The notes beneath the pieces were generated by a model. It worked only from the letters and a program-made list of their open reading frames with translations, did no database searches and had not been told where the DNA came from. Positions 1 through 64,000 of a stretch of 64,000 bases of DNA are shown here, one piece after another. Source of the stretch: an uncultured virus (IMG/VR IMGVR_UViG_3300032116_021735) (lineage: Duplodnaviria > Heunggongvirae > Uroviricota > Caudoviricetes); IMG/VR virus record IMGVR_UViG_3300032116_021735; one strand, given 5' to 3'. Every line of letters starts with the position of its first letter. Positions within the stretch are counted from its first letter, which is position 1. Both the position numbers and the translations under genes were made by a program.

Positions 1-3754
<3,754 letters not shown>

Positions 3755-3772
3755 GATTTGATGCTAAATATA

Positions 3773-3794
3773 GGCGGAGTACGCACCTTCCGCC
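3773..3794 (-). terminator. Possible weak intrinsic terminator or RNA hairpin between the LamG array and the downstream fibre gene
   Basis: GGCGGA(3773-3778)...TCCGCC(3789-3794) stem in a 46-nt intergenic gap, followed on the minus strand by UAUAUUUA. Confidence 0.35.
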
Positions 3795-3800
3795 CAAATA

Positions 3801-4460
3801 TCAGATGTTGTATCTCCCTCGAAGAGCATTGAAGTTCTGAAGTATCTCATTATCAGAGAGAGCCCTATTGTACATCATAATGTTTCCGATTGATCCGTTG
3901 AGGTATCGTTGTGCTATAGAACCCCTCCTGCCGAGGGCGGAGTAGCTGCTGGTCCAACCTCCAATTGTGAAAGGCGTTGTTGTGCTGAGATCGAGTGCAC
4001 CGTTAACGTACGCTCGAACTGTGGATACATTAACTGTGAGTGTGAGCCCGTACCACACATTAGCGGTGAGAGTTTGTGTTCCTGCTACTGCGAAGTTGTT
4101 CACATCTGCGAATTGAGTTACGAACACGTACTGCTTGCCACCATTGATTGCGTACCAGTTGTCAGCTCCGTTCGCATCGAGCCCAAAGAGTATGAAATCT
4201 CCTGATGAAACGTTCTGCTTCGCGAAGGTGGAGATTGTGAAAGTGTTTCCGAGAGCAACAGATCCGTACACGATGAAATCATCGATCCCATCGAAGTTCA
4301 CATAACCATCTGTGTAGAGCGGTCCGCTGAAAGTTGTTGTGTTGGATCCCACGAGATCGCGTGATGTAGTTCCGCTCCTCGGATAACATTTCACGTTCAA
4401 GAAATCGTGGTAAGAAACGATTCCATCGGTTACAATCTTGGGTGAAAAGTACTGTGCCAT
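3801..4460 (-). CDS. LamG/concanavalin A-like lectin-fold virion protein (paralogue 3)
   Basis: N-term SPKIVTDG..KCYPRSGT..DL, FDGIDD, YVNG, C-term YNRALSDNEILQNFNALRGRY typical of phage LamG-like proteins. Confidence 0.8.
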   Translation of the reverse strand: MAQYFSPKIVTDGIVSYHDFLNVKCYPRSGTTSRDLVGSNTTTFSGPLYTDGYVNFDGIDDFIVYGSVALGNTFTISTFAKQNVSSGDFILFGLDANGADNWYAINGGKQYVFVTQFADVNNFAVAGTQTLTANVWYGLTLTVNVSTVRAYVNGALDLSTTTPFTIGGWTSSYSALGRRGSIAQRYLNGSIGNIMMYNRALSDNEILQNFNALRGRYNI

Positions 4461-5137
4461 TAGAATCCAAACCTTCCCTTTGTAGCATCATAATTTTGAA
4501 GAATCTCTGTGGCAGACAGTGACCTATTGTAGAGCTGAACTGGGCCTATAGACTGATTGTTCAGATATGTTCCATTAATTGCGTCATTATACCTGTATGA
4601 TCCAAATGCGAGATTATTATAAGAAGTTGGGTTACTAGCACCGGAGAATGAACCGCACTCTGAGCCATCGAAATACATGCGTACAGTCCCTGAGGAGAAT
4701 GTGAAGGCATAGAAGTGCCATCTTCCGACCGTAAAAGAAGGAAAGTTGCCCGTCGAGGAGCTTACGCGAGCGCTGAAGAATGAGTTCACATTGTCTTTGT
4801 ATATCTTCCATGCATTGTCAGTAGTGTTGTCATTCGTGATGATGCCTCCGTAACGTCCCAAGAAGTTACTTATGCATGCGTTCCAGACACAAACGGTAAA
4901 GTCACCTGTGCTGAAAGAGAGGCCCCCTCCGTGAGAGATGTAGGCATAGTCATTCGTTCCATCGAGAATGAAACCTTGAAAAGTCACAGTGGGCCCATTG
5001 ACGAGGATGCAAGTTCTGTTATTTCCGCTCAAGTCATTGACAGAGGTACCGCTTCCTGGGTAGCTCTTGCGGTTGCCCGCATCGAGGAGCAGCACGAGCC
5101 CATCGGTAACTATCTTAGGAGAGTACCTGCCTGCCAT
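4460..5137 (-). CDS. LamG/concanavalin A-like lectin-fold virion protein (paralogue 2)
   Basis: SPKIVTDGLVLLLDAGNRKSYPGSGT..DLSG, LDGTNDY, WHFYAFT, YNRSLSATEILQNYDATKGRFG. Confidence 0.8.
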   Translation of the reverse strand: MAGRYSPKIVTDGLVLLLDAGNRKSYPGSGTSVNDLSGNNRTCILVNGPTVTFQGFILDGTNDYAYISHGGGLSFSTGDFTVCVWNACISNFLGRYGGIITNDNTTDNAWKIYKDNVNSFFSARVSSSTGNFPSFTVGRWHFYAFTFSSGTVRMYFDGSECGSFSGASNPTSYNNLAFGSYRYNDAINGTYLNNQSIGPVQLYNRSLSATEILQNYDATKGRFGF

Positions 5138-5865
5138 CAGTAACCGAACCTTCCCTTTGCGGTTTCATAGTTTTGTAGAATTTCATCAGCAGACAAGAGT
5201 CTATTGTAGACCCTTAAGATTCCCAGGCTGCCTAGAATGGAGAAACCTGTGTTACCAGCCCATCCAGACCCATAAGGATAAAGCGTCATGATTGCGAGCG
5301 GGATCGTGTGATTAAAATCTCCGTTCGTGGGTGTATTGACAGTGAGACCGTGGTTAGAAGGACCTGCGTTCCTGATACCGTTCCTGTAAACGATCGCTTG
5401 CGTAGGCGTCATAATGAAGACCACATGTTCCCATCTACCTGTGCTAATGGCGGAACAGGAAAGTGCAAAGTTTCCTGAGTTGTTTCCCATCTGAAATCCC
5501 GTGTTGTACATGTAATAGTTGTATTCACCGTTACCGTTCCAGGGCTTTGAGACGTAGAAGCCAGCTGTGTCTGAGGAGTTGATCCACATCTCAAGTGCAA
5601 GCGTGTTGTTTCCAGCGCCGCTGGGAGTCCACTGAAACTGTCTAGAAGAATTGTTGATGGAGACGTAATCGTTGGATCCGTCGAACGTCATGACTCCGCA
5701 GTTGGCTGAAGAGAAAGAGACTCCGTTGACGAGAGAGCCTGCGATACCGACGCTGCTTAGATCTGTAATGACCGTGCCGCTTCCCGGGTATGACTTTACG
5801 TTGGCAGCATCATAGCTTAAAATGAGACCAGCTGTTACGATCTTGGGTGAGACGTAGCCTGACAT
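5137..5865 (-). CDS. LamG/concanavalin A-like lectin-fold virion protein (paralogue 1)
   Basis: SPKIVTAGLILSYDAANVKSYPGSGT, FDGSNDY, WEHVVF, YNRLLSADEILQNYETAKGRFG; SD-like AGGAG upstream. Confidence 0.8.
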   Translation of the reverse strand: MSGYVSPKIVTAGLILSYDAANVKSYPGSGTVITDLSSVGIAGSLVNGVSFSSANCGVMTFDGSNDYVSINNSSRQFQWTPSGAGNNTLALEMWINSSDTAGFYVSKPWNGNGEYNYYMYNTGFQMGNNSGNFALSCSAISTGRWEHVVFIMTPTQAIVYRNGIRNAGPSNHGLTVNTPTNGDFNHTIPLAIMTLYPYGSGWAGNTGFSILGSLGILRVYNRLLSADEILQNYETAKGRFGY

Positions 5866-5873
5866 GATCTCTC

Positions 5874-8800
5874 CTATGGAACATATTCCACATCAAAGGT
5901 GGCATCCCGGCGGGCCCCGTTCACCATGTAGAAGTAGTTAGGTTTAATTCCAAATAACCTCATGAACCATCCTCTGCCTATTTTAACTCGATTATTTTCG
6001 ATGGATTCCACGTACAACGATTGCCACTTTCCGATGGGGGTGAGTTGCACCGCGATGGAGGCGGGATCTACGAGGGGTTCCCAGTAATCTGGTAGATCAA
6101 TCACTTCAGATTGTGATGCTCCACGAACGTAAATACCGTTTTCAGGCCCTTCGAGGGATCCGTACCGCAGCTTCCATCCTGGGCGGATCGGGTGAGGAAT
6201 CACGAATGATTTTGTGGCCGCCGCGAATGTGCCCGCAACCTCCAGGTTGAACGCTGGTGCGGATGTTCCGATGCCAACGTTTCCGGAACCACTCACGAAG
6301 AGTAGGTTGGCTCCTGCGGAGTTTTGCAACCACATCACGGCAGTTCCCGAGGCGGATGCCTGGTTCTCCCTCGCGTAGAGGGTGTGAGTTGTTGTGCCTA
6401 TGGAGCCGTTGATGTGGAGGCGAGCGGTGGGAGTTGCTGTTCCGATTCCAACGTTTCCACCCGAAGCGATCGCAACCTGGTTGGTGTTTCCCTCACGGAA
6501 ATGGATGATGTTTCCCGTGGGTCTGTTGATGTAGAGGTTCTGATCCGTTGCACGTGAGAGGATGTTGTAATCGTTATCCGTTGTGGATCCATTGAGTGTG
6601 ATGCCTGCGTAATTGGCGAACACTTCTCCGATTCTCACGTTGGTGGATGCTGCGTTTGGTACCTGAACCGTAAGGAAGGCTGTGGGAGAACTCGTTCCAA
6701 TGCCGACACGCCCATTGCTGTTGCTCCACCAGAAGTTGTTGGATCCGCTCAGGAGGCCGCCTGTGCCAGCCACAACAACCTGACCTGCAGTGAGGTTGCT
6801 TCCCGTGAGTGAACCGGAGATGTTGCCCGCGTAAAGGTTCCTCCACCTCTTGGTAGATGAACCGAGATCCCGTGTGAGATCACCATCGGGGTTAACGGAA
6901 CCTGAAAACACCGAGTTGCCAGCCACAACGAGGCGGGAACTATAATCCATCACGGAGGTTCCGATGCCCACGTTGCCTGCGGAATCTATTCTCATCCTCT
7001 CGGTGGCACCACCATCCTCAGAAGTTCCAAAAACGAGATCTCCTTGAGCGGATGCATGAGCTCTGATCACACTCCAGATTGCTGCAGCATCTTCTGCGTT
7101 TGAAGTTACGAAGCTCAGAGAAGAGAAGTTTCCATCCGTTGCAGAATTGTTCTGTATTGCTATGCGAGCACCGAGACCGTAAGAACTCGTGTCTGTGCTG
7201 CTGTCTGCAACCACAAGTTTAGCAGATCCACCAGCACCGTTTGGCGTTCCCACATTGATAGGACCAACTGCAACATCGAGGGCAACTGCGGGTGAAGATG
7301 TTCCGATTCCAACTCTCCCGTTGCTGTTGCTCCACCAGAAGTTGTTGGATCCACTCAGCAACCCACCAGCACCGGCCACCACCACCTGACCTGCTGTGAG
7401 ATTGCTTCCCGTTATCGATCCGGAGATGCTCGATGCGTACACGTTCCTCCACCGCTTCGTGGAGCTTCCGAGATCGTAGGTGAGATCCGCAGATGGATTC
7501 GCTGAGCCTGAGAACACAGAATTTCCGGCAACCACGAGGCGGGAATCGAGACCTATCGTTCCGATACCCACGTTTCCTGAGGAATCCACGATGACTCTGT
7601 TTGCCGCTGCCGTGAGATCGTAGAGCCTCCAGTAGCTCGCTGCTGCTGAACCCGCATCAACAACCTGTGCCATGAATCCGCGATAGGTGCCAACGAGATC
7701 GATGCGTGGATCAGCAACCTCAATACGCCCTGCCCCGCGAACGTCAAGTCTGAAACCCACAGTCGGGCTTGACGTTCCGATGCCAACATTTCCGGATGCA
7801 TCTATCCTCACTGCCTCTGTTCCGCTCGCACCTGAGGTTGCTCCCGTGTATATCGTAACGGGAGATCCCTCGAGGGTGAGTTCTCTGAGAGTATCCGAGG
7901 AGAGAGGATTAATCGCGGTTATCTTCACTGTGGAAGAAATGTTCGATTTGATCGTGAGGGCTCGATCCTGGTGGGTTGTGAAGCGTGCAGTTGAACCACC
8001 GGTCACCGTGTTGCCCACGAGGAGGTTTCCGTACAACTGCGTGTTTCCCGTAACATCGAGTCTGTAACCAGGAGATGATGTTCCGATGCCAACGTTTCCA
8101 TCATCTCGAACGAAGAGGAGTGTTGAGTTGCTTCCATTCACGAGGTGCATCGTGCTCGTGCTTGAGGTTGCACCACTCCCTGTTACTTCGAATCGAGACA
8201 CAGGGCTTGGACCACCGATGGAGAACTTGCCCACAGTTTGCTGCACGTTGCTCACGGGGCTGAGGAGGATGTTTCCGTTGTAGCGAAGCGCTCCTCCCGA
8301 AACTCCGAAGATGGTGGATGATCCAAAGTTCACGTTGAAGGAACCGTAAGCCCCTCCGCCTCGGTTGAGATCAAAGTACACATCATCGTTCGTTCCGGCC
8401 GCTGGGCCTCTGATGTAGTGTGTGTGATTGGCCGCAGATGTGTTCGTAGATGTTACGGTGAGGCCGTTTCCATAGGTGGCTCCGCCACCGATGCCGAGAG
8501 TTCCTCTCACATCAAGCGTGTTTGTAGGGGAACTCGTTCCGATGCCCACCTGGTTCGCTGAGTTGTTCCACCAGAAGTTGTTGGATCCGGAGAGGACTCC
8601 TCCCGTACCTGCTACCACAACCTGCCCAGCGGTGAGGTTGCTTCCTGTGAGCGAACCGGAGATATTTGCCGCGAACACGTTCCTCCACCGGAGCGAGCTC
8701 GAGCCGAGGTCCTGCGTGGCATCTGCACCCGGTGTTACGTTTCCGGTCGAGGAGATGGTGAGCCTTATGTTACCACTTCCATCCCTGTAGTAGTGTTGGT

Positions 8801-11800
8801 TGGCATCGTAATAGTTGTTGGATCCCACGTATCCGATGTAGAGGTTTGCCGCATTGGGCACCGATCCGTTCACAACGTGGAATGCAGCCTGAGGCGCGCT
8901 TGTTCCGATGCCCACCCGGCCGTCGTCCCTTACGAAGAGGAGAGACGTTCCGCTACTGTTGACGAAGTGGGCAGTTGTTGTTGAAGAAGTTGCTCCACTG
9001 CCTGACACGAGAAGTCGAGCAGTGATTAGTGCGCCTGTTCCTATACCGATGTTTCCATTACCCCCGATCACAAGCGCTTCATTTGATGCAACGCCGCCGA
9101 TAGGTCCTGCAAAAACACTCAATCGTTCGGTGGCACCATTGACCCCAAGAACCTCCAACTTGAAGCGAGCCGAATCATCACTTGCAGTGAACTGAATACG
9201 TGCTCGTTCGCTTCCGTTATTACCTAGAGTGATGCCAGTCGTGTCGCCTGAAGCGAGATTACGTGATTTGATCTGGCCAACAACGTCAAGCCTGTACAGC
9301 GTAGGATTGGTAATTCCTATACCTACGTTACCACTGCCGGAGACGAACAGAATGGAAGTTCCTGCCGAGTTCTGCACATCAAGGACGGGAAGCCCGGCCG
9401 TTTGTGATGCAACTCCCTCCCTGATGATTGCGGCTGCTGCGGTGCCTGCAGTTGTGTGGCCGAGAACCTGCAGAGTTGCAGTTGGGTTGGTGGTGCCGAT
9501 TCCCAGGTAGGAGTTGGCCTGTGGCATCACAGCCTTCTTCTTCGTGCCATCATCCACCACGGTGAGAACCGCCGCGTTTGCACTGATGATGGAAACCGAT
9601 CTCTGCTGGTTGTTGCCAAGGTTGAGGGTATCGGTACTTCCCAGACCATCGCTTATCCAACCAGTACCGATCCAGTGAACAGTTCCACCCACACTCGAGT
9701 TGGTGAGCGCGATCTGCGGTAAAGCTCCTCCTGTTGCCCTGTTTACCTGCAGAACCGTTGATCCCTGGATCGTTGAAGTTCCGATGCCCACCTGGTTGGT
9801 TGAGTTGTTCCACCAGAAGTTGTTGGAACCGCTCAGCAAGCCACCTGTACCAGCAACCACAACTTGACCTGCAGTGAGGTTGCTCCCTGTTACAGATCCG
9901 ATGATGTTACCTGCGTAGAGGTTCCTCCACCTCTTGACTGTAGAGCCGAGATCTCTCGTGAGATCAGCATCCGGGTTCGCAGATCCCGAAAACACCGAGT
10001 TACCGTTCACTGCGAGGCGAACATCCGTGATTGTAGTTCCCAATCCCACGAATCCCGAGGCATTCATCACGATGCCATCTGCCCTGTTTGCCGGATAGAG
10101 AACGTTACCGTTATCGCTCGTTTGCGAGATGTAGAGGCTTCCCGAGAGCTGCCCGATGCTGTAGTGGACTCGACCACCATCGTGGATCTTGAAGCCAACT
10201 CCGTTATCGAATGCGAGGTTAGTAGTTGCATCACCCAATCTAAAGAATGCTGCGTTCACATCAACTGATGGAGTTGCGGTTGCATCGTTCTGCGTTGTGT
10301 AGATGTGCAACTTTGATGTGGGTGTTGCAGTTCCAATTCCCACGTTTCCTGTGGATGTGAAACGGTAGTTTCCATCATTTCCATTGCCAGCCTGGAACTC
10401 TAGGGGATAAGCTGTTCCGAGGCTCTGTATCTTGGAAACGTTATTGCCACCTGCGAGGAGTATTCCGTAGCCGGAATCGATGGCAGCAATTGTTCGCGTT
10501 CCAGCAGATGCTCCGCTTCCCACCTGCAGGTTGTATCCTGGGTTCGTGGTACCAATGCCCACGTTGCCAGTAGTGGTAACTCCGAGGTATCTGGAAGCGT
10601 TGTTGTACTGCAGGAAGAAGCTGTTTCCTGCATTGTTATCTGTGATGAGTTGCCACAGATCGGTGGTATCTATCCTCAGGTTGTATCCCACGGTACCATT
10701 TGGAGAGGCACCCGAGCTTGCTCCTGCAGTTACCTGAGGACCGGCCACATTGCCAAAAACGTAGAGGGGTGATGCCAATGTGGGAGCAGCACCGATACCC
10801 ACCTTGCCGGAACCGCTCACCATGAGAATGTTGGTTCCTGCTGAGTTCTGTGTGTTGAGGATGTAGGCACCCCCAGTGGCCGTTGCAACTCCCTCACGCA
10901 CGAGGAATGTTGTATCCGTTGTTGTTGAGGATCCGGTTACGAACAGCCTCGCCTGTGGATTGGTGGTTCCGATGCCCACATTTCCGTTGTTTGCGAGGAT
11001 CGTTAACCTGTAAGTACCTGTGTTCGAATCCCTGAATCCCCAGGCACCTGCGAACGTATTGTGCGTGATTACGTTGGAGGTTGATGGGAATCCTGCAGGG
11101 TTATCCTGCGCTATGATGGAATCGTTCGTATCATTGCCAACGATGAGGTAGCTTCCCTTGTTGAGTTTCAATGATCCGTTGAGGATATCGAGTGCATATC
11201 CTGGGGATGATGTTCCAATACCGACTCTCCCTGTGGAGTTTTCCCACCAGAAGTTGCTGGAACCCGATATCAATCCTCCCGTTCCTGCAACAACCACCTG
11301 CCCGGCCGTGAGGTTGCTTCCGGTGAGGGATCCTGAGATGCTTCCAGCATACACGTTCCTCCACCGCTTCGTAGTAGAACCTAGATCACGTGTGAGATCA
11401 CCATCTGGGTTCGCAGATCCCGAGAACACGGAATTACCTGCAACAACGAGGCGGGAGTCGAGTGCGCTCGTTCCAATTCCAACGAAGCCACTTCCGCTCA
11501 CGAAGAGGAGAGAAGATCCCGCGGAGCTCTGCACATCGAGAACTCCCACTCCGCCTGCGGGAGATGCAACTCCCTCTCGAACAATCATCGTGGGTGTTGA
11601 TGTGTTTACGGATCCGGAGACAAACAGCCTCGCAGTGTACGATGTAGTTCCAATTCCTACGTTTCCGGCTGAGTTGATGAACATCCTCTCGGTGTTACCG
11701 ACTGTCTTGAAGACCAAGGAATTTGCGTAGTTGCTGCCGCCAACGTACCACTGTTGTTGTTGAGATTGATCAACACCTCTTATGGCATTGCTGTACCCGT

Positions 11801-14800
11801 TCGCTCCAGCTTGCAGAGTGAGAATGGTGCTTCCAAAAGTACTTGCGTTCTCGAACCACGGATAGTGATCGGAAGCGTACTCATTCTTGTACACGTGGAG
11901 TGTATCGTTCACCGTATTCGTGCCGATGCCTACTCCGAATGTTCCGCCTACTCCCAATGCGGTTGCATCCGCTCGAACTGACAAGAGGTGGCTTCCATCC
12001 CATTTCTGAACCGAGAGAACCTGAGCAGTGGGAGAATCAACTCCTGCTTTTACCGTGAGTGTTGGGGTGCTCGAGGTGGATCCCGAGATGAAGAGAGTGC
12101 TCGTGGCCGTTGTTGTTCCGATCGAAACGTTCCGCCCAAGGGGGTTGAGATATAGAGGATAGAACACCGATCCAATGTTGGATATCTCTCCCGTTTGAAT
12201 GTAGCTTGCTCCACCTATCGAGCCAATTAGCAGGCCTCCTCCTGCACTTCCCTCGATTCCAAGGAGGGCGTTTGAGGGGCTTATCGTGGAGTTGGATGCT
12301 CCCAGCACATACAACTTGCTCTGAGGTGTGCTTGTTCCAATGCCCACTTTTCCGGTGGAGTTGCTCCACCAGAAGTTGTTTGATCCCGACAGAGCCCCGC
12401 TAGTTCCAGCAACCACCACTTGCCCTTCTGTGAGATTGCTACCTGTGAAGGTACCGATGATGCTCCTGCCGTAGATGAACTGCCAACGTTTCAGACCGTT
12501 GCCGAGGTAGTATGCCGAATCAGCATCAGGATTGATGGATCCCGAGAACACTGAGGAACCTGCAACAACGAGCCGAGCATCGAGCGCACTCGTTCCGATG
12601 CCAACATTCGTTCCATCATCGTAAATGATGGAGTTTGCGAGTGCCCTCTCGCTGGTGAACTTCGGAACGTAGTTGGCAGTGCCACTTCCCGTGATCGTGT
12701 TGGGCGATGATATGTTAACAGATCCGTTGGAGCCCGTTGCGATCGTGATGTTGGTGCCCGCGATGAGGTAGGAAGTGCCATCGGTAAGTTTCGTGAGAGA
12801 ACCACTGAAAGCCGTGGAATAAACGTTTCGCCAAAGCTTGGCCGTAGAACCCAGATCATATGTGCTTGTTGCACCGGGAAGTGCCGATCCTGTAACAGAT
12901 AACGATCCGTTCACGGCAAGCTTATCTCCCGTGTTTGATATTCCTATTCCCACGTTGCCGGAACCTGAAACAACGAGCAGGGATGTTCCATCGTTGCCTT
13001 GCGCCTCGAACACGGCACCTACCGGTGAAGCTATTCCCGCTTTAACAATGAGACCGGATGCTGCCGATGTGCTCGAACCAGAAACGAGGAGGCGGGCGAG
13101 CGGATTGCTCACACCGATTGAGCTCATGCTTCCGATTCCAACGTTTCCGTTGCCATCTAAGAGAACTTTTATCGTGGATCCATCCGAGTGCCTGAAGATG
13201 TGGTTGTAGGCATCGTAGTAGTTGAGAGAGGCACCAAAGAACTGGGAGCCTATGAACAGGCCGAACGCGGCATTTCCCGTGTTGCTGCTGGATACTTGGA
13301 ATTTGCCTCCGGCAACGGGCACCACCGGGGATGAGGGGATGTTCGTTCCCACACCCACGAAGCCGCTGCCGCTCACGAAGAGAAGCGAAGATCCTGTGTA
13401 GCTCTGTACATCAAGTACACCCACTGCCGTTGTGGATGCAGTTACGCCCTCTCTGATCGTTGCTGTAGGCGTTGTTGCTGATGTAGATCCTGAAACGTAG
13501 AGCCTCGAGCCGTACGTGCTCGTGCCGATACCAACATTTCCGCTTGTATCGATCCTCACCCTCTCTGAGTTTGATGTTCTGAGTGCTATAGCTCTTCCGG
13601 TTCCCGATTCTATTTGCAGGCCGCTCAGCTCCTGCATGTAAGTTCCAGAATCTCTGAACAAGAGTTTTGAAGCTCCATTCACCAGGAGTGTGGCGGAATC
13701 ATTGTTGCCCACATGAAGCGTGGCCGAAGGTGAAGTGTTGTTCACGCCAACGTAGGTGCCATCATCGTATATGATACTGTTGGCTATGGCATTTCCGCTC
13801 GTGAACTTCGCATGGTAGTTCACCGTGCCGCTGCCAGTGATCACGTTGCTGCCGCTCACGAGAGATCCGAAATTCACCCACGTTGGTGCAGATGTTCCCG
13901 CAGATTGCAGGATTTGCCCTGAGGTTCCCGCCGCAGAAGAAGAGAGATGGCCCGAGGTGTTGAAGTAGCCCACACCTCCCTGTGTACCTCCAGATATTGT
14001 GTTAGAATTAAGGCCCGATATCGGTAACGTTTTATTGTAGAGATTATCTGTGGATCCCGTGGTTACAACGTTGATCTCGGCACCAACAAATCCGGCCTTC
14101 CACCGATCCGTTACCGTATCCCAGATGAGGGATCCCGTGGTGTTGGCTGTGGTATCGGCAACGTATACACCTCCGAAGTTGAGGGGAGATGGGCCTGCGT
14201 TGAGGAGGATCGCGTTATCCTTGATGTTCACGATCTCGGAGTTGATGATGGAGGATGTACCCAGCACGCGGAGATCTCCCGATACGTTGAGATCTCCTGA
14301 GAAGGAACCGGTGCGGGCATACACATCCCGCCACGAAGCCGTTGCCGATCCCAGATCGTAGGTGAGGCTGAGGCCTGGTAGGAAGGAGCCCGTGAGGGCG
14401 GTGGTTCCGAGGATGGAGAGGGCGTTTCCGTTGAGCACCGTGGTTCCGATGCCAACAGCTCCGCCTGCGTTGTAGATGGTGGAGGAGTTTCCAATGGATC
14501 CGGCACCGGTGAACACGGGAACGTATCCCGCGGTTCCTGTTCCCGTTACTGTGGAAGGCGAGGAGATGCTAACGGATCCGTTGGAGCCCGTTGCGATCGT
14601 GATGTTGGTGCCTGCTATGAGGTAGGAGGTTCCATCGATCAACCGCGTGAGAGAGCCTGAGAGCCCGGAAGCCCCGAAGAGAGTTCCGCTAACGTATGTA
14701 TCGCCTGCAAAAAGTGAGCGATCTGTGCCGCCGATGGTGCCCGTTACGTAGAGGAACACATTCGTTCCAGCCGGTACGGTTGCCATCGATTGCCGCACCA

Positions 14801-17800
14801 CCACCTTCGATTTCTGTGCGGTGAGGATGATGTTGCCCGGGGTAGTTGCGGAGTTCGCGGCTCCTGAGGTGAGCTCTATTCGCCCTGCAGTGCCCGTGCC
14901 GGCAGAGGGCAAGGATCCTGCGTTGAGGATGATGTTGCCTGCAGTTGCAGATCCAACGGTTGATGTTGTATCTCCCGCCGAGAGCGTGATGCTGCCGGCC
15001 GTTGCAGAAGTTGTGGTGGATCCGCCTGCGATGGTTACGGAGCCTCCGGGCGATGATGATCCACCTGAAGTGCCCGCAGAGATTGAGATTGGGCCGCCAC
15101 CTATCGTTGTTGTTCCTGTTGCAGCAACGAGAGAGATTCCTCTACCGGTTGCGGTGGTGCCCCTCGTGGAACCGCTGAGAGCGAGAGATGTTACCGTTGA
15201 TGCGATGGAAGGGTTCGATATCGTTGAAACCTGGAGGGTTCCAGATACCACTGCATCTCCACCGAAGGCAGAAACTCCGGAGCTCGATCCCGAGGATCCC
15301 GAAACGAAGAAGTAAACATCAGTTCCAATGCTCTGTGCCGCGTGCGATGATCCGAGGCCGCCTGCGATGGAAACAGATGCAGTTGTGTTGAGCCGAGGCG
15401 AGGGCGAGAGCTCGTTCCACTGGTAGAAGATCGGTGCGGTATTGCTTATCGTTACGGAACCGTTCGATCCTGTGGATATGCCGATGTTCGTTCCGGCCAC
15501 GAGGTACGAGGTGCCATCAGTGAGCTTCGTGAGGGAGCCGCTCAAACCCTGCGGAGCCTTGATCGCCCCGGAGATGATGTTCGTGCCCAGCGCGGTTCCG
15601 ATGTTGATGGAAGTTGCAGCCCCCGCGAAGTTCACCGTGGTTGCCGAGGTGTTTACGAGATCGAACGTGGCACCTGCAGTTATTAGCTTTGCAGATATAG
15701 TTCCATCTCCAATCCGCAGGATGTGGTTGATCTTGTCGAATGTTAGGCCGGCATCTCCTCCGAATGTGGATCCACCATCGTTGAACTGCACGTAGGTATC
15801 CAGCCCACCCGGCACGGTTGCGATGCTTCCACCTCCGCCTCCACCTGAGGAATCTGCACCCCTGAAGAGCCCACCGCGCACGAATCGGGCCTGAGATGTA
15901 TTTGATAGATCCGTTGCATTTCCTCGAACTATTACTGCCCCGAGGTAGATGGCTGCATCGAGCGTGTTGGCACCCTCTGTGAAGGCCTCTGCGTTGATGG
16001 CCGCCTCTGCGAGATCGAGCGTTGCGTATGTGGCGGATCCGTAGTAAACGAAGAACGCCTTGTTCACAGAGTTGGGAAACCAGTACACGCGTTGTATCGA
16101 GAACTGGCCGCCTGAAACTGCCGCGAGGGTTCCTCCGTTGTTGTACAACGTGGGATCTATCGTTGGGTAACCTGCATTGGCGATGCCGTTATCGATCACC
16201 GGTGTGGATCCGCTCACGTACTCCCTGAATATCTTCGAGGCGGTGGGAGCAGTATCCGTGCTCGAGAGAATGAGGTTGGGGGAATCAGGATTTGCAGTGT
16301 AGTTCCTACCCGCAACGTATGAAGTTCCTGAAGTTTTAGAGAGTGATAGGTTGGAACCGCTGTTCTCCAGGAGGTGCCCGCTCACCTTCAGTGGCCCGAA
16401 CGCCCTGTTGAACTGCTCGTTCGATTGGTTGAGCCCGTATGCAACGGTAGGAGCGGTGATCGTGCCGTTCGTTACAGAGCCCGATTGGTGAAGCACGCGG
16501 CCGATCGATATGATATCCGCGAAATCGTTGTTGGCGAAGGGGGTGAACTGTTGTATCAGGCCGCCCGATGAGTTGATGCCGATGTACGTGATCTGGGCGG
16601 ATCCACTGTATGTGAGGGATTGGCTCACGAAGGCCGGCCACGAAACGTAGTGAACCGTTGGGTAGGGATCGGATGTGGTGGAGGCGTTGTAATCCACCAC
16701 GAGGCCGCTGCCCGAAGTGATTGAGAATGAAGTGGAACCGTTCGCAGTGGAGAGAACACCACCGTGCAGGAGGCCCGTGGAGAGGGAACCTTCAAACCAC
16801 CTCATTCTAACGGTGTTGGTGAATCCCGTGCCGGGTTGGTACTGGGTGTAGTAGAGATCGTTGGTGGAGCCCGATGTGTAGATGTACGATGCCGATGTGT
16901 TCGTGGGTATCCTGAGGTTACCAACCGGCTTCATCTGGATGTAATCGGATACCCCGAAGGCACCGGAGATGAACGTATCTCCACCGAAAACTATCGAGGG
17001 ATCATCGGCTCCCGTGGAGGTTCGCGTTCCTGAAACGTAGAAGTTCACGCTCGCACCCACATCGAAAGGAGAATCGATTCCCACTTGATTTCCTATGAAT
17101 GCGGCGGAGCCCGTGGTGTAGATGGAGCCGGCGGTGGTGGAGAAGAAGAAATCGGAGTTCGCAGTTGCGTTCGTGGAGATTGTTACGGATCCGTTCGATG
17201 CCGAGGATATGCCGATGTTGTTGCCGGCAATGAGATAGGAAGTGCCGTCCGCGAGGCGTGTGAGAGATCCTGAGAAGCCGTTGGTTGCCCTGAAGGTGGA
17301 TGCTGTGAGGGCACCAGTGAGTTTATTGAAGGTGAGGAGAGAAGATCCAGCAGGAGCTCCCCCATCGTTGAATATTACCTGAGTATCAGATCCTGCGATG
17401 GGTCCGGTGGCTCCGGTAGCACCCACCGGACCGGTTGCACCAGTTGGTCCCGTGGCGCCTGTAGGACCTGCAGATCCTGGGGTTCCGGATGCTCCAGCTG
17501 GTCCTGCAGGCCCGGCTGACCCCGTTGCACCCGTGGCGCCTGCAGCTCCACCTCCACCACCTGTTGTTGAGAGAGTTATCCACCTGCCTCCAGACCAGGT
17601 GATTCCTACTGCATCATAATTGTTAGATAGAACTTTTGTTGTCGATCCATCAATTAAAACTCCGCTCTTCGATGATTGAAGCATGATGTTGTTCGTAGAA
17701 CACCTGCCTGCTGAATCTTTGATGTAATACAGGGTTCCTTCACGAGGTGAGGCTGGAAGTGAGATCGTTACGGATCCGTTTCCTGGTTTGATCGTTACAT

Positions 17801-18011
17801 CTAGTATCGTGGATGCACGCCCGATCGAGTGCGTGGCACCCGGTGCGATCGAGACGGGACGAGTGCGGAGTATCAGATCTCCTGTTACCTGCAACTCCGA
17901 TTCATCCACAGGTGTACCAATCTGCACATCGGTGGTGAGTACGGTACGCTTCACACCGCCGTTCTCAGAAACAAAAACGATTACATCGTTTGGTTTTTTG
18001 TTGATCGCCAT
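5874..18011 (-). CDS. Giant modular tail-fibre protein (4045 aa)
   Basis: N-terminal fibre-type domain (VTISLPASP..IKDSAG..NNI), short collagen segment, dozens of GNVGIGT repeats, six copies of a ~75-aa conserved block, and C-terminal KSFVIPHP..LRYGSLEGPENGIYVRG..LPDYW..VQLTPIG domain typical of phage fibres. Confidence 0.9.
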   Translation of the reverse strand: MAINKKPNDVIVFVSENGGVKRTVLTTDVQIGTPVDESELQVTGDLILRTRPVSIAPGATHSIGRASTILDVTIKPGNGSVTISLPASPREGTLYYIKDSAGRCSTNNIMLQSSKSGVLIDGSTTKVLSNNYDAVGITWSGGRWITLSTTGGGGGAAGATGATGSAGPAGPAGASGTPGSAGPTGATGPTGATGPVGATGATGPIAGSDTQVIFNDGGAPAGSSLLTFNKLTGALTASTFRATNGFSGSLTRLADGTSYLIAGNNIGISSASNGSVTISTNATANSDFFFSTTAGSIYTTGSAAFIGNQVGIDSPFDVGASVNFYVSGTRTSTGADDPSIVFGGDTFISGAFGVSDYIQMKPVGNLRIPTNTSASYIYTSGSTNDLYYTQYQPGTGFTNTVRMRWFEGSLSTGLLHGGVLSTANGSTSFSITSGSGLVVDYNASTTSDPYPTVHYVSWPAFVSQSLTYSGSAQITYIGINSSGGLIQQFTPFANNDFADIISIGRVLHQSGSVTNGTITAPTVAYGLNQSNEQFNRAFGPLKVSGHLLENSGSNLSLSKTSGTSYVAGRNYTANPDSPNLILSSTDTAPTASKIFREYVSGSTPVIDNGIANAGYPTIDPTLYNNGGTLAAVSGGQFSIQRVYWFPNSVNKAFFVYYGSATYATLDLAEAAINAEAFTEGANTLDAAIYLGAVIVRGNATDLSNTSQARFVRGGLFRGADSSGGGGGGSIATVPGGLDTYVQFNDGGSTFGGDAGLTFDKINHILRIGDGTISAKLITAGATFDLVNTSATTVNFAGAATSINIGTALGTNIISGAIKAPQGLSGSLTKLTDGTSYLVAGTNIGISTGSNGSVTISNTAPIFYQWNELSPSPRLNTTASVSIAGGLGSSHAAQSIGTDVYFFVSGSSGSSSGVSAFGGDAVVSGTLQVSTISNPSIASTVTSLALSGSTRGTTATGRGISLVAATGTTTIGGGPISISAGTSGGSSSPGGSVTIAGGSTTTSATAGSITLSAGDTTSTVGSATAGNIILNAGSLPSAGTGTAGRIELTSGAANSATTPGNIILTAQKSKVVVRQSMATVPAGTNVFLYVTGTIGGTDRSLFAGDTYVSGTLFGASGLSGSLTRLIDGTSYLIAGTNITIATGSNGSVSISSPSTVTGTGTAGYVPVFTGAGSIGNSSTIYNAGGAVGIGTTVLNGNALSILGTTALTGSFLPGLSLTYDLGSATASWRDVYARTGSFSGDLNVSGDLRVLGTSSIINSEIVNIKDNAILLNAGPSPLNFGGVYVADTTANTTGSLIWDTVTDRWKAGFVGAEINVVTTGSTDNLYNKTLPISGLNSNTISGGTQGGVGYFNTSGHLSSSAAGTSGQILQSAGTSAPTWVNFGSLVSGSNVITGSGTVNYHAKFTSGNAIANSIIYDDGTYVGVNNTSPSATLHVGNNDSATLLVNGASKLLFRDSGTYMQELSGLQIESGTGRAIALRTSNSERVRIDTSGNVGIGTSTYGSRLYVSGSTSATTPTATIREGVTASTTAVGVLDVQSYTGSSLLFVSGSGFVGVGTNIPSSPVVPVAGGKFQVSSSNTGNAAFGLFIGSQFFGASLNYYDAYNHIFRHSDGSTIKVLLDGNGNVGIGSMSSIGVSNPLARLLVSGSSTSAASGLIVKAGIASPVGAVFEAQGNDGTSLLVVSGSGNVGIGISNTGDKLAVNGSLSVTGSALPGATSTYDLGSTAKLWRNVYSTAFSGSLTKLTDGTSYLIAGTNITIATGSNGSVNISSPNTITGSGTANYVPKFTSERALANSIIYDDGTNVGIGTSALDARLVVAGSSVFSGSINPDADSAYYLGNGLKRWQFIYGRSIIGTFTGSNLTEGQVVVAGTSGALSGSNNFWWSNSTGKVGIGTSTPQSKLYVLGASNSTISPSNALLGIEGSAGGGLLIGSIGGASYIQTGEISNIGSVFYPLYLNPLGRNVSIGTTTATSTLFISGSTSSTPTLTVKAGVDSPTAQVLSVQKWDGSHLLSVRADATALGVGGTFGVGIGTNTVNDTLHVYKNEYASDHYPWFENASTFGSTILTLQAGANGYSNAIRGVDQSQQQQWYVGGSNYANSLVFKTVGNTERMFINSAGNVGIGTTSYTARLFVSGSVNTSTPTMIVREGVASPAGGVGVLDVQSSAGSSLLFVSGSGFVGIGTSALDSRLVVAGNSVFSGSANPDGDLTRDLGSTTKRWRNVYAGSISGSLTGSNLTAGQVVVAGTGGLISGSSNFWWENSTGRVGIGTSSPGYALDILNGSLKLNKGSYLIVGNDTNDSIIAQDNPAGFPSTSNVITHNTFAGAWGFRDSNTGTYRLTILANNGNVGIGTTNPQARLFVTGSSTTTDTTFLVREGVATATGGAYILNTQNSAGTNILMVSGSGKVGIGAAPTLASPLYVFGNVAGPQVTAGASSGASPNGTVGYNLRIDTTDLWQLITDNNAGNSFFLQYNNASRYLGVTTTGNVGIGTTNPGYNLQVGSGASAGTRTIAAIDSGYGILLAGGNNVSKIQSLGTAYPLEFQAGNGNDGNYRFTSTGNVGIGTATPTSKLHIYTTQNDATATPSVDVNAAFFRLGDATTNLAFDNGVGFKIHDGGRVHYSIGQLSGSLYISQTSDNGNVLYPANRADGIVMNASGFVGLGTTITDVRLAVNGNSVFSGSANPDADLTRDLGSTVKRWRNLYAGNIIGSVTGSNLTAGQVVVAGTGGLLSGSNNFWWNNSTNQVGIGTSTIQGSTVLQVNRATGGALPQIALTNSSVGGTVHWIGTGWISDGLGSTDTLNLGNNQQRSVSIISANAAVLTVVDDGTKKKAVMPQANSYLGIGTTNPTATLQVLGHTTAGTAAAAIIREGVASQTAGLPVLDVQNSAGTSILFVSGSGNVGIGITNPTLYRLDVVGQIKSRNLASGDTTGITLGNNGSERARIQFTASDDSARFKLEVLGVNGATERLSVFAGPIGGVASNEALVIGGNGNIGIGTGALITARLLVSGSGATSSTTTAHFVNSSGTSLLFVRDDGRVGIGTSAPQAAFHVVNGSVPNAANLYIGYVGSNNYYDANQHYYRDGSGNIRLTISSTGNVTPGADATQDLGSSSLRWRNVFAANISGSLTGSNLTAGQVVVAGTGGVLSGSNNFWWNNSANQVGIGTSSPTNTLDVRGTLGIGGGATYGNGLTVTSTNTSAANHTHYIRGPAAGTNDDVYFDLNRGGGAYGSFNVNFGSSTIFGVSGGALRYNGNILLSPVSNVQQTVGKFSIGGPSPVSRFEVTGSGATSSTSTMHLVNGSNSTLLFVRDDGNVGIGTSSPGYRLDVTGNTQLYGNLLVGNTVTGGSTARFTTHQDRALTIKSNISSTVKITAINPLSSDTLRELTLEGSPVTIYTGATSGASGTEAVRIDASGNVGIGTSSPTVGFRLDVRGAGRIEVADPRIDLVGTYRGFMAQVVDAGSAAASYWRLYDLTAAANRVIVDSSGNVGIGTIGLDSRLVVAGNSVFSGSANPSADLTYDLGSSTKRWRNVYASSISGSITGSNLTAGQVVVAGAGGLLSGSNNFWWSNSNGRVGIGTSSPAVALDVAVGPINVGTPNGAGGSAKLVVADSSTDTSSYGLGARIAIQNNSATDGNFSSLSFVTSNAEDAAAIWSVIRAHASAQGDLVFGTSEDGGATERMRIDSAGNVGIGTSVMDYSSRLVVAGNSVFSGSVNPDGDLTRDLGSSTKRWRNLYAGNISGSLTGSNLTAGQVVVAGTGGLLSGSNNFWWSNSNGRVGIGTSSPTAFLTVQVPNAASTNVRIGEVFANYAGITLNGSTTDNDYNILSRATDQNLYINRPTGNIIHFREGNTNQVAIASGGNVGIGTATPTARLHINGSIGTTTHTLYARENQASASGTAVMWLQNSAGANLLFVSGSGNVGIGTSAPAFNLEVAGTFAAATKSFVIPHPIRPGWKLRYGSLEGPENGIYVRGASQSEVIDLPDYWEPLVDPASIAVQLTPIGKWQSLYVESIENNRVKIGRGWFMRLFGIKPNYFYMVNGARRDATFDVEYVP
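6690..12620 (-). repeat. Six dispersed copies of a ~200-250 bp conserved fibre block (..DLGSxxKRWRNx[38 protein letters not shown])
   Basis: Nucleotide core ccaccagaagttg(t/c)t at ~6726, 7332, 8568, 9810, 11244 and 12366; a seventh, divergent copy at ~3122 in the neighbouring fibre gene. Confidence 0.92.
12705..17280 (-). repeat. Four copies of a ~30-aa block SGSLTxLxDGTSYLxAGxNIxIxxxSNGSVxIS
   Basis: At ~12710-12810, 14570-14660, 15445-15545 and 17175-17280; a related copy at ~470-570 in the left fibre gene. Confidence 0.88.
17395..17545 (-). repeat. Collagen-like Gly-X-Y segment after the N-terminal domain of the 4045-aa fibre
   Basis: [50 protein letters not shown]. Confidence 0.9.
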
Positions 18012-18012
18012 T

Positions 18013-20598
18013 TCAAGTTACCGTAAGCCCACTCGGATCGAACTGAAGCGAGGTGAGGGTTGCATCAGTAATTAATCTCAAATCAGATTCCTGCCTCAAC
18101 TTTGCTTCTCCATCGAAGTACGGAAGGGAAGAGGTCACTTCTGGGCTGAGGTTCTGTGAGTAGGTTCTTGCGGGGTTCACCTTCTCGTTGTATATATAAC
18201 CAATCCCTCTGTCGTCTTTCTTGTAGCGCTGGCGTATGAAATTGACCTCCGCGGCAGGAGGTCCTATCTGTGTTATCTCTTTTAGTATCGTCAACTTTGA
18301 ATCTGTCTGATTGTTGAAGTTATCGTTCGTCATGGCGTCGTCGTCCACGACGGACGAATTTACGTTTATAAACTTCGTATAAGGACGTTGCTCGAGCATG
18401 TCTCTGAATTGTCCGAACTTGTCTCTCCTGAATATCACCTTTGAGTTTACGGGGAGGCCGCTGAATAGACCGTACTTCCATCCTCTGATTTCAGGCGATA
18501 TTCCAAATACTATTGATTTTGAGGTGGCCGCTGAACCAGACACGAGGTACTCAGTGTTGAACGCTGACGTACCAGAAAGAATTGGATTTAATCTGTCGTC
18601 TGTTCTATACCCTTTAAATTTCGGGTAATTATTGCCACCTATTCTGCTGTTATCTACGACAGGAAACGATTCTTCTCTGTATGTGAAGATCTTGAAGTTA
18701 TCAATTGCAGCAGCTTGAGGGTCTGATGTTGCGAGAGGAGGATCATTTGGTAGCGCAAGAGTATATAAAAATATAAATCTATATTCGCCGGGATCAAGAA
18801 GATAATCTCCCAGATTATCAGGCGGGTAAGACAATCCGTACCCAGGCGACCCATATTCAAAACCAGGATAATAGCTCTCCTTAAAGTTATAATTTGACAT
18901 TGTGACAAATGTATTTAATGTAGATGACGATCCCGAAACATGATCAAAAGTTCTATCAGGGCCATAATTTGTTCCAATTATAACATCACCCGAAGGATTT
19001 CCAGGATAGGCACCAAAATAGCACGTCAATGAACCGTAATTATATCTTCCTGCAATGGCTCTGTCATAGCTAAAATTCCACGGATAAGAAGAAGTTATGT
19101 CAACAATGACTGGTGACTTATTGTCTTCTGAGCTCATTAGACCGCCGTAATCTGTCAAAGTATTCGACAGAAGAATCTTATTTCCTCCTTCTTGCTTTCT
19201 CCATGCTATTCCCTTTGTGGAGGTTGTTCCACTTACAATATTGTATAGATCGCCTTGATAAGGATAGTCTGCGGTTTTATAGCTTGTCACCACCCATGGA
19301 AATGACCAATCAGGATCTGAAACGTTGCTTGCAGACCAGCTTACTTTAAGTCCTTCTTCTTCATAGCTCGGTATTTGATCTGCAGGAGTTCCGTCTGGTA
19401 TGGTTTCTAGGTCTAGCTTGTATGACAAAATAAATTTCGTAGGATCGAAGGTTCTCTTTCCGTACGTTATATTGTTAACGTCTCCAAATCCAAACAAAAA
19501 TTTTATGATGTCGTCGGTACCCATTGACTGTGTCAACAGCATCGAACCGGCTTCTGCATTAGCATATGTTGAAAGAAAATCTCTGTCAGAAAATTTCGAA
19601 AGATTGACATCTCCGGGCACTAAAAGAGAATAGCCGTAAGACGTGTCGGCTATTCTCTTGTAATTCCATTCTTCTCCAGTTTCTGGTCCGTACCAGCCCG
19701 GTCTTATCTTGCCAGTGCCTAGAGATCCTTCAATATTTGACTTTATTCTTAGTGAATTTCTCGCGTTTTCGTTGTACCCGGGAAGCAACGGAAAGAAATT
19801 GTCTATTTTTAACGTCTTGTTAAATTCTACAAGATCTACGGGTGTCGCGTCTGTTTCAATTGAACCAGAGTCAAAGCTTTTAAATTCTCTCTCTCGCTTG
19901 TCGTAAACAGGCAATCTTGCAGAAAGAGTTGATCTCAATCCGAGAGTTTTGTCAAATCCTACAAATCTCTTTTCGGGATTATATTTCCCTTCGAACGGGA
20001 ACGACCACGTCCAGCTGTTGTTGACGGTCGGGTCAGTGTCGTATCCCTCGCCCGATCTGTCTTGAACAAGTGAGTTAAATATTAAATATCCTCCGCTGCC
20101 CGTCACGGTGGTGCCGTACGGAGACAAGACTGTGTGCTCCGAATTTTGGCTAGTCCACACTCTAGAGCCTTCTGCCCCTAGACATTCCGGTATGTTGGGC
20201 AGACAAGAATCGTAGTATCTTTCACTTGGATCGAAGTGTTGATTGATTCTGTACGACGTAGTCGAAGTCTTTTCATGCCAGGGGACCAACCTATAAGAAA
20301 GTCTTGGAATACTTCTCACGGCGTCTGATCCGTACGTTGAATCAAGCGCGGGAAAAGATTCTGCGTAGTATTTGCTAAAAAGTCGTCCCCTAGACCCAGT
20401 GACGAAGATTCTGTCTTTTTTCTCTGACTTAGATCTCGTATAATCGGATACAACTTCTGACACTATTGTGCCTGTGACGAAGTCGTCCTGCATCGTTCCG
20501 TAAAAGGATGCTTCGTAATAAGTGTCAAACTGATCTAAGACGGGATCATTTCCTATTACGTCTTTGACGACATCTGTGTAGACTTTTTCATAACTCAT
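18013..20598 (-). CDS. Putative virion structural protein (baseplate/tail periphery), 861 aa
   Basis: Long ORF translationally coupled within the baseplate-to-fibre operon; S/T/G/Y-rich; no family motif recognised. Confidence 0.6.
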   Translation of the reverse strand: MSYEKVYTDVVKDVIGNDPVLDQFDTYYEASFYGTMQDDFVTGTIVSEVVSDYTRSKSEKKDRIFVTGSRGRLFSKYYAESFPALDSTYGSDAVRSIPRLSYRLVPWHEKTSTTSYRINQHFDPSERYYDSCLPNIPECLGAEGSRVWTSQNSEHTVLSPYGTTVTGSGGYLIFNSLVQDRSGEGYDTDPTVNNSWTWSFPFEGKYNPEKRFVGFDKTLGLRSTLSARLPVYDKREREFKSFDSGSIETDATPVDLVEFNKTLKIDNFFPLLPGYNENARNSLRIKSNIEGSLGTGKIRPGWYGPETGEEWNYKRIADTSYGYSLLVPGDVNLSKFSDRDFLSTYANAEAGSMLLTQSMGTDDIIKFLFGFGDVNNITYGKRTFDPTKFILSYKLDLETIPDGTPADQIPSYEEEGLKVSWSASNVSDPDWSFPWVVTSYKTADYPYQGDLYNIVSGTTSTKGIAWRKQEGGNKILLSNTLTDYGGLMSSEDNKSPVIVDITSSYPWNFSYDRAIAGRYNYGSLTCYFGAYPGNPSGDVIIGTNYGPDRTFDHVSGSSSTLNTFVTMSNYNFKESYYPGFEYGSPGYGLSYPPDNLGDYLLDPGEYRFIFLYTLALPNDPPLATSDPQAAAIDNFKIFTYREESFPVVDNSRIGGNNYPKFKGYRTDDRLNPILSGTSAFNTEYLVSGSAATSKSIVFGISPEIRGWKYGLFSGLPVNSKVIFRRDKFGQFRDMLEQRPYTKFINVNSSVVDDDAMTNDNFNNQTDSKLTILKEITQIGPPAAEVNFIRQRYKKDDRGIGYIYNEKVNPARTYSQNLSPEVTSSLPYFDGEAKLRQESDLRLITDATLTSLQFDPSGLTVT

Positions 20599-22442
20599 GG
20601 TATGTAGCTGTTTCCTGCTCTTACATATGATCCGTAGAAAGTCATATTAATACTACCAGTATTCAAAGTCACATCATGACCTGTAACTGAGCCTACTAGC
20701 GGAATCAATTTTGTTAAAACATTATTTCCTGTGTTTGCGTCTGCAGCGCTGTTAATATTGTGACCACTTGCTGATACAGCAGGTCTTGTTTTTGATATTG
20801 CCAAAACTAACTTATCTCCAGGATTTAAGAGATAGGGAGCGTCTTTACTTGATGAAAATACTTCAGATGGGTATACATTGTAAATCCAAGCTTGGGGCGT
20901 GAACGTGGTGGAGTATGGCAGGTCTACAGGCACACCGTTATAATTGGGAACATAGCTTTGAATATCGATGTCAAGCTGAGAGAAAAATTCTTTTAAGTTA
21001 CCGTAAGCTGTTGATCTATCAACCTCAGTAGAATTTTCTGAGTAATAAGGGTTTAAAATAGTCGGGTCTCCTGTTTTGCTAAAAGCCTGACTGGATGTGT
21101 ATTCTCCTCCGAATATAGACCCTCCGCTGGGAGCAAATCCTGTCATTCCTCTGCCAAACGGATCTATAGAAGAAACGATAGAAAGCTGACTTTGAGCAAA
21201 AGTTGAGAGCGAAAAAGTTTTATTTCCAAAATATTCAGGTTCCCAAACGATCTTTCTATACTTATCCATTATCTCACGATAATAATAAACTTCACGCCCA
21301 AACTGTGGCTGCTTATAAGCATCAACTGCTGCATTTGGAATGCTTGAAGTCATATACCACACGGCAAGAGAGAGTCCGTTTACGCCATTTGATATGTTGG
21401 CTACAGTTTTTACAGTTATAGATCCTGTAAAAGCTGAATTTGCAGAAGGTTGATAAATAGTGGCATTTGGGCTTCTTAGCCCGTAGGGCTCGACGACGAC
21501 TGCATAAGCTCCTCTTTCTGCAGATTCCGGAGGAAGCCTCCTTGCTATTGCGGTCAACTTTGAATCTTGTAAGTGTGTTATGGTCCCTTTGGCAACTAAG
21601 TCTCTTATGTTGCTTTGACCGTATTTTTTTTGGCAAAAGAGCGAGAGCGTTAAAGCAGGTCCTCCCGAATCAATATACAAATTCTGTTTTATTTGAGTAT
21701 TGGTTGGCAAGTAAGTCCCAGTTGCGGTCGCCAAAGACGTAACAGTCCTATCCTGGAACCAGGATTCTCCCAAACAAAAAGGTATTTCAAATACCGCTTT
21801 TTCCAATAAGAACGGTCTGTCTATGTCAAGTTCAAAAGTCTCATCACTAGAAGCATCATAAATTTCAGATCTTTGAACTGACTTTGGGAAATCTTCGAGC
21901 AATGCATCAATTACGCTCGCGCCGCGCCGCCCTTGCGCGTCACGTATCTTATTTCCAATTATTTGTGATCCAACATAGCGAGACGTTGAGTTTGAGCGGC
22001 CCAGTCCACCAGCATCAGCTTCTGTGACTTGTCTGTATATGTCAAGACTTCCTGACATTACAGGATGACCGTAACAATCAAATCCCTTTGCGTCTTCAAT
22101 AATAAGAGAGCCTACTGTATAACCATCTCCTAATGTCCCAGAAGCTGGACTCCATTGAGTATTTATTGCAAATCTATTAAAAGGGCCGACGTGATCTCCT
22201 GTGCTGCGTGCCGGTATGTTCCAAGATTTTAATGTCTTGTTAAAGTAATAAATGCTGCAACTGCTAGGCAGCATTGAAGTCTTTGCTGCTATATTAAATG
22301 ACATCTTGATCTGCTCTTTGCTTAAAAGAGAGCGAGAAAAGCTGCCTGGTGTTTCACCAATTGGTCCGGCAGACCCCGTTGCATAAAAGGAATCATTTAA
22401 ATTACCTTGCTCAAATCTTGCATATTCAGAAAAAGGCTTCAT
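20595..22442 (-). CDS. Putative virion structural protein, 615 aa
   Basis: ATGA overlaps with both neighbours in the structural operon; no family motif recognised. Confidence 0.6.
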   Translation of the reverse strand: MKPFSEYARFEQGNLNDSFYATGSAGPIGETPGSFSRSLLSKEQIKMSFNIAAKTSMLPSSCSIYYFNKTLKSWNIPARSTGDHVGPFNRFAINTQWSPASGTLGDGYTVGSLIIEDAKGFDCYGHPVMSGSLDIYRQVTEADAGGLGRSNSTSRYVGSQIIGNKIRDAQGRRGASVIDALLEDFPKSVQRSEIYDASSDETFELDIDRPFLLEKAVFEIPFCLGESWFQDRTVTSLATATGTYLPTNTQIKQNLYIDSGGPALTLSLFCQKKYGQSNIRDLVAKGTITHLQDSKLTAIARRLPPESAERGAYAVVVEPYGLRSPNATIYQPSANSAFTGSITVKTVANISNGVNGLSLAVWYMTSSIPNAAVDAYKQPQFGREVYYYREIMDKYRKIVWEPEYFGNKTFSLSTFAQSQLSIVSSIDPFGRGMTGFAPSGGSIFGGEYTSSQAFSKTGDPTILNPYYSENSTEVDRSTAYGNLKEFFSQLDIDIQSYVPNYNGVPVDLPYSTTFTPQAWIYNVYPSEVFSSSKDAPYLLNPGDKLVLAISKTRPAVSASGHNINSAADANTGNNVLTKLIPLVGSVTGHDVTLNTGSINMTFYGSYVRAGNSYIP

Positions 22443-23776
22443 GGATTAACGTCTCTTTCAGTAAGAATTATGCTGTCATTTAATGCGGAATCAAATAATC
22501 CAGGTTTCGTAGTTCTTTGAACTCTTATCCCGCCTCCACGGCATATTTCAGATGCAGAACTTGACAAAGCTGTTATAGAAGAAGAAAGAAAAGACGACGG
22601 AATCATTGAGGGATATTCTACGCTCTGCGCAATAAAACTCACGGTAGATAAGTCGTTAAATGTTGCGCCGCTCGAGAGAAAAGATCTTTCATCCCTAGCT
22701 TTTATAATTGATCTGTTTTGTTTTTTAGACTCACTTCTCAAGTATCCGCCGTATGCAATTGAATCCGTCCCTTTTACAGCCTGATCATAGGTAAATCCAC
22801 AAGTTGCAGATCTTTCCTTCGATGTTACGTAAGTGGTTCCACCGGGCGGAAGATCTTCAAGAGCAGATATCAAGTCTTCCGTGTAGGAAGAATTCGGTTT
22901 TTCTCCCCTCGTATAGCGAGCATCCTCAAAGAATGAGATGCCGTTCTCTCCAGTTGAAGCATATCCTAGCGAAGGACCAACAATCACGCCGCCCCCGTTT
23001 TCATCTGGCATTCCGATCAGATCTACTGCATCGAAATAGGGCGACTTATTTGTCCTTGATGGTTCGAAGTAGTCGACCGACAACACTTGATCTGAGTACA
23101 GAAGAATTGTGGTGTTTCCATTTCCGAACTCTCCGCGGGTCGCGTGCGGCTCGAATGGGAAATTAATTGAAGAATTTGAAATTACAGGTCTTATCGGGAA
23201 AGGCTCTATGATTCCGTTTAAGACGAGATTTTCTTCTTGATTGCTGTTGGAGGTGACTATGGGGTAGACTATGTTATTTGAACTACCTCCGATTTCAACA
23301 AAAGTGACAGGATTGAAAGTCTCTACCTCGTAGTAGACGTCAGGAGACAGTATGTCAAAATCTGTGTATCCATATCTCTGAGAATCGTACAAGTGACCCG
23401 GTGTTCCGGCAGTTATCTTGGCAACACCAGCCGTCCAGTGCTTCTCCTGCGTTATTTCTATTCCGTTCTTGTAGGAGTCTATGCTCCCAGATATCAGATA
23501 GTCATTTGAAGATGCTAGAATTTTTCTATCATTACCGCTCGCATCTGTGACAGTCGAGCTTGTCAAGTAAAGGCTGTGGCCGTACTCCAGGTCATCTTTA
23601 ACTATCCTCTTTCTGGACATTAGACCCGAAACTGCATTTGACCCAGAAATTCTTGACGGAGACGTGGTTTCTAGGAAGCTTCGATTTCGTCTTATCTCTA
23701 TCTGTTCTCTCGTGTTAAAGTAATTACTTTCACAGTCAATATTGATAAAGTCTATCTTTTTTGGTTGCTGACTCAT
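22439..23776 (-). CDS. Putative virion structural protein, 445 aa
   Basis: Operon context between baseplate and fibre genes. Confidence 0.55.
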   Translation of the reverse strand: MSQQPKKIDFINIDCESNYFNTREQIEIRRNRSFLETTSPSRISGSNAVSGLMSRKRIVKDDLEYGHSLYLTSSTVTDASGNDRKILASSNDYLISGSIDSYKNGIEITQEKHWTAGVAKITAGTPGHLYDSQRYGYTDFDILSPDVYYEVETFNPVTFVEIGGSSNNIVYPIVTSNSNQEENLVLNGIIEPFPIRPVISNSSINFPFEPHATRGEFGNGNTTILLYSDQVLSVDYFEPSRTNKSPYFDAVDLIGMPDENGGGVIVGPSLGYASTGENGISFFEDARYTRGEKPNSSYTEDLISALEDLPPGGTTYVTSKERSATCGFTYDQAVKGTDSIAYGGYLRSESKKQNRSIIKARDERSFLSSGATFNDLSTVSFIAQSVEYPSMIPSSFLSSSITALSSSASEICRGGGIRVQRTTKPGLFDSALNDSIILTERDVNP

Positions 23777-23779
23777 GGC

Positions 23780-26700
23780 CTAGTACTTCTTTAGCTTTCC
23801 GACAATTTGTTGAACCAATAAGCTGTCTTCTATTACCTGCCTATCTCCGAGGTAATTGTCGCTGTGTCTGTACGTGTTCTTGTGCCTTTCAAGAACGTGA
23901 GACTCAACTACAAAATTGGTTCCCTTGTAAAGAGTTTTGCTTGGTATGAGCTGTTCGATGAAAGACGACATCGATACATCAAACCATCGATAAAACTCGA
24001 GAAACTTTCTAAAATCTGGTTTTCCTGAGAGTCTGTTGAAATAGACGTCTCTCAGTCTCTCAAGGTCTGGGTAGTCTGGTGAGAACATCAGCTCTGGTGC
24101 GCCTAGCGCATTATTCAAAGCGTCAAATGACGAGAACATGGAGATTATGTCTTTGTCTAGAGAGTCTACCATTGAAAATTCGATGGATAGCCTTAAGTCG
24201 TCAACGGGCTCCTCTTGTAAGAATCTCTCGTTACTTAAGAAGCTGGGCGCCGGTATTGCCCAGGGATTCTCTTCTATTAGATCGTTGCTCTCAAAACTTC
24301 TGATTCTAATCTTGTCGTCAGTTGCGGCTTCATCAAAGAACGGAGAAAGATATGAATAGTTGAATATCTCTCCAGAGAGAACCTTTTCTCCAGGTGAGAA
24401 ACCACTGCCTGTAGCTTCCAAATTATTCTTGCTAAAATCAAGAAACTGTATATTTCCTAGATTGTCTGAGTTTTTTTGAGGTTGCTTTTGAAGCGTGTCC
24501 AGACGTAACTTCTGGAAAGATCCTGAAGCTTTATTGATAAAATTGTAGTTTACTAAGGGATTGTTGACACCAACAGACTTCGGATTTCTTACGTGCTCTT
24601 TCCACTCTTCCGCAGTCATAGATTTTGTCCAAAATCTAAGATTACCAGCTCTGCCTACGAATTCTGTCGTTCTTGCAACGTCGTCGACGTTTAGCGTGTC
24701 ATTCAAGAACAGGTATCCAATTCCTTCGGGAATTGTCTGATTAGATCCAATCGATATAAAGGAGCCCGAAGAATTGTACTGTATCGATCCAGTTCTAAAA
24801 ATATTCCCAGCGTTAGCTGGGTCTTCTTGAAAGTATGATGCGGTAACATAAGCATCTGAAAGCTCTCCTGATTCACACTTTCCAACCCTGAGATAGTAAG
24901 AAGAAGAAACGTCTGATTCTATTTCGTCGTTTCTTTTACATCCGAGCGACACATTCCAGACGTCTCCGTCAAATATTCCTTTTCCTCTCATGTCAATGTT
25001 GAGAGAAAGCACGGGAGAATTAGACGACATGCCAGGTCTCAAGAATGCCTTGATGGATGCAGGCTGCTTTGGATATTCTTTGTTCTGTACGGCTACAACG
25101 TTTGCAATAAGACCAGGACCTGACGTAACATTGCTGCCCGTTACAAATATCCTAAAGATAGATTGACCTTCTGCGCTTGTCGCTTGAGATAATTTTTGGG
25201 GAGGAATTTTGAATATTGCCTCCATGTTCCAAGAGCCCGACGTCAATAGACCGTCCCATTGATAGTCAGTTCCTAGATTGACGCCAAGATCATTTTTATA
25301 AAAATTACCTCTCGGTAAAGGGAACCCAGGTTCAACTCTAGAAGACGATAGCGGGTAAGTAACTACGAGGGAAGAAGTTAGAAAATCGACCATCGCAAGC
25401 GACTCTATCCTCTTTTCTCTTGATGAAGACAGCTGCTTTATGGATGATCCACCGTATTCTCTTATTCTAATGCTGTTATCAGGATCTATTCCAATCGATC
25501 TCAAGAAAGATCTTATGCTGTGTTGAGTACCTTTTGACCTGATGATGTCAGGCATGTTTATTAGCACTCTTCGTGTTAAAATTGATTGTATCTTCTTTAG
25601 CGGAGTTTCAAAATTTGTTAAACCCTCTATTGCCTGACCCTCAGCAAATTGTTCAACTGTAGAATTGTTAAAGAACTTAGGAAGATAGAAGCCATAGTGT
25701 CTAATCATGTCTTCTAGAAAGTTGTCTGGTATGCTCTCTTCGTCGTTGTAGCTTACCGTCTTGAGAGTCACAAAAGCGTCTATGTAAGTTTTAATCTCAT
25801 CAAAGAATTTTGCCCAAATGTAAAGAAAAGACAGAATTATCTGTACAGAGCCTCTCTTTCCTTGACCCGGTATCCCTTCTCCTCCGTAAGGACTACCTCC
25901 TTCTCCTTCGATCGTGTTAAATCCATCCTGAGAAGCACCCTCGAGAAGATAGTGCTGCGGGATTAATTTAATAATATTGTTGGGATTATTTCTGTCGAAG
26001 TTGCTTGCTGACAAGAGCAAGCTTGCGTTTAGATTTAAAATCTCAGAGTAAGCAGGAAATAATATTTTTTGAAAGTCGCTTCTTTCATTGACAAGCAGGT
26101 TACCTTCTTGGTCAGATGCATTAATTCTAAGATCGCTATTGAAATTATTCACATTTGCATGCAAAGAATTACCAGAACTGTCAAGGACAATTGAATCAAT
26201 TGAAGAATTTCCATTCAAAGAAAGAGAACCGGAGGGTTCATTAAATCTATAATATAGCTTCAAATCAGGGGTCGAGTATAGACCCATCGAAGAGAAGAGT
26301 TTTTGAGTTTTTTCATCTCTGACAGAGTGAAAAACTCTTAGTTCATCCATCGTTCCGCTTAGAGTTTGAGTTGGACTAACAAGTGTATCACCTGAATAGA
26401 AGGAGCTGCCTGACCCTATCAAGAAGTTTGAATTGTCTATGTTTAACTTTTTAATTCTTAAAGAATTGAAACTTTGTGAGGCAAGAGTTTCGTTTACATA
26501 GAACTGTAGGACATCTTCCCTTGTGTCTTGTTTGTTAAGAATTAAGCATAGATGATTGTATTTGCCTTTTGCTAGTGTTGCAGTAACATTATTTCTTACA
26601 GATCCGGAAGCAACGCAGAATACAGCATTTGTGTATTCTGTCGATGAAGAGGGCTCTAGGTAAAAAGTAAAACCATCTATCAGTGACGATGTTTTTTGAA

Positions 26701-27277
26701 TTACAATCTGTGTGTCATTCGTAATTGTTGGTAAAAATAGTAAAATCTCCAAAGAAAGAGAATCACCATCCCCGGGATTTAATACGGGCTCTCCCTTCTT
26801 GTTCTTTGCGAGGTCGGGATACAACGTTCCAGATTTATCCTTGACAGATATCCAGTTGCCGCTGTTAGATGAAGGAATTTCTCCTACTTGCGTGCCAGAA
26901 AAGTGAAGAGCTCCCGACCACGTAGGAAAAGAATCAAATACCCACTTCTCATATCCCGTAAGAGAATCTAAAAATTCTTCTACTTCTTTTTTTGTTCCAT
27001 CAAAGGGATAACCATTAATGATTCTATTGAATGCTTCGTTAACTTTGACCTCTGCCGAAGAGAAAAATGTATGATTTTCAAACTTCGACCAGTCTAGATT
27101 TATCTGCTGTGTGCTTTTTAATGGATAGTCTAGTGGATCGTATTTAAAAGAATTTTCACTTTCGCTGTTAGAGTCCGAAAGATTAAAGTCTGAGTAGCTT
27201 AGCTGTATGGGCCTGGTGTCCCTAATTGAGCTTTTTATGAAAGAAGGTACAAAAGGAGAGTTGGATCTAGTTGTCAT
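23780..27277 (-). CDS. Large baseplate-associated protein with LamG-like domains (1165 aa)
   Basis: LSGTMDELRVFHSVR..LKLYYRFNE LamG-like signature; 'IIRSKGTQHSIRSFLRSIGI' resembles the KGT motif of P2 gpI/tail-formation wedge proteins; SD AAGGAG upstream. Confidence 0.65.
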   Translation of the reverse strand: MTTRSNSPFVPSFIKSSIRDTRPIQLSYSDFNLSDSNSESENSFKYDPLDYPLKSTQQINLDWSKFENHTFFSSAEVKVNEAFNRIINGYPFDGTKKEVEEFLDSLTGYEKWVFDSFPTWSGALHFSGTQVGEIPSSNSGNWISVKDKSGTLYPDLAKNKKGEPVLNPGDGDSLSLEILLFLPTITNDTQIVIQKTSSLIDGFTFYLEPSSSTEYTNAVFCVASGSVRNNVTATLAKGKYNHLCLILNKQDTREDVLQFYVNETLASQSFNSLRIKKLNIDNSNFLIGSGSSFYSGDTLVSPTQTLSGTMDELRVFHSVRDEKTQKLFSSMGLYSTPDLKLYYRFNEPSGSLSLNGNSSIDSIVLDSSGNSLHANVNNFNSDLRINASDQEGNLLVNERSDFQKILFPAYSEILNLNASLLLSASNFDRNNPNNIIKLIPQHYLLEGASQDGFNTIEGEGGSPYGGEGIPGQGKRGSVQIILSFLYIWAKFFDEIKTYIDAFVTLKTVSYNDEESIPDNFLEDMIRHYGFYLPKFFNNSTVEQFAEGQAIEGLTNFETPLKKIQSILTRRVLINMPDIIRSKGTQHSIRSFLRSIGIDPDNSIRIREYGGSSIKQLSSSREKRIESLAMVDFLTSSLVVTYPLSSSRVEPGFPLPRGNFYKNDLGVNLGTDYQWDGLLTSGSWNMEAIFKIPPQKLSQATSAEGQSIFRIFVTGSNVTSGPGLIANVVAVQNKEYPKQPASIKAFLRPGMSSNSPVLSLNIDMRGKGIFDGDVWNVSLGCKRNDEIESDVSSSYYLRVGKCESGELSDAYVTASYFQEDPANAGNIFRTGSIQYNSSGSFISIGSNQTIPEGIGYLFLNDTLNVDDVARTTEFVGRAGNLRFWTKSMTAEEWKEHVRNPKSVGVNNPLVNYNFINKASGSFQKLRLDTLQKQPQKNSDNLGNIQFLDFSKNNLEATGSGFSPGEKVLSGEIFNYSYLSPFFDEAATDDKIRIRSFESNDLIEENPWAIPAPSFLSNERFLQEEPVDDLRLSIEFSMVDSLDKDIISMFSSFDALNNALGAPELMFSPDYPDLERLRDVYFNRLSGKPDFRKFLEFYRWFDVSMSSFIEQLIPSKTLYKGTNFVVESHVLERHKNTYRHSDNYLGDRQVIEDSLLVQQIVGKLKKY

Positions 27278-27289
27278 TTATTTCTCCTT

Positions 27290-28819
27290 TCAAGATGCAT
27301 AAAAAGATCTTTCGATTTTAAAAATCGGGGAGACGTCTCGAAACAGCTTTTTGATCCCATTGTGAGATATTAGAACATCTATGACATAAGTTCGACCAGG
27401 AGACAAATTTGAAGCGTCAAGATTAAAAAACATACCGCTTGAATCGCTCGAGATTCTTGTTGAATTTTTCTCTTCATCAAACGGGACTATTGTATTTCCC
27501 GATACAGCGTCTCTTATTTGGTAAAAAACATTTCTTATTACAGCACGTGGAGACTCTACTGGGAGCTTAGAAATCTTAATTCCTGGGTGGGATGCATCAA
27601 ATATGTTGACTCTCACCGTCTGTTCTTCGTTGTCAAAGTACGAATCTTTGATATCTGTGATGGTGACAGTATAGTTCTTTATGCTTCTAGTAGAGTTACG
27701 ATGCGGAGACGAAAAAGTAAGAGTGCTTCCTGTCAAGTAATCGACTGTTCCGTCAATAGAAGACCAGACCGGGGTGAAATCTACGGATCCAGACTGTAAT
27801 ATCTTTGTTTTTATAACGGGGTCGTTTGAAGAGAGGTTCACGACAGAGGAATATGTTCCTGTCAAGTACGTCGAACCCAAAGAAAATTGAGAACCAGAAA
27901 ACTGAGTTTTATAAAATCCTCCTGAAACTTCTGTAAGAAGACTGAGTACAACACAATTGCTCCCAGTTACTTCTGACAAAGAACTGCCTGAAAGGATGTT
28001 GCTCAGAGATCCTGCAGCGTAGTTGTAAAGATTGAGATTGCAGTTTGTATCAAAAGTTAGATTTTGTGAATCATCTGAGATTGAATCGTCAAATCCGATC
28101 GTCAGTCTCGGTCTTTTTAATTCGCTATATGCTGTCCTTGAGGCAAATCTTTTTACGAAATAAGTTTGATTATTGTCTTCAATTGAATTTTTAAAACTTA
28201 TTCTGAGACCACTATCCGGAAGCTCCCCGGTAAGCGTGGCAGACATTATCTTTGTCACATCTACTAGAAGCTCTTCTTCACCGCTCTGAAATCTTTGTGT
28301 GACTTCTGTGTTTGGTATGCTTACTGAACTAGTTATGTAGTCTCCTGCGCTAGTCGCGTCAACCGAAAGATTGCATCCCGGTAAATACCAACTATTTCCT
28401 AACGAAGCAGTAATCCAGTTGCAGGCATCGTAATCAGAGAAATAAGATATGTCTTTTCCTACTCCTTCGTCAAATGACGAAGATAAAGGAAAAACACTGA
28501 CATCAAAATTGCTGGGAGTTGTCTGTCCACCGTAGACATCGCTTAAGTGTACTTTGCACCAAAAGCTGGAGTCACTTACATCCAGCTTACCTTGTTTCAC
28601 AAGAGACTTTATAGAAGAAAGATCAAAGTGAATCAGAATTCTTGAAATTTCTGTGTTTGGAGAAGATCCTGAAAAAGTAGATCCGTAAAGTTTAAACAGG
28701 TCAAGAGTTCCTGCCCCTCCGGTGTTTGAGTTGTTCTTTCTTTCTCCTCTAACTACCTTGTTTGTAATGTAGGCGTCTTTGTCTGCTTTGACTATTTTAA
28801 ACATATCTTTTCCTATCAA
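27290..28819 (-). CDS. Putative baseplate-associated structural protein (509 aa; start may be ATG at 28804)
   Basis: Directly downstream of the gp6-like gene; KADKDAYIT..SRILIHFDLS..FASR..RPRLTI resembles DNRLRE-type beta-sandwich virion domains. Confidence 0.6.
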   Translation of the reverse strand: MIGKDMFKIVKADKDAYITNKVVRGERKNNSNTGGAGTLDLFKLYGSTFSGSSPNTEISRILIHFDLSSIKSLVKQGKLDVSDSSFWCKVHLSDVYGGQTTPSNFDVSVFPLSSSFDEGVGKDISYFSDYDACNWITASLGNSWYLPGCNLSVDATSAGDYITSSVSIPNTEVTQRFQSGEEELLVDVTKIMSATLTGELPDSGLRISFKNSIEDNNQTYFVKRFASRTAYSELKRPRLTIGFDDSISDDSQNLTFDTNCNLNLYNYAAGSLSNILSGSSLSEVTGSNCVVLSLLTEVSGGFYKTQFSGSQFSLGSTYLTGTYSSVVNLSSNDPVIKTKILQSGSVDFTPVWSSIDGTVDYLTGSTLTFSSPHRNSTRSIKNYTVTITDIKDSYFDNEEQTVRVNIFDASHPGIKISKLPVESPRAVIRNVFYQIRDAVSGNTIVPFDEEKNSTRISSDSSGMFFNLDASNLSPGRTYVIDVLISHNGIKKLFRDVSPIFKIERSFYAS

Positions 28820-30687
28820 AGGTTAGTGACGCATTTACCCACGATATTGATGTCTGGGTACTTAATTTCAAAAATTGCACCTTCCGGGGGATAAACGATC
28901 TGATTCTTAGTGTTCAACTGTACATCGAATATCACGGGAGAATATTGCCTGTTCTTTACGTTTCCGTAAAGATTGTTAATTTTTATTGAATCTACAGAGA
29001 TAACTCCCTTTTTTGAAAAAATTGTCGAGATGATATCTGATATAACGATTGGCTGTCCTATGTGAAAATTAGTTATTGAGAATTGGGACTTAAGATCTGC
29101 TATTATGCTCTGTAAAACTAGCTGTTTGTTAAGTGAAGGATCTACTACTATTTGAAAGAAAATCTCAAGGTTTATTACACCAGCATCCATTACATCGATT
29201 GCATCCGATATCATTCTATATGAACTAAGATATCTCTTTAGATTTATCTTTAGTTCGTCAGGAGAAGTTATCAATTGATTTTCTGTATTTCTTGATATTA
29301 TAAAGAGGCGAGAAGCCAAGGGATTGTCTGGGTTCTTTACTATTGATGCCCTAAAGACTCTTCCAAGATTGCTTGGCATCGTGTATACTCTTGACAAGAG
29401 ATCTTCTTTAGTTACTATTCTCTCTTGAGAATTTCTGATGGTTGGAACTAAAGCTAGGAGTTCTTCTGCAGTTGGAGCATCTTCACCACCAGAGGCAGGG
29501 AGTGGATTGGTTGCTTCTATTGTGCTTCTGATCTGTGCTTGCTGACCAGGTGAAGGGTTTGAAGGAAAAGAAACTAAAATATTAGTAATACTTCTAATTG
29601 TATTTGCCGGGACGTTATGTGATAGTCCGCCTCCATATCTGTAAGTTACAGACAGGGTTGTATTTGATGCAGCAACTCCAAGAGTTGAAGTTTGTAACAT
29701 TTTCTGGGGATTTACAGGAACTCTTGAAAAAACTTGTGAGTAAGGCAACGGTATAGAAAATTCTGAGGGATCTGGTATTACGTCGTCTTCTAAATTATCC
29801 GCTGTGCCTCCACCAAAAACAAGAGTTGCTTTTCTGTCTCTCAAAGACACTTCTTTAACAAATCTATACGGAGCAGGAATAACCTTAAGATTGTCCTTGA
29901 CAAGTCCCAGTGCGTTTGCGTTGGTCGTATTGTTAAGAACATTTTTGTAAACAACATCGTGTGTTAAATTTTCAACTTCATAATATGTGTTGCCAAGAGC
30001 ATCTGTCACAGATATTATCTGTGTTACATTAGAATTATTGAGAGATAATCTTCTGAATTGTACGAAATTTCCTATCGTGAATGTGTCGGTAGTCTGAACA
30101 CCGGACGTACACAGACCCGACTTTTTTAGAATTTTTGTTACAACTTCTCCGGTTATTCTTCTTCCGTTGATAATTTCTACAGTACTCGAAACAGAAATCT
30201 CTCCTGTAACAGGATTGACATCCCAAAACTGAACGTCTTCCAGCAGTGAAAATTCTATGCCGTTTTCAGATTGAATTGTAGTGCCTGCATTAATAGTCGG
30301 TAAAAGAACTGGGTCTGGGTTTAATGATCCATCTCCCAGAACCGGTATCTCTACATAAAAGTCAATCGTAGCTATCGCAGAAGATGCACCTACGATCGGG
30401 ACTCCTGCATTTCTGAGAGCGCGCTCTATATTTACGGTCTCTACGACTGTGTCGTTATGTAGCTCTCCGTACAAATGATCTAGATAAAACGACATGTTGT
30501 CGCCAATATACGCGGCCATGTCTAAGAAAAGACCACCAAGAGAAGACTCAGAAAAATCTTGAATTCTATCAGGGTAGTATTGTCTAGCATACTCCAGCAA
30601 GACAGCTCTAAAACCATCAAAATCTCTCGCAAGGTAATTTCTTTGCCTTACCGATTTAAGAGCAGTTTTGTTATCTTCAATAGCCAT
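28816..30687 (-). CDS. Baseplate wedge subunit (T4 gp6 / baseplate J-like)
   Basis: YLARDFDGFRAVLLEYARQYYPD..DFSESSLGGLFLDMAAYIGDNMSFYLD N-terminus; ASGGEDA..SQERIVTKED motif; adjacent to gp25-like gene. Confidence 0.88.
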   Translation of the reverse strand: MAIEDNKTALKSVRQRNYLARDFDGFRAVLLEYARQYYPDRIQDFSESSLGGLFLDMAAYIGDNMSFYLDHLYGELHNDTVVETVNIERALRNAGVPIVGASSAIATIDFYVEIPVLGDGSLNPDPVLLPTINAGTTIQSENGIEFSLLEDVQFWDVNPVTGEISVSSTVEIINGRRITGEVVTKILKKSGLCTSGVQTTDTFTIGNFVQFRRLSLNNSNVTQIISVTDALGNTYYEVENLTHDVVYKNVLNNTTNANALGLVKDNLKVIPAPYRFVKEVSLRDRKATLVFGGGTADNLEDDVIPDPSEFSIPLPYSQVFSRVPVNPQKMLQTSTLGVAASNTTLSVTYRYGGGLSHNVPANTIRSITNILVSFPSNPSPGQQAQIRSTIEATNPLPASGGEDAPTAEELLALVPTIRNSQERIVTKEDLLSRVYTMPSNLGRVFRASIVKNPDNPLASRLFIISRNTENQLITSPDELKINLKRYLSSYRMISDAIDVMDAGVINLEIFFQIVVDPSLNKQLVLQSIIADLKSQFSITNFHIGQPIVISDIISTIFSKKGVISVDSIKINNLYGNVKNRQYSPVIFDVQLNTKNQIVYPPEGAIFEIKYPDINIVGKCVTNL

Positions 30688-30717
30688 TTCATGTCCTATC
30701 AGGTAATAAAATATCTG

Positions 30718-31185
30718 TTACATAACATACAAGACTATTTGAAGAGATTTCTTTGTCACTTCAAGTGCGGGTATATTGTATGTGATTGTAATCTTAATAA
30801 TTGCCGTATTTTTATTTTCAATTCTATCTACTGTAGAGGAAAAGTCTTCTAGGTCGATGAAAGGCATCCACTTTTGTACTGCGTTTCTTATTCTGTCAAT
30901 TGCTTCCGTATCAAAAGAATCTTGAGAAACAAATTCTGAAGTCAAGGGCTTTAAATTTGCTCCAAAATCATAATGTCCTAATCTTTCTCCCCAATTTGTC
31001 AGTAAAAGATTTTTTAGATTGTCAGCAAATTGGTCTGCCAAGCTATAGTTCATAGCAAATATGCCCTCGCTAGTTCCGAGCGCTAGCGGTGTCTTAATTC
31101 CAAAAGGTATGCGAGAAACCTCAGGAGTTTCTTCTGCAATTTGCTCTCTTGTCTTTCCAACGCTTTTAAAGCTATAAGCTGCCAT
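30718..31185 (-). CDS. Baseplate wedge protein, gp25/GPW-like
   Basis: NLKNLLLTNWGERLGHYDFGANL..IRNAVQKWMPFI motif of the gp25 family. Confidence 0.88.
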   Translation of the reverse strand: MAAYSFKSVGKTREQIAEETPEVSRIPFGIKTPLALGTSEGIFAMNYSLADQFADNLKNLLLTNWGERLGHYDFGANLKPLTSEFVSQDSFDTEAIDRIRNAVQKWMPFIDLEDFSSTVDRIENKNTAIIKITITYNIPALEVTKKSLQIVLYVM

Positions 31186-31240
31186 ACAGCTTAACTATCG
31201 ATCAATTTAACTTAGAGTACGTAGTTTTTGTTGCCAGAGA

Positions 31241-32713
31241 CTACTTCATTAAAACTTTCTTTGCAAAAGTTCCGAGACTTGTCCCACCCTCAGGAGAAAT
31301 TCCTTGTTTTCCACCCATAGTATCAGTTATACCTCCCGGACATGTTACTAGACCAGGTTTTGCAACGGTTGCTTTTTCACAAAGAACAGCAAGATTTGCT
31401 TCCTCGCCGCCAAGCTTAATGACACCTTCTTCTGAAGGTGTAAACACGATATCTCCATTTGATTTAATGACTATCGAAGACCATCTCTTAGTGTCTCCGC
31501 TTTCATTTTTTATGTCTTTTTTATCGACAGATTCTCCAGAATCAAATCCTGTAACCAGTATCTCCACGTCAGATCTCGCAATCATTCTAATTTTGTCAGA
31601 CTTTATAATGATTGCTGCATCTCCTGTGTCTGAGTCTTTCAAGTCAGGTTTTGAAAATTTGCTGTTATAGCTAGATAGCTTAAAATTCTTATCGACCTCG
31701 GTTCTTTGAGAGACTAAAATTCTACTTCTGTCATTATCAAAGTCAGGGTCTCCTTCTTCTGGTACGAGGTCGTCGATATTCTTTTCTAGCTCTTTCTTTA
31801 ACTCCTTTAAATCTTTTCCTCTTTTGTCTGGGCCCGATCCTATGATGCTAAAGGTCGAGGTTTCTTTTCCAGACGTCTTCTTTGTCTGCCCTCTACCAGC
31901 AACTATGTCTATAGCTCCTGAATCAAATCTAGTCTTCGCTATAGGCCCCTGACGGTCTGTTCCCAAGACCACGAGAGAATTATTGCTTCCTTCTAGAACC
32001 ACATCTCCAGGTCTTTTTCTAAATCTTGGAATTGATGCATAAGACATCAGCTTAGATGCGTCTGATTGAGTTATCAGTTTTTCAAAGATGTCTTCAGGTT
32101 CACCCTTAAGAAAAAGATTGTCGATAGAAGTTCGGCGTTCTCCTGCAACTTTTATTGTTGGTCCATTTCTCAGCTCTCTAATTTTTTGAGAGTCTTGATC
32201 TCCCGATTTCTCTCTTTGTGCTCTTTCCTGCATGGTGAGAGAGTTTCCAACGTCAAGACTAGCTCCAATGTGAGTGTGATTTACATCGTCTGATATGTGA
32301 GGTTCGACCACTCTGCAGAACCAGAATGCCATGTCAGATTGAACGGCGTCAGGCTTTTCAAACATCACCCACATGCATTCTCCCGGCTTGCAAGGCATGG
32401 ATAGGTGTGAAGGAAAAAATGGGAAGACAAACATGGGATTGACGTCTTCTCCAATTTTTTTTGCAATTATTGTGTTTCTAGGGAGAGTATCTGCATATCT
32501 CATGTTTGAGATGCCCAGAGATTGCCACTCAGTTTTTTTGTTCTCGCTTTTTAGAGACGTATTAGGATCAGAGATGACATCCAGAACTATCATTCTGACA
32601 AATGTGGAGGCTGCAGGAGGAGAATGTATGTAATTGTCAGAATCAAAACTTCCTTCTGCTATTTGTCGAAGATTGTCAGAAAATTTTGTCTTCGTAGAAG
32701 ATTTAAGAGTCAT
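31241..32713 (-). CDS. Putative baseplate hub/spike protein (gp5/VgrG-like OB-fold N-terminus)
   Basis: PFFPSHLSMPCKPGECMWVMF and PGDVVLEGSNNSLVVLG, plus C-terminal beta-repeat-like IIKSDKIRMIAR..SIVIKSNGDIVF..IKLG; sits immediately before gp25/gp6. Confidence 0.6.
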   Translation of the reverse strand: MTLKSSTKTKFSDNLRQIAEGSFDSDNYIHSPPAASTFVRMIVLDVISDPNTSLKSENKKTEWQSLGISNMRYADTLPRNTIIAKKIGEDVNPMFVFPFFPSHLSMPCKPGECMWVMFEKPDAVQSDMAFWFCRVVEPHISDDVNHTHIGASLDVGNSLTMQERAQREKSGDQDSQKIRELRNGPTIKVAGERRTSIDNLFLKGEPEDIFEKLITQSDASKLMSYASIPRFRKRPGDVVLEGSNNSLVVLGTDRQGPIAKTRFDSGAIDIVAGRGQTKKTSGKETSTFSIIGSGPDKRGKDLKELKKELEKNIDDLVPEEGDPDFDNDRSRILVSQRTEVDKNFKLSSYNSKFSKPDLKDSDTGDAAIIIKSDKIRMIARSDVEILVTGFDSGESVDKKDIKNESGDTKRWSSIVIKSNGDIVFTPSEEGVIKLGGEEANLAVLCEKATVAKPGLVTCPGGITDTMGGKQGISPEGGTSLGTFAKKVLMK

Positions 32714-32717
32714 TCAA

Positions 32718-33068
32718 TCAAGATCCTATCTTTTTAAACATTTCTTCCGCGTCAATTTCTTCTTCTTGCTTTTGCTCAGATTTTGAAACTAATTCTGCGA
32801 GCTTTATGATTTGATCATTTGCTCGACTCATTCTCTCTATGTAGGTGGCCATTGTTTTTCCATGAATGGCGTGCTCAGTGCTTTTGTCTTGAACCATTTC
32901 CACGAGCGTAGTGAACAAGACGTATGCATTCTGCCTATCAGTTACAGCATTTTCATAAATCTCTTTCCAGAGTCTTTTTTTCTTATCAGTTACACCGTCC
33001 AGCTGTTGCAATAGATCAGAAAAATCTTTGATTTTTTCGTCTAAAGTCATTGTCTTGTCTTTTTTCAT
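32718..33068 (-). CDS. Hypothetical helical protein (116 aa)
   Basis: Clean ORF with SD AGGAG, between the sigma-like gene and baseplate genes. Confidence 0.65.
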   Translation of the reverse strand: MKKDKTMTLDEKIKDFSDLLQQLDGVTDKKKRLWKEIYENAVTDRQNAYVLFTTLVEMVQDKSTEHAIHGKTMATYIERMSRANDQIIKLAELVSKSEQKQEEEIDAEEMFKKIGS

Positions 33069-33085
33069 ATTTGACTTCTCCTAGA

Positions 33086-33871
33086 TCAGATATCTCTAAA
33101 GTCGATTCTAGACTTTTTATACCTTCTCTTTATGGATTGCATTGCTGTTGTAAGTTGCTTTGGAGAAAGACCTGAAAGCTCTCTCATGTAGAGTAAAACT
33201 GCACTCTTATTCAAGAGGTCAATCTCGTCAATATTCTCAAAAATTGTAATTATTGCATTAATACAAGTCAGCTCGTTTTCTGTTTTCACTCTAGACCTAA
33301 TTTCGTACAGGAGGCCGATAGTGCCTTCAACTGTACCACCAGATTCAAAGAAAAGATCCTGAGCTTCTACAGTATTGTATTCCTCTATTATTAGAGATTC
33401 ATGAGTCGTAAGTGACTGAGGATCATCTAGACTTACGCTCTTTTTTGTTCTCTGTGACTTTTGTTTCGTCTTTATAATAAGCCAATTTTTGGCAACGACA
33501 TTGAAGTAGGAAAAAGCATTCGTTCCTCTCGATGCATCAAACTTGTGGATAGTCTCGAATAGAAAATTGACACAATCGTTCTTAAGCTCTTCATATGTGT
33601 CATGCATCCCAGTAAACTTATGAATGTTGATAAGATTTTCAACTAACTTCTTGAATGCTGGTAGTATCTTCTCTACGTAGAGTTTGTCTTTTTCTTTCTT
33701 TAAATTTTCTGACTGATATGCTACAATTGCATCTTGGGTGTCTGAGTTGAAATAAAGTTTGAGTTTGTCTTTTTCCTCTTTGGTCTCCTTTTTCTCAGGA
33801 GTTTTATTAATTTCTTCGGAGACTTTCTCTATCTTTTTCTCCTTTCTTTTTTTTGCTATTCTTGTTTTCAT
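33086..33871 (-). CDS. Late-transcription sigma factor, T4 gp55-like (sigma region 2)
   Basis: YFN..DAIVAY, EELKNDCVNFLFETIHKFDASRGTNAFSYFNVVAKN matches sigma region 2.2-2.3 (KFDxxRG..FSxY); no canonical region-4 TLxEIG..RxRQIE motif. Confidence 0.72.
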   Translation of the reverse strand: MKTRIAKKRKEKKIEKVSEEINKTPEKKETKEEKDKLKLYFNSDTQDAIVAYQSENLKKEKDKLYVEKILPAFKKLVENLINIHKFTGMHDTYEELKNDCVNFLFETIHKFDASRGTNAFSYFNVVAKNWLIIKTKQKSQRTKKSVSLDDPQSLTTHESLIIEEYNTVEAQDLFFESGGTVEGTIGLLYEIRSRVKTENELTCINAIITIFENIDEIDLLNKSAVLLYMRELSGLSPKQLTTAMQSIKRRYKKSRIDFRDI

Positions 33872-34176
33872 TCTTCTTCTTTGCCTTCTATTGAATCTTC
33901 AATCATAGAATCATCTAGTAATTTTGCAACTCGTACGACAGCATTTTTTGATTCTATGATGTCTTTTATTAAGTTTCTCACAACGGGTTCATCAGAAAAA
34001 ACCTCTAATTTAGCTTTTTGCTCGATCTTTTTGGATTGGATTTCGAGTATTTCTAAAGAATTCTCAAGAGCTTCTTGTATTTCGTCTATCTTTTCCATAA
34101 GCTCTATGTTCTTTTTTAGACTTATGGCTAGAAATGACGCAATCAAAAAAAATGATACTGAAACAATTTCTATCAT
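33868..34176 (-). CDS. Small protein with N-terminal transmembrane helix and coiled coil
   Basis: Likely start MIEIVSVSFFLIASFLAISLKK (ATG at 34176 overlapping the upstream stop), then heptad-rich sequence. Confidence 0.6.
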   Translation of the reverse strand: MIEIVSVSFFLIASFLAISLKKNIELMEKIDEIQEALENSLEILEIQSKKIEQKAKLEVFSDEPVVRNLIKDIIESKNAVVRVAKLLDDSMIEDSIEGKEEE

Positions 34177-35372
34177 TACATCATGCCTCTTGTAGCTTCT
34201 TCGTATAAAGATTTTACAGCTTCTATTGAATATTTCTTTTGTATTTTTTCTCTTAGATCTTTTGCCCATTCCTTTGGAATGGTCGAAGCTGATCTGAACT
34301 TCATGACTTTTTTCTTAAAGTCGTCTTCTATTACATTTGCCCACTTACTCCCCTTCATAAAAATTCTGTTGTCGACTCTAGAGGGATGAATTTCAGAAAG
34401 CTTGTAGTCGATTTCGATAAATTTTCCGTGAGATAAAAAGTCCTTGTGACCCGACCAATTCGTTGCCATGACAGGAAGACCTGACGCTGCAGCTTCAAGA
34501 ATTGGTAATCCGTACCCTTCTCCCTTTGTTAGAGAAACTAGACATTTAATCTTGGGATGTCTGTACAAAGAGCTAATTTCTTCGTCGGACATGTCTCCGT
34601 GAATTAAATGAATTCTTGGGAATGGGCCTTTTCTTACTTCCTTGATCAAGGCTTCGAAAGTTTGTTGCATTAATCTTCTATCAATACAAGTATTTCTACC
34701 AGAATTTGTCTTTATTACGATGCCTGCGTCCGGGTCCTTGGAAAAAACTTCGCACAACCACTTAACTGTATAAAAGATGTTCTTTCTTTCATTTTCTGGA
34801 TTGTTCCCAGTTATTTGTCCAAAAATTAAAAAATTAAAGCTAGTAGAAAAATCTAATTCATCAACTCTAGTCTCTTTAAAATTAAGAATTGCGTTTGAAT
34901 AAGCTTCGGGAATTACTTCGATACGAGTTAAAATTTTACCAGTATTGCACAAACTGCTTTTTGCATGCAAAGAAGGAACAATGATTAAAGACATCTTATT
35001 GCAACAACTTACCCACTCAGGATTGCATCTATCTGTTTCAACAGAAGCTGTAATTCCAATGTTTGTATTGGAAAATTGAGTATCCCATTCATTTGGTAAT
35101 TGAACCTGAACGGTAGCGTCATATCTTTTGCCCGTGGGATCCACTGTCCTTTCCATAATCCTGCCGACAAATCCGTCATATAGATTTTTATCAATTAACC
35201 ACGGAGTGTCACCCCAGGGAAGAGCTTGAACTTCAACGTCAAGGTCGTCTCTATCGAACAGCCATTTTGCAACTTGCCTTGTGTGTACACCGTACCCAGA
35301 TTGGGTAAGAACTGGTCCCCTGAGTAAGACTTTCTTTCTTTCTGATTTGCTTGTCATTTCAAATAGATTCAT
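34176..35372 (-). CDS. GT-B (GT4-like) glycosyltransferase
   Basis: GPVLTQSGYGVHTR N-terminal motif; KGEGYGLPILEAAASGLPVMATNWSG EX7E motif. Confidence 0.88.
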   Translation of the reverse strand: MNLFEMTSKSERKKVLLRGPVLTQSGYGVHTRQVAKWLFDRDDLDVEVQALPWGDTPWLIDKNLYDGFVGRIMERTVDPTGKRYDATVQVQLPNEWDTQFSNTNIGITASVETDRCNPEWVSCCNKMSLIIVPSLHAKSSLCNTGKILTRIEVIPEAYSNAILNFKETRVDELDFSTSFNFLIFGQITGNNPENERKNIFYTVKWLCEVFSKDPDAGIVIKTNSGRNTCIDRRLMQQTFEALIKEVRKGPFPRIHLIHGDMSDEEISSLYRHPKIKCLVSLTKGEGYGLPILEAAASGLPVMATNWSGHKDFLSHGKFIEIDYKLSEIHPSRVDNRIFMKGSKWANVIEDDFKKKVMKFRSASTIPKEWAKDLREKIQKKYSIEAVKSLYEEATRGMM

Positions 35373-36622
35373 AGTTCAATGGCCTTCCACAGTGGATTTT
35401 CCTTTGAATTCCACTTCTCTATTGTATCGCTTAAAGTCCTATCCCAATCATCGACGACTTTTTTAAGACTGTATTCACTTCTTGCTCTTTCCATTGCCCT
35501 TAGACCAAGAGATTCTCGTGCTTCAGACCCCATTTCATACATCTTCATGAATGCATTCTTGACAGTTTCATGAGAGACAAAATCTTCATAGATGTAAGGA
35601 ACCATGTGATTTCCTACCATCGTTCTGACCTCTGGTTCCATTCCGATTCCGAACTGCTCACCTGTCTCTGGATCTTCAACTTGACGAGTTAAACCACCCG
35701 TCTTAATTGCGATGATGGGCTTTCCACACATCATCATTTCGAGAGTGGGGAGCCCAAAACCTTCATTGCAACTCCTATTGATGATTGTGTCACATACGTT
35801 GTAAAGGGATTTCATTTCATGAAATCCAATTCTATCTTTTGAAAAGACGATATTGTCCTTTATCTCCAGAAGGTCTATGACCTGATGAAGGTTAGTTCCT
35901 TCTTGATCCATGGGATCAGTGTGCAAAACAAGCGTTGCTTTTTTGTGTCCGTGCTTTTCTTCTAATTCATTAATAAAATCTCTCCAAGATACAAGAATAT
36001 CACTTACCATTTTTCTTCTTGCATTTCTTGAAACATACAGACACGTAAAGTGGTCTATTCTTTCTTGACCCAAGAGAGCTGATTTAAACTTTAGCGTCTC
36101 TTCGCTTGGAATTGGACAAAATAGATCTTCTGGTACTGCATGAGGGATATAATTTGTTTTTTCAGGAAATCTTTCCTTTACCATCTCGTACGTTGGATAG
36201 TTAATGCAGTTAATTAAATCTGTAGATTCATATAGAGGTCTGTTAAAATCTGGCCACGGAGGATTATCCCATAGATGCCAATAAACTATTGGGCATATTT
36301 GGTGTATCTCATCAGACATCTCCCACGTCCAGATAAAAAATCTAGGATCTGTGAAGAGAAAGACTGCGTCTGGTCTTACCTGGGCAAGAGTTTTTCTTAG
36401 AAGAGACTTATCTCCAAACCCGTTTGTTGGCTTGATGATGAAATCTGGGTTGACAACTACAGTTTCGTAGCTGTCATGCCTGATTGCGCCTCCAAAGCAC
36501 TTAAAACTGTATTTGCCTGTGTTTATGAGGCCATTTATCAACCAACGTGCTTGAGTTCCAACACCGGAAGTGCTCAAGGGGTGATCCGACAAAAATAAGA
36601 TAGTCTTCTTTTGATTCTGCAT
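35369..36622 (-). CDS. GT-B (GT4-like) glycosyltransferase
   Basis: LSDHPLSTSGVGTQ; SRNARRK; NEGFGLPTLEMMMCGKPIIAIKTGG. Start set at ATG 36622. Confidence 0.88.
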   Translation of the reverse strand: MQNQKKTILFLSDHPLSTSGVGTQARWLINGLINTGKYSFKCFGGAIRHDSYETVVVNPDFIIKPTNGFGDKSLLRKTLAQVRPDAVFLFTDPRFFIWTWEMSDEIHQICPIVYWHLWDNPPWPDFNRPLYESTDLINCINYPTYEMVKERFPEKTNYIPHAVPEDLFCPIPSEETLKFKSALLGQERIDHFTCLYVSRNARRKMVSDILVSWRDFINELEEKHGHKKATLVLHTDPMDQEGTNLHQVIDLLEIKDNIVFSKDRIGFHEMKSLYNVCDTIINRSCNEGFGLPTLEMMMCGKPIIAIKTGGLTRQVEDPETGEQFGIGMEPEVRTMVGNHMVPYIYEDFVSHETVKNAFMKMYEMGSEARESLGLRAMERARSEYSLKKVVDDWDRTLSDTIEKWNSKENPLWKAIEL

Positions 36623-36667
36623 TGTCCCTATATTACCCAAAAATGAAAAGTTGTAATAAAAGTTAGA

Positions 36668-37480
36668 TCAAGTGCAGTGTTCTGTTCCCTTGTACTCACA
36701 GTACGTACAGGAATCTCTGTTCTTCAGGGCGATTCCGCGCTTGACTGAGGTGATCATGTTGCTGACAACCTTGAGAGACTTCTTGATGGGAACATCACCC
36801 ATGGAGACGGAGAAGAGTTCACAGTGTTGGCCAGGTTTCGCCGACTTCTTGAGGATGGCGAAGGCACACCTGATATCCTTGAAGGGAACCTGTGGGTTCT
36901 TCTGGTGCCAATAGTTCTTGTAGAGGGCCAATTGGGCCTTGGTCATCTCATCCGAACGCTTCTCTCGCCTCCACCCATTCGCGGAAGTCTTCCAGTCGAT
37001 GATCCAGTAGAGGTCTTCCCCTCGCTTACCTTTGCACTTGATAACGCCATCGATGAAGCCTTTGAATGCGTGGGGATGACCCTCCACTGATTCATATAGG
37101 GCATGCTCCGCATCCACAACAGTCCACTCCGGAAACTCCCTGTCAAGGAAGGCAGGAACCTCCAAGAGAATTGATTCGGACTCTGTCTTGGCAACCTTTA
37201 ATGCCTTTTCTGAGAATTCTTCCTGACCACTGTGTTTGGTCCATGCCTCATCAAGAGCATCGTGACACAACTTCACGTCCATCTCGCGAGTGAGTAGGTA
37301 CTTCTCGCAGGACGCGTGGACTGCTGTACCAAACTCAAGCACGGGTGAGGGCTTGAAGAAATCGATCTTCTTCACGTGGGTGAGGTGGTGTCTGTAGGAA
37401 CAATCCTTCCAGGTCTTCACCTCCGAAAAAGATACGTGCGGTTTGCCTGTTGGAAGTACTTGGAATTCAGTTTCTGACAT
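36668..37480 (-). CDS. PD-(D/E)XK nuclease, Cas4/AddB-like with Fe-S cysteines
   Basis: SFS..C, FGTAVH, E..FKGFIDGVI..IIDWKTS, QLALY, and C-terminal CxxCxxxxxxxC. Confidence 0.85.
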   Translation of the reverse strand: MSETEFQVLPTGKPHVSFSEVKTWKDCSYRHHLTHVKKIDFFKPSPVLEFGTAVHASCEKYLLTREMDVKLCHDALDEAWTKHSGQEEFSEKALKVAKTESESILLEVPAFLDREFPEWTVVDAEHALYESVEGHPHAFKGFIDGVIKCKGKRGEDLYWIIDWKTSANGWRREKRSDEMTKAQLALYKNYWHQKNPQVPFKDIRCAFAILKKSAKPGQHCELFSVSMGDVPIKKSLKVVSNMITSVKRGIALKNRDSCTYCEYKGTEHCT

Positions 37481-37490
37481 GTTAGTTTTG

Positions 37491-37520
37491 ATACTAACAC
37501 GTGAGACGGTAACAGTTCAA
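37491..37520 (-). promoter_or_regulatory. Sigma70-like promoter for the Cas4-like gene
   Basis: Minus strand TTGAAC-18nt-TAGTAT with extended -10 (TGn), ending 10 nt before the ATG. Confidence 0.5.
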
Positions 37521-38431
37521 GTTCTCTTCTTTGACACGGCCCGACCTGACATCTTCTCCCAATCTCTATGCTCAGGTTGCCGCACCTCGAGGTTCTTCTC
37601 CCAGGCAGCAATTAGAATTTTTGGATCCACTCCGTTCTTCTTGGCGACACTAATCATGGCATTGATGTCCTTTGGAAAGCAGTGACCACCATACCCCCTA
37701 TATCCATCTGGTCCGGGTACATTCCAGTGACTCTTTCCTACTCTTTCATCGTAAGATGCATATTCAACCACCTTGTCATAGTCGACATTGAGGCCGGAGG
37801 CATCGAGAGCCTCACAAATCTGAGCCATCTCGTTTGCAAATGCAACCTTAACTGTAAGAAAATTATTAGTTAGATACTTGATCATCTCTGCAGTTGTCGA
37901 AGATGTCTTCACTATTGGTACGTTGCTAAAAGCTATTCTAAAAATCTGCTTGACTTGGTTGATCCAAGGGCGCGGGCCTCCAAGAATTATTCTATCTTGA
38001 TTTCTCATGTCTTCTAAGGCTGTTCTCTCAGTTAAAAACTCTGGATTGAACACAACTCTTAGCTCGGAATTTTCATACTTTTTATTCCAAGATTCTGTAG
38101 ATCCTGGTGGCACCGTTGACTTGACAACTGCTATCCTCTTGCCGGGTATTTCTGCTAATTGATCAAGAACTTCATTGACAATGCTTAAATCTGCAGATCC
38201 ATCTTCGAACATAGGAGTCGGCAAACAAACAAAGTAAATGCCTGAAAAATCTTTCTGAGATTCTGATATATCTACTAAATCTTTGATGCTGCTTGGTCTA
38301 TGTTTGCTTACTCCATTTGCAATCTTTCCAGCCTTGTCATAAGCTATAACATTAAATCCCTTTTCAGAAAAAACAGTGCTTAAAGATCCGCCTACAAATC
38401 CCTGTCCTATGACAGCAATTGTCTTGTTCAT
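37517..38431 (-). CDS. ugd: UDP-glucose/GDP-mannose dehydrogenase family (short form lacking the C-terminal domain)
   Basis: GQGFVG Rossmann motif, CLPTP, KSTVPPG, FNPEFL, AEMIKY..N, catalytic GGHCFPKD. Confidence 0.88.
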   Translation of the reverse strand: MNKTIAVIGQGFVGGSLSTVFSEKGFNVIAYDKAGKIANGVSKHRPSSIKDLVDISESQKDFSGIYFVCLPTPMFEDGSADLSIVNEVLDQLAEIPGKRIAVVKSTVPPGSTESWNKKYENSELRVVFNPEFLTERTALEDMRNQDRIILGGPRPWINQVKQIFRIAFSNVPIVKTSSTTAEMIKYLTNNFLTVKVAFANEMAQICEALDASGLNVDYDKVVEYASYDERVGKSHWNVPGPDGYRGYGGHCFPKDINAMISVAKKNGVDPKILIAAWEKNLEVRQPEHRDWEKMSGRAVSKKRT

Positions 38432-39075
38432 TGATATTTTCCTTTAAGAAGAGTATCGTATATTTTTAATTCTTCAGAATTGTTGGTTCTGTTGTGTTCA
38501 TGCATTCTATACCTGTATAGAGATACTGGTAGATGAAAGATCTTGAACCTATTTGAAAATCTTTCAATGAGATCATGTCCTTCCCTCATTTTAAAATTTT
38601 CATCATAGAAATTAATATCGCATAAAGATTCATATGTAAACATGATTCCACATGCAATAGGCTCTTCTTGATAAGAGCATACTTTAATAGGAGTTCCTAC
38701 CTCATTTACCTTGCTATAGTCGCAAGAGACTGCCTGGTAGGTTCTGTTTAAGTCGAGTATTAAGGATAAAGTTTGTAAAAAGTGAGAAGAAACATAGTCG
38801 TCACTGTCCACTCTAACAAAATATCTTCCTCTTGCAGTCTTTAGTATTTTATTTAAAGACGAAGGAAGCCCTAAATTTGTAGGATTTTTTATGATTCTGA
38901 CGTTAATTCTATCCTTGACAATTTCACAAACATCTTCCAAAGATTCTTCAGGATCGTCGTTTACAATGACAACTTCGAATTCATCTTTTGGTAAAGTCTG
39001 ATTCTCAAGGCTTCTGAGGCAACGATATAGCCACTTTTTCTGCTTATAGCAAGAAATTCCAACAGTTACTTTCAT
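38428..39075 (-). CDS. GT2 glycosyltransferase
   Basis: CLRSLENQT..EVVIVND..NLGL..ARGRYFVRVDSDD..YRYRMH. Confidence 0.88.
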   Translation of the reverse strand: MKVTVGISCYKQKKWLYRCLRSLENQTLPKDEFEVVIVNDDPEESLEDVCEIVKDRINVRIIKNPTNLGLPSSLNKILKTARGRYFVRVDSDDYVSSHFLQTLSLILDLNRTYQAVSCDYSKVNEVGTPIKVCSYQEEPIACGIMFTYESLCDINFYDENFKMREGHDLIERFSNRFKIFHLPVSLYRYRMHEHNRTNNSEELKIYDTLLKGKYQ

Positions 39076-39081
39076 CTATTC

Positions 39082-40002
39082 TTAGACCTTTACTGAAAGA
39101 TTAATGACGGCTTCAAGCGCTTTTTTTTGGCTTTCTATGGTAGCTCCTGCCACGTGAGGGGTTATTATCACGTCTTCTCTTGCCTTTGAAAGACTTAAAA
39201 GTCTTGATTTTTTTAATTCATTTACATCTTGTTCTCCGCAAAGAACATCTGCTGCAAATCTTATAGACTTGTTTTCTATTAAGTGACAAATATACCTCTC
39301 GTCAACAACTTCTCCTCGAGAGGTATTCACAACTATTGATCCTTCTTTTAAGTCGTCTAGAGAGCCCCACGTTATCATTCCGTAGGTCTCAGAAGTTAAA
39401 TAACAATTAATGCTTATTATGTGGCATTGACACAATTCATGTAAATTGCTAATTTTTTTGGCGTATTCGGGGGCAAGTTCTTGATTGACATAAGGGTCGT
39501 AGTAGAATATCTCAAGCCCAAAAGAGTTTGCGTACTTTGCGATCTTTTTTCCTATTCTACCTAGACCTATAATTCCAATTTTTTTGCCGTGTAATTCATT
39601 AGATCTAAGAAAATTTTCGTTAGACTTGTCTCTCCAGCTATCGACGTTCTTTATAGAAAGACTGAATTTTCTACACAAATTCATTATGTGAATCCAGGTA
39701 AACTCTGCCGAAGCATGAATATTGTCCAACGAATCTCTATCGTCAAGCAAGCATAAAGTCTTTACGTTTCTTTCTTTTAGATAGTTCACATCTATGTGGT
39801 TCACACCGGTAGACGGTGTTGCAACTACCTTCAAAGACTTTATGCTAGAAAAGTGTCTTTTATCGAGAAATTTTTCTGTTCCTGGATTGACGACGAGAAT
39901 TTCTGGGTCTTTGTCATCTACGACAAGACTGTGTCGTAGCAAGAGAGAAGATAAATCTTCTTTGCTGTAAAAGTCTAAGGGACACTCAAATTTTACCTTC
40001 AT
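39082..40002 (-). CDS. D-isomer-specific 2-hydroxyacid dehydrogenase family protein
   Basis: [47 protein letters not shown]. Confidence 0.88.
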
Positions 40003-40699
40003 TTTTTAGCCTAATAAGAGTTTCAGCAAGATAAAAATCTATCATTGAGTCTATGTTGACTGAATGCAATTCATCCATGACATAAGGTCTAGAAACATTG
40101 CCGTTTCTTGAAAAGAACTCAACAATGCACTTTCTAGTCATTGCATAAATTGCGCCATTTCTAATATAGCAGGCTTCTAAATCCTGTCTCCTTGAACCCT
40201 CTCCCTCTGGGAATTCCTTGCAAAAATCTTGCAAAGTATCTTCGGAAGTTATTCTTTTCATTCTTACAGGATGTTTGTCCTGCATCTTACAGACAGATAT
40301 GACGCTATCTGCATTTGTCGCCACTAACTTATCAATTGCTTCTTTTATGTGAAGCTCATTTCTAAGAGGAGATACGCAAGGTAGTTCCACTACGTAGTCG
40401 TATGTCTTGTGAAATATTTTTTCACATTCCAGTACAGCGTGTTTTAGCGCGTCTCTTGACCAAACGGAGTCTCCTGACAGTTCTTCAGGTCTAACGAAGG
40501 GAACACTTGCTCCAAAAGACTTTGCAACTTCTGCAATTTCTTTGGAATCTGTACTTACAACAAAGTCTTCAAAAAGTCCTGTCTTTAAAGCAGCCTCAAT
40601 CGTATAGCCTATCAAAGGCTTTCCTTCAAGTAGCTTAATATTCTTTTTTGGTATGCCTTTTGATCCACCCCTAGCCAGAATAACTCCGAGTATTTTCAT
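39986..40699 (-). CDS. neuA: CMP-nonulosonate (acylneuraminate) cytidylyltransferase
   Basis: [58 protein letters not shown]. Confidence 0.9.
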
Positions 40700-41415
40700 G
40701 GAATCCTCTTTAATTCTTTGGTCTTGTTTCTACAAATTAAGATCTCATCTCCCATTCGTCTGAGATCGCATAGCTCTTTTAAATCCATAGAACCTATGTG
40801 ATCATTTCCTTGTGAAGATTTGTTCAAAGTAAAGTGCTTTTCTATCACATTTGCACCGAGCGCTATGTGATACAAACAATTGGATATTCCATATCCGTGG
40901 TCACTTAACCCAACTACTCTATTGTCGTAAGAATAGTATTGGTGCTCTGAAAGATAATTTATGCTTGTCGGATATTTTGAAATACAGTTAAAATAAAACA
41001 CGTTCGGAAGTGTAGAAAGTAATAAATCTTCTTTCCACATGCCAAGAGAAACATAGGAATTGATTCCTGTTTTTATTATTTTTTCAAATAAATCAGGCTC
41101 TTTAACAAGTGTTCTACTTGCCACTTTAAAGTTTTTGACGTTTAGATCTAGACACCACTGTAATTTTTCTTCATCAAAAACAGATGCAAAAAATTCAATA
41201 CCGTATGTGTCACAGATGTCTTTGATGTCTTTTACTTGATTAAAAGTAAATTCATTCTTCTTTCTTGATTCATCACCAAAGACTCTAACAGAATCGTATA
41301 GTTGAAACTTTGCGAAATCTGCACCACCAGATTTCGATTGCCTTACCAGCTCTTCTATTAATCTAAAATCACCGTTATGATTAATTCCTATCTCTGATAT
41401 AATGCTTAATTTCAT
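40696..41415 (-). CDS. neuB: N-acetylneuraminate/nonulosonate synthase family, short form without the C-terminal AFP-like domain
   Basis: [50 protein letters not shown]. Confidence 0.88.
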
Positions 41416-42548
41416 ATTTTGTCATTATACAGCATATCTTTTACTATTTCAACTATTTTTTGGATTGATTCAGTTCTTTCAAAGTAATCATTTTCTTCTT
41501 TGTGAACTTTTTCAAACTTAAAGACGTCTTGAATTGACTTAATCTCTTTGTTATAAATGTCATCCGGATAGACAATACCTTTTAGATAATTGACAGACTT
41601 ATAGTAAGGTTTGTCTGAATGATTTGAAGTATAGGACTGATTTTTTGTAAAATGAGTTTCCCAAGAAACGTGAGAACCAGACATGTTAAACAAAGAATCG
41701 CAGTGAGAAATAGCTTCAAAGTGATCTTGACTCTCCAGTATTATTATCTCAGGAAACATAGACCTTATTAGTTCATATTGAGGAACGTCAGAGAAAGTAC
41801 GTCTATAAACTCCTGTATACTTTTCATCACTATCATAGAAAAGATAGTCATTGGGATATGTCTTTACCATGACTTTGGCATCTATCTCTTTTGATGCTTC
41901 TACAATTCTTTTTAAGATTTCAATATTTTCATTGAATTGAATCTTGTGTGATCCTGGATTGGAGGGACACACCAGTATTTTTCTTTTATTCTCTAGCTGA
42001 TACTTTTTTTCGAAAAGACTAATATCTTTGGTAATTGCGTAGGGATCGTAATGGGGAGATCCTGTGACAAATATGTTGTCTTTATTTATCCCCAAGTTAC
42101 CTAGCCAATTTTTCCAAATTTTTCCTTTTACGAAGTAAAAGGTTGAAAAATGGGGAGCATTTGTCAAGATGTCCGCGCCTCCTATGTCCCAGCAAGCAAC
42201 TGGGCATTTCAAGCTTCTTTTTATTTCGTGTGGATACCTGGTCTTTGGAGCGATGTGAACAGAGGAAAGAATTAATCTGTAATTTTTGCTACACTTATAA
42301 AGATCTTCCCAGTCTTTCAAAACAACCAAAGAGTCATTCTTGGAAAAGATATCTGTAGAAAATCTATACCTTTCCTTGTCTCCAAATTTTTTATTTAATC
42401 TAATGTCTTTCTCAAACATTAGGAGATCTGCTTCTATGCCTTGAGATTTTAGTCTATCTAAAAGCTCAATTCCGTCGTAAGGAATGCTACTCCAGAAAAA
42501 ATCTCCTAGTAGAACAGCTACTTTTTTTACTTCTTTACTATGAACCAT
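41412..42548 (-). CDS. Putative GT-B transferase (candidate nonulosonate transferase)
   Basis: FVKGKIW..NIFVTGSPHYD and ILVCPS..VKTYP motifs resemble CDP-glycerol/capsule/sialyl-transferase-like GT-B proteins; adjacent to neuB/neuA. Confidence 0.5.
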   Translation of the reverse strand: MVHSKEVKKVAVLLGDFFWSSIPYDGIELLDRLKSQGIEADLLMFEKDIRLNKKFGDKERYRFSTDIFSKNDSLVVLKDWEDLYKCSKNYRLILSSVHIAPKTRYPHEIKRSLKCPVACWDIGGADILTNAPHFSTFYFVKGKIWKNWLGNLGINKDNIFVTGSPHYDPYAITKDISLFEKKYQLENKRKILVCPSNPGSHKIQFNENIEILKRIVEASKEIDAKVMVKTYPNDYLFYDSDEKYTGVYRRTFSDVPQYELIRSMFPEIIILESQDHFEAISHCDSLFNMSGSHVSWETHFTKNQSYTSNHSDKPYYKSVNYLKGIVYPDDIYNKEIKSIQDVFKFEKVHKEENDYFERTESIQKIVEIVKDMLYNDKI

Positions 42549-43261
42549 CTCTCAAAATCGCCTGTTAGATGCATTTTTAATTCATAGGTATTAGAATTTA
42601 AAGATTTGAGGAATTCATCTACGGCTATTCTAGCTCCTGGGTACTTTAAGGAGTAATATTCGTCTAGAACTATTATTCCGCCTTTGGCAACGTTGCAAAA
42701 TTGAGTTTCCAGGCAAATTTTATAAGGATCGTACAGATCACAGTCAATATGAAGAACAGCTATTTCTTCTTTTAAAAAAGGCAGCGTGTCTGAAAATTTA
42801 CCTTTTATTAATCTTATATTCCTGTTTGAAGACTCAGAAAACACTAGACTTTCAGTATTTGCAAAATACTCAGTCGAAAGGTGCTCTTGATTAGATAAAG
42901 AAACTAGCCTTTTCTTGCTTAATTCATAGTGATTTTTTGTTATTCTTCCTTCGCTGTGTAGCTTTTCAAACATCTCAGGCTTGTCGTTGTTGTTGACTTC
43001 TTCTGTCTCAGGAAAACCTGAAAAAGTGTCACAACCGATAAAATTCCTATCTATCTTTCTTAGTCTACAAAATTCATTTGCAGTTAAAAGAGTGGTTCCC
43101 TTAAAAACACCGCATTCAACGTAAGACCCTTTTAAATTTTTTGTTTTTTCAAGAGCGTAGCATATTGTGAATACGTTGTCTCCAACAGAGAGACCCATAT
43201 TTCTAACTGTCTCTCTTGACTTTTGAATATCTTCAGATATCGTGCTGTATAAATTTGTCAT
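42527..43261 (-). CDS. TylF/MycF/NovP-family sugar O-methyltransferase
   Basis: GSYVECGVFKG, DTFSGFP, IKGKFSDTLP, IAVLHIDCDLY, GGIIVLDEY, GARIAVDEF. Confidence 0.9.
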   Translation of the reverse strand: MTNLYSTISEDIQKSRETVRNMGLSVGDNVFTICYALEKTKNLKGSYVECGVFKGTTLLTANEFCRLRKIDRNFIGCDTFSGFPETEEVNNNDKPEMFEKLHSEGRITKNHYELSKKRLVSLSNQEHLSTEYFANTESLVFSESSNRNIRLIKGKFSDTLPFLKEEIAVLHIDCDLYDPYKICLETQFCNVAKGGIIVLDEYYSLKYPGARIAVDEFLKSLNSNTYELKMHLTGDFERWFIVKK

Positions 43262-43262
43262 T

Positions 43263-43901
43263 TTAGTACTTATCTACAAGTGTAATGATATAAAGCTGCG
43301 GTTTTTCTGGCCATAGAAATCTGGTTCTTAGTTCTTTTGTCTTGTAGTCAATTAATACAGGTACTTCTGATTTTATTACCTGTGCTAGATCGTCTTTTGA
43401 ACTGTAGGGAGAGTTTTTCATGGACAAAACATTCTGCCAGAAGAGCTTTACCTGTTCGTCTTTTACTAGACTGTCTCTCCAAAAGCAGGAATACAGAAAG
43501 TTGTCTTTTGAGTATGCATTTTCATGCTCTCCGTTTCTTACCCACCCTACTTTATAGTTGCTAAATCTCCAATGATCACCCAGTCCCCAGTCCATTAAAA
43601 GATGACCGTTTGCTTTTAGCTTTTTCTGACATTCAAGGAGTAATTTATCGGGAATCTTACAGAAATATGCGCATCTTGTACATATGATTAAGTCGTATTC
43701 TTCTTTCAAAGAATAGTTTGTATTAACATCCCAATTTCCAAGACTTATATCGTAAAAGTGTCTTATTTTTCCAAAAATTCTTCTTGTTAGTTCGTTTTCA
43801 GAAGAAAATCCTAAAAATGCAACGGATTCTACATTGGGATTATTGACTTCTCCCAAAATGTCTAGATAGTCTTGAAATATTAAGAAATCTGATTTACCCA
43901 T
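43263..43901 (-). CDS. Putative SAM-dependent methyltransferase (divergent)
   Basis: YDLIICTRCAYF..LKANGHLLMD resembles class I MTase motifs II/III; motif I is degenerate. Confidence 0.5.
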   Translation of the reverse strand: MGKSDFLIFQDYLDILGEVNNPNVESVAFLGFSSENELTRRIFGKIRHFYDISLGNWDVNTNYSLKEEYDLIICTRCAYFCKIPDKLLLECQKKLKANGHLLMDWGLGDHWRFSNYKVGWVRNGEHENAYSKDNFLYSCFWRDSLVKDEQVKLFWQNVLSMKNSPYSSKDDLAQVIKSEVPVLIDYKTKELRTRFLWPEKPQLYIITLVDKY

Positions 43902-44523
43902 TTTTTTGAAACACCAACGTTACATACCTGTCCGTCTGTAAACCGTAATGTTTTTCTATAAAAGATTCTATAAATTTTTCAGTATCTGAAAAATTATTCT
44001 GAAGATTCATGTACTTAATTTTTGACCACAAGAAATAGTCGCTTATTTGTAAATTTCTTGCACACATAATGCACGCCATGTCTAAATGGCCGCAAATATT
44101 CTTATGATCAAAATCAGAAAAGAAGACTCCATAGCAATACATGTTAGGAACTGTTATTATTAATTTCCCGTCATCTAAAAGCAAATCATAGAATCTTTTA
44201 GATAATTCATGAACAAAATAATTAGTTTCAACATGCTCTAAAACGTGTTCAGCGATTATTAGACTAAATTTTGAGTCAACTTCTTCAATTGAAGAAAAAT
44301 CTGCTCCTGAATTTGGATCAGAATCACAACAAAATACTTCCTGATAGTAATGAAGTAATTCTAAATTGTGAGCTCCGTCTTTTTTTCCTGATCCAAAATT
44401 GAGTACGGGTCCCGTAGTGGGATAATCCTTCCACATTCTAGGCTTTCTAATAGGCTTTGGAAATTTTTCAGATACTTTTGATCTAAAAGAAACTATTTCA
44501 GAATATGAAAGTTTTTTACTCAT
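43894..44523 (-). CDS. Class I SAM-dependent methyltransferase
   Basis: VLNFGSG, FSLIIAEHVLEHV, LLDDGKLIITVPN. Confidence 0.8.
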   Translation of the reverse strand: MSKKLSYSEIVSFRSKVSEKFPKPIRKPRMWKDYPTTGPVLNFGSGKKDGAHNLELLHYYQEVFCCDSDPNSGADFSSIEEVDSKFSLIIAEHVLEHVETNYFVHELSKRFYDLLLDDGKLIITVPNMYCYGVFFSDFDHKNICGHLDMACIMCARNLQISDYFLWSKIKYMNLQNNFSDTEKFIESFIEKHYGLQTDRYVTLVFQKNG

Positions 44524-44527
44524 TAAA

Positions 44528-45289
44528 TTAGCCGTTCAGAATGTTGTCACAGATTTGTTTCCACTTAGAAAAAGATATTTTCTTGTCATTTGAATAAGAA
44601 TTATCGTATTTTGGCGTTCCTCTTCCTTGATGAATAAACATTACCTTATTAGAAGAGTCAAGACACCTATCCATCCCGCAGTCTTTTCCAAGTTCTCTAA
44701 AGGGAGAATTGCAAATGTCAACAAGTGAAGAGTCGTTGTAGGTATTTCTAAATAAACGAGTTTTTAGACCGTTTTCTCTACAATAGACTGTCAAAAGGTC
44801 TGCGGAGTCGATGTGCGGGTATACAGGAAAAAGAGAAGTAGATTTAAATAAAGAAGATTCAACAAAAAGACCTGAACTGTGCAAGGCATTTACTCTATTG
44901 TCAGCTTTGTCTTCACAGACTCCTGCTAAAAAGACGTTATCTTCTATACATCTTTTTAATTCATCGAAAAAGCTGCTAGATACAACGCACGTATCGCTGT
45001 GACAAGTAAAAACATAATTGGTATTAATGTGAGACTTAGAAATTTCTAGCGCTTCGGCGTGAGCATCTGAATTTTTTAAATTAGTAGGATTTTTTAAGAC
45101 TAAACAGTCTTCAGAAGAAAATTTCTCCAAATTAAAATCAGAATTTTCTATCACTATAAACTTTAAAGAGAAGTCTTTTGTTAAGAATTTCTTAAAACTC
45201 TTGATCATAATCTCTAGGAGATCGGGAGTTTTGTACGTAGCTGACACTACTGTTATCTCATATTGACTCATTTTTTTATAATTCTTCAA
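44528..45289 (-). CDS. GT-A fold (GT2-like) glycosyltransferase
   Basis: TVVSATYK, IVIENS, HAEALE, YVFTCHSDTCV (DxD-like), FIHQGRG. Confidence 0.65.
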   Translation of the reverse strand: MKNYKKMSQYEITVVSATYKTPDLLEIMIKSFKKFLTKDFSLKFIVIENSDFNLEKFSSEDCLVLKNPTNLKNSDAHAEALEISKSHINTNYVFTCHSDTCVVSSSFFDELKRCIEDNVFLAGVCEDKADNRVNALHSSGLFVESSLFKSTSLFPVYPHIDSADLLTVYCRENGLKTRLFRNTYNDSSLVDICNSPFRELGKDCGMDRCLDSSNKVMFIHQGRGTPKYDNSYSNDKKISFSKWKQICDNILNG

Positions 45290-45989
45290 TAAAACAAAAT
45301 TGTATACTTTCTTCTTTTCTCAGGATCCAATTTTGAAGATCTTCCTTCATGTTTTTACTCAAATAACTTTTGTCCCATTCGCACGCATGGTAAACTATTT
45401 CAAGAGCTTCTCTTTCATAAGTTTCTGGTAGGGGCTCGAAGGGTGGACTTATGTCGTAATAGACTACCTTATTGAAGGATTCGTCTTCTTTTGCGTAAGT
45501 CTCTTTTGCATAGTCTTTTTTTGAAAGAGCAAGTGTCTTAATTCCAACGTCTGCCGCAGCTTTTATAGCACTAGGAGACATTCTCCATGCTGGTGGCCTG
45601 AAAATCTTTTTAAACTTACTCTCTAGACCTGATTGAGATACAATTGAAAACATTGTATTGAATTTTTCAATGGCCTGATCGTATGTCAAGTATTGAAATT
45701 CATCATTATCTGATTTCCCCGGTATTCCATGAAATAATCCGTGATAGCAAATCTCGAAATTTTTTTCAGGTAGGCTATTGATAAAGAAAATAAAATCTTG
45801 ATAGTCAGAAATAACCAAGGGTCTGTCGGATATAGTTTCTCTTTTTATTGTTCGCCAATAGGCGATAGGAATAAAAAGTGTAAACTTAATATTGGGAAAT
45901 TTTTCTATTAATTCAAAGCAGGAATCTAAAACTTTTATTGAAGACAAGGGATGAGGTGAGACATCATCTATGCTTATGTTAACCTTCAT
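45276..45989 (-). CDS. Polysaccharide deacetylase / DUF2334-like (NodB fold)
   Basis: ISIDDV, KFTLFIP, EICYHGLFH, FRPPAW; start set at ATG 45989. Confidence 0.75.
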   Translation of the reverse strand: MKVNISIDDVSPHPLSSIKVLDSCFELIEKFPNIKFTLFIPIAYWRTIKRETISDRPLVISDYQDFIFFINSLPEKNFEICYHGLFHGIPGKSDNDEFQYLTYDQAIEKFNTMFSIVSQSGLESKFKKIFRPPAWRMSPSAIKAAADVGIKTLALSKKDYAKETYAKEDESFNKVVYYDISPPFEPLPETYEREALEIVYHACEWDKSYLSKNMKEDLQNWILRKEESIQFCFIEEL

Positions 45990-46903
45990 GCAATTTCCTC
46001 CAAGAAATCTAAGTATTCTTTTGACATATCGTGAGAATTTCTTACGTAACAAGATTCCTTGTAGAGATTTTCAAACTCTGTCTTTTTATTTTTTAGTATA
46101 TCTTTTAGATTCTCAAAGTTATTGTAACTCATTCCATTATTTTGACAATATTCATTAATACTTCCTCCTTCACAATGGTAAAGAACAGGAAGACCTGCAG
46201 CCATAGCTTCTAGTACGTGATTCGCTCCTGCCTCTTTCTTAGATGCAGTTATATAAAGATGATTTTCAGGTAAAATTCTTGAAAGACTTTGCGTATCTTG
46301 GGGTCCGAGGTAATTTGTTAGATTAACTCCTTCAGGTTTTCTTCCTACGAAAAGAAAACTGTATTCACCCTTGCTATTTATACAAAATTCATCTAATTCT
46401 TGGTATAAGTCAAATCCTTTCATCTGGTTGTTGGACCAGTGATGAGACACTATCTTTATAGTATTGGAAAACTGAAGTTTATTTGTATTGAGAAAGAAAT
46501 CTTTCAGAGGAGCATTTGCTATGACCTTGTCGTTCTTATGATTTAGACCAAGGTAATTCTTAGCCCAGAAGCTCGGATATATCAGTACGTCAGAAAGTCT
46601 AGCAGTCTGGGAAACTATGTCAAAAAGCTCAGGCTTGCCATGTGTTCCAAGATCACCTATTCTTTGAACAATTTTAGAATTACTATTATTTCTTCTCTTT
46701 AAGAGCATGTCCATGTAAGAGACATGCTGAGTAGATCTTGGATCCAAACAAAAATAAATGTCAAATGAATTAGATTTATGTAGCTCTTCTTCGAAGAAAA
46801 CTTGATGTTTCCTTCTTTGAGCTTCTTCCACTATCGCAGAAAGAACTTTAGATCCTCCACCCCAAGGTCCAGGATTAGGTCTTCTGTTAAAATAGATTTT
46901 CAT
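45986..46903 (-). CDS. GT4-like glycosyltransferase
   Basis: GPWGGG N-term; MKGFD; ASKKEAGANHVLEAMAAGLPVLY..GG. Confidence 0.82.
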   Translation of the reverse strand: MKIYFNRRPNPGPWGGGSKVLSAIVEEAQRRKHQVFFEEELHKSNSFDIYFCLDPRSTQHVSYMDMLLKRRNNSNSKIVQRIGDLGTHGKPELFDIVSQTARLSDVLIYPSFWAKNYLGLNHKNDKVIANAPLKDFFLNTNKLQFSNTIKIVSHHWSNNQMKGFDLYQELDEFCINSKGEYSFLFVGRKPEGVNLTNYLGPQDTQSLSRILPENHLYITASKKEAGANHVLEAMAAGLPVLYHCEGGSINEYCQNNGMSYNNFENLKDILKNKKTEFENLYKESCYVRNSHDMSKEYLDFLEEIA

Positions 46904-47993
46904 TAAAAATTTTACTCTTTTCTTTTATGTCTTTTACCAGCTCTGGGTATATGAATTCGGGCTTGATAGACTGAGATACATGCTTGGCGGAAGTTAGATA
47001 CTCGCCAGCATTATACTTGTCTAGCATTTCATAAAATTTTGAGACATCTTCCATTCTTTGAATTGTCTCACCGTTTTTACCTGGTGTTACTAGGTCCGAA
47101 ACACCAATATGAGGCATAGTAAAAATTGGTACTCCTGCTTGAATGGCCTCTATCATTGCCCTCGGTCCATATTCAAACTCGGCGGTATTTACAAAAATCT
47201 TGCTCTTTGAGAGTAATTCGATCTTTAGCTCATCGTTTGTATTAAAGTATATGTCTACATTTGAAGCTATATTTTTGACTTCTTTAAGGACGTGGTGTCC
47301 ATTATTGAGATATCCTTTATTGTCAGGGTTTCTTCCTGCTATGCAGCCCTTTAAGTTTTTAAATCTTGGATCTCTTGACAACATTCTTAAGAATTCAACT
47401 TGTCTTTTTCTTGGATCGAAAGAAGAAATCATTATCCAGTCGTAGACTTTTTCTGTCTTTTGAATTTTGTCTACGTCTAGTTCTGTAAATTTCTTGCAAG
47501 TTGTTCTCGATATTCCTATGGGAATATCTGCCGGGACTGTTTTAAATTTTGCTTGATGAGAAATTCCTTCCAAGATAGCGTAATGGTGGTATTTCTTGTC
47601 AAGACAATTTCTAGAATTAGTACCAAGAATAACTGGATTGAACATAACGAATATGTCTTTTAATTCCCTGCATGTTTCATATTCGCTAAAACAATAACCA
47701 TAAGATCCAGGATCAGAGTTAATAATTTTTATCATATTTTCTCTATCCCAATTATTGACAATAAATTTTCCTTTTTCTACTTCTATCTTGTCTATAATTT
47801 CATCTCTGTGATTGTCGTGGGGTCCTTTTCTTGGAAAAATGACTACCTGATCTACAAGTCCAAACTTAATAAAGTTATAATACATGTATGTGTAATGCTC
47901 AGAAAGTGGGTCTGAGTTTAGCACTTGTCCACAAGTGTGGCTTGGGTGGTCCATTACGTAAGATGGAGAATTAAAAACGTATAGCTTTTTCAT
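46887..47993 (-). CDS. GT4-like glycosyltransferase
   Basis: FDPRKRQ; FVNTAEFEYGPRAMIEAIQAGVP..DLVTPGKNG. Confidence 0.8.
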   Translation of the reverse strand: MKKLYVFNSPSYVMDHPSHTCGQVLNSDPLSEHYTYMYYNFIKFGLVDQVVIFPRKGPHDNHRDEIIDKIEVEKGKFIVNNWDRENMIKIINSDPGSYGYCFSEYETCRELKDIFVMFNPVILGTNSRNCLDKKYHHYAILEGISHQAKFKTVPADIPIGISRTTCKKFTELDVDKIQKTEKVYDWIMISSFDPRKRQVEFLRMLSRDPRFKNLKGCIAGRNPDNKGYLNNGHHVLKEVKNIASNVDIYFNTNDELKIELLSKSKIFVNTAEFEYGPRAMIEAIQAGVPIFTMPHIGVSDLVTPGKNGETIQRMEDVSKFYEMLDKYNAGEYLTSAKHVSQSIKPEFIYPELVKDIKEKSKIFNENLF

Positions 47994-47997
47994 GTTA

Positions 47998-48699
47998 TTA
48001 AAACCGGGTTAGTAGAACCTGACCGTAATCTATTTCTTCATCAGAAAGCCTTCTATCGTCAAAGAAAATTCTCCTATCCATGATTATGAGTTCTTTAGAT
48101 TCATCTTCAATTTCATTGATTAATTTTGAACACTCTATGTCTTTTTGAACTTTTGAAGGCATGTGATAATCGTCAAAGAGAAGAACTTTTTGCCATTTAT
48201 CTTTACATAAATCCCAGTCTTTCTTTACACCTTCGTAAGTGTGATCTCCATCAATGTATATCATGTCAAAATTGCCAATATTTTTAAGAGCAATTTCTGA
48301 TTTTTCTTGAACAAAGTTTATTCTTTGAAACCAGCTTGAAGGAAATATCTTTAATAGATTTTGTATGTGATTCTTGTCAAAGTTTGGATCTATTGTAGTT
48401 ACCTTGCCATCAATACCAGCTTCTTCCATCGCTTTAACGGCACAAAAGGCGGAATATCCTCTACCAAACCCTACCTCAAGATATGAACTTACGTTATACT
48501 TTTTTATTAGTGCATGAATTAGCATGCCTCTTTCGTAATTGGGTCTATAAAAACAGCCTACCTTCTTGTAAAGGTCAGATCCAGGAGATCTAGTTTTTTT
48601 TGCTGTAAATTCTCCTATTGTGTCAAAATCTCCCAAAGACAGAGAATCAACAGGGCAGCCAAGTTGAGATAGTTTTTCTTTAATGTGGGTTATTTTCAT
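47998..48699 (-). CDS. Class I SAM methyltransferase (Methyltransf_24-like)
   Basis: YLEVGFGRGYSA, VTTIDP, FDMIYIDGDHTYEGVKKD, LLFDDY. Confidence 0.88.
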   Translation of the reverse strand: MKITHIKEKLSQLGCPVDSLSLGDFDTIGEFTAKKTRSPGSDLYKKVGCFYRPNYERGMLIHALIKKYNVSSYLEVGFGRGYSAFCAVKAMEEAGIDGKVTTIDPNFDKNHIQNLLKIFPSSWFQRINFVQEKSEIALKNIGNFDMIYIDGDHTYEGVKKDWDLCKDKWQKVLLFDDYHMPSKVQKDIECSKLINEIEDESKELIIMDRRIFFDDRRLSDEEIDYGQVLLTRF

Positions 48700-48700
48700 C

Positions 48701-49594
48701 CTAGAGAGATAATATTAAATTTCTATAAGATGAATAACCCGATGGAATCTTTAGAAGATCTACGTTAGGAACTTGAGAAATTGCTTTGGAAACATCTTCT
48801 GATATTGAATCTTTTTCAAGAACAATCTCAGCGATTCCTACGGGCCTGGATACGACCGGTATATTGAGAAGACCGCATTCTATCAAAGACTGTGGACCGC
48901 CTTCACACCTAGATGTAACAGGGTATAGATCAAGGCATTGATATAGCTCGTTCAAGACATTCTGAGATGGTCTATCAAAATATGTGTAATTGATGTTTAA
49001 GTCCATCAGCTTATTAATGACATATTGTCTACGCCAACCTGCAAGGACAACATGAAGATCATCTCTTTTTATCTTCTCTAGATAGTCAACTAGAAGATCT
49101 GGGCCTTTTTCTAACTTTGGAGACAAAAGATCGGAACCTTCCGTATCTCTTTGAAATGATCCCACGCAGAAACTATCGACAGGCAGTCCATGCTTTGCTC
49201 TAAGATCTTTCTTATCTCCTGTCCTTTTCCAAATTTTTTGATTTGCCCAATAAGGAATTACATGAACAGGTTTATCTGTTATATTTTTTACAAATTTTTC
49301 TGTTCTAAAATTTGGAACGTGGTAAACTGATGTCAAAGAATCTCTATCTAGAAATTCTTTAAGCTTATTGTTGTTAAATTTATCTTCTACGATATGATGT
49401 ATCGTAGTTATAACCTTCTTTTTTGTCAAGAAATTTCTGGGTATATTGTTATAACACCAACTTGCCATCAACCAGACTACATCAGCTTCAACTATGTTGT
49501 TTGTGCTAATATCAAAATTATCTTGATACCACTCATCAACAAGCCTGTCTACTATCCAGTCTTCTGATGGTCTAAGTAGAAATACTTTGTTCAT
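48701..49594 (-). CDS. GT4-like glycosyltransferase
   Basis: GSFQRD..EKGPD; LYQCLDLYPVTSRCEGGPQSLIEC..PVVSRPVG. Confidence 0.8.
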   Translation of the reverse strand: MNKVFLLRPSEDWIVDRLVDEWYQDNFDISTNNIVEADVVWLMASWCYNNIPRNFLTKKKVITTIHHIVEDKFNNNKLKEFLDRDSLTSVYHVPNFRTEKFVKNITDKPVHVIPYWANQKIWKRTGDKKDLRAKHGLPVDSFCVGSFQRDTEGSDLLSPKLEKGPDLLVDYLEKIKRDDLHVVLAGWRRQYVINKLMDLNINYTYFDRPSQNVLNELYQCLDLYPVTSRCEGGPQSLIECGLLNIPVVSRPVGIAEIVLEKDSISEDVSKAISQVPNVDLLKIPSGYSSYRNLILSL

Positions 49595-50586
49595 AGACCA
49601 AGTGAAGCCTTTTCTCTTTTTGCAAGTTCAATGTCATGAACTACCATTTTAGTGACCAAAGACTTAAAATCAACTTTGGGAGACCACCCAAGTAAAGTTT
49701 TTGCTTTGTTGTAGTCGCCTGTCAGAGTATCAACTTCTGAAGGCCTCATGAATTTCTCGTCTATCTTTAAATATTTTTTAGGATCAAGTTGAGCAGCTTC
49801 AAATGCTGCATTCACAAAATCATGAACAGAATGCTGCACTCCTGTTCCAATCACAAAATCTTCAGGAGATTCATGCTGTAACATTCGCCACATTGCTTCC
49901 ACATATTCAGGAGCATAACCCCAGTCTCTCATGGCAGAAGTATTTCCCAGCTTAAGATCTTCCTGAAGACCTTCCTTAATTCTTCCAACAGCCCTCGTTA
50001 TCTTTCTTGTGACGAAATTTTCTCCTCTGCGCTCAGACTCATGATTAAAAAGAATTCCGCTACATGCAAATATTCCATATGATTCTCTATAGTTCTGGGT
50101 GATGTAATGGGCATACACCTTTGCACATCCATATGGGCTTCTAGGGTAGAACGGCGTAGATTCATTTTGTGGAGTTTCTCTCACTTTGCCAAACATTTCG
50201 CTGGATGATGCTTGATAAAATTTACAATTAATTTTTGATCTTCTAATTGCGTCGAGAAGATTAAGTGCACCTAAAGCAGTTACTTCAGAAGTATTAACAG
50301 GCTGATCGAAAGAAAGACCTACGTGACTTTGAGCTGCAAGATTATAAACTTCATCAGGCCCTATGTCTTCTAGCAGTCCTCTCATACCAGACGCGTCCAT
50401 TAAATCTCCGTGGTGGACAACTAGCTTGTTGGTCAACATAGCATTCTTGAGATGACCCCACCTATCTGGTGTGAATTGTGTTGACTGTCTTATAAGACCA
50501 TGTACTTCGTATCCTTTGTCTATTAAAAGATCTACAAGATAGCTTCCATCTTGACCTGTCACACCTGTTATAAATGCCTTTTTCAT
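49591..50586 (-). CDS. gmd: GDP-mannose 4,6-dehydratase
   Basis: AFITGVTGQDGSYL, YNLAAQSHV, YQASSSEMFG, PRSPYGCAK, GILFNHES, FVTRKIT, RDWGYA. Confidence 0.95.
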   Translation of the reverse strand: MKKAFITGVTGQDGSYLVDLLIDKGYEVHGLIRQSTQFTPDRWGHLKNAMLTNKLVVHHGDLMDASGMRGLLEDIGPDEVYNLAAQSHVGLSFDQPVNTSEVTALGALNLLDAIRRSKINCKFYQASSSEMFGKVRETPQNESTPFYPRSPYGCAKVYAHYITQNYRESYGIFACSGILFNHESERRGENFVTRKITRAVGRIKEGLQEDLKLGNTSAMRDWGYAPEYVEAMWRMLQHESPEDFVIGTGVQHSVHDFVNAAFEAAQLDPKKYLKIDEKFMRPSEVDTLTGDYNKAKTLLGWSPKVDFKSLVTKMVVHDIELAKREKASLGL

Positions 50587-50945
50587 CAAGACCTCTTCTT
50601 AATTTCGTGAACAAATATTGGAGAAAAAGCAGTACCATTAAACATCGTTGCTAGCATCGCCAATTCTTTGGTTGTAATATTTTCAAGCTTTGCTCTCTTG
50701 TCAAAGATGTTTGGATCTAGTTCTTCTCTTCCGTTTATGTTTACGGAATCATAATACATCTGTGCTATTAGATTAACACCTTCATTAGAAATGGGAATGT
50801 TTGACTCTTGAAATACGTCTACTAGACAATTGAAGATATCTGTATAAATTTGAATACACGTAGAAGAATTTAAATTACTCTCTTTGTAGGACTCTAGCTT
50901 AGAAACAAGTAGCTTAGATAAAGAATCGTGAATTTGCTTATTCAT
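50586..50945 (-). CDS. Hypothetical protein (119 aa)
   Basis: Coupled ORF inside the glycan cluster; no motif recognised. Confidence 0.6.
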   Translation of the reverse strand: MNKQIHDSLSKLLVSKLESYKESNLNSSTCIQIYTDIFNCLVDVFQESNIPISNEGVNLIAQMYYDSVNINGREELDPNIFDKRAKLENITTKELAMLATMFNGTAFSPIFVHEIKKRS

Positions 50946-51873
50946 TTGTCATTCCATTTATTGTTTTTTCAAGTCCGTCATCAAAAGATGTGTAATTAGT
51001 TTTTATTATTCTTGAAAGCTTTTTTGAAGATATGCTGTACCGTTTGTCATGTCCTGGTCTATCTTGTGAAGTAACTACAATATCTTCAAATTTAATAGTT
51101 TTGTCTTTCTTTTTGTTGTAAGCGTTAAGAACTTTTCTTAATACTTCGATATTCTTCAAAGAGATGCCGGAGCTCAAGTTATACGTGTTATTCCAGACAA
51201 CAGATTCTTTATTTAGAATAGATCTTACAATTTTTGCAGTGTCTTCAACGTAAGTCCATTCTCTTTCCTGGTCTCCTGCTCCATATAGGGGAAATTTTTT
51301 TGAATTTTCTATACAATCAAGAAACTTAGGAATTAGCTTTTCTTTGTATTGACCTGGGCCGTAATTGTTGGAAGGTCTAACTATAATATAGTCAATTCCA
51401 AAAGTATTCCACCAGGACTTGATCATTAGATCTGCTGCAGCTTTTGTAACAGAATAAGGATTCATTGGATTTAGTATAGAATCTTCTGTGAATGTATTAG
51501 AAGATGCAGGACCATATACTTCGTCTGTTGATATATGAAGAAGTTTAATTTTTAGTTCCTTACATACTTTTAGTACGGAAGTAGTTCCAAAAATATTGGA
51601 TTCAATAAAAGGATTGCAATCGTTTATTGAATTATCAACATGTGTCTCTGCGGCAAAATTAACAATTACGTCGGGACAAAATTTTTCTACTTCTTCTAAC
51701 AGAGATTTTGTGTCTTTAATATCAAGATTGACAAACTTTGAAAGTTTAGTTGTTTCTAAATTTGAAGCGTAGGTCAACTTATCAACATTGAGAACATCAT
51801 CACCAGATTCTACGAAGTGTCTTACAGCATGACTGCCAATAAATCCAGCTCCACCCGTTATGATAACTCTCAT
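50938..51873 (-). CDS. rmlB: dTDP-glucose 4,6-dehydratase
   Basis: ITGGAGFIGS, DKLTYA, NFAAETHVDNSI, HISTDEVYG, PYSVTKA, SNNYGP, REWTYVED, DRPGHDKRY. Confidence 0.93.
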   Translation of the reverse strand: MRVIITGGAGFIGSHAVRHFVESGDDVLNVDKLTYASNLETTKLSKFVNLDIKDTKSLLEEVEKFCPDVIVNFAAETHVDNSINDCNPFIESNIFGTTSVLKVCKELKIKLLHISTDEVYGPASSNTFTEDSILNPMNPYSVTKAAADLMIKSWWNTFGIDYIIVRPSNNYGPGQYKEKLIPKFLDCIENSKKFPLYGAGDQEREWTYVEDTAKIVRSILNKESVVWNNTYNLSSGISLKNIEVLRKVLNAYNKKKDKTIKFEDIVVTSQDRPGHDKRYSISSKKLSRIIKTNYTSFDDGLEKTINGMTNE

Positions 51874-52695
51874 TTATTTTCCGTAATTTTCAAGACACCA
51901 ATCAAGAGCAACTTCTGAGTTCCTCGGAATGTAACCTGTAGACGTTATCTTTTCAAGACTCAAAATAGTATTTACTCTTTTTACTTTTAAAGTTTTCAAA
52001 TAAGAACTATAGTCAATCTTTTTGACTTCAAGGTCTGGGCTTATTGTCCTCTTTACTCTTTTAGCTATTTTGTAAGGAGTTACAGTTCCGGAATTTGCAA
52101 GATTAAATATGCCATAATGATTACCCTCTATCAGGTGGTTAATCATGTCTTTCATGTCTTCTATACATGTCATACTATTAGGAACATCAATAAAATTTCC
52201 TGACTTCAAAGAAGCAAATTTTGTTAGCATGTTTGTTGGATTTGGTACCGAAGAGACCAGCTGTCTTGGTCTACCGATTGTTATTTTTTCATATCCAAGA
52301 TTCATTATAAGATCGTCTGCTTGTGCTTTGCACTTTGTATACCATGCAGATGGGTTGGGCTTATCATTCTCGTCATAAGCTCTTCCCGTCTCCATTCCAT
52401 CAAAAATACATCCGCTACTCAAGTGAAACAGGTGAAGACCGAGATCTCTACAAACCTTCGCGACATTAAGAGCTCCTACTACATTTACTTCATAGCACTC
52501 ATCTTCATTTTCTTCGCACCACTCCAAATTTATTTTTGCAGCAGTGTTAATAACTGTAGTTCCTTTAGGAATAGAAGAAAGACACTTTCTTACTGATTCA
52601 ATATCTTTTATCTCTATTTCTCTATGGGAAAAAACTACGTCGCTGTCTTCTTTTATTATGTTAGAAACTTTTCCAGAACCAATTATTGCTTTCAC
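51874..52695 (-). CDS. NDP-4-keto-6-deoxyglucose 3,5-epimerase/4-reductase (RmlD superfamily, NRS/ER-like)
   Basis: NLEWCE..NVVGAL, SSGCIF, YTKCK (YxxxK), NMLTK, IDVPNSMT, GIFNLANSG; GTG start at 52695 overlaps the rmlA stop. Confidence 0.75.
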   Translation of the reverse strand: MKAIIGSGKVSNIIKEDSDVVFSHREIEIKDIESVRKCLSSIPKGTTVINTAAKINLEWCEENEDECYEVNVVGALNVAKVCRDLGLHLFHLSSGCIFDGMETGRAYDENDKPNPSAWYTKCKAQADDLIMNLGYEKITIGRPRQLVSSVPNPTNMLTKFASLKSGNFIDVPNSMTCIEDMKDMINHLIEGNHYGIFNLANSGTVTPYKIAKRVKRTISPDLEVKKIDYSSYLKTLKVKRVNTILSLEKITSTGYIPRNSEVALDWCLENYGK

Positions 52696-53411
52696 TTTAG
52701 TCTCCAAACTGTTTCGTTAGCTCTTTTATAAGACTCATGTGTTCCTGCGTCTATCCACTCACACTTTAATTCTACGACATCGCCGATACTATTTTTAACA
52801 AGCCAGGAATTGACATCGCTTATCTCATATTCACCTCTTCCTGAAATTTTTAAACTGTCTATCACTGGAAAGACTTCAGGACTATAGCAATACAGACCTA
52901 CTATCGCGATGTTTGTGGGAGGAAATTTTGGTTTTTCAACAATGTCGACTACAATTCCATCTTTATATACTGGTACTCCGAATCTTTCGGGATCTTTGAC
53001 TTTTTTTCCAAAAAGCCTATATCTTCCACTAGATGATTCAAATTCTTTTAAGAATCCTTTGATTTGCTCGTGATCACTAAAAATATTGTCTCCAAGTAAT
53101 ACAACGAATTTATCGTCTCTCACAAAATCTCTGCATAATTTTAGTGCAGCCGCAATTCCGTCTGCGACGTCTTGAACTCTATATGTTATAGAACACCCCA
53201 AGTCCGATCCTGAACCGAGGACTGAAACGACTTGACCCATGTGTTCCAGACCAGTTATAATCATAATGTCAGTTATATTGGATCTTTTTAAAAGATCTAT
53301 CATTCTAAAAATCATCGGCTCTCTTCCTACTGGAAGTAGACATTTATTTGTAACTTTGGTCAGCGGATAGAGTCTACTTCCAGTACCTCCAGCAAGAATT
53401 ATTCCTCTCAT
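52692..53411 (-). CDS. rmlA: Glucose-1-phosphate thymidylyltransferase
   Basis: GIILAGGTGSRLYPLT, LLGDNIF, DPERFGV, VEKPK, GLYCY, SGRGEYEISD, WIDAGT. Confidence 0.93.
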   Translation of the reverse strand: MRGIILAGGTGSRLYPLTKVTNKCLLPVGREPMIFRMIDLLKRSNITDIMIITGLEHMGQVVSVLGSGSDLGCSITYRVQDVADGIAAALKLCRDFVRDDKFVVLLGDNIFSDHEQIKGFLKEFESSSGRYRLFGKKVKDPERFGVPVYKDGIVVDIVEKPKFPPTNIAIVGLYCYSPEVFPVIDSLKISGRGEYEISDVNSWLVKNSIGDVVELKCEWIDAGTHESYKRANETVWRLK

Positions 53412-54307
53412 GTTAGAGCTATCTCCTCTAGTGCATTCAAGTATTTTTTAGAAACTTGTGTTATGTCTATATTAGACTCTATATTATTTTTATAAGTTTC
53501 TAAAAAATTAAGATCTGGCGGGGAATAAAGGTCAATTGGTTTAAAGTCCCAGTCTATATCTTTTATTATGGTAGATCCAAAACCAGATATTTCTTTTGTA
53601 CCACCAGAAGATGAAACTACTATTTCACAACCGGATGCTCGAGCATCAACGACTACATTTGGACAATGATCTAAAAAAGCGAGGTGAATAAAAACTTTTG
53701 CTCTTTTATATAGAGAAATACAGCTCTCCCAAGAAATCTGCCCTGTGTAAAATACTCTAGCATCTTTTACGAGATGGTCAGGATTTTCTCCGATTATTAC
53801 TAGACAAGCATCTTTAGGAGATTTTTCAAAAAAATATCTGATGTTTTCTCTTAGTCTCTTGTGAGGTCTCCAGGAAGAAGAGCATGCCCAAATCTCTGAA
53901 AATTGATCAAGAATACTAGAGTTATTAGTAGGTATTTTTTCTATCTCTTCTAATGAAGTTCCATTTCCTATTATGACAGAATTTTTCGATGTTGAGAAAT
54001 ATCTTTCAGTTAGTTCTTTGTTAAATTTTGACTGATAGATAACAATGTCTGCAGAATCAAATGACTTTTTAATCAATGAATTATTAGACTGCCAATCTTG
54101 TCTGGTATTGAAGTATATACCATCCAATCTTAGCGCCAAGGGCGCTACTTTGGCTGTTGCACTTATAAAAGAAAGTTGAACGTCTGCAGGTTCTTTTTCT
54201 ACAAATTTATGAAGATTCGATCTTTCAATTTCACTCTTTAGTCTTCTTCCAAATGAATTTGGACCCGAAAGAGAATTTAAATTGACATTGTCAAGAATTA
54301 TTTTCAA
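53408..54307 (-). CDS. GT4-like glycosyltransferase
   Basis: SGPNSF, RLDG, WRPHKR, LDHCPNVVVDARASG..SSGGTKE. Confidence 0.78.
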   Translation of the reverse strand: MKIILDNVNLNSLSGPNSFGRRLKSEIERSNLHKFVEKEPADVQLSFISATAKVAPLALRLDGIYFNTRQDWQSNNSLIKKSFDSADIVIYQSKFNKELTERYFSTSKNSVIIGNGTSLEEIEKIPTNNSSILDQFSEIWACSSSWRPHKRLRENIRYFFEKSPKDACLVIIGENPDHLVKDARVFYTGQISWESCISLYKRAKVFIHLAFLDHCPNVVVDARASGCEIVVSSSGGTKEISGFGSTIIKDIDWDFKPIDLYSPPDLNFLETYKNNIESNIDITQVSKKYLNALEEIALT

Positions 54308-55047
54308 GATATAAATCCTCTTGATCGAATAGTCTCTGCAGACATTTTTTGTCTTATGGATCTTTCGCTAAGAAACAGATTTTTATTGGAAAGATCTATA
54401 TTGTAATGGTAGCCAACAACAGGTACAAATTGTAATTTTTTACCTTCGCTTAGTGATAAATGCATCATTGGCAAAAATATAGCTTGATCACATGCTATCA
54501 TGATGTAATCACCAGTCTCATCTCTAAAATTTTTGTCAGGTACTTTCTTTAATTGTCCGCATCTAAAAGTCTTTAGATGACTTGATACCCATGGGTGCTG
54601 GTAGACTGTTTGATTATTTCTAAGATTAAGTGGACCAGAAATGTTTTGAGTCGTATAGCTCCATCTATGTGCAGTCCATGCCACGGCGACATTTTCATCT
54701 TGGTATACTTGATCTAAAATATAAAGAAGGTCATTTTCGGTTAACCAGTCTCCTCCGTCAAGTCTACAGACAATTTCTCTATCATCTATTGACTTAATTG
54801 ATTCTAAAGTATTTCTTACTTCTCCGTGCTTTTCTTTATTGTTCACCAAAAGAAATTTTCTTTTTAGGATTTCAGGCAAGCTATTGCACGTTTCTTTTAC
54901 TAACAAATCTGTTCCATCTGTGGATAGATCATTGATTAAAATAGCACGCCAGTTATCATAGCTCTGAGACAACATAGAAAATATTGTCTTTTCTATGTCT
55001 TCTTTGCAGTTATAGTAAGGTATTACAAAAACAAATTTGTTTTTCAT
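54304..55047 (-). CDS. GT2 glycosyltransferase
   Basis: VIPYYN..SQSYDNW..INDLSTDGT..RLDGGDWL..SHLKTF. Confidence 0.85.
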   Translation of the reverse strand: MKNKFVFVIPYYNCKEDIEKTIFSMLSQSYDNWRAILINDLSTDGTDLLVKETCNSLPEILKRKFLLVNNKEKHGEVRNTLESIKSIDDREIVCRLDGGDWLTENDLLYILDQVYQDENVAVAWTAHRWSYTTQNISGPLNLRNNQTVYQHPWVSSHLKTFRCGQLKKVPDKNFRDETGDYIMIACDQAIFLPMMHLSLSEGKKLQFVPVVGYHYNIDLSNKNLFLSERSIRQKMSAETIRSRGFIS

Positions 55048-56960
55048 GTCTCAGACATTACTCCTGGTTCAGGTCTATTAACTTGAATGTGAGGCGTATT
55101 CGATCCATTCCACTTCTGATGCCAAATCCAGCCACCAGTTTTTTCTGATAGTTCTTTTGCTCTGGTTTCTATCATTTCTTCTGTGACTTGAGACCAAGGA
55201 ACATCAAACATCATATTTGTTTTTTCATTGTCTTCTAGAGACCCGTTAAAGAGAGAATTCCAGTGTCTAGTCCAGTAGTCTCTGTAAAGTCTCATCTTTC
55301 TTGACATGTTGTACCAAGAATAATGGTGAACTCCAGGAATATTTTGTACAATCTGATTGAACCACTTTTCATACACATCTAGGGCTTCTTTGTTACCAGC
55401 GAGAGCAGCGATTCTTACTCTCTCTGATTCGTTTGTATGAAAAGTTAGGTGCTGAATTGGAATTCCTGTCTGCTTATGAATCATATCGCATCCATCAGTA
55501 CCAGGAAGCGCATATATACCCTTCTCGTCTTCTTTTCTAAGATAAGAAGGTATTCCGTGGGTTATGTGGGATAAGTTTCTACTTAGCCTCCACTTCCATG
55601 GTTGAATATCGATCCTAATTTTATTAGGACCTCCCCAGTACTCTATGACCGGAAGCGATATCAGTTCAACACCAGGTGGGAATTTCGAACATAAATCAAT
55701 TATCTTTTTAGCATCGTCTTCATGAACAACTTCATCTGAATCCATTTGCCAACAAAAATCAGAAGTACACAAAGCTCTTGCTTCTGCTTTTTGCATACCG
55801 TCAAATATGGCAAATCTTGGGTCTTCCCAGTTTCTTTTTATTTGCTTGATTACAATTTTCTTGTTATTGTGATTCTCGCAAAGATCTGTCAGTTTTTCCC
55901 ATGTTCCATCTGTTGAACCTCCATCCACTACGCAAACTTCATCGCAAAAATTTAGCATAGATTTGATTGACTGAACATAGGGATAACCTTGTTTCTCACA
56001 ATTGTAAGTTGTTATGTAACCACTTATCGTGGGCTTCTTGTTGATGATGTTCCTTATCGAGTTCCAAAAAACGTCTGTAGCACTGGTAAGATACTCTTCG
56101 ATCGAATTTAAATCGTCAGTATTGAACCACTCTTCGTCTTTGTGCTGGACGTTGTCGTTGATGTGTAGATTACATCCCAAAAGTTTCGCCTCTATCACCA
56201 TTCGTGGGCATGTGTCTCCTCCGGCTGGCAAGTATACAAAACCTTCAGCTGCTGCCATCTTGGCTAAAAGCTGCTCATAGGGAACGTTCCATACGACTTC
56301 GTAAGGTTTGCTATTGTCTTCGCACCACTTTTTGGCAGCTTCGAATCCTTTTACCCAGGATTGAGAACCAAGAACCAACCATCCACGCTTAGGATCATTC
56401 TTAAGAGTTTCTCTTAGGACTCTTAAAGACGCAAGAGTTTTCTTTGAAAATACAGAAGATAGAACTGTGCTATCTTTTTCATTCAAAAAAGGAAAAAGAG
56501 AAAGATAAAGATTCTTCTGTTTTTCAGACATCCACCAAAGAGACTGAGCTCCGTAGTAGAAAGAAGAGATTATATTACCGTTTATATTGTTGTGACAATT
56601 ACAATTACTTCCTTCAAGAGCCAAGTGCTTTTCTGGGGATCTATACTTGCAAAACTTGTAGTCGTATTCAAGAACTGAATACTTGATATTTGCCACGATG
56701 CTTGGAATAAGTTCTGGGTTAAGTCCCGAAAAATTTCCAAAAACCCAGTGTTTTTTTACACCATTGTTCAGAACAGAAAGATTTACATCTTTTGAGTAGA
56801 TTTTTTGAATATTAAGTGGAGAACTTTCTATCAAAGCTTCTGAGGTCATCTCGGCTCCCCCAGCATAATCAGATTCAAATAAATCAGCTACAAAAATAAT
56901 ATCTGTATCTTCTCTGATTAAATTTTTTGGATTTACAAAGATCTGTTCTTTAAAATTCAT
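55044..56960 (-). CDS. Two-domain glycosyltransferase (N-terminal GT-B-like plus C-terminal GT2-like)
   Basis: GGAE..KGFE..DTCPRMVIEAKLLG followed by ISGYITTYN..DEVCVVDGGSTDGT..WQMDSDE. Confidence 0.82.
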   Translation of the reverse strand: MNFKEQIFVNPKNLIREDTDIIFVADLFESDYAGGAEMTSEALIESSPLNIQKIYSKDVNLSVLNNGVKKHWVFGNFSGLNPELIPSIVANIKYSVLEYDYKFCKYRSPEKHLALEGSNCNCHNNINGNIISSFYYGAQSLWWMSEKQKNLYLSLFPFLNEKDSTVLSSVFSKKTLASLRVLRETLKNDPKRGWLVLGSQSWVKGFEAAKKWCEDNSKPYEVVWNVPYEQLLAKMAAAEGFVYLPAGGDTCPRMVIEAKLLGCNLHINDNVQHKDEEWFNTDDLNSIEEYLTSATDVFWNSIRNIINKKPTISGYITTYNCEKQGYPYVQSIKSMLNFCDEVCVVDGGSTDGTWEKLTDLCENHNNKKIVIKQIKRNWEDPRFAIFDGMQKAEARALCTSDFCWQMDSDEVVHEDDAKKIIDLCSKFPPGVELISLPVIEYWGGPNKIRIDIQPWKWRLSRNLSHITHGIPSYLRKEDEKGIYALPGTDGCDMIHKQTGIPIQHLTFHTNESERVRIAALAGNKEALDVYEKWFNQIVQNIPGVHHYSWYNMSRKMRLYRDYWTRHWNSLFNGSLEDNEKTNMMFDVPWSQVTEEMIETRAKELSEKTGGWIWHQKWNGSNTPHIQVNRPEPGVMSET

Positions 56961-57028
56961 AATTTCATTTCTCAAATTTCTAAATTTATTTCTATTTAAC
57001 TCTTAAGAAAGTACTGAGCTAGGGAGAA

Positions 57029-57547
57029 ATGTATATGAAGAAAAAATCACCGAATAGAAACGCATTTACATCAAACTCTCCAGAAAATCAGAGACAAACT
57101 TTGAGTGAAATACAAAAGAAGCTTGCAGACAGTACCGCTCTTAACGGGGGATTTGATACACTTTTGTTCAAGATAGATAAAATTGAACAAAGTCAAGGAA
57201 ATCTAGTATCTAAAGTAGACAAGATTCACGAAGCAATCTACGATCCTCAAGATGGTATTTTTTCAAAATTGTCTGAGTACAGACTTAATAATACCAACGA
57301 AGTGAATGATGTCAAGCAAAAAATTACAGAACTTCAAGTATGGAAAATTCATGCAGAAAAAGAAGATCTGAAAGACGACAAAGCAGTTGAACTAGCAACT
57401 AAAAAAATTACTATTCTTGAAAATAATGTCGAGTCTCTTACGAAGAGCAAAGATACAGCTTGGTCGTTTTTTAGGTGGATAATTGTTGCTGTAGGTGGCG
57501 CAGCAGTTACTTTTGCACTTGATTGGTTTCAAAAAAAATTTAGTTGA
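57029..57547 (+). CDS. Coiled-coil protein with C-terminal membrane anchor
   Basis: Heptad-rich body ending WSFFRWIIVAVGGAAVTFALDWFQKK; first gene after the strand switch. Confidence 0.7.
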   Translation: MYMKKKSPNRNAFTSNSPENQRQTLSEIQKKLADSTALNGGFDTLLFKIDKIEQSQGNLVSKVDKIHEAIYDPQDGIFSKLSEYRLNNTNEVNDVKQKITELQVWKIHAEKEDLKDDKAVELATKKITILENNVESLTKSKDTAWSFFRWIIVAVGGAAVTFALDWFQKKFS

Positions 57548-57573
57548 CCAAATTTGATTCTTGGTGTTACGAT
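57544..57573 (+). promoter_or_regulatory. Sigma70-like promoter, probably giving a leaderless transcript
   Basis: TTGACC(57544)-18nt-TACGAT(57568) with extended -10 TGn; GTG start 6 nt downstream. Confidence 0.55.
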
Positions 57574-57579
57574 TAACTT

Positions 57580-58704
57580 GTGACAAATCAAGAATCATTA
57601 GAAAAAGTAAAAAAACTAATAGAAGAAAATCTTGAAGTCAATCTTTCACTGGAGAATTCTTCTAACTCGATAAGAACTAGAAGAAGATTACAGCATTTAG
57701 CTTCCTTAAATCCAAAAGAATATGAAGTAAAAATTCAATTAGAAAGTGTTCTTTCTTATGCATTTCAAGCTGAAATGAATTGTCCCAGTTCGGGAGTTCT
57801 ATTTCTAGAACTTTTCTGTGGTAAGAAAAATAGAGTGGGCTTTCATTCAACAAAGTCTAAAAAAGAAGTCATTAGATTAATTGAAAGTTTTGGGTATGCT
57901 TCTTTAGTAGAAAATTTGCTAAAAGACTCTTTGAATCTTGCCTCATCTAGCTCTAGAATCTTTTTAAAGAAATCTACTTCAACTTCTTCTTATCTAGAGC
58001 TAGTAAAAGGTTACCACTTTTTATTAAATTCTCTTCTTAAGATTCAAACACAAGAGATTCCAAGATTGAAAGTGGCATGTATCGATGGATACATAGAAAA
58101 TGTATCTGAAATACATCATCTTTTAAGTTTCCTGTCAGAGACTAAAATTCCTTGTCTTCTTCTAGTCAGAGGATTGTCAAATGACGTTCTCAATACACTA
58201 AAAGTCAACAATGATAGAAAGACAATACAGGTATATCCCTACAAGACTGCTTTTGATCTTGATGAAGTTAACACTATTGTGGACGTAGCGACAGTTTCCG
58301 GAGCAGATGTAATCTCTACTACAAAAGGAAATTTAATATCATCGCTAAATCCGGAGTTATTAGGAGAACTAAATACTTGTATTTTAACGGAAAAGTCTTT
58401 TAGCGGAAATTCTAATTTTTCATCTTCAGTCAAAAGACACGTAGATGAGTTGATAAGAAAATCTAAAGAAAGACCAGAATTATCTGATATCCTCTCTAAT
58501 AGGATAAAATCATTATCTTCTGAGTGTATCAACATCTGCATACCAGATGATATGGATTTTTTTTATAGATCTAGTCAGATAGATGAAGGGATCAGAATCA
58601 TTTCTTCAATCATGAATAACACATTCAATCCTGAAGAAAATGCAAAGAAATTTTATGATTCTTTTCAGAAAAACTTTGAATCTTCTGTAAGATTTTTACT
58701 TTAG
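57580..58704 (+). CDS. Divergent, shortened GroEL/Cpn60-like protein
   Basis: VACIDGYIENVSEIHHLL..KIPCLLLVRGLSNDVLNTLKVNN..IVDVATVSGADVIS..LLG aligns by eye to the GroEL apical domain; no GDGTT ATP motif. Confidence 0.65.
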   Translation: MTNQESLEKVKKLIEENLEVNLSLENSSNSIRTRRRLQHLASLNPKEYEVKIQLESVLSYAFQAEMNCPSSGVLFLELFCGKKNRVGFHSTKSKKEVIRLIESFGYASLVENLLKDSLNLASSSSRIFLKKSTSTSSYLELVKGYHFLLNSLLKIQTQEIPRLKVACIDGYIENVSEIHHLLSFLSETKIPCLLLVRGLSNDVLNTLKVNNDRKTIQVYPYKTAFDLDEVNTIVDVATVSGADVISTTKGNLISSLNPELLGELNTCILTEKSFSGNSNFSSSVKRHVDELIRKSKERPELSDILSNRIKSLSSECINICIPDDMDFFYRSSQIDEGIRIISSIMNNTFNPEENAKKFYDSFQKNFESSVRFLL

Positions 58705-58728
58705 CTCTCTCTTGTGTATATAAATTTT

Positions 58729-58947
58729 ATGAACATCGTTGATAAGATTTCAAGAGACTCTAGAATACTGATAGACAGTGCAAAAGACACTTTTGTGTCA
58801 AATTTTCTCACTATGATGAGAAACAAAGACTTAGAATTAAGCAATGATCAAGTTGAAAAACTGATTAGCTTAGTTACTTTGTCTCTGGATGAGTCCTTTC
58901 AAAAGACTCTTCCTTTCTATCAGACAATGATAAAGAAGTATTTGTAA
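58729..58947 (+). CDS. Hypothetical protein (72 aa)
   Basis: ATG at 58729, stop overlaps the next start (TAATG). Confidence 0.6.
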   Translation: MNIVDKISRDSRILIDSAKDTFVSNFLTMMRNKDLELSNDQVEKLISLVTLSLDESFQKTLPFYQTMIKKYL

Positions 58948-59420
58948 TGAAAGGCTACAGACACCTTGTTAAATGCAGGTGTGTTTTACCTCAATACAAA
59001 GGCTTATCAAGCCCACCTGCCCATCACTTCATTGTATTTTCTGTAGTTAATGATGACGATACGGTGAGAATAAAATATTCTCAGTGCAATAACTGCGGTA
59101 TTGTTCATAAAGTCATAGATGTATGTACTTCAGATATAATTCCCGGAAAAGAAGCAATGTCTTCTATTGTTAAAATAGAAGACATTAAACTTTCACTTCC
59201 ACATAATCTTTCAGACATACTTGAGAGAAATAATGTTGATTTAGCAACATGGGAGCAAGCTCAGTTCATATTGGAGAATAAACAGTGGGGAAATTTCGTT
59301 ATCCTTGCTCAAGAAGAAGAAGCAGGCACGAAACAAGGAAAATATGTTAGGATTATGAGCGAGACCTTCTTCAAGGTGGAATCATTCTCTCGAGAAGATG
59401 TCGCTGTACCATCGGAGTAA
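58947..59420 (+). CDS. Hypothetical protein with putative Zn-binding cysteines
   Basis: CRC..HHF..QCNNCG..H..C. Confidence 0.65.
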   Translation: MKGYRHLVKCRCVLPQYKGLSSPPAHHFIVFSVVNDDDTVRIKYSQCNNCGIVHKVIDVCTSDIIPGKEAMSSIVKIEDIKLSLPHNLSDILERNNVDLATWEQAQFILENKQWGNFVILAQEEEAGTKQGKYVRIMSETFFKVESFSREDVAVPSE

Positions 59421-59422
59421 AA

Positions 59423-59671
59423 ATGTCAGAGATATACGGTCAGTTAGAATCTGAGAAGTTAGCTGCCGATAACAAGGTGGCACACGAGATTGTCCGAGAA
59501 ATCAACCATTTCGGAATCAATGATCGACAGCGCTGGTTGATCATCTATTACCTCGGCCTCGAACTGGAGAACGTGGACGAGTTGAAGGAGCTCACGGGAT
59601 TCGTGAAGGAGTTCAAAGGCAAGGACCTCTTCATCTCCAAGATCTATGGTGCCACAGAAGGAGACGAGTGA
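59423..59671 (+). CDS. Hypothetical protein (82 aa)
   Basis: Coupled to clpP by a TGATG overlap. Confidence 0.65.
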   Translation: MSEIYGQLESEKLAADNKVAHEIVREINHFGINDRQRWLIIYYLGLELENVDELKELTGFVKEFKGKDLFISKIYGATEGDE

Positions 59672-60264
59672 TGGGAAGATTAGTCAGCAACTCCGCGAGA
59701 GTTTCGAAAACAAATAGTGATGAATCATCTACCACAATGGGAATCGCGATGGGAGACTCTCAGCGACTCGTTGTCCTCCACGGCGAGGTGAACGAGGCAT
59801 CCATCTCACTGGTGGTCGCCCAGTTACTCCACCTCGCCTCTCAGAACCACAAGCCCATCCACCTCGTGATCTCCACGTACGGCGGATCGGTGGACGAGAT
59901 GTTCACCTTGTACGATACGATCAAATTTCTCCCATGTCCAGTCCACACCATCGCCCTCGGAAAGGTCATGAGTGCAGGTGTTCTACTCCTCGCCACAGGA
60001 GCCAAAGGCAAGAGGATGATCGGCCGGAACGCTCGAGTGATGATCCATCCAATCTCCGGCGGTGTCGGAGGAAATGTGTTCGAAGTGATCAACGAGTCTA
60101 AGGAGCACAAGCGCATGCAGGACCAGATGGTGGATGCGATTGTCCGCGAGACCAAGGGTTCCAAGGCGGAGATTGAGAAGATCATGAAGTCCGGACACGA
60201 CTTCTACCTCCTTCCAGAACAAGCCGTCAAGCTCGGAATCGTAGACAAGATCATTGGTGACTGA
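59671..60264 (+). CDS. clpP: ATP-dependent Clp protease proteolytic subunit
   Basis: ISTYGGSV, LYDTIK, GKVMSAG (Ser), RVMIHP (His), HDFYL (Asp), AVKLGIVDKII. Confidence 0.92.
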   Translation: MGRLVSNSARVSKTNSDESSTTMGIAMGDSQRLVVLHGEVNEASISLVVAQLLHLASQNHKPIHLVISTYGGSVDEMFTLYDTIKFLPCPVHTIALGKVMSAGVLLLATGAKGKRMIGRNARVMIHPISGGVGGNVFEVINESKEHKRMQDQMVDAIVRETKGSKAEIEKIMKSGHDFYLLPEQAVKLGIVDKIIGD

Positions 60265-60268
60265 TACC

Positions 60269-60297
60269 GGTGCAAAGTGTACCCCACGCGGTATAAT
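60269..60297 (+). promoter_or_regulatory. Sigma70-like promoter for the helicase gene
   Basis: Perfect TATAAT at 60292-60297 with GTGCAA 16 nt upstream; ATG 11 nt downstream with no clear SD. Confidence 0.55.
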
Positions 60298-60308
60298 GTC
60301 AGGCCAAC

Positions 60309-61958
60309 ATGCCTAAACATGACTACGTGAGGTATTTTCCATTTGACAGGATCCGTCCTGAACAACGAAATGCGATTGAATTCGCCCTGGATGCATACGA
60401 ATCCGGCAAGAAGGCCGTTCTGCTAGAAATGGGAACGGGTACAGGTAAATCCGCCACAGGTATCTGTATCTCCCGTTATATGGAGGCCCATGCTCCTGTT
60501 GTGAAGGATGAGGAGGGAATGCCTCTAGCAGGCTCCTACATTATAACAACACAGAAGATTCTCCAGGAGCAATACATGAACGATTTCGGGCCACAATCCG
60601 GAAAGAACCTTATTCGTACGATTAAATCATCCTCAAACTATCGGTGCAAGCACTACTCAGATAACTCCTGCTCTGAGTCAAAGAGATTGCTACAGAAACT
60701 TGGCAAACAGGTGGCAGGTACAGATTTCGCCAAAACCTGCAAGAATGAATGCACGTACTCCCTGGAAAAACAAGATTTTATTGAATCACCAATCTCCATC
60801 ACGAATTTCTCCTATTTTCTGGCGGAGACCACGTACGCAGGAAAGTTAACTCCTCGAGCCCTCCTCGTGGTGGATGAGTGCCACAACACGGAAACGGAGC
60901 TGGGCAAGTTCATTGAGGTGAGTTTCTCTGAGAAGTTCGCTCGAGATGTTCTCAAGTGTAAGATACCGAAGCTGGACACCCAGGAGGCCGTTCTCGAGTG
61001 GGTGAAGGGCCCGTACCGCAAGGCGGTGAACAAGTACGTTCGAGAGTTGGAGAAGAACCTCGTGAGGCTCTCAGATTCGGAAGGCCAAGGTGAGTTCTCG
61101 AAGCAGTACGAGATGCTCGAGAAGCATACCGGTAAGATCGATCAGTTCATCGAGGTATACAATCCAACCAATTGGGTGATGAACGTGGCCTACCCACAGG
61201 AGGGCAATCGCAGGGGAGCCCGTAAGTTCGAGTTCAAACCCGTCGATCTGGGACCATACTCGCAGAAGGTGTTCCTTCGATCAGGTGCTCGAACCCTGAT
61301 GATGAGTGCCACTGTTGTGGACCACGAAGTTTTCTGCAAATCTATCGGCCTAGATCCTGCCGATGTTGCCTACCTCCGCATCGGATCTCCCTTCCCCGTG
61401 GAGAACAGGCCTGCCCACTACATACCTGTGGGTTCGATGGGCAAGGACTCAATCGACAAGACCCTTCCAATCATGGCGGAGGCGGTCAAGATGATTCTCG
61501 ACAAGCATCCTGATGTGAAGGGAATCATCCATACGAGCAATTATAAAGTTGCAAAATACCTTATGGAGAATGTGAAGACCAACCGGTTCCTCACCCATGA
61601 GTCCGCCAACCGCGATGAGGTTCTTAAGTTCCACGTGACTTCCTCAGAGCCTACAGTACTCCTATCTCCTTCGATGATGGAAGGTGTTGACCTCGCTGAT
61701 GATGCCTCGCGGTTTCAGATACTGTGCAAGGTACCCTTCCCGTACCTCGGTGACCTCGTGATCAAGAAGCGAATGGAGAAGGACAAAATGTGGTACCCTT
61801 ACACCACCGCGAAGTCTGTCATCCAGGCATTCGGTCGATCTATTCGAAACGAGAAAGACCACGCAGTTTCCTACATTCTGGACTCAGACTGGGACAGGTT
61901 CTACTCCCGGAACATCCACATGTTCCCCCAGGAATTTAGGTCATCCTTCATCAAGTAG
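60309..61958 (+). CDS. DinG/XPD-family SF2 helicase with Fe-S cysteines
   Basis: Q motif RPEQ, Walker A GTGTGKS, Cys cluster, VVDECHN, MSAT, SPFP, EGVDL, KVPFP, QAFGRSIR..D. Confidence 0.92.
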   Translation: MPKHDYVRYFPFDRIRPEQRNAIEFALDAYESGKKAVLLEMGTGTGKSATGICISRYMEAHAPVVKDEEGMPLAGSYIITTQKILQEQYMNDFGPQSGKNLIRTIKSSSNYRCKHYSDNSCSESKRLLQKLGKQVAGTDFAKTCKNECTYSLEKQDFIESPISITNFSYFLAETTYAGKLTPRALLVVDECHNTETELGKFIEVSFSEKFARDVLKCKIPKLDTQEAVLEWVKGPYRKAVNKYVRELEKNLVRLSDSEGQGEFSKQYEMLEKHTGKIDQFIEVYNPTNWVMNVAYPQEGNRRGARKFEFKPVDLGPYSQKVFLRSGARTLMMSATVVDHEVFCKSIGLDPADVAYLRIGSPFPVENRPAHYIPVGSMGKDSIDKTLPIMAEAVKMILDKHPDVKGIIHTSNYKVAKYLMENVKTNRFLTHESANRDEVLKFHVTSSEPTVLLSPSMMEGVDLADDASRFQILCKVPFPYLGDLVIKKRMEKDKMWYPYTTAKSVIQAFGRSIRNEKDHAVSYILDSDWDRFYSRNIHMFPQEFRSSFIK

Positions 61959-62001
61959 TTTACTTTTTTGAAGTTGGTCCATATATTCCTGAATCAGGAG
62001 G
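61959..62001 (+). promoter_or_regulatory. Sigma70-like promoter and SD for the Hc1-like gene
   Basis: TTTACT(61959)-17nt-TATATT(61982); AGGAGG at 61996-62001. Confidence 0.6.
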
Positions 62002-62013
62002 TCACATTAACAA

Positions 62014-62217
62014 ATGAGTGATAACCCAATCGTATCGAAGTGGAATGAGTTGAAGGCCCTAGTTGAAGCTCTCGAGGCCGATGTTGCCAAGAATGCAAAG
62101 GGCGTTGCTGCTGCCGGCGTGCGGGCTCGCAAGGGTCTTCGCCAGTTACAGTCAAAGTCAAAAGAGATTGTTAAGCTCATGATTGAGACTGACAAAGCTG
62201 GAAAACAAGAGAAGTAG
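62014..62217 (+). CDS. Histone H1-like (Hc1-type) small basic DNA-binding protein
   Basis: KGVAAAGVRARKGLRQL matches the KGNKAAGxRARK motif of Hc1-family proteins. Confidence 0.75.
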   Translation: MSDNPIVSKWNELKALVEALEADVAKNAKGVAAAGVRARKGLRQLQSKSKEIVKLMIETDKAGKQEK

Positions 62218-62218
62218 C

Positions 62219-62458
62219 ATGAGACAAATTGATTTGATCAAAAGAATTTTAGCAAATAAAGCTCAGGAAGTTATTGCTGAAAATAATTCAGAGATCAATG
62301 AGTCTAATGAAGTGCCTCCCGTAGAAGATAAAAATAATGTTTCTCTTGAGCAAGAGAAACATTCTCAAACTGAAAGTAATTCTACAGTTAAGGAAACTTC
62401 AAAAAAGAAAAATACTTTCCCTTCAAAAAAGAAAAAAACGCCTGAATCAGGCGTTTAG
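62219..62458 (+). CDS. Hypothetical low-complexity protein with basic tail (79 aa)
   Basis: ATG at 62219 right after the Hc1-like stop; E/N/S-rich then KKKNTFPSKKKK. Confidence 0.5.
   Translation: MRQIDLIKRILANKAQEVIAENNSEINESNEVPPVEDKNNVSLEQEKHSQTESNSTVKETSKKKNTFPSKKKKTPESGV
62432..62456. terminator. Probable bidirectional intrinsic terminator at a convergent gene junction
   Basis: Perfect inverted repeat AAACGCCTGA-A-TCAGGCGTTT (62436-62456), with an A7 run at 62432-62438 (U-tract for the minus strand) and TTT on the right. Confidence 0.7.
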
Positions 62459-62721
62459 CTTTGAATAAAGCTTCTAATTTTTTGATAAATATTTTTTTCT
62501 ATTTGACAAATTCTCATTCTCGTCAGGCCGTAGATCTTCCCAATCTCGTTTAGGGTTAAAGGTCCGGCCTGACTCGTTATTAAAATACAATTTTTACCTT
62601 TTGGGAAATCTATCCACTGTTTACAAGATTTTCTCTCACATTTGCAAGAGCTTTTTTCTACAGCATCATAGCATTTTTCTTTCACTACATTTAACTTTAT
62701 TTTTTCTTGATTGTTGCTCAT
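62455..62721 (-). CDS. Stand-alone sigma70 region-4 HTH protein with Cys-rich N-terminus
   Basis: PLTLNEIGKIYGLTRMRICQIEKN matches region 4.2 consensus TLEEVGxxFxVTRERIRQIE; five Cys upstream of the HTH. Confidence 0.8.
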   Translation of the reverse strand: MSNNQEKIKLNVVKEKCYDAVEKSSCKCERKSCKQWIDFPKGKNCILITSQAGPLTLNEIGKIYGLTRMRICQIEKNIYQKIRSFIQS

Positions 62722-62781
62722 AGATCTGTGTAAGATAATTTAGCAAGGAATGATTTTTGTATAAGTCATCTTCTAATACAC

Positions 62782-64000
62782 ATGAAAAAAACTTACATAC
62801 TCGACACAAACGTCCTCCTCAGCGATCCAAACTGCTTCAATAACTTTCAAGACAATGATGTGATCCTTCCGATCCTTGTCTTGGAAGAACTTGACAAACA
62901 TAAAGGCAGGTCAGATGAGGTAGGACGAACCGCTCGAGAGGTCAACAGGATCCTCGATAAGATTAGTGAATCAGGTTCTCTAAAAGAAGGTGTCTCTCTA
63001 CCTTCCGGAGGAATTCTTAGAGTGATGTCCTCACCGACTGGATACAACGCACTTCTCCCGCCCGAGCTTGTTGTTGGATCTTCGGTAGACAATATGATCA
63101 TTGGATTCGTCCTGATGCTTCAGCGGGAAGTTCCTGAAGCAATCCTCGTTTCCAAGGACATCAACGTCCGTGTTAAGTGCTCTTCTCTAGGCATCGAGGC
63201 TCAGGACTATCTGTCTAACAGAGCCACTGATTCTGCAGAGCATCTCTACACAGGCGTGAAAGTATTCGTGGTTCCTTACGATGTCGTAGAGATGTTCTAC
63301 GCAAGAGACTCTATCCACATGGACAACGTAACCACGGAGAAACTGTATCCCAATCAGATACTCGTCATCAAGTCAGTTGATTCCGAAGGTAACACTCTCA
63401 AGTCTGCGATCTGTAGGGTCAAGGGAGACATGCTCCACCACCTCAGAAAAATCGATCAAGTCTTTGGTGTGAAACCACGTAACAAAGAACAGACATTTTC
63501 TATCGAACTCCTGATGGATCCCAGTGTCAAACTGGTGACACTCACCGGCAAGGCGGGCTGTGGAAAGACTCTCATCGCCATTGCGGCAGGATTGGAGCAA
63601 CTCGAGGCAATGGGAAACGATGGACCATACCAGAAGCTTATCGTTTCTCGACCAGTTCAACCAGTAGGACGAGACATCGGCTTCCTGCCCGGCACTCTTG
63701 CTGAGAAGATGGAACCATGGATTGCTCCCATCAGGGACAACCTCGAGTACCTCCTCAGCAGCAAGTCTGGTAAGAAGGGAAACAGCCGTAGCAAGAAGCG
63801 GATGGATGAACTCGCAGGCGGCAGTGGAACATCAGGTCTCAGCAAGGATCCTTTCCTCGAGTTAATGCAATCGAAGGGCCTCATCGAGGTGGAGGCGATC
63901 ACCTTCATCCGCGGCCGCTCAATCCCCAACGCATTCATCATCATCGACGAGGCGCAGAACCTCTCGATGCACGAGTTAAAAACCATCGTGACTCGTGCTG
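62782..64000 (+). CDS. phoH: PIN-PhoH fusion protein (PhoH2-type), truncated by the window edge
   Basis: Not in the ORF track. ATG 62782 reads MKKTYILDTNVLLSDP..VLEELDKHK..DN..LVSKDINVRVK (PIN), then PRNKEQ, GKAGCGKT, SRP, IGFLPG, RGRSI, IIDEAQN. Confidence 0.93.
   Translation, partial: MKKTYILDTNVLLSDPNCFNNFQDNDVILPILVLEELDKHKGRSDEVGRTAREVNRILDKISESGSLKEGVSLPSGGILRVMSSPTGYNALLPPELVVGSSVDNMIIGFVLMLQREVPEAILVSKDINVRVKCSSLGIEAQDYLSNRATDSAEHLYTGVKVFVVPYDVVEMFYARDSIHMDNVTTEKLYPNQILVIKSVDSEGNTLKSAICRVKGDMLHHLRKIDQVFGVKPRNKEQTFSIELLMDPSVKLVTLTGKAGCGKTLIAIAAGLEQLEAMGNDGPYQKLIVSRPVQPVGRDIGFLPGTLAEKMEPWIAPIRDNLEYLLSSKSGKKGNSRSKKRMDELAGGSGTSGLSKDPFLELMQSKGLIEVEAITFIRGRSIPNAFIIIDEAQNLSMHELKTIVTRA

What the first reader, a model, noticed from the sequence alone, without database searches (positions are those of the whole stretch)
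5874..28819. [S/T]-G-S motif concentrated in peripheral virion proteins but absent from the inner baseplate: candidate O-glycosylation sequon
Seen (manual count of SGS/TGS): 9 in the 1165-aa protein, 6 in the 509-aa, 5 in the 861-aa, 4 in the 615-aa, 2 in the 445-aa, and dozens in both fibres, usually after a hydrophobic residue (VSGS, FSGS, LSGS, ISGS, VTGS, LTGS). Related VTAS/ITSS/LTSS variants also recur. I found none in the gp6-like (623 aa), gp25-like or spike-like (490 aa) proteins. The motif recurs in unrelated sequence contexts, so it is not one repeat family. Inference: it is a recognition signal for the adjacent glycosyltransferases, placed on surface-exposed proteins.
Basis: partly seen in the sequence, partly recalled or inferred. 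Interest (0 to 1): 0.78.

Follow-up and report, generated by a model that had tools for sequence, protein, structure and literature searches.

The report
Ser-Gly-Ser mark on phage virion proteins
The outward-facing tail, fibre and sheath proteins of this large water phage and of hundreds of relatives carry the short motif Ser/Thr-small-Ser several times more often than chance; it may mark where the phage puts sugars on its own particle, but no chemistry shows this and one relative has the motif without the sugar genes.

Summary
In the five proteins downstream of the gp6-like gene, [ST]GS occurs 26 times against 6.5-7.1 expected; 0 of 2000 shuffles reached 26. SGS and TGS rank 1 and 2 of 8000 tripeptides. 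Codons vary, so the signal is at protein level.

It replicates in 53 distant loci: SGS, TGS, SAS, TSS, TAS and SSS are the six top tripeptides. The motif is therefore [ST]-[GAS]-S. It sits in exposed virion proteins (distal baseplate, fibres, sheath outer domains) and is rare in the gp6-like protein. Non-virion ORFs sit at baseline in the window and in G002.

T4, cyanophage S-RIM2 and LR756508 lack the signature.

The glycosylation reading stays circumstantial. For it:
- a phage-specific GT4 (GTa) plus an all-soluble sugar island occurs in every complete genome with the signature;
- DNA glycosylation is excluded in phage immuto by published LC-MS.

Against it:
- G031, estimated 92% complete, has the strongest signature but no GTa, GTb or island homologue;
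- LR756508 has GTb without the signature.

Best reading, about 0.4: Ser O-glycosylation sequon. Main rival, about 0.33: an unmodified structural surface motif. This scan noted the same motif earlier on two other genomes. I found nothing in print.

The parts
27290..28819 (-). 509-aa protein directly after the gp6-like gene. It is built of several beta-sandwich domains and carries 6 [ST]GS. Five of them are conserved sites (residues 277, 285, 308, 343, 363) inside a lineage-specific insertion of about residues 247-384.
   Evidence: Counts. Shuffles: 6 vs 1.25. AlphaFold pLDDT 81. Ig/FN3/CBM-like fold matches. 68 orthologues: 413 vs 63.6. Conserved sites. Insertion relative to immuto, Mel-JY01 and LR756508 homologues.
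23780..27277 (-). 1165-aa distal baseplate protein with LamG-type jelly-roll domains and helical segments. It carries 9 [ST]GS. Sites near residues 225, 290, 681, 714 and 919 are almost invariant in the family.
   Evidence: 9 vs 1.66, 0/2000. Pfam Laminin_G_3. Model and fold matches. 67 orthologues: 575 vs 108.1. Site conservation.
22439..23776 (-). 445-aa protein with 2 [ST]GS. Not significant alone; its orthologues are enriched.
   Evidence: 2 vs 0.97, P 0.25. 15 orthologues: 40 vs 12.2.
20595..22442 (-). 615-aa protein with 4 [ST]GS. All four are conserved sites in the family.
   Evidence: 4 vs 1.20, P 0.028. 40 orthologues: 236 vs 63.0. Sites.
18013..20598 (-). 861-aa protein with 5 [ST]GS.
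   Evidence: 5 vs 1.34, P 0.013. 12 orthologues: 64 vs 18.7.
5874..18011 (-). 4045-aa fibre protein with 62 [ST]GS in 30 context clusters. Ten internal repeat families each keep the motif.
   Evidence: 62 vs 17.5, 0/2000; SGS rank 4. Weak collagen hit.
2..3754 (-). Second fibre with collagen repeats, cut by the window end. It carries 8 [ST]GS and is not enriched.
   Evidence: 8 vs 5.0, P 0.13; extended motif 10 vs 10.5.
28816..30687 (-). gp6-like baseplate wedge protein with no motif. It is depleted across orthologues.
   Evidence: about 32% identity to annotated baseplate wedge proteins; 4 vs 33.3 in 68; 12 vs 37.9 in 77.
30718..31185 (-). gp25-like baseplate wedge protein with no motif.
   Evidence: Pfam GPW_gp25. 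65 orthologues: 2 vs 6.1.
31241..32713 (-). No motif in the window. It has no family assignment here.
   Evidence: no Pfam hit. 39 orthologues: 13 vs 18.6.
34176..35372 (-). GTa: a phage-specific GT4-type glycosyltransferase and the candidate priming enzyme.
   Evidence: Pfam Glycos_transf_1. E-x7-E stretch read. Homologues in immuto and Mel-JY01 at E 1e-58 and 1e-31. Syntenic in 33 loci. All 30 nearest Atlas hits are viral.
35369..36640 (-). GTb: a second GT4-type glycosyltransferase next to GTa. It does not track the signature.
   Evidence: Pfam. E-x7-E stretch. Homologue in LR756508 at E 2e-56, which lacks the signature.
36668..37480 (-). PD-(D/E)XK nuclease that precedes GTb-GTa in all three deep lineages.
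   Evidence: Pfam. Same gene order in immuto and Mel-JY01.
37517..56975 (-). About 19.5-kb island of soluble sugar-nucleotide and glycan-building enzymes:
- UDP-sugar dehydrogenase;
- PseF-like CMP-transferase and a NeuB/PseI-like synthase;
- GDP-mannose 4,6-dehydratase;
- RmlA-, RmlB- and RmlD-like enzymes;
- four methyltransferases;
- 4 GT4-type and 3 GT2-type transferases.
   Evidence: Pfam. NCBIfam. No hydrophobic segment in any of the 25 proteins from 34176 to 56975.

Best explanation
[ST]-[G>S>A]-S is a selection-maintained mark on the solvent-exposed domains of virion proteins. These are the distal baseplate, fibres, sheath outer domains and head-associated proteins. The mark runs through a large clade of aquatic myoviruses that includes this window's jumbo-phage family, Flavobacterium phage immuto and Microcystis phage Mel-JY01.

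The most likely mechanism is as follows. The near-invariant third-position serine is the acceptor of a post-translational O-glycosylation. This is carried out in the host cytoplasm, before or during assembly, by soluble phage-encoded glycosyltransferases. GTa (34176-35372) is the best candidate for the first sugar. The variable island (37517-56975) would supply activated sugars and extend the glycan into a strain-specific coat.

Shown: the motif, its specificity, its location and its conservation; the presence and solubility of the enzymes.

Inferred: that the serine is modified at all; that the modification is a sugar; that GTa is the enzyme.
For: **Sequence-level specificity that a turn or composition effect does not predict.**
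- SGS, TGS, SAS, TSS, TAS and SSS are ranks 1-6 of 8000 in 121 non-redundant proteins (89,421 aa) from 53 distant loci.
- NGS is 0.78x, DGS 1.2x, AGS 1.3x, SGT 1.7x and GSG 1.8x.
- At motif sites the middle residue alternates with S (35 site-states) and A (21), not N (4) or D (4). The third residue is S (85), then T (28).

**Position turnover with kept density.**
- In three protein families there are 15 conserved sites and 106 lineage-specific columns.
- The distant homologues of the 1165-aa protein carry their motifs at other positions.
- 42 of 42 loci with at least 1000 aa downstream of gp6 have ratios of 2.3-7.9.

**Location.**
- Enrichment is confined to virion modules: 121 vs 49.4 against 20 vs 21.2.
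- It lies in the non-core parts of the capsid and sheath proteins.

**The same folds exist without the motif in LR756508.**
- Post-gp6 protein: 0 there against 3, 4 and 6 in the three signature lineages.
- Mel-JY01 against LR756508 virion orthologues: 40 vs 6 motifs.

**Enzymes.**
- nuc-GTb-GTa plus a variable sugar island is present in all three deep lineages.
- GTa is found in 12 of 22 relatives' contigs, including the only one at least 90% complete.
- None of the 25 proteins from GTa to the island's end has a membrane segment.
- All 30 of GTa's nearest Atlas hits are viral.
- immuto DNA contains only dA, dC, dT and a formyl-preQ1 base (bioRxiv 10.1101/2023.04.13.536721, passages).

**Negative controls without GTa.** T4 7 vs 8.4. 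S-RIM2 74 vs 50.4 with SGS at rank 37. LR756508 112 vs 80.2.
Against: - No chemical evidence of any modification exists.
- G031 (176 kb, CheckV estimate 92%) has the strongest signature: 218 vs 60.5, with SGS and TGS at ranks 1 and 2 in its virion block. It has no homologue of GTa, GTb, the nuclease or any island gene by the genome search, blastp or tblastn. Its only GT-like ORF is very weak (Pfam E 0.035) and is not GTa-like (hhalign probability 0.3%).
- GTb and sugar genes occur in LR756508 without the signature.
- Profiling found no enzyme shared by all signature genomes and absent from the controls.
- GTa and the motif share one ancestry, so their co-occurrence is close to a single evolutionary contrast.
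- Absence of GTa in the other 10 of 22 and 16 of 18 contigs is uninformative, because they are 10-56% complete.
- Solvent exposure was not measured, because no coordinates were available.
- Non-virion proteins are not depleted of the motif in the window (5 vs 5.03) or in G002.
Confidence: 0.4

Rival explanations
1. The motif is an unmodified structural element of this clade's fast-evolving beta-sandwich and fibre domains. It would be a strand-end or edge-strand element with two outward hydroxyls and a small inward residue. It would be inherited and reused by domain shuffling, and would have nothing to do with the sugar genes.
For: - The 509-aa protein is a chain of Ig/FN3/CBM-like sandwiches and the 1165-aa protein holds LamG jelly rolls.
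- Sites fall at hairpins and strand ends, with V/I sometimes replacing T at position 1.
- In the fibre the motif is embedded in repeat units.
- G031 keeps the signature without the GT cluster.
- By recall, not from a call: antibody light-chain framework 3 keeps a structural 'RFSGS' in an Ig sandwich.
Against: - Homologous folds in LR756508 do without the motif.
- The three small LamG proteins at 3801-5865 have none.
- A Gly-dependent turn predicts N/D alternates and NGS/DGS enrichment, which are not seen.
- A beta-strand surface should favour T over S at position 3, yet S dominates.
- The 15 modelled sites occupy hairpin, pre-strand, post-strand, mid-strand and long-loop contexts rather than one structural slot.
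- The flanks of the 26 sites share no similarity.
- T4 and S-RIM2 tail proteins, also beta-rich, show no excess.
Confidence: 0.33
2. The motif is an acceptor for a modification that does not depend on GTa, GTb or the adjacent island. This could be another sugar transferase (host-encoded or an unrecognised phage enzyme) or a different chemistry on serine, such as phosphorylation or acylation.
For: - The strict third-position serine and the S/T first position point to hydroxyl chemistry.
- G031 has the signature without the GT cluster.
- In G031 the non-virion ORFs are depleted of the motif: 3 vs 13.7, P 0.0006. This is what one expects if something in the infected cell acts on it.
Against: - No candidate enzyme is shared by all signature genomes.
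- Hosts span at least two phyla (Flavobacterium, Microcystis), which makes a common host enzyme less likely.
- The depletion is not seen in G002 or in the window.
Confidence: 0.15
3. The motif forms hydroxyl-rich surface patches that act directly, for example by weak binding to host polysaccharide or by keeping the particle hydrated, without being modified.
For: It is located on exposed domains of fibres, sheath and baseplate. LamG and CBM-like lectin folds lie in the same proteins.
Against: Single scattered tripeptides in unrelated contexts do not form arrays. This reading gives no reason for the strict order [ST]-small-S against SGT, AGS or GSG.
Confidence: 0.07

Closest known systems
Virion O-glycosylation of mycobacteriophages by phage-encoded glycosyltransferases (Freeman et al. 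2023). The paper is not held. I saw only how PMC12619734 describes it.
   Same: Phage-encoded soluble glycosyltransferases are proposed to decorate the phage's own structural proteins in the cytoplasm.
   Different: There, the glycans sit at the C-termini of capsid and tail-tube subunits of siphoviruses of actinobacteria, and this was shown chemically. Here there is a dispersed internal tripeptide on baseplate, fibre and sheath proteins of large myoviruses of Gram-negative hosts and cyanobacteria, with a far larger sugar island and nothing shown chemically.
Self-encoded glycosylation machinery of giant viruses (chloroviruses, mimivirus fibrils). The review PMC9614988 was seen only in a search listing; the details are recalled.
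   Same: Virus-encoded, host-independent sugar-nucleotide synthesis and transferases, with methylated and rare sugars on surface proteins.
   Different: Those are eukaryotic viruses, with different acceptor sites and enzyme families.
Hypervariable 'host recognition cluster' or LPS-type islands of aquatic myophages (PMC7029224, passages read).
   Same: Glycosyltransferases and sugar genes sit beside tail-fibre genes in a variable island of large aquatic myoviruses.
   Different: That paper interprets them as modifying the host O-chain. It reports no acceptor motif and no virion target. S-RIM2, a cyanomyophage of that kind, lacks the motif signature.
Probable G-[T/S]-X recognition sequence of the heavily O-glycosylated S-layer protein of Kuenenia stuttgartiensis (PMC5088730, passages read).
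   Same: A short glycine-serine/threonine context is proposed as a bacterial O-glycosylation site, with methylated sugars.
   Different: That is a cell-surface protein of a bacterium, and its glycopeptides were observed by MS. The motif is defined only by the preceding glycine, whereas here position 1 must be S/T and glycine can be A or S.
GtfA/GtfB glycosylation of serine-rich repeat adhesins. The abstract start of PMC7948813 was seen in a listing; the rest is recalled.
   Same: Intracellular O-glycosylation of serines in S-x-S type sequence by a pair of GT4-type proteins.
   Different: GTa and GTb both keep the E-x7-E stretch, so neither looks like the inactive partner. Similarity to Gtf1 chains is not significant (E about 0.8). 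The acceptors here are isolated tripeptides, not long repeats.
'Moraphages', an aquatic jumbo-phage lineage with four core glycosyltransferase groups (PMC12619734; abstract and passages read).
   Same: Large aquatic phages sharing core genes: gp6, gp25, sheath, PhoH, Clp and chaperonins. Hosts are predicted in Bacteroidota. The authors mention virion glycosylation as one possible role.
   Different: I did not test whether this window belongs to that lineage. The paper reports no motif.

Membership tests
Phage-encoded virion O-glycosylation system | Glycosyltransferases encoded by the phage itself | tested here: met
   About nine GT domains between 34176 and 56975. GTa and GTb homologues in immuto and Mel-JY01.
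Phage-encoded virion O-glycosylation system | A glycan covalently attached to virion proteins | not testable with these tools
   This needs mass spectrometry or glycan staining of virions. Five literature searches found none for this clade.
Phage-encoded virion O-glycosylation system | The pathway works on a soluble cytoplasmic acceptor, with no lipid carrier, flippase or polymerase | tested here: met
   None of the 25 proteins from 34176 to 56975 has a 19-residue hydrophobic segment; the highest Kyte-Doolittle mean is 1.43. No Wzx, Wzy or polyprenyl-phosphate transferase family was found.
Phage-encoded virion O-glycosylation system | The acceptor motif co-occurs with the transferase across genomes | tested here: inconclusive
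   - Signature with GTa: the window family, immuto, Mel-JY01 and G014 (91% complete).
- No signature and no GTa: T4, S-RIM2 and LR756508.
- Exception: G031 (92% complete) has the signature without GTa or GTb.
- GTb is present in LR756508 without the signature.
GT4-type (GT-B fold, retaining) glycosyltransferases, for GTa and GTb | Match to Glycos_transf_1 above the curated cut-off, and the E-x7-E stretch | tested here: met
   GTa 38.3 bits and GTb 45.1 bits against a cut-off of 26.4. Both show E-G-[YF]-G-L-P-x-L-E in the alignment. That this stretch is the GT4 signature is recalled.
GtfA/GtfB-type pair (one active enzyme plus one inactive substrate-binding paralogue) | One partner has lost the catalytic or nucleotide-sugar motif, and the pair shows significant similarity to Gtf1/GtfA | tested here: not met
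   Both proteins keep the E-x7-E stretch. Gtf1 chains appear only at E 0.7-0.9. Complex formation was not tested.
Glycine-dependent tight beta-turn as the sole reason for the motif | The middle residue is replaceable by N or D but not by A or S; NGS, DGS, SGN and SGT are enriched alike | tested here: not met
   Alternates at position 2 are S 35, A 21, N 4 and D 4. SAS is 3.2x, TAS 3.2x and TSS 2.6x, while NGS is 0.78x, DGS 1.2x and SGN 1.3x. The turn preferences themselves are recalled.
DNA-glycosylating phage transferases | Glycosylated bases in virion DNA | tested here: not met
   For immuto only, from a paper: LC-UV-MS found dA, dC, dT and formyl-preQ1. Mel-JY01 has no ThyA-family hydroxymethylase candidate. 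The window phage's own DNA is untested.
Bacteroidota general O-glycosylation sequon D-[ST]-[AILVMT] (recalled) | Enrichment of that sequon; periplasmic transfer | not tested
   Virions assemble in the cytoplasm, so I did not count this sequon.

The most novel reading that the evidence does not exclude
A whole clade of large aquatic myoviruses, infecting hosts as far apart as Flavobacterium and Microcystis, runs its own sequon-directed protein O-glycosylation system. A conserved phage-only GT4 primes the serine of [ST]-[GAS]-S on every exposed virion surface. A hypervariable, exporter-free sugar island then builds a strain-specific glycan coat. If so, the 'LPS-type' islands of aquatic phages dress the virus rather than the host.
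Probability: 0.33. Interest if true: 0.9.

Novelty: new variant of a known kind. Interest (0 to 1): 0.72.

Why it matters
Large sugar-gene islands are common in aquatic phages, and their target has never been measured. The published reading is modification of the host surface (PMC7029224). A defined short acceptor motif on exposed virion proteins would make the alternative, a sugar-coated virion, directly testable.

Two cultured members carry both the motif and the genes: Flavobacterium phage immuto and Microcystis phage Mel-JY01. One virion glycoproteomics run on either could settle the question.

If the motif is a sequon, it gives the first sequence rule for phage protein glycosylation. It also gives a way to read glycan shields from metagenomes, and a possible explanation for the hypervariability of these islands.

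If it is not a sequon, then a tripeptide that ranks first of 8000 across hundreds of phages still needs an explanation.

Tried and rejected
- **Composition or local low complexity.** Rejected by global shuffles and 10-40-aa local shuffles, and by GSG, SSG and GSS sitting near expectation.
- **A DNA-level motif.** Rejected. The 26 sites in the five proteins use 24 different 9-base codings and the fibre uses 44.
- **One repeat family.** Rejected for the five proteins. True in part for the fibre.
- **A general property of tail proteins.** Rejected by T4 (7 vs 8.4) and S-RIM2.
- **DNA glycosylation as the job of the GT cluster.** Disfavoured for immuto by published LC-MS.
- **Lipid-linked export to the host surface.** Disfavoured, because no membrane protein lies in the island. 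Use of host export machinery is not excluded.
- **A GtfA/GtfB-like inactive partner.** Not supported.
- **The weak GT4-like ORF at the start of G031 as a diverged GTa.** Rejected (hhalign probability 0.3%).
- **A modifying enzyme shared by all signature genomes but absent from LR756508 and S-RIM2.** The search gave only a motif-rich structural protein, a 1348-aa protein and a 134-aa protein.
- **Synteny between G031 and Mel-JY01 around the GT cluster.** It could not decide absence, because the replication modules are unrelated.
- **The 1165-aa protein in isolated phages.** No match by tblastn.
- **The window's own genome.** Not held.

Full report
**What is in the window.** All genes from 2 to 56975 lie on the minus strand. 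In gene order they are:
- a roughly 19.5-kb island of sugar-nucleotide and glycan-building enzymes (37517-56975);
- a PD-(D/E)XK nuclease (36668-37480);
- two GT4-type glycosyltransferases, here GTb (35369-36640) and GTa (34176-35372);
- small conserved proteins and a 490-aa protein;
- a gp25-like protein (30718-31185) and a gp6-like protein (28816-30687);
- five proteins of 509, 1165, 445, 615 and 861 aa;
- a 4045-aa fibre (5874-18011) and three small LamG proteins;
- a collagen-bearing fibre that runs off the window.

The nearest record held is a 59.8-kb fragment rated 18% complete. Related contigs reach 204 kb at an estimated 60%, so this is a jumbo phage.

**Check of the observation.**
- In the five proteins [ST]GS occurs 26 times. 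Expectation is 6.48 from whole-protein shuffles and 6.74, 6.86 and 7.12 from shuffles confined to 40, 20 and 10 residues. None of 2000 shuffles reached 26 in any control. Analytic Poisson P is 6e-9.
- The fibre has 62 against 17.5.
- Among all 8000 tripeptides, SGS and TGS are first and second in the five proteins. GSG, SSG, GSS and AGS sit at 1.0-1.4x and NGS is absent (0 vs 2.1).
- The coding is heterogeneous, so the signal is at protein level.
- The second fibre fragment is not enriched (8 vs 5.0).
- The window-only absence from the gp6/gp25/490-aa proteins is not significant (0 vs 1.19).
- Flanks of the 26 sites are no more alike than random S/T-centred windows: mean score -24.3 against -26.7 +/- 1.0, and best pair 10 against 10.9.
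- The fibre's 62 sites include ten internal repeat families.

**The family.** The 1165-aa protein has relatives in 71 IMG/VR loci at 47-100% identity. I dropped four loci identical to the window and matches covering under 70% of the window protein. The remaining orthologues give:

| Protein | Orthologues | Observed | Expected |
|---|---|---|---|
| 861 aa | 12 | 64 | 18.7 |
| 615 aa | 40 | 236 | 63.0 |
| 445 aa | 15 | 40 | 12.2 |
| 1165 aa | 67 | 575 | 108.1 |
| 509 aa | 68 | 413 | 63.6 |
| gp6-like | 68 | 4 | 33.3 |
| gp25-like | 65 | 2 | 6.1 |
| 490 aa | 39 | 13 | 18.6 |

These proteins are related, so the P values overstate independence. Alignments of three families show 15 sites kept in at least half of the sequences. 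Several are nearly invariant while the proteins average 58-60% column identity. A further 106 columns carry the motif only in some lineages. Instances split 759 to 484 between the two classes. At motif sites S and T interchange at position 1. G alternates with S and A, not with N or D, at position 2. S is followed by T at position 3.

**Deep relatives and an independent replicate.**
- The gp6-like protein finds only Flavobacterium phage immuto, Microcystis phage Mel-JY01 and the uncultured 484-kb record LR756508, at about 30% identity.
- immuto (117 vs 46.7 genome-wide) and Mel-JY01 (140 vs 55.9) show the same pattern. It appears in their post-gp6 proteins, fibres and sheaths, for example 26 vs 5.9, 11 vs 1.38, 9 vs 0.6 and sheath 7 vs 1.28.
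- A profile of gp6-like proteins fetched 80 further loci. gp6 was located in 77 of them.
- All 42 loci with at least 1000 aa of ORFs downstream have ratios of 2.3-7.9 (826 vs 165.0 in total, 40 of 42 at P<0.01). The other 35 give 135 vs 22.8. Their gp6 proteins give 12 vs 37.9.
- I took only loci whose gp6 is under 48% identical to the window's: 53 loci, 126 proteins, 121 after removing near-duplicates, 89,421 aa. The unbiased ranking there is SGS 411 vs 78.7, TGS 300 vs 55.4, then SAS, TSS, TAS and SSS. SGT is 1.7x, GSG 1.8x, AGS 1.3x, DGS 1.2x and NGS 0.78x.
- The motif is therefore [ST]-[GAS]-S. Flank preferences are weak: hydrophobic 37% against 26% on each side.
- Seventy-three sheath homologues give 308 vs 75.6. 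Nine of the 73 have one site or none.

**Where on the particle.**
- In G002, ORFs in the virion modules give 121 vs 49.4 and the other 116 ORFs give 20 vs 21.2.
- Its capsid protein has all four sites at residues 153-212, outside the part matching the capsid family (355-612).
- Its three sheath paralogues have all ten sites at residues 129-638, outside the conserved C-terminal core. immuto and Mel-JY01 sheaths behave likewise.
- The portal has none.
- In the AlphaFold models (509 aa, pLDDT 81; 1165 aa, pLDDT 67) 13 of 15 sites are at hairpin turns, loops or strand ends, and 2 are inside strands.
- Exposure was not computed, because the tool returns no coordinates.
- The 509-aa protein is a chain of Ig/FN3/CBM-like sandwiches. 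The 1165-aa protein holds LamG-type jelly rolls.

**Phages without the signature.**
- T4 distal baseplate proteins and fibres: 7 vs 8.4.
- The T4-like cyanophage S-RIM2: 74 vs 50.4, with SGS at rank 37 and TGS at rank 855.
- LR756508: 112 vs 80.2, with no ORF below P 0.005 among 477.
- LR756508 shares the folds. Its post-gp6 protein is homologous to those of the other lineages (E 1e-21) but has 0 sites against 3, 4 and 6. At the one site aligned in all three signature lineages it reads TSG instead of TGS.
- Across eight Mel-JY01 virion proteins and their seven LR756508 orthologues the counts are 40 vs 5.8 expected against 6 vs 2.9 expected.

**The sugar genes.**
- The order nuclease-GTb-GTa, followed by a GT2 and a variable set of sugar genes, recurs in immuto and Mel-JY01 far from their baseplate genes.
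- In the window family GTa lies just upstream of the baseplate operon in all 33 loci in which it was detected. It is present in 5 of 5 longer relatives.
- None of the 25 proteins from GTa to the end of the island has a membrane segment. No flippase, polymerase or lipid-carrier transferase family was found.
- Both GTs keep the E-x7-E stretch.
- All 30 of GTa's nearest clusters in the ESM Atlas are viral.
- A preprint reports that immuto DNA contains dA, dC, dT and formyl-preQ1 in place of dG (passages). The homologous cluster there therefore does not glycosylate DNA detectably.
- Mel-JY01 lacks a ThyA-family enzyme.

**The co-occurrence test, and what goes against my reading.**
- GTa was found in 12 of 22 longer contigs of the gp6 set, including the only one at least 90% complete. 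The ten without it are 16-55% complete.
- In the sheath set it was found in 1 of 18 contigs. Sixteen of the others are 10-56% complete.
- The remaining one, G031, is rated 92% complete. It has the strongest signature of all: 218 vs 60.5.
- In G031's virion block SGS, TGS and TAS rank first to third. Its other ORFs are depleted, at 3 vs 13.7.
- G031 has no homologue of GTa (window or Mel-JY01 version), GTb, the nuclease, a GT2 or any island protein.
- 55 of its 85 ORFs of at least 200 aa were scanned against Pfam, and none is a glycosyltransferase at E 0.001.
- One ORF at the contig start has very weak GT4 matches (E 0.035) and is not GTa-like.
- Three other contigs have GT2 genes within a few kb of their ends. 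Assemblies therefore tend to break at these islands, and the missing 8% of G031 could hold one. That is a possibility, not a finding.
- LR756508 has a clear GTb homologue (E 2e-56), the nuclease, a NeuB-like gene and a GDP-mannose dehydratase, yet no signature. If any enzyme tracks the motif it is GTa, not GTb or the island as such.
- Profiling for genes shared by Mel-JY01, immuto and G031 but absent from LR756508 and S-RIM2 found no enzyme.
- GTa and the motif share descent, so the positive cases are not independent.

**Weighing the explanations.**

For a chemical role of the third-position serine:
- the strict order and residue choice ([ST], then small, then S);
- the replacement of G by A or S rather than N or D;
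- the spread over unrelated structural contexts;
- the turnover of positions with kept density;
- the restriction to exposed parts of the virion;
- the existence of the same folds without the motif.

A sugar is the most economical guess. These phages carry large soluble sugar pathways with no other known target, and there is precedent for phage-made virion glycans. I put this at about 0.4. The link to GTa specifically is weaker because of G031.

The main rival is an unmodified structural motif, at about 0.33. Next comes a modification independent of these enzymes, at about 0.15. A direct adhesive or hydration role is at about 0.07.

**Comparison with what is known.**
- Virion glycosylation by phage enzymes is known for mycobacteriophages. 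I saw this only as described in PMC12619734; the original is not held.
- It is also known, by recall, for giant viruses.
- Sugar islands beside fibre genes in aquatic myophages are published and are read as host O-chain modification (PMC7029224).
- A G-[T/S]-X context was proposed for an O-glycosylated S-layer protein (PMC5088730).
- Five full-text searches found no report of a [ST]-G-S or [ST]-[GAS]-S motif in phage proteins. No paper on Mel-JY01 turned up.
- This scan noted the same motif earlier on two other genomes. One of those notes states that every phage with the excess has the transferase pair, and G031 is an apparent exception.

**Limits.**
- ORFs in relatives were called mechanically.
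- Expected counts outside the window are analytic, not shuffled.
- The virion and other blocks in G002 and G031 were set by coordinates after seeing annotations or enriched ORFs.
- Completeness values are CheckV estimates.

Noticed in passing
window 3801-5865 (minus strand): Three tandem paralogous small LamG/ConA-like proteins (219, 225 and 242 aa) lie between the two fibre genes. They carry no [ST]GS. Their homologues sit beside the fibre genes of phage immuto.
   Followed up: partly
G031 (contig behind L282), ORFs outside 68-151 kb: Non-virion ORFs of this relative are depleted of the motif: [ST]GS 3 vs 13.7, P 0.0006, with TGS 0 vs 5.7. No such depletion appears in G002 (20 vs 21.2) or in the window (5 vs 5.03).
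   Followed up: partly
G016, G024, G030 (contigs behind L171, L219, L256): GT2 genes lie within a few kb of the contig ends. Metagenome assemblies of these phages seem to break at the sugar islands, which makes 'no GT found' calls on fragments unreliable.
   Followed up: no
related loci L006-L069, between the 490-aa homologue and the gp25-like gene: Most relatives carry an extra, highly variable ORF of about 300-1000 aa at this spot. The window and its closest relatives lack it.
   Followed up: no
window 27290-28819, residues about 247-384 of the product: The 509-aa protein has a lineage-specific insertion relative to its homologues in immuto, Mel-JY01 and LR756508. Five of its six motif sites lie in that insertion.
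   Followed up: partly
G002 102281-111697 (L093): Three tandem tail-sheath paralogues of 1016, 1016 and 1039 aa, each with a long N-terminal extension before the conserved sheath core.
   Followed up: no
L075/L105 (Mel-JY01 83441-84932): The GTb homologue of Mel-JY01 is annotated as two ORFs (190 and 302 aa). In G002 the match to GTa lies in an 805-aa frame read through one TGA.
   Followed up: no
window 33868-34269: The 133-aa ORF between GTa and the baseplate genes has the only predicted membrane segment of the region (residues 29-53). As called, it overlaps the 3' end of GTa by 94 bases.
   Followed up: no
L237-L245 (sheath homologues about 58-60% identical to Mel-JY01's): A sheath subgroup has few [ST]GS (0-2 each) but keeps an excess of the wider [ST][GAS]S motif (5-7 against about 3 expected).
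   Followed up: no

Follow-up and report, generated by a model that had tools for sequence, protein, structure and literature searches.

How can a three-letter word disappear from kilobases of a phage chromosome that uses it freely elsewhere? The question arises in a 64,000-nucleotide stretch (the window) of an uncultured freshwater giant phage, where the interval 13055..17246 (minus strand, GC 0.557) holds a single GAC/GTC (GWC) site, at 15735, against 143 expected from base composition or 168 from a first-order Markov model (Poisson probability roughly 1e-60). Our recount reproduces exactly the figures of a preliminary description made from the letters alone, including three sites in 6001-6900 (6521, 6705, and 6782) and 16 in the backbone stretch 18301-18600; the depletion is, however, wider than the interval 13055-17246 delimited there. 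The sequence inspected comprises some 76 kb of a genome of roughly 330 kb (size from a CheckV estimate).

Extent of the depletion

The depleted tracts are the distal parts of a 4045-residue fibre gene and of a second fibre gene, together with one LamG gene. The giant tail-fibre ORF (P0001, 5874..18011, minus strand, from the ORF list and translation) is Gly/Ser/Thr-rich with many internal repeat modules, gives a weak Collagen Pfam match at residues 155-204, and in tblastn matches genes for tail fibres and tailspikes in cultured phages at 25-42%. Its entire depleted tract covers 6001..17249, with an observed/expected ratio (O/E) of 0.11 over 6001-17300; a per-250-codon table shows the loss to be absolute proximally, with a low residual site density distally. 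The cleanest part, 13055..17246, corresponds to residues 256-1652 approximately and consists of GWC-free gaps of 2683 and 1512 bp (in a 187-kb relative, no such gap exceeds 452 bp). The collagen-like Gly-X-Y tract at 17381..17560 (minus strand), the upstream junction of the module, is not depleted and has six sites, five of them within GGWCC arising from Gly-Pro codon pairs; the first 250 codons of the gene and this tract keep 11 sites.

The second fibre ORF (2..3754, minus strand) is open at the window edge. Its N-terminal 1084 codons (501..3754) are depleted (O/E 0.12, a value also reached over 501-4400; Asp codons GAT 42, GAC 3), and the collagen-like repeat on its C-terminal side (2..500; Collagen Pfam E=1.2e-21) is GWC-rich, with 33 sites in 500 bp, 23 of which lie within GGWCC, and shows no depletion in a synonymous shuffle. 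The neighbouring LamG gene (Laminin_G_3, PF13385; 3801..4460, minus strand) has three sites in 660 bp (GAT 12, GAC 1, GTC 0). Between the two depleted regions, two further LamG genes (4460..5865, minus strand) form a normal island that is absent from the gene order of the related contig L029 (GAC 7/12, GTC 11/12; 12-16 sites per 500 bp and O/E 0.87 over 4501-6000). The backbone with baseplate genes and a large glycan-biosynthesis cluster (18013..59000) is normal or slightly enriched (O/E 1.19 over 18001-59000). Some 1100 sites are retained elsewhere on the chromosome that carries tracts with O/E of 0.006-0.12.

Loss at the level of the nucleic acid

The word has been lost from the nucleic acid as such, on either strand and in every frame, as the preliminary description had maintained in denying that this was just an Asp/Val codon bias. 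In 1000 shuffles that preserve amino acids and codon usage, 13055-17246 is expected to carry 15.4 + 62.8 out-of-frame sites (78 in all; minima 7 and 47) and has none; the depletion therefore persists under a codon-preserving shuffle. The whole giant ORF has 37 out-of-frame sites against 196 expected, and the depleted part of the second fibre ORF has 4 + 6 against 14.4 + 32.9. Codon counts point the same way. C-ending codons are preferred for Asn, Tyr, His, Phe, and Ile in the giant ORF (646/781; AAC 238 and AAT 60, ATC 160 and ATT 33), and Asp and Val reverse this preference: GAC is used in 11 of 158 Asp codons (GAT 147), and GTC in 14 of the 131 GTC and GTT codons and in 14 of all 311 Val codons (GTG 133, GTT 117, GTA 47). 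GAT, GTT, AAC, and ATC, which had been said to look abundant, are indeed in excess (O/E 1.3-1.9), part of which is an arithmetic consequence of the missing word.

Avoidance of longer sites does not account for the pattern. GGWCC, GTCGAC, and GTSAC all have zero occurrences in 13055-17246 because the trinucleotide itself is missing, and residual GWC sites elsewhere have no common flanking sequence. The depletion is also independent of GC: it occurs at 0.44-0.51 in the L029 module and at 0.55-0.58 in that of the window, and other window genes with high GC at third positions (GC3), encoding ClpP, PhoH, and a nuclease, use GAC. The site need not be a palindrome, as an asymmetric GAC (or GTC) avoided on either strand would give the same picture.

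Borders, mobility, and maintenance of the tracts

The fibre module recurs on a 223-kb metagenome contig (L029), at 80-86% nucleotide identity over four codon-aligned blocks and 89% amino acid identity, with 13 GWC in 13 kb where 358 are expected. The L029 backbone has 74% nucleotide identity to that of the window and is normal in GWC, so that the same module is present on two different backbones. The desert edge in the giant fibre gene falls at a jump in similarity to L029 (approximately window 17270, L029 10502), from 67% in the block 17469-17208 to 84% in the block starting at 17270, and synonymous differences drop from a fraction of 0.65 in the N-terminal anchor to 0.36 in the module. The tracts thus have a history separate from that of the backbone, as had been supposed. 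The edge is at the same time a recombination junction at the collagen-like repeat. Sequencing runs X14 and X16 cover about 12757-17267 at 95-99% identity, leave 18007-26000 almost uncovered, and show the segment joined to modules in different orders; in other samples, many contigs end, or have loose ends, at 17427-17470. Tract borders are sharp, with gaps beginning or ending at 17247, 5861, 60355, and 61242. The depleted distal parts of the two fibre genes appear to be the exchangeable, host-recognition parts.

The purge has been maintained while the two carriers diverged. Across 1671 aligned codons, 1486 residues are conserved, of which 536 have different synonymous codons. Among Asn, Tyr, His, and Phe codons, 87 of 246 do not share their third letter. 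Asp is GAT in both sequences at 68 of 71 positions, and 1 of 101 Val positions has GTC (Fisher p 1e-39 and 5e-23). None of the 40 strain variants listed (of 494) creates a GWC site, which 11.7% of possible changes would do, and one of those listed removes a site at 13052. The two modules could also have diverged from each other within an unseen clade of donors instead of in the present genomes.

An independent GWC-poor patch lies at 60356..61241 (plus strand) within a helicase gene (60309-61958), where the test interval has four sites (three interior) against 19.1 ± 2.8 in a gene-wide synonymous shuffle (minimum 7 in 2000 shuffles). Asp is encoded by 10 GAT and 1 GAC in the patch and by 7 and 13 in the flanks. 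Close relatives retain 11-19 sites here, and a graded partial depletion (O/E 0.33-0.5) is seen among relatives. Of 98 differences to the relative L082 in the patch, 11 hit the G or C of an L082 site (2.9 expected, p=1.5e-4), against 7 of 99 (6.4 expected) in the rest of the gene. Nine positions at which six or more of 10 relatives carry GWC have lost the site in the window, eight of them by single transitions on mixed strands, which we read as synonymous from codon phase. The patch has 87-89% nucleotide identity to close relatives (flanks 82-86%) and so is not more diverged than the sequence on either side; its purge took place within the lineage of the window.

What could keep GAC and GTC out

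The pattern is actively maintained, and no known mechanism accounts for it. It resembles the avoidance of restriction palindromes by phages in that a short word is counter-selected in DNA on both strands, mostly through synonymous changes. Known restriction-site avoidance concerns sites of 4-8 nucleotides and is genome-wide and moderate; here, a three-letter word is nearly abolished in tracts only. Avoidance confined to one genome segment or to certain genes has parallels in the first-step-transfer DNA of phage T5, which lacks EcoRI sites, and in MazF-resistant genes without ACA, but those cases are tied to the order of DNA entry or to whole transcripts, whereas the present tracts are internal gene parts whose borders are sharp and in one case a recombination junction. 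Diversity-generating retroelements also leave a base-specific footprint in phage receptor-binding genes. However, their targets are adenines in AAC-rich variable repeats of about 100-150 bp, and they depend on a reverse transcriptase together with a template repeat. Pfam detected no such system in the window, where GAC/GTC is the affected motif and the footprint extends over 11-17 kb.

The preliminary description had proposed a decay like that of CpG, in which the DNA would carry the marks of a GW(5mC) methyltransferase and GWC would pass into GWT or AWC through deamination. A short C-containing word is indeed lost here with its transition products in excess; of 59 GWC sites in the relative L005, 24 appear in the window as the product of one C>T or G>A change, and 8 of the 9 recent helicase-patch losses are such transitions. 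Nevertheless, we consider methyl-cytosine decay unlikely, and markedly so. The loss is limited to tracts in one molecule whose backbone has an O/E of 1.19, third positions in the tract have drifted from T to C (GC3 0.40 in L005, 0.66 in the window), 35 of the 59 replacements are not simple transitions, Val GTC has given way to GTG and GTA about as often as to GTT, and the O/E of 0.006-0.04 is far under vertebrate CpG-type equilibria. The observed transitions seem to be those synonymous changes that selection, too, would favour. Pfam searches of 52 ORF translations agree with the earlier statement that the window holds no responsible gene, finding no DNA methyltransferase or other obvious agent, and a search for a C5-methyltransferase (PF00145) gave none in five related phage fragments (11-52% complete). 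A biased repair of heteroduplexes between co-infecting phages, of a very-short-patch-like kind that removes GAC/GTC and otherwise converts T to C, would confine the change to recombining or highly conserved segments such as the fibre module and helicase, would raise their GC3 (0.57-0.66 against 0.30-0.42), and would fit both the recent transitions and borders that resemble conversion tracts. It is still improbable: ClpP and PhoH have high GC3 with no GWC loss, the L029 module is clean at lower GC, GTG and GTA are not outcomes of a T:G mismatch, HhH-GPD was found in none of the five related records, and we know of no repair enzyme with this context bias.

An RNA-level cause, by which a sequence-specific endoribonuclease (the situation of the MazF-resistant genes) or else some difficulty with a tRNA or with frameshifting would make mRNAs avoid GAC and GUC, would on one strand look the same as double-strand avoidance, and every depleted gene is read from the depleted sense strand, the very long mRNAs being large targets. 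We regard it as very improbable, as the purge covers gene parts rather than transcripts (0.9 of the 1.65-kb helicase gene), leaves the start of the fibre gene and the collagen end of the second fibre ORF with their sites, spares neighbouring baseplate genes on the same strand, and extends to out-of-frame positions, which excludes simple codon or tRNA effects. GTC is also the classical recognition triplet of the T7 primase (gp4), and its absence from both strands would block lagging-strand priming over 4-13 kb. This can hardly be the cause, since nothing would lead a fibre module, or one half of a helicase gene, to avoid priming and the mobility-linked borders would be left unexplained; moreover, the T7-type zinc ribbon PF08273 was not found in five related records, and nothing primase-like turned up beyond a sub-threshold DnaG-type ribbon in G004 (on the T7 primase, see PMC2910064). 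A relic of a donor lineage purged genome-wide, in which a host or competitor cut or targeted the word and from which fibre modules and helicase patch were copied by homologous recombination, deserves more weight, although it too is unlikely. It is close to the earlier notion of a defence acting on the donor lineage. The sharp borders, the similarity break to L029, a module found on two backbones as well as in further contexts, the island at 4460-5865 that looks like a later insertion, and the distal residual sites, as if that part were older, all fit such a relic. Against this, no relative or contig depleted genome-wide was found among those sampled: the close-copy contigs (L001, L003, L028, and L029; 91-100% identity) have normal backbones, fibre relatives at 57-79% identity (L002, L004-L009) and L189 are not strongly depleted, and the 187-kb G004 has no depleted kilobase window. 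In the helicase, the loss of sites belongs to the branch of the window itself, the patch is no further from close relatives than its flanks are, and relatives are partly depleted to graded degrees.

It is possible, and we tentatively prefer, that selection maintains the avoidance of a three-letter DNA element carried by mobile modules. The rest of the chromosome is untouched, and therefore the agent is neither classical restriction, for which one site anywhere would be fatal, nor a phage-wide methylation marking all DNA. Our best guess is a local, additive reader that needs the motif beside each target, as with a CRISPR protospacer-adjacent motif (PAM), although we know of no described PAM of GAC or GTC. 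PAM depletion likewise concerns a motif of 2-3 nucleotides with a local, additive benefit per site; local depletion has precedent in PMC4246573 and PMC12174588, where the effects reported are weak and statistical and, in the latter, 'especially centred' on protospacers. A comparison of the backbone (18001-38000) with 401 Bacteroidota genomes gave chance-level short matches only, the best exact 25-mer lying outside any repeat array, and no host, CRISPR array, or spacer. PAM selection should in principle act genome-wide, so that its restriction to tracts would call for a further premise, such as a shared module or a hot spot of priming, and recombination from a purged source explains the sharp borders no less well than local selection does; the tracts may alternatively be copied repeatedly from an unsampled relative purged genome-wide. 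Under the selection that we favour, the distal fibre parts, the LamG gene, and the 0.9-kb helicase patch would be recombination-delimited modules from which a strand-symmetric GAC/GTC, most probably read in double-stranded DNA on either strand, is continually kept out. Sites would be removed mostly by synonymous transitions and prevented from re-arising while other synonymous positions turn over freely, and a PAM-like pressure would fall most heavily on those modules that are common to many co-circulating phages.

Extent and specificity of the depletion

The tract at 13055-17246 lies inside a single minus-strand ORF of 4045 codons (5874-18011), whose product is a tail-fibre protein, rich in Gly, Ser, and Thr and internally repetitive, that carries a short collagen-like tract (17381-17560) near its N-terminus. 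On recount, every site count in the preliminary description proved exact: the tract holds one GWC (GAC or GTC), where base composition predicts 143 and dinucleotides 168. The depleted area is larger than was then stated, with observed/expected ratios (O/E) of 0.11 for 6001-17300 and 0.12 for 501-4400, compared with 0.87 for 4501-6000 and 1.19 for the backbone (18001-59000); about 1100 GWC sites remain in other parts of the molecule. No other trinucleotide in the tracts departs nearly as far from expectation as GAC/GTC, which is ordinary in the rest of the window. The depletion affects both strands and every codon phase, independent of reading frame. The 5' 750 nt of the giant fibre gene and the collagen-like end of the second fibre ORF (2-3754, minus strand) are not purged, and GWC is plentiful in the collagen-like repeats bordering the modules (33 sites in 500 bp), most of it as GGWCC from Gly-Pro codon pairs.

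The giant gene otherwise strongly prefers codons ending in C (AAC 238/AAT 60, ATC 160/ATT 33, TAC 105/TAT 19, TTC 115/TTT 18), and this preference is reversed only for Asp (GAT 147/GAC 11) and Val (GTC 14 of 311). In the finding tract, out-of-frame GWC is absent, where shuffling synonymous codons within the gene gives 15.4 and 62.8 sites for the two phases. This out-of-frame loss excludes codon and tRNA effects, and the earlier dismissal of codon bias is upheld. The longer sites then named as possible causes (GGWCC, GTCGAC, and GTSAC) are ruled out, as they are missing only through the absent core word; the trinucleotide is gone in all flank contexts, and the sites left elsewhere share no common flanks. 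A high GC content at third positions (GC3) was rejected as the cause, since the ClpP, PhoH, and nuclease genes have high GC3 yet use GAC, and the module of L029 (a distinct relative, known from a metagenome contig of 223 kb) is clean with a GC content of only 0.44-0.51. These genes belong to a second compositional class (GC3 0.56-0.68, strong C-ending preference) set in a backbone of GC3 0.23-0.42, and comprising four genes: a PD-(D/E)XK nuclease (36668-37480), ClpP (59668-60264), the helicase (60309-61958), and PIN-PhoH (62782-63999). None is GWC-depleted except for a patch of the helicase gene. A shortage of CATG was set aside because it is just as low in relatives without GWC depletion (O/E 0.2-0.5). 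In fibre genes the CATG O/E is 0-0.5 in every relative measured (the window, L004, L005, L009, and L021, the last with 0 against 28.5 expected), and outside the fibres it is 1.11 in the window backbone, 0.88 in the L005 backbone, and 0.48 in the remainder of L021; low Met and His content may be part of the reason.

The window belongs to an uncultured tailed phage, and its genes include those for gp6- and gp25-like baseplate wedge proteins, ClpP, a helicase, and PIN-PhoH. A 59.8-kb record of this phage has a CheckV completeness of 18%, which by our own arithmetic implies a whole genome of about 330 kb. After the giant ORF come three LamG genes and then the second fibre ORF, which closes at the edge of the window with a long collagen-like repeat. 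A glycan cluster of 24 kb (33000-57000) adjoins the baseplate and fibre genes and contains NeuB, a CMP-type cytidylyltransferase, a GDP-mannose dehydratase, an RmlD-like protein, an NTP-transferase, some ten glycosyltransferases, and three O-methyltransferase-like genes; it may serve glycosylation of the Ser/Thr-rich fibres or remodelling of the host surface. A sigma-70 region 4 domain is found in an 88-residue ORF (62455-62721, minus strand) between the helicase and PIN-PhoH genes and may represent a phage transcription factor.

Relatives, module borders, and maintenance

Megablast searches of 50,697 cultured-phage records with the tract and with the backbone gave no match, and tblastn to cultured phages gave partial matches only (25-42%). 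Homologous fibre genes were therefore compared among IMG/VR and metagenome contigs. The depletion recurs in L001, L003, and L028, which are contigs of the window's own phage. Strong depletion was not seen in the inspected fibre relatives L002 and L004-L009 (57-79% protein identity) or in L189, which is 70-75% identical to the tract in nucleotides and has O/E of about 0.5-1.0 per kb with a single 1-kb bin at 0.30; where the whole gene was computed, the inspected non-depleted fibre genes have O/E of about 0.8-1.0. L005 is a syntenic phage (backbone proteins 72-78% and fibre segment 78.5% identical to the window) that is not strongly depleted, and at 59 of its GWC positions the window has GAT (13), AAC, ATC, GTT, GTG, GTA, GCC, and others. 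The fibre genes of L029 contain 13 sites in 13 kb against 358 expected, and its backbone is normal; on the sense strand the counts are GAC 8 and GTC 5, compared with GAC 21 and GTC 31 in the window tract. A third phage (L021-L023) shows a weak depletion in its fibre gene (O/E 0.47 at 5001-10351), a region in which CTAG and GTAC are about twofold in excess. No depleted kilobase was found in the 187-kb relative G004 or in the related phage G005, and the IMG/VR scans, the metagenome scan, and a protein search for the donor revealed no contig depleted genome-wide. The depletion is real and extreme, and it recurs in independent samples as well as in a second lineage.

The window and L029 are about 74% identical in backbone nucleotides, and their fibre modules 80-86% identical (four codon-aligned blocks) and 89% at the protein level. 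The jump in similarity falls at window position 17270 (L029 10502), no more than about 20 bp from where the desert starts and a short way downstream of the collagen-like tract. The share of conserved residues encoded by different codons in the two is 0.65 for the N-terminal anchor and 0.36 for the module; for backbone genes it is 0.36-0.57. When contigs of four public runs were compared over 6001-26000, two samples contained approximately 12757-17267 at 95-99% identity with the neighbouring backbone almost uncovered; contigs from other samples are joined to different module orders, and the collagen tract contains many contig ends. Alternative joints lie in 6400-13600 (such as 13545 to 9355 or 8673 to 12757), and one contig of another sample lacks 9 bp of the collagen tract at 17530. 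A LamG gene pair of normal GWC content (4460-5865) has no counterpart in the L029 gene order. In nature, the giant gene is made up of modules in shuffled order. The separate history proposed for the tracts in the preliminary description is supported, and on these comparisons they appear to be modules with a history of their own.

Over 1671 aligned codons, the window and L029 use different codons at 536 of 1486 conserved residues, and of 246 Asn, Tyr, His, and Phe codons, 87 differ in the third letter. Both have GAT at 68 of 71 Asp positions, and GTC occurs at one of 101 Val positions. The GC content of the shared module is 0.55-0.58 in the window (6001-17300) and 0.44-0.51 in L029 (10001-23000) at 80-86% nucleotide identity, and so third positions have shifted strongly while the motif stayed absent. 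Among 40 listed of 494 strain variants, none creates a GWC, while 11.7% of the possible single changes there would do so; one listed variant that could have created a GAC is blocked by a paired adjacent change, and another abolishes the window site at 13052. The sequence comparisons thus argue that the avoidance is actively maintained, beyond mere inheritance.

A patch in the helicase gene

The patch at 60356-61241 of the helicase gene (60309-61958, plus strand) has four GWC in the test interval, three of them interior, against 19.1 ± 2.8 from a gene-wide synonymous shuffle, and its Asp codons are GAT 10/GAC 1, compared with 7/13 in the flanks. Ten IMG/VR relatives have 11-34 sites in the patch (11-19 in the closest seven); in the remainder of the gene, the closest seven have 24-27 and the window 25. 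The patch is no more divergent than its surroundings, with 87-89% identity to the relatives and 82-86% in the flanks. Within the patch, 11 of the 98 differences from the closest relative hit the G or C of one of that relative's GWC sites (2.9 expected, p = 1.5e-4); in the remainder of the gene, 7 of 99 do (6.4 expected). Nine sites that are GWC in most relatives are absent from the window, eight of them through single transitions on mixed strands, which we read as synonymous from their codon phase. These comparisons indicate that the purge also acted on the window lineage's own branch, in a non-fibre gene and with sharp borders. The patch is a second, independent tract.

Possible causes

Avoidance of short motifs is commonly a weak, genome-wide statistic, and we rate the loss of GWC as a much stronger, tract-limited form of it. 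Classical restriction avoidance concerns a site of 4-8 nt and spans the whole exposed genome, whereas here a bare trinucleotide is missing, the tracts stand at 0.11-0.12 against a backbone at 1.19, and the L029 backbone is normal. The sites that persist elsewhere on the molecule are difficult to square with this process and with phage-wide methylation alike. Decay of a methylated site, one of the mechanisms first suggested, would leave only C>T and G>A products of GWC against a drift towards AT, but it is not supported: backbone sites persist, 24 of the 59 replacements relative to L005 are simple transitions, third positions have drifted from T to C (GC3 0.66 in the window, 0.40 in L005), and GTC became GTG and GTA besides GTT. 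No C5-methyltransferase was found in the window, and PF00145 was found in none of five related records, a weak point as these are 11-52% complete. We found no publication on GAC/GTC depletion in fibre genes or on a GWC-specific methyltransferase; the nearest specificity is that given for ModP2, GWC(m4C)CT, a 5-nt type III site (PMC10123105). A diversity-generating retroelement requires a reverse transcriptase and template and variable repeats with adenine-specific differences, whereas this footprint is GAC/GTC-specific and covers 11-17 kb, and no reverse transcriptase domain occurs among the scanned window ORFs; the tracts do not resemble a target of such an element. Avoidance of the T7 gp4 primase site, 5'-GTC-3', would call for a T7-type zinc-ribbon primase in the phage. 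Such a primase (PF08273) was found in none of five related fragments, and PF01807 gave one sub-threshold match, in G004; primase specificity is unreadable from sequence. A transcript kept motif-free to resist an endoribonuclease should be clean throughout, but the purge covers parts of genes, including 0.9 of 1.65 kb in the helicase gene, which weakens whole-transcript RNA explanations.

The pattern fits local selection against a 3-nt element of double-stranded DNA, which would be readable in either orientation; the gain per lost site would be additive and the pressure greatest on sequence common to co-circulating phages. The CRISPR PAM is a known thing that works locally and additively per site, and a host system of adaptive-immunity or nuclease type that requires GAC/GTC as an adjacent motif is one candidate for the agent. 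PAM depletion should show on both strands and in all reading frames, as the loss of GWC does. Mild PAM depletion centred on protospacers has been reported in phages (PMC12174588; PMC4246573). Our search of 401 Bacteroidota genomes found no spacer-like match to the phage, only chance-level matches, the best being a 25-mer outside any array; the best matches of ClpP (about 41%, to cyanobacteria and Lachnospiraceae) are uninformative on the host. The data also fit a history in which the tracts were copied again and again from an unsampled relative whose whole genome is purged. Recombination is favoured by the sharp tract borders; the helicase patch and its graded depletion in relatives favour a pressure within these lineages. 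A purge mechanism linked to recombination, such as biased repair, would unite the border and helicase evidence, although we know of no repair enzyme of the required kind. No HhH-GPD gene was found in five related records. There is a fair chance that the tracts mark an undescribed targeting system. Our fuller proposal is tentative and less likely true than not: the tracts may be the footprint of an undescribed local targeting system that reads only three bases (GAC, on either strand), or of a recombination-linked purge, to which host-range modules passing from genome to genome would have become wholly "invisible".

Over 11-17 kb of essential coding sequence a trinucleotide is all but missing, in two phage lineages and several environmental samples, and the pattern is confined to exchangeable host-recognition modules. 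If our proposal is correct, motif-free mobile cassettes would be a new type of counter-defence, detectable from composition alone. Were the agent a defence or targeting system, its motif, GAC/GTC, is already in hand, and the system would be directly searchable; were it a bias linked to recombination, it would add a new force to those that shape phage mosaicism. Either way, a simple composition scan for motif-free tracts would offer a means of finding mobile modules and the pressures on them.
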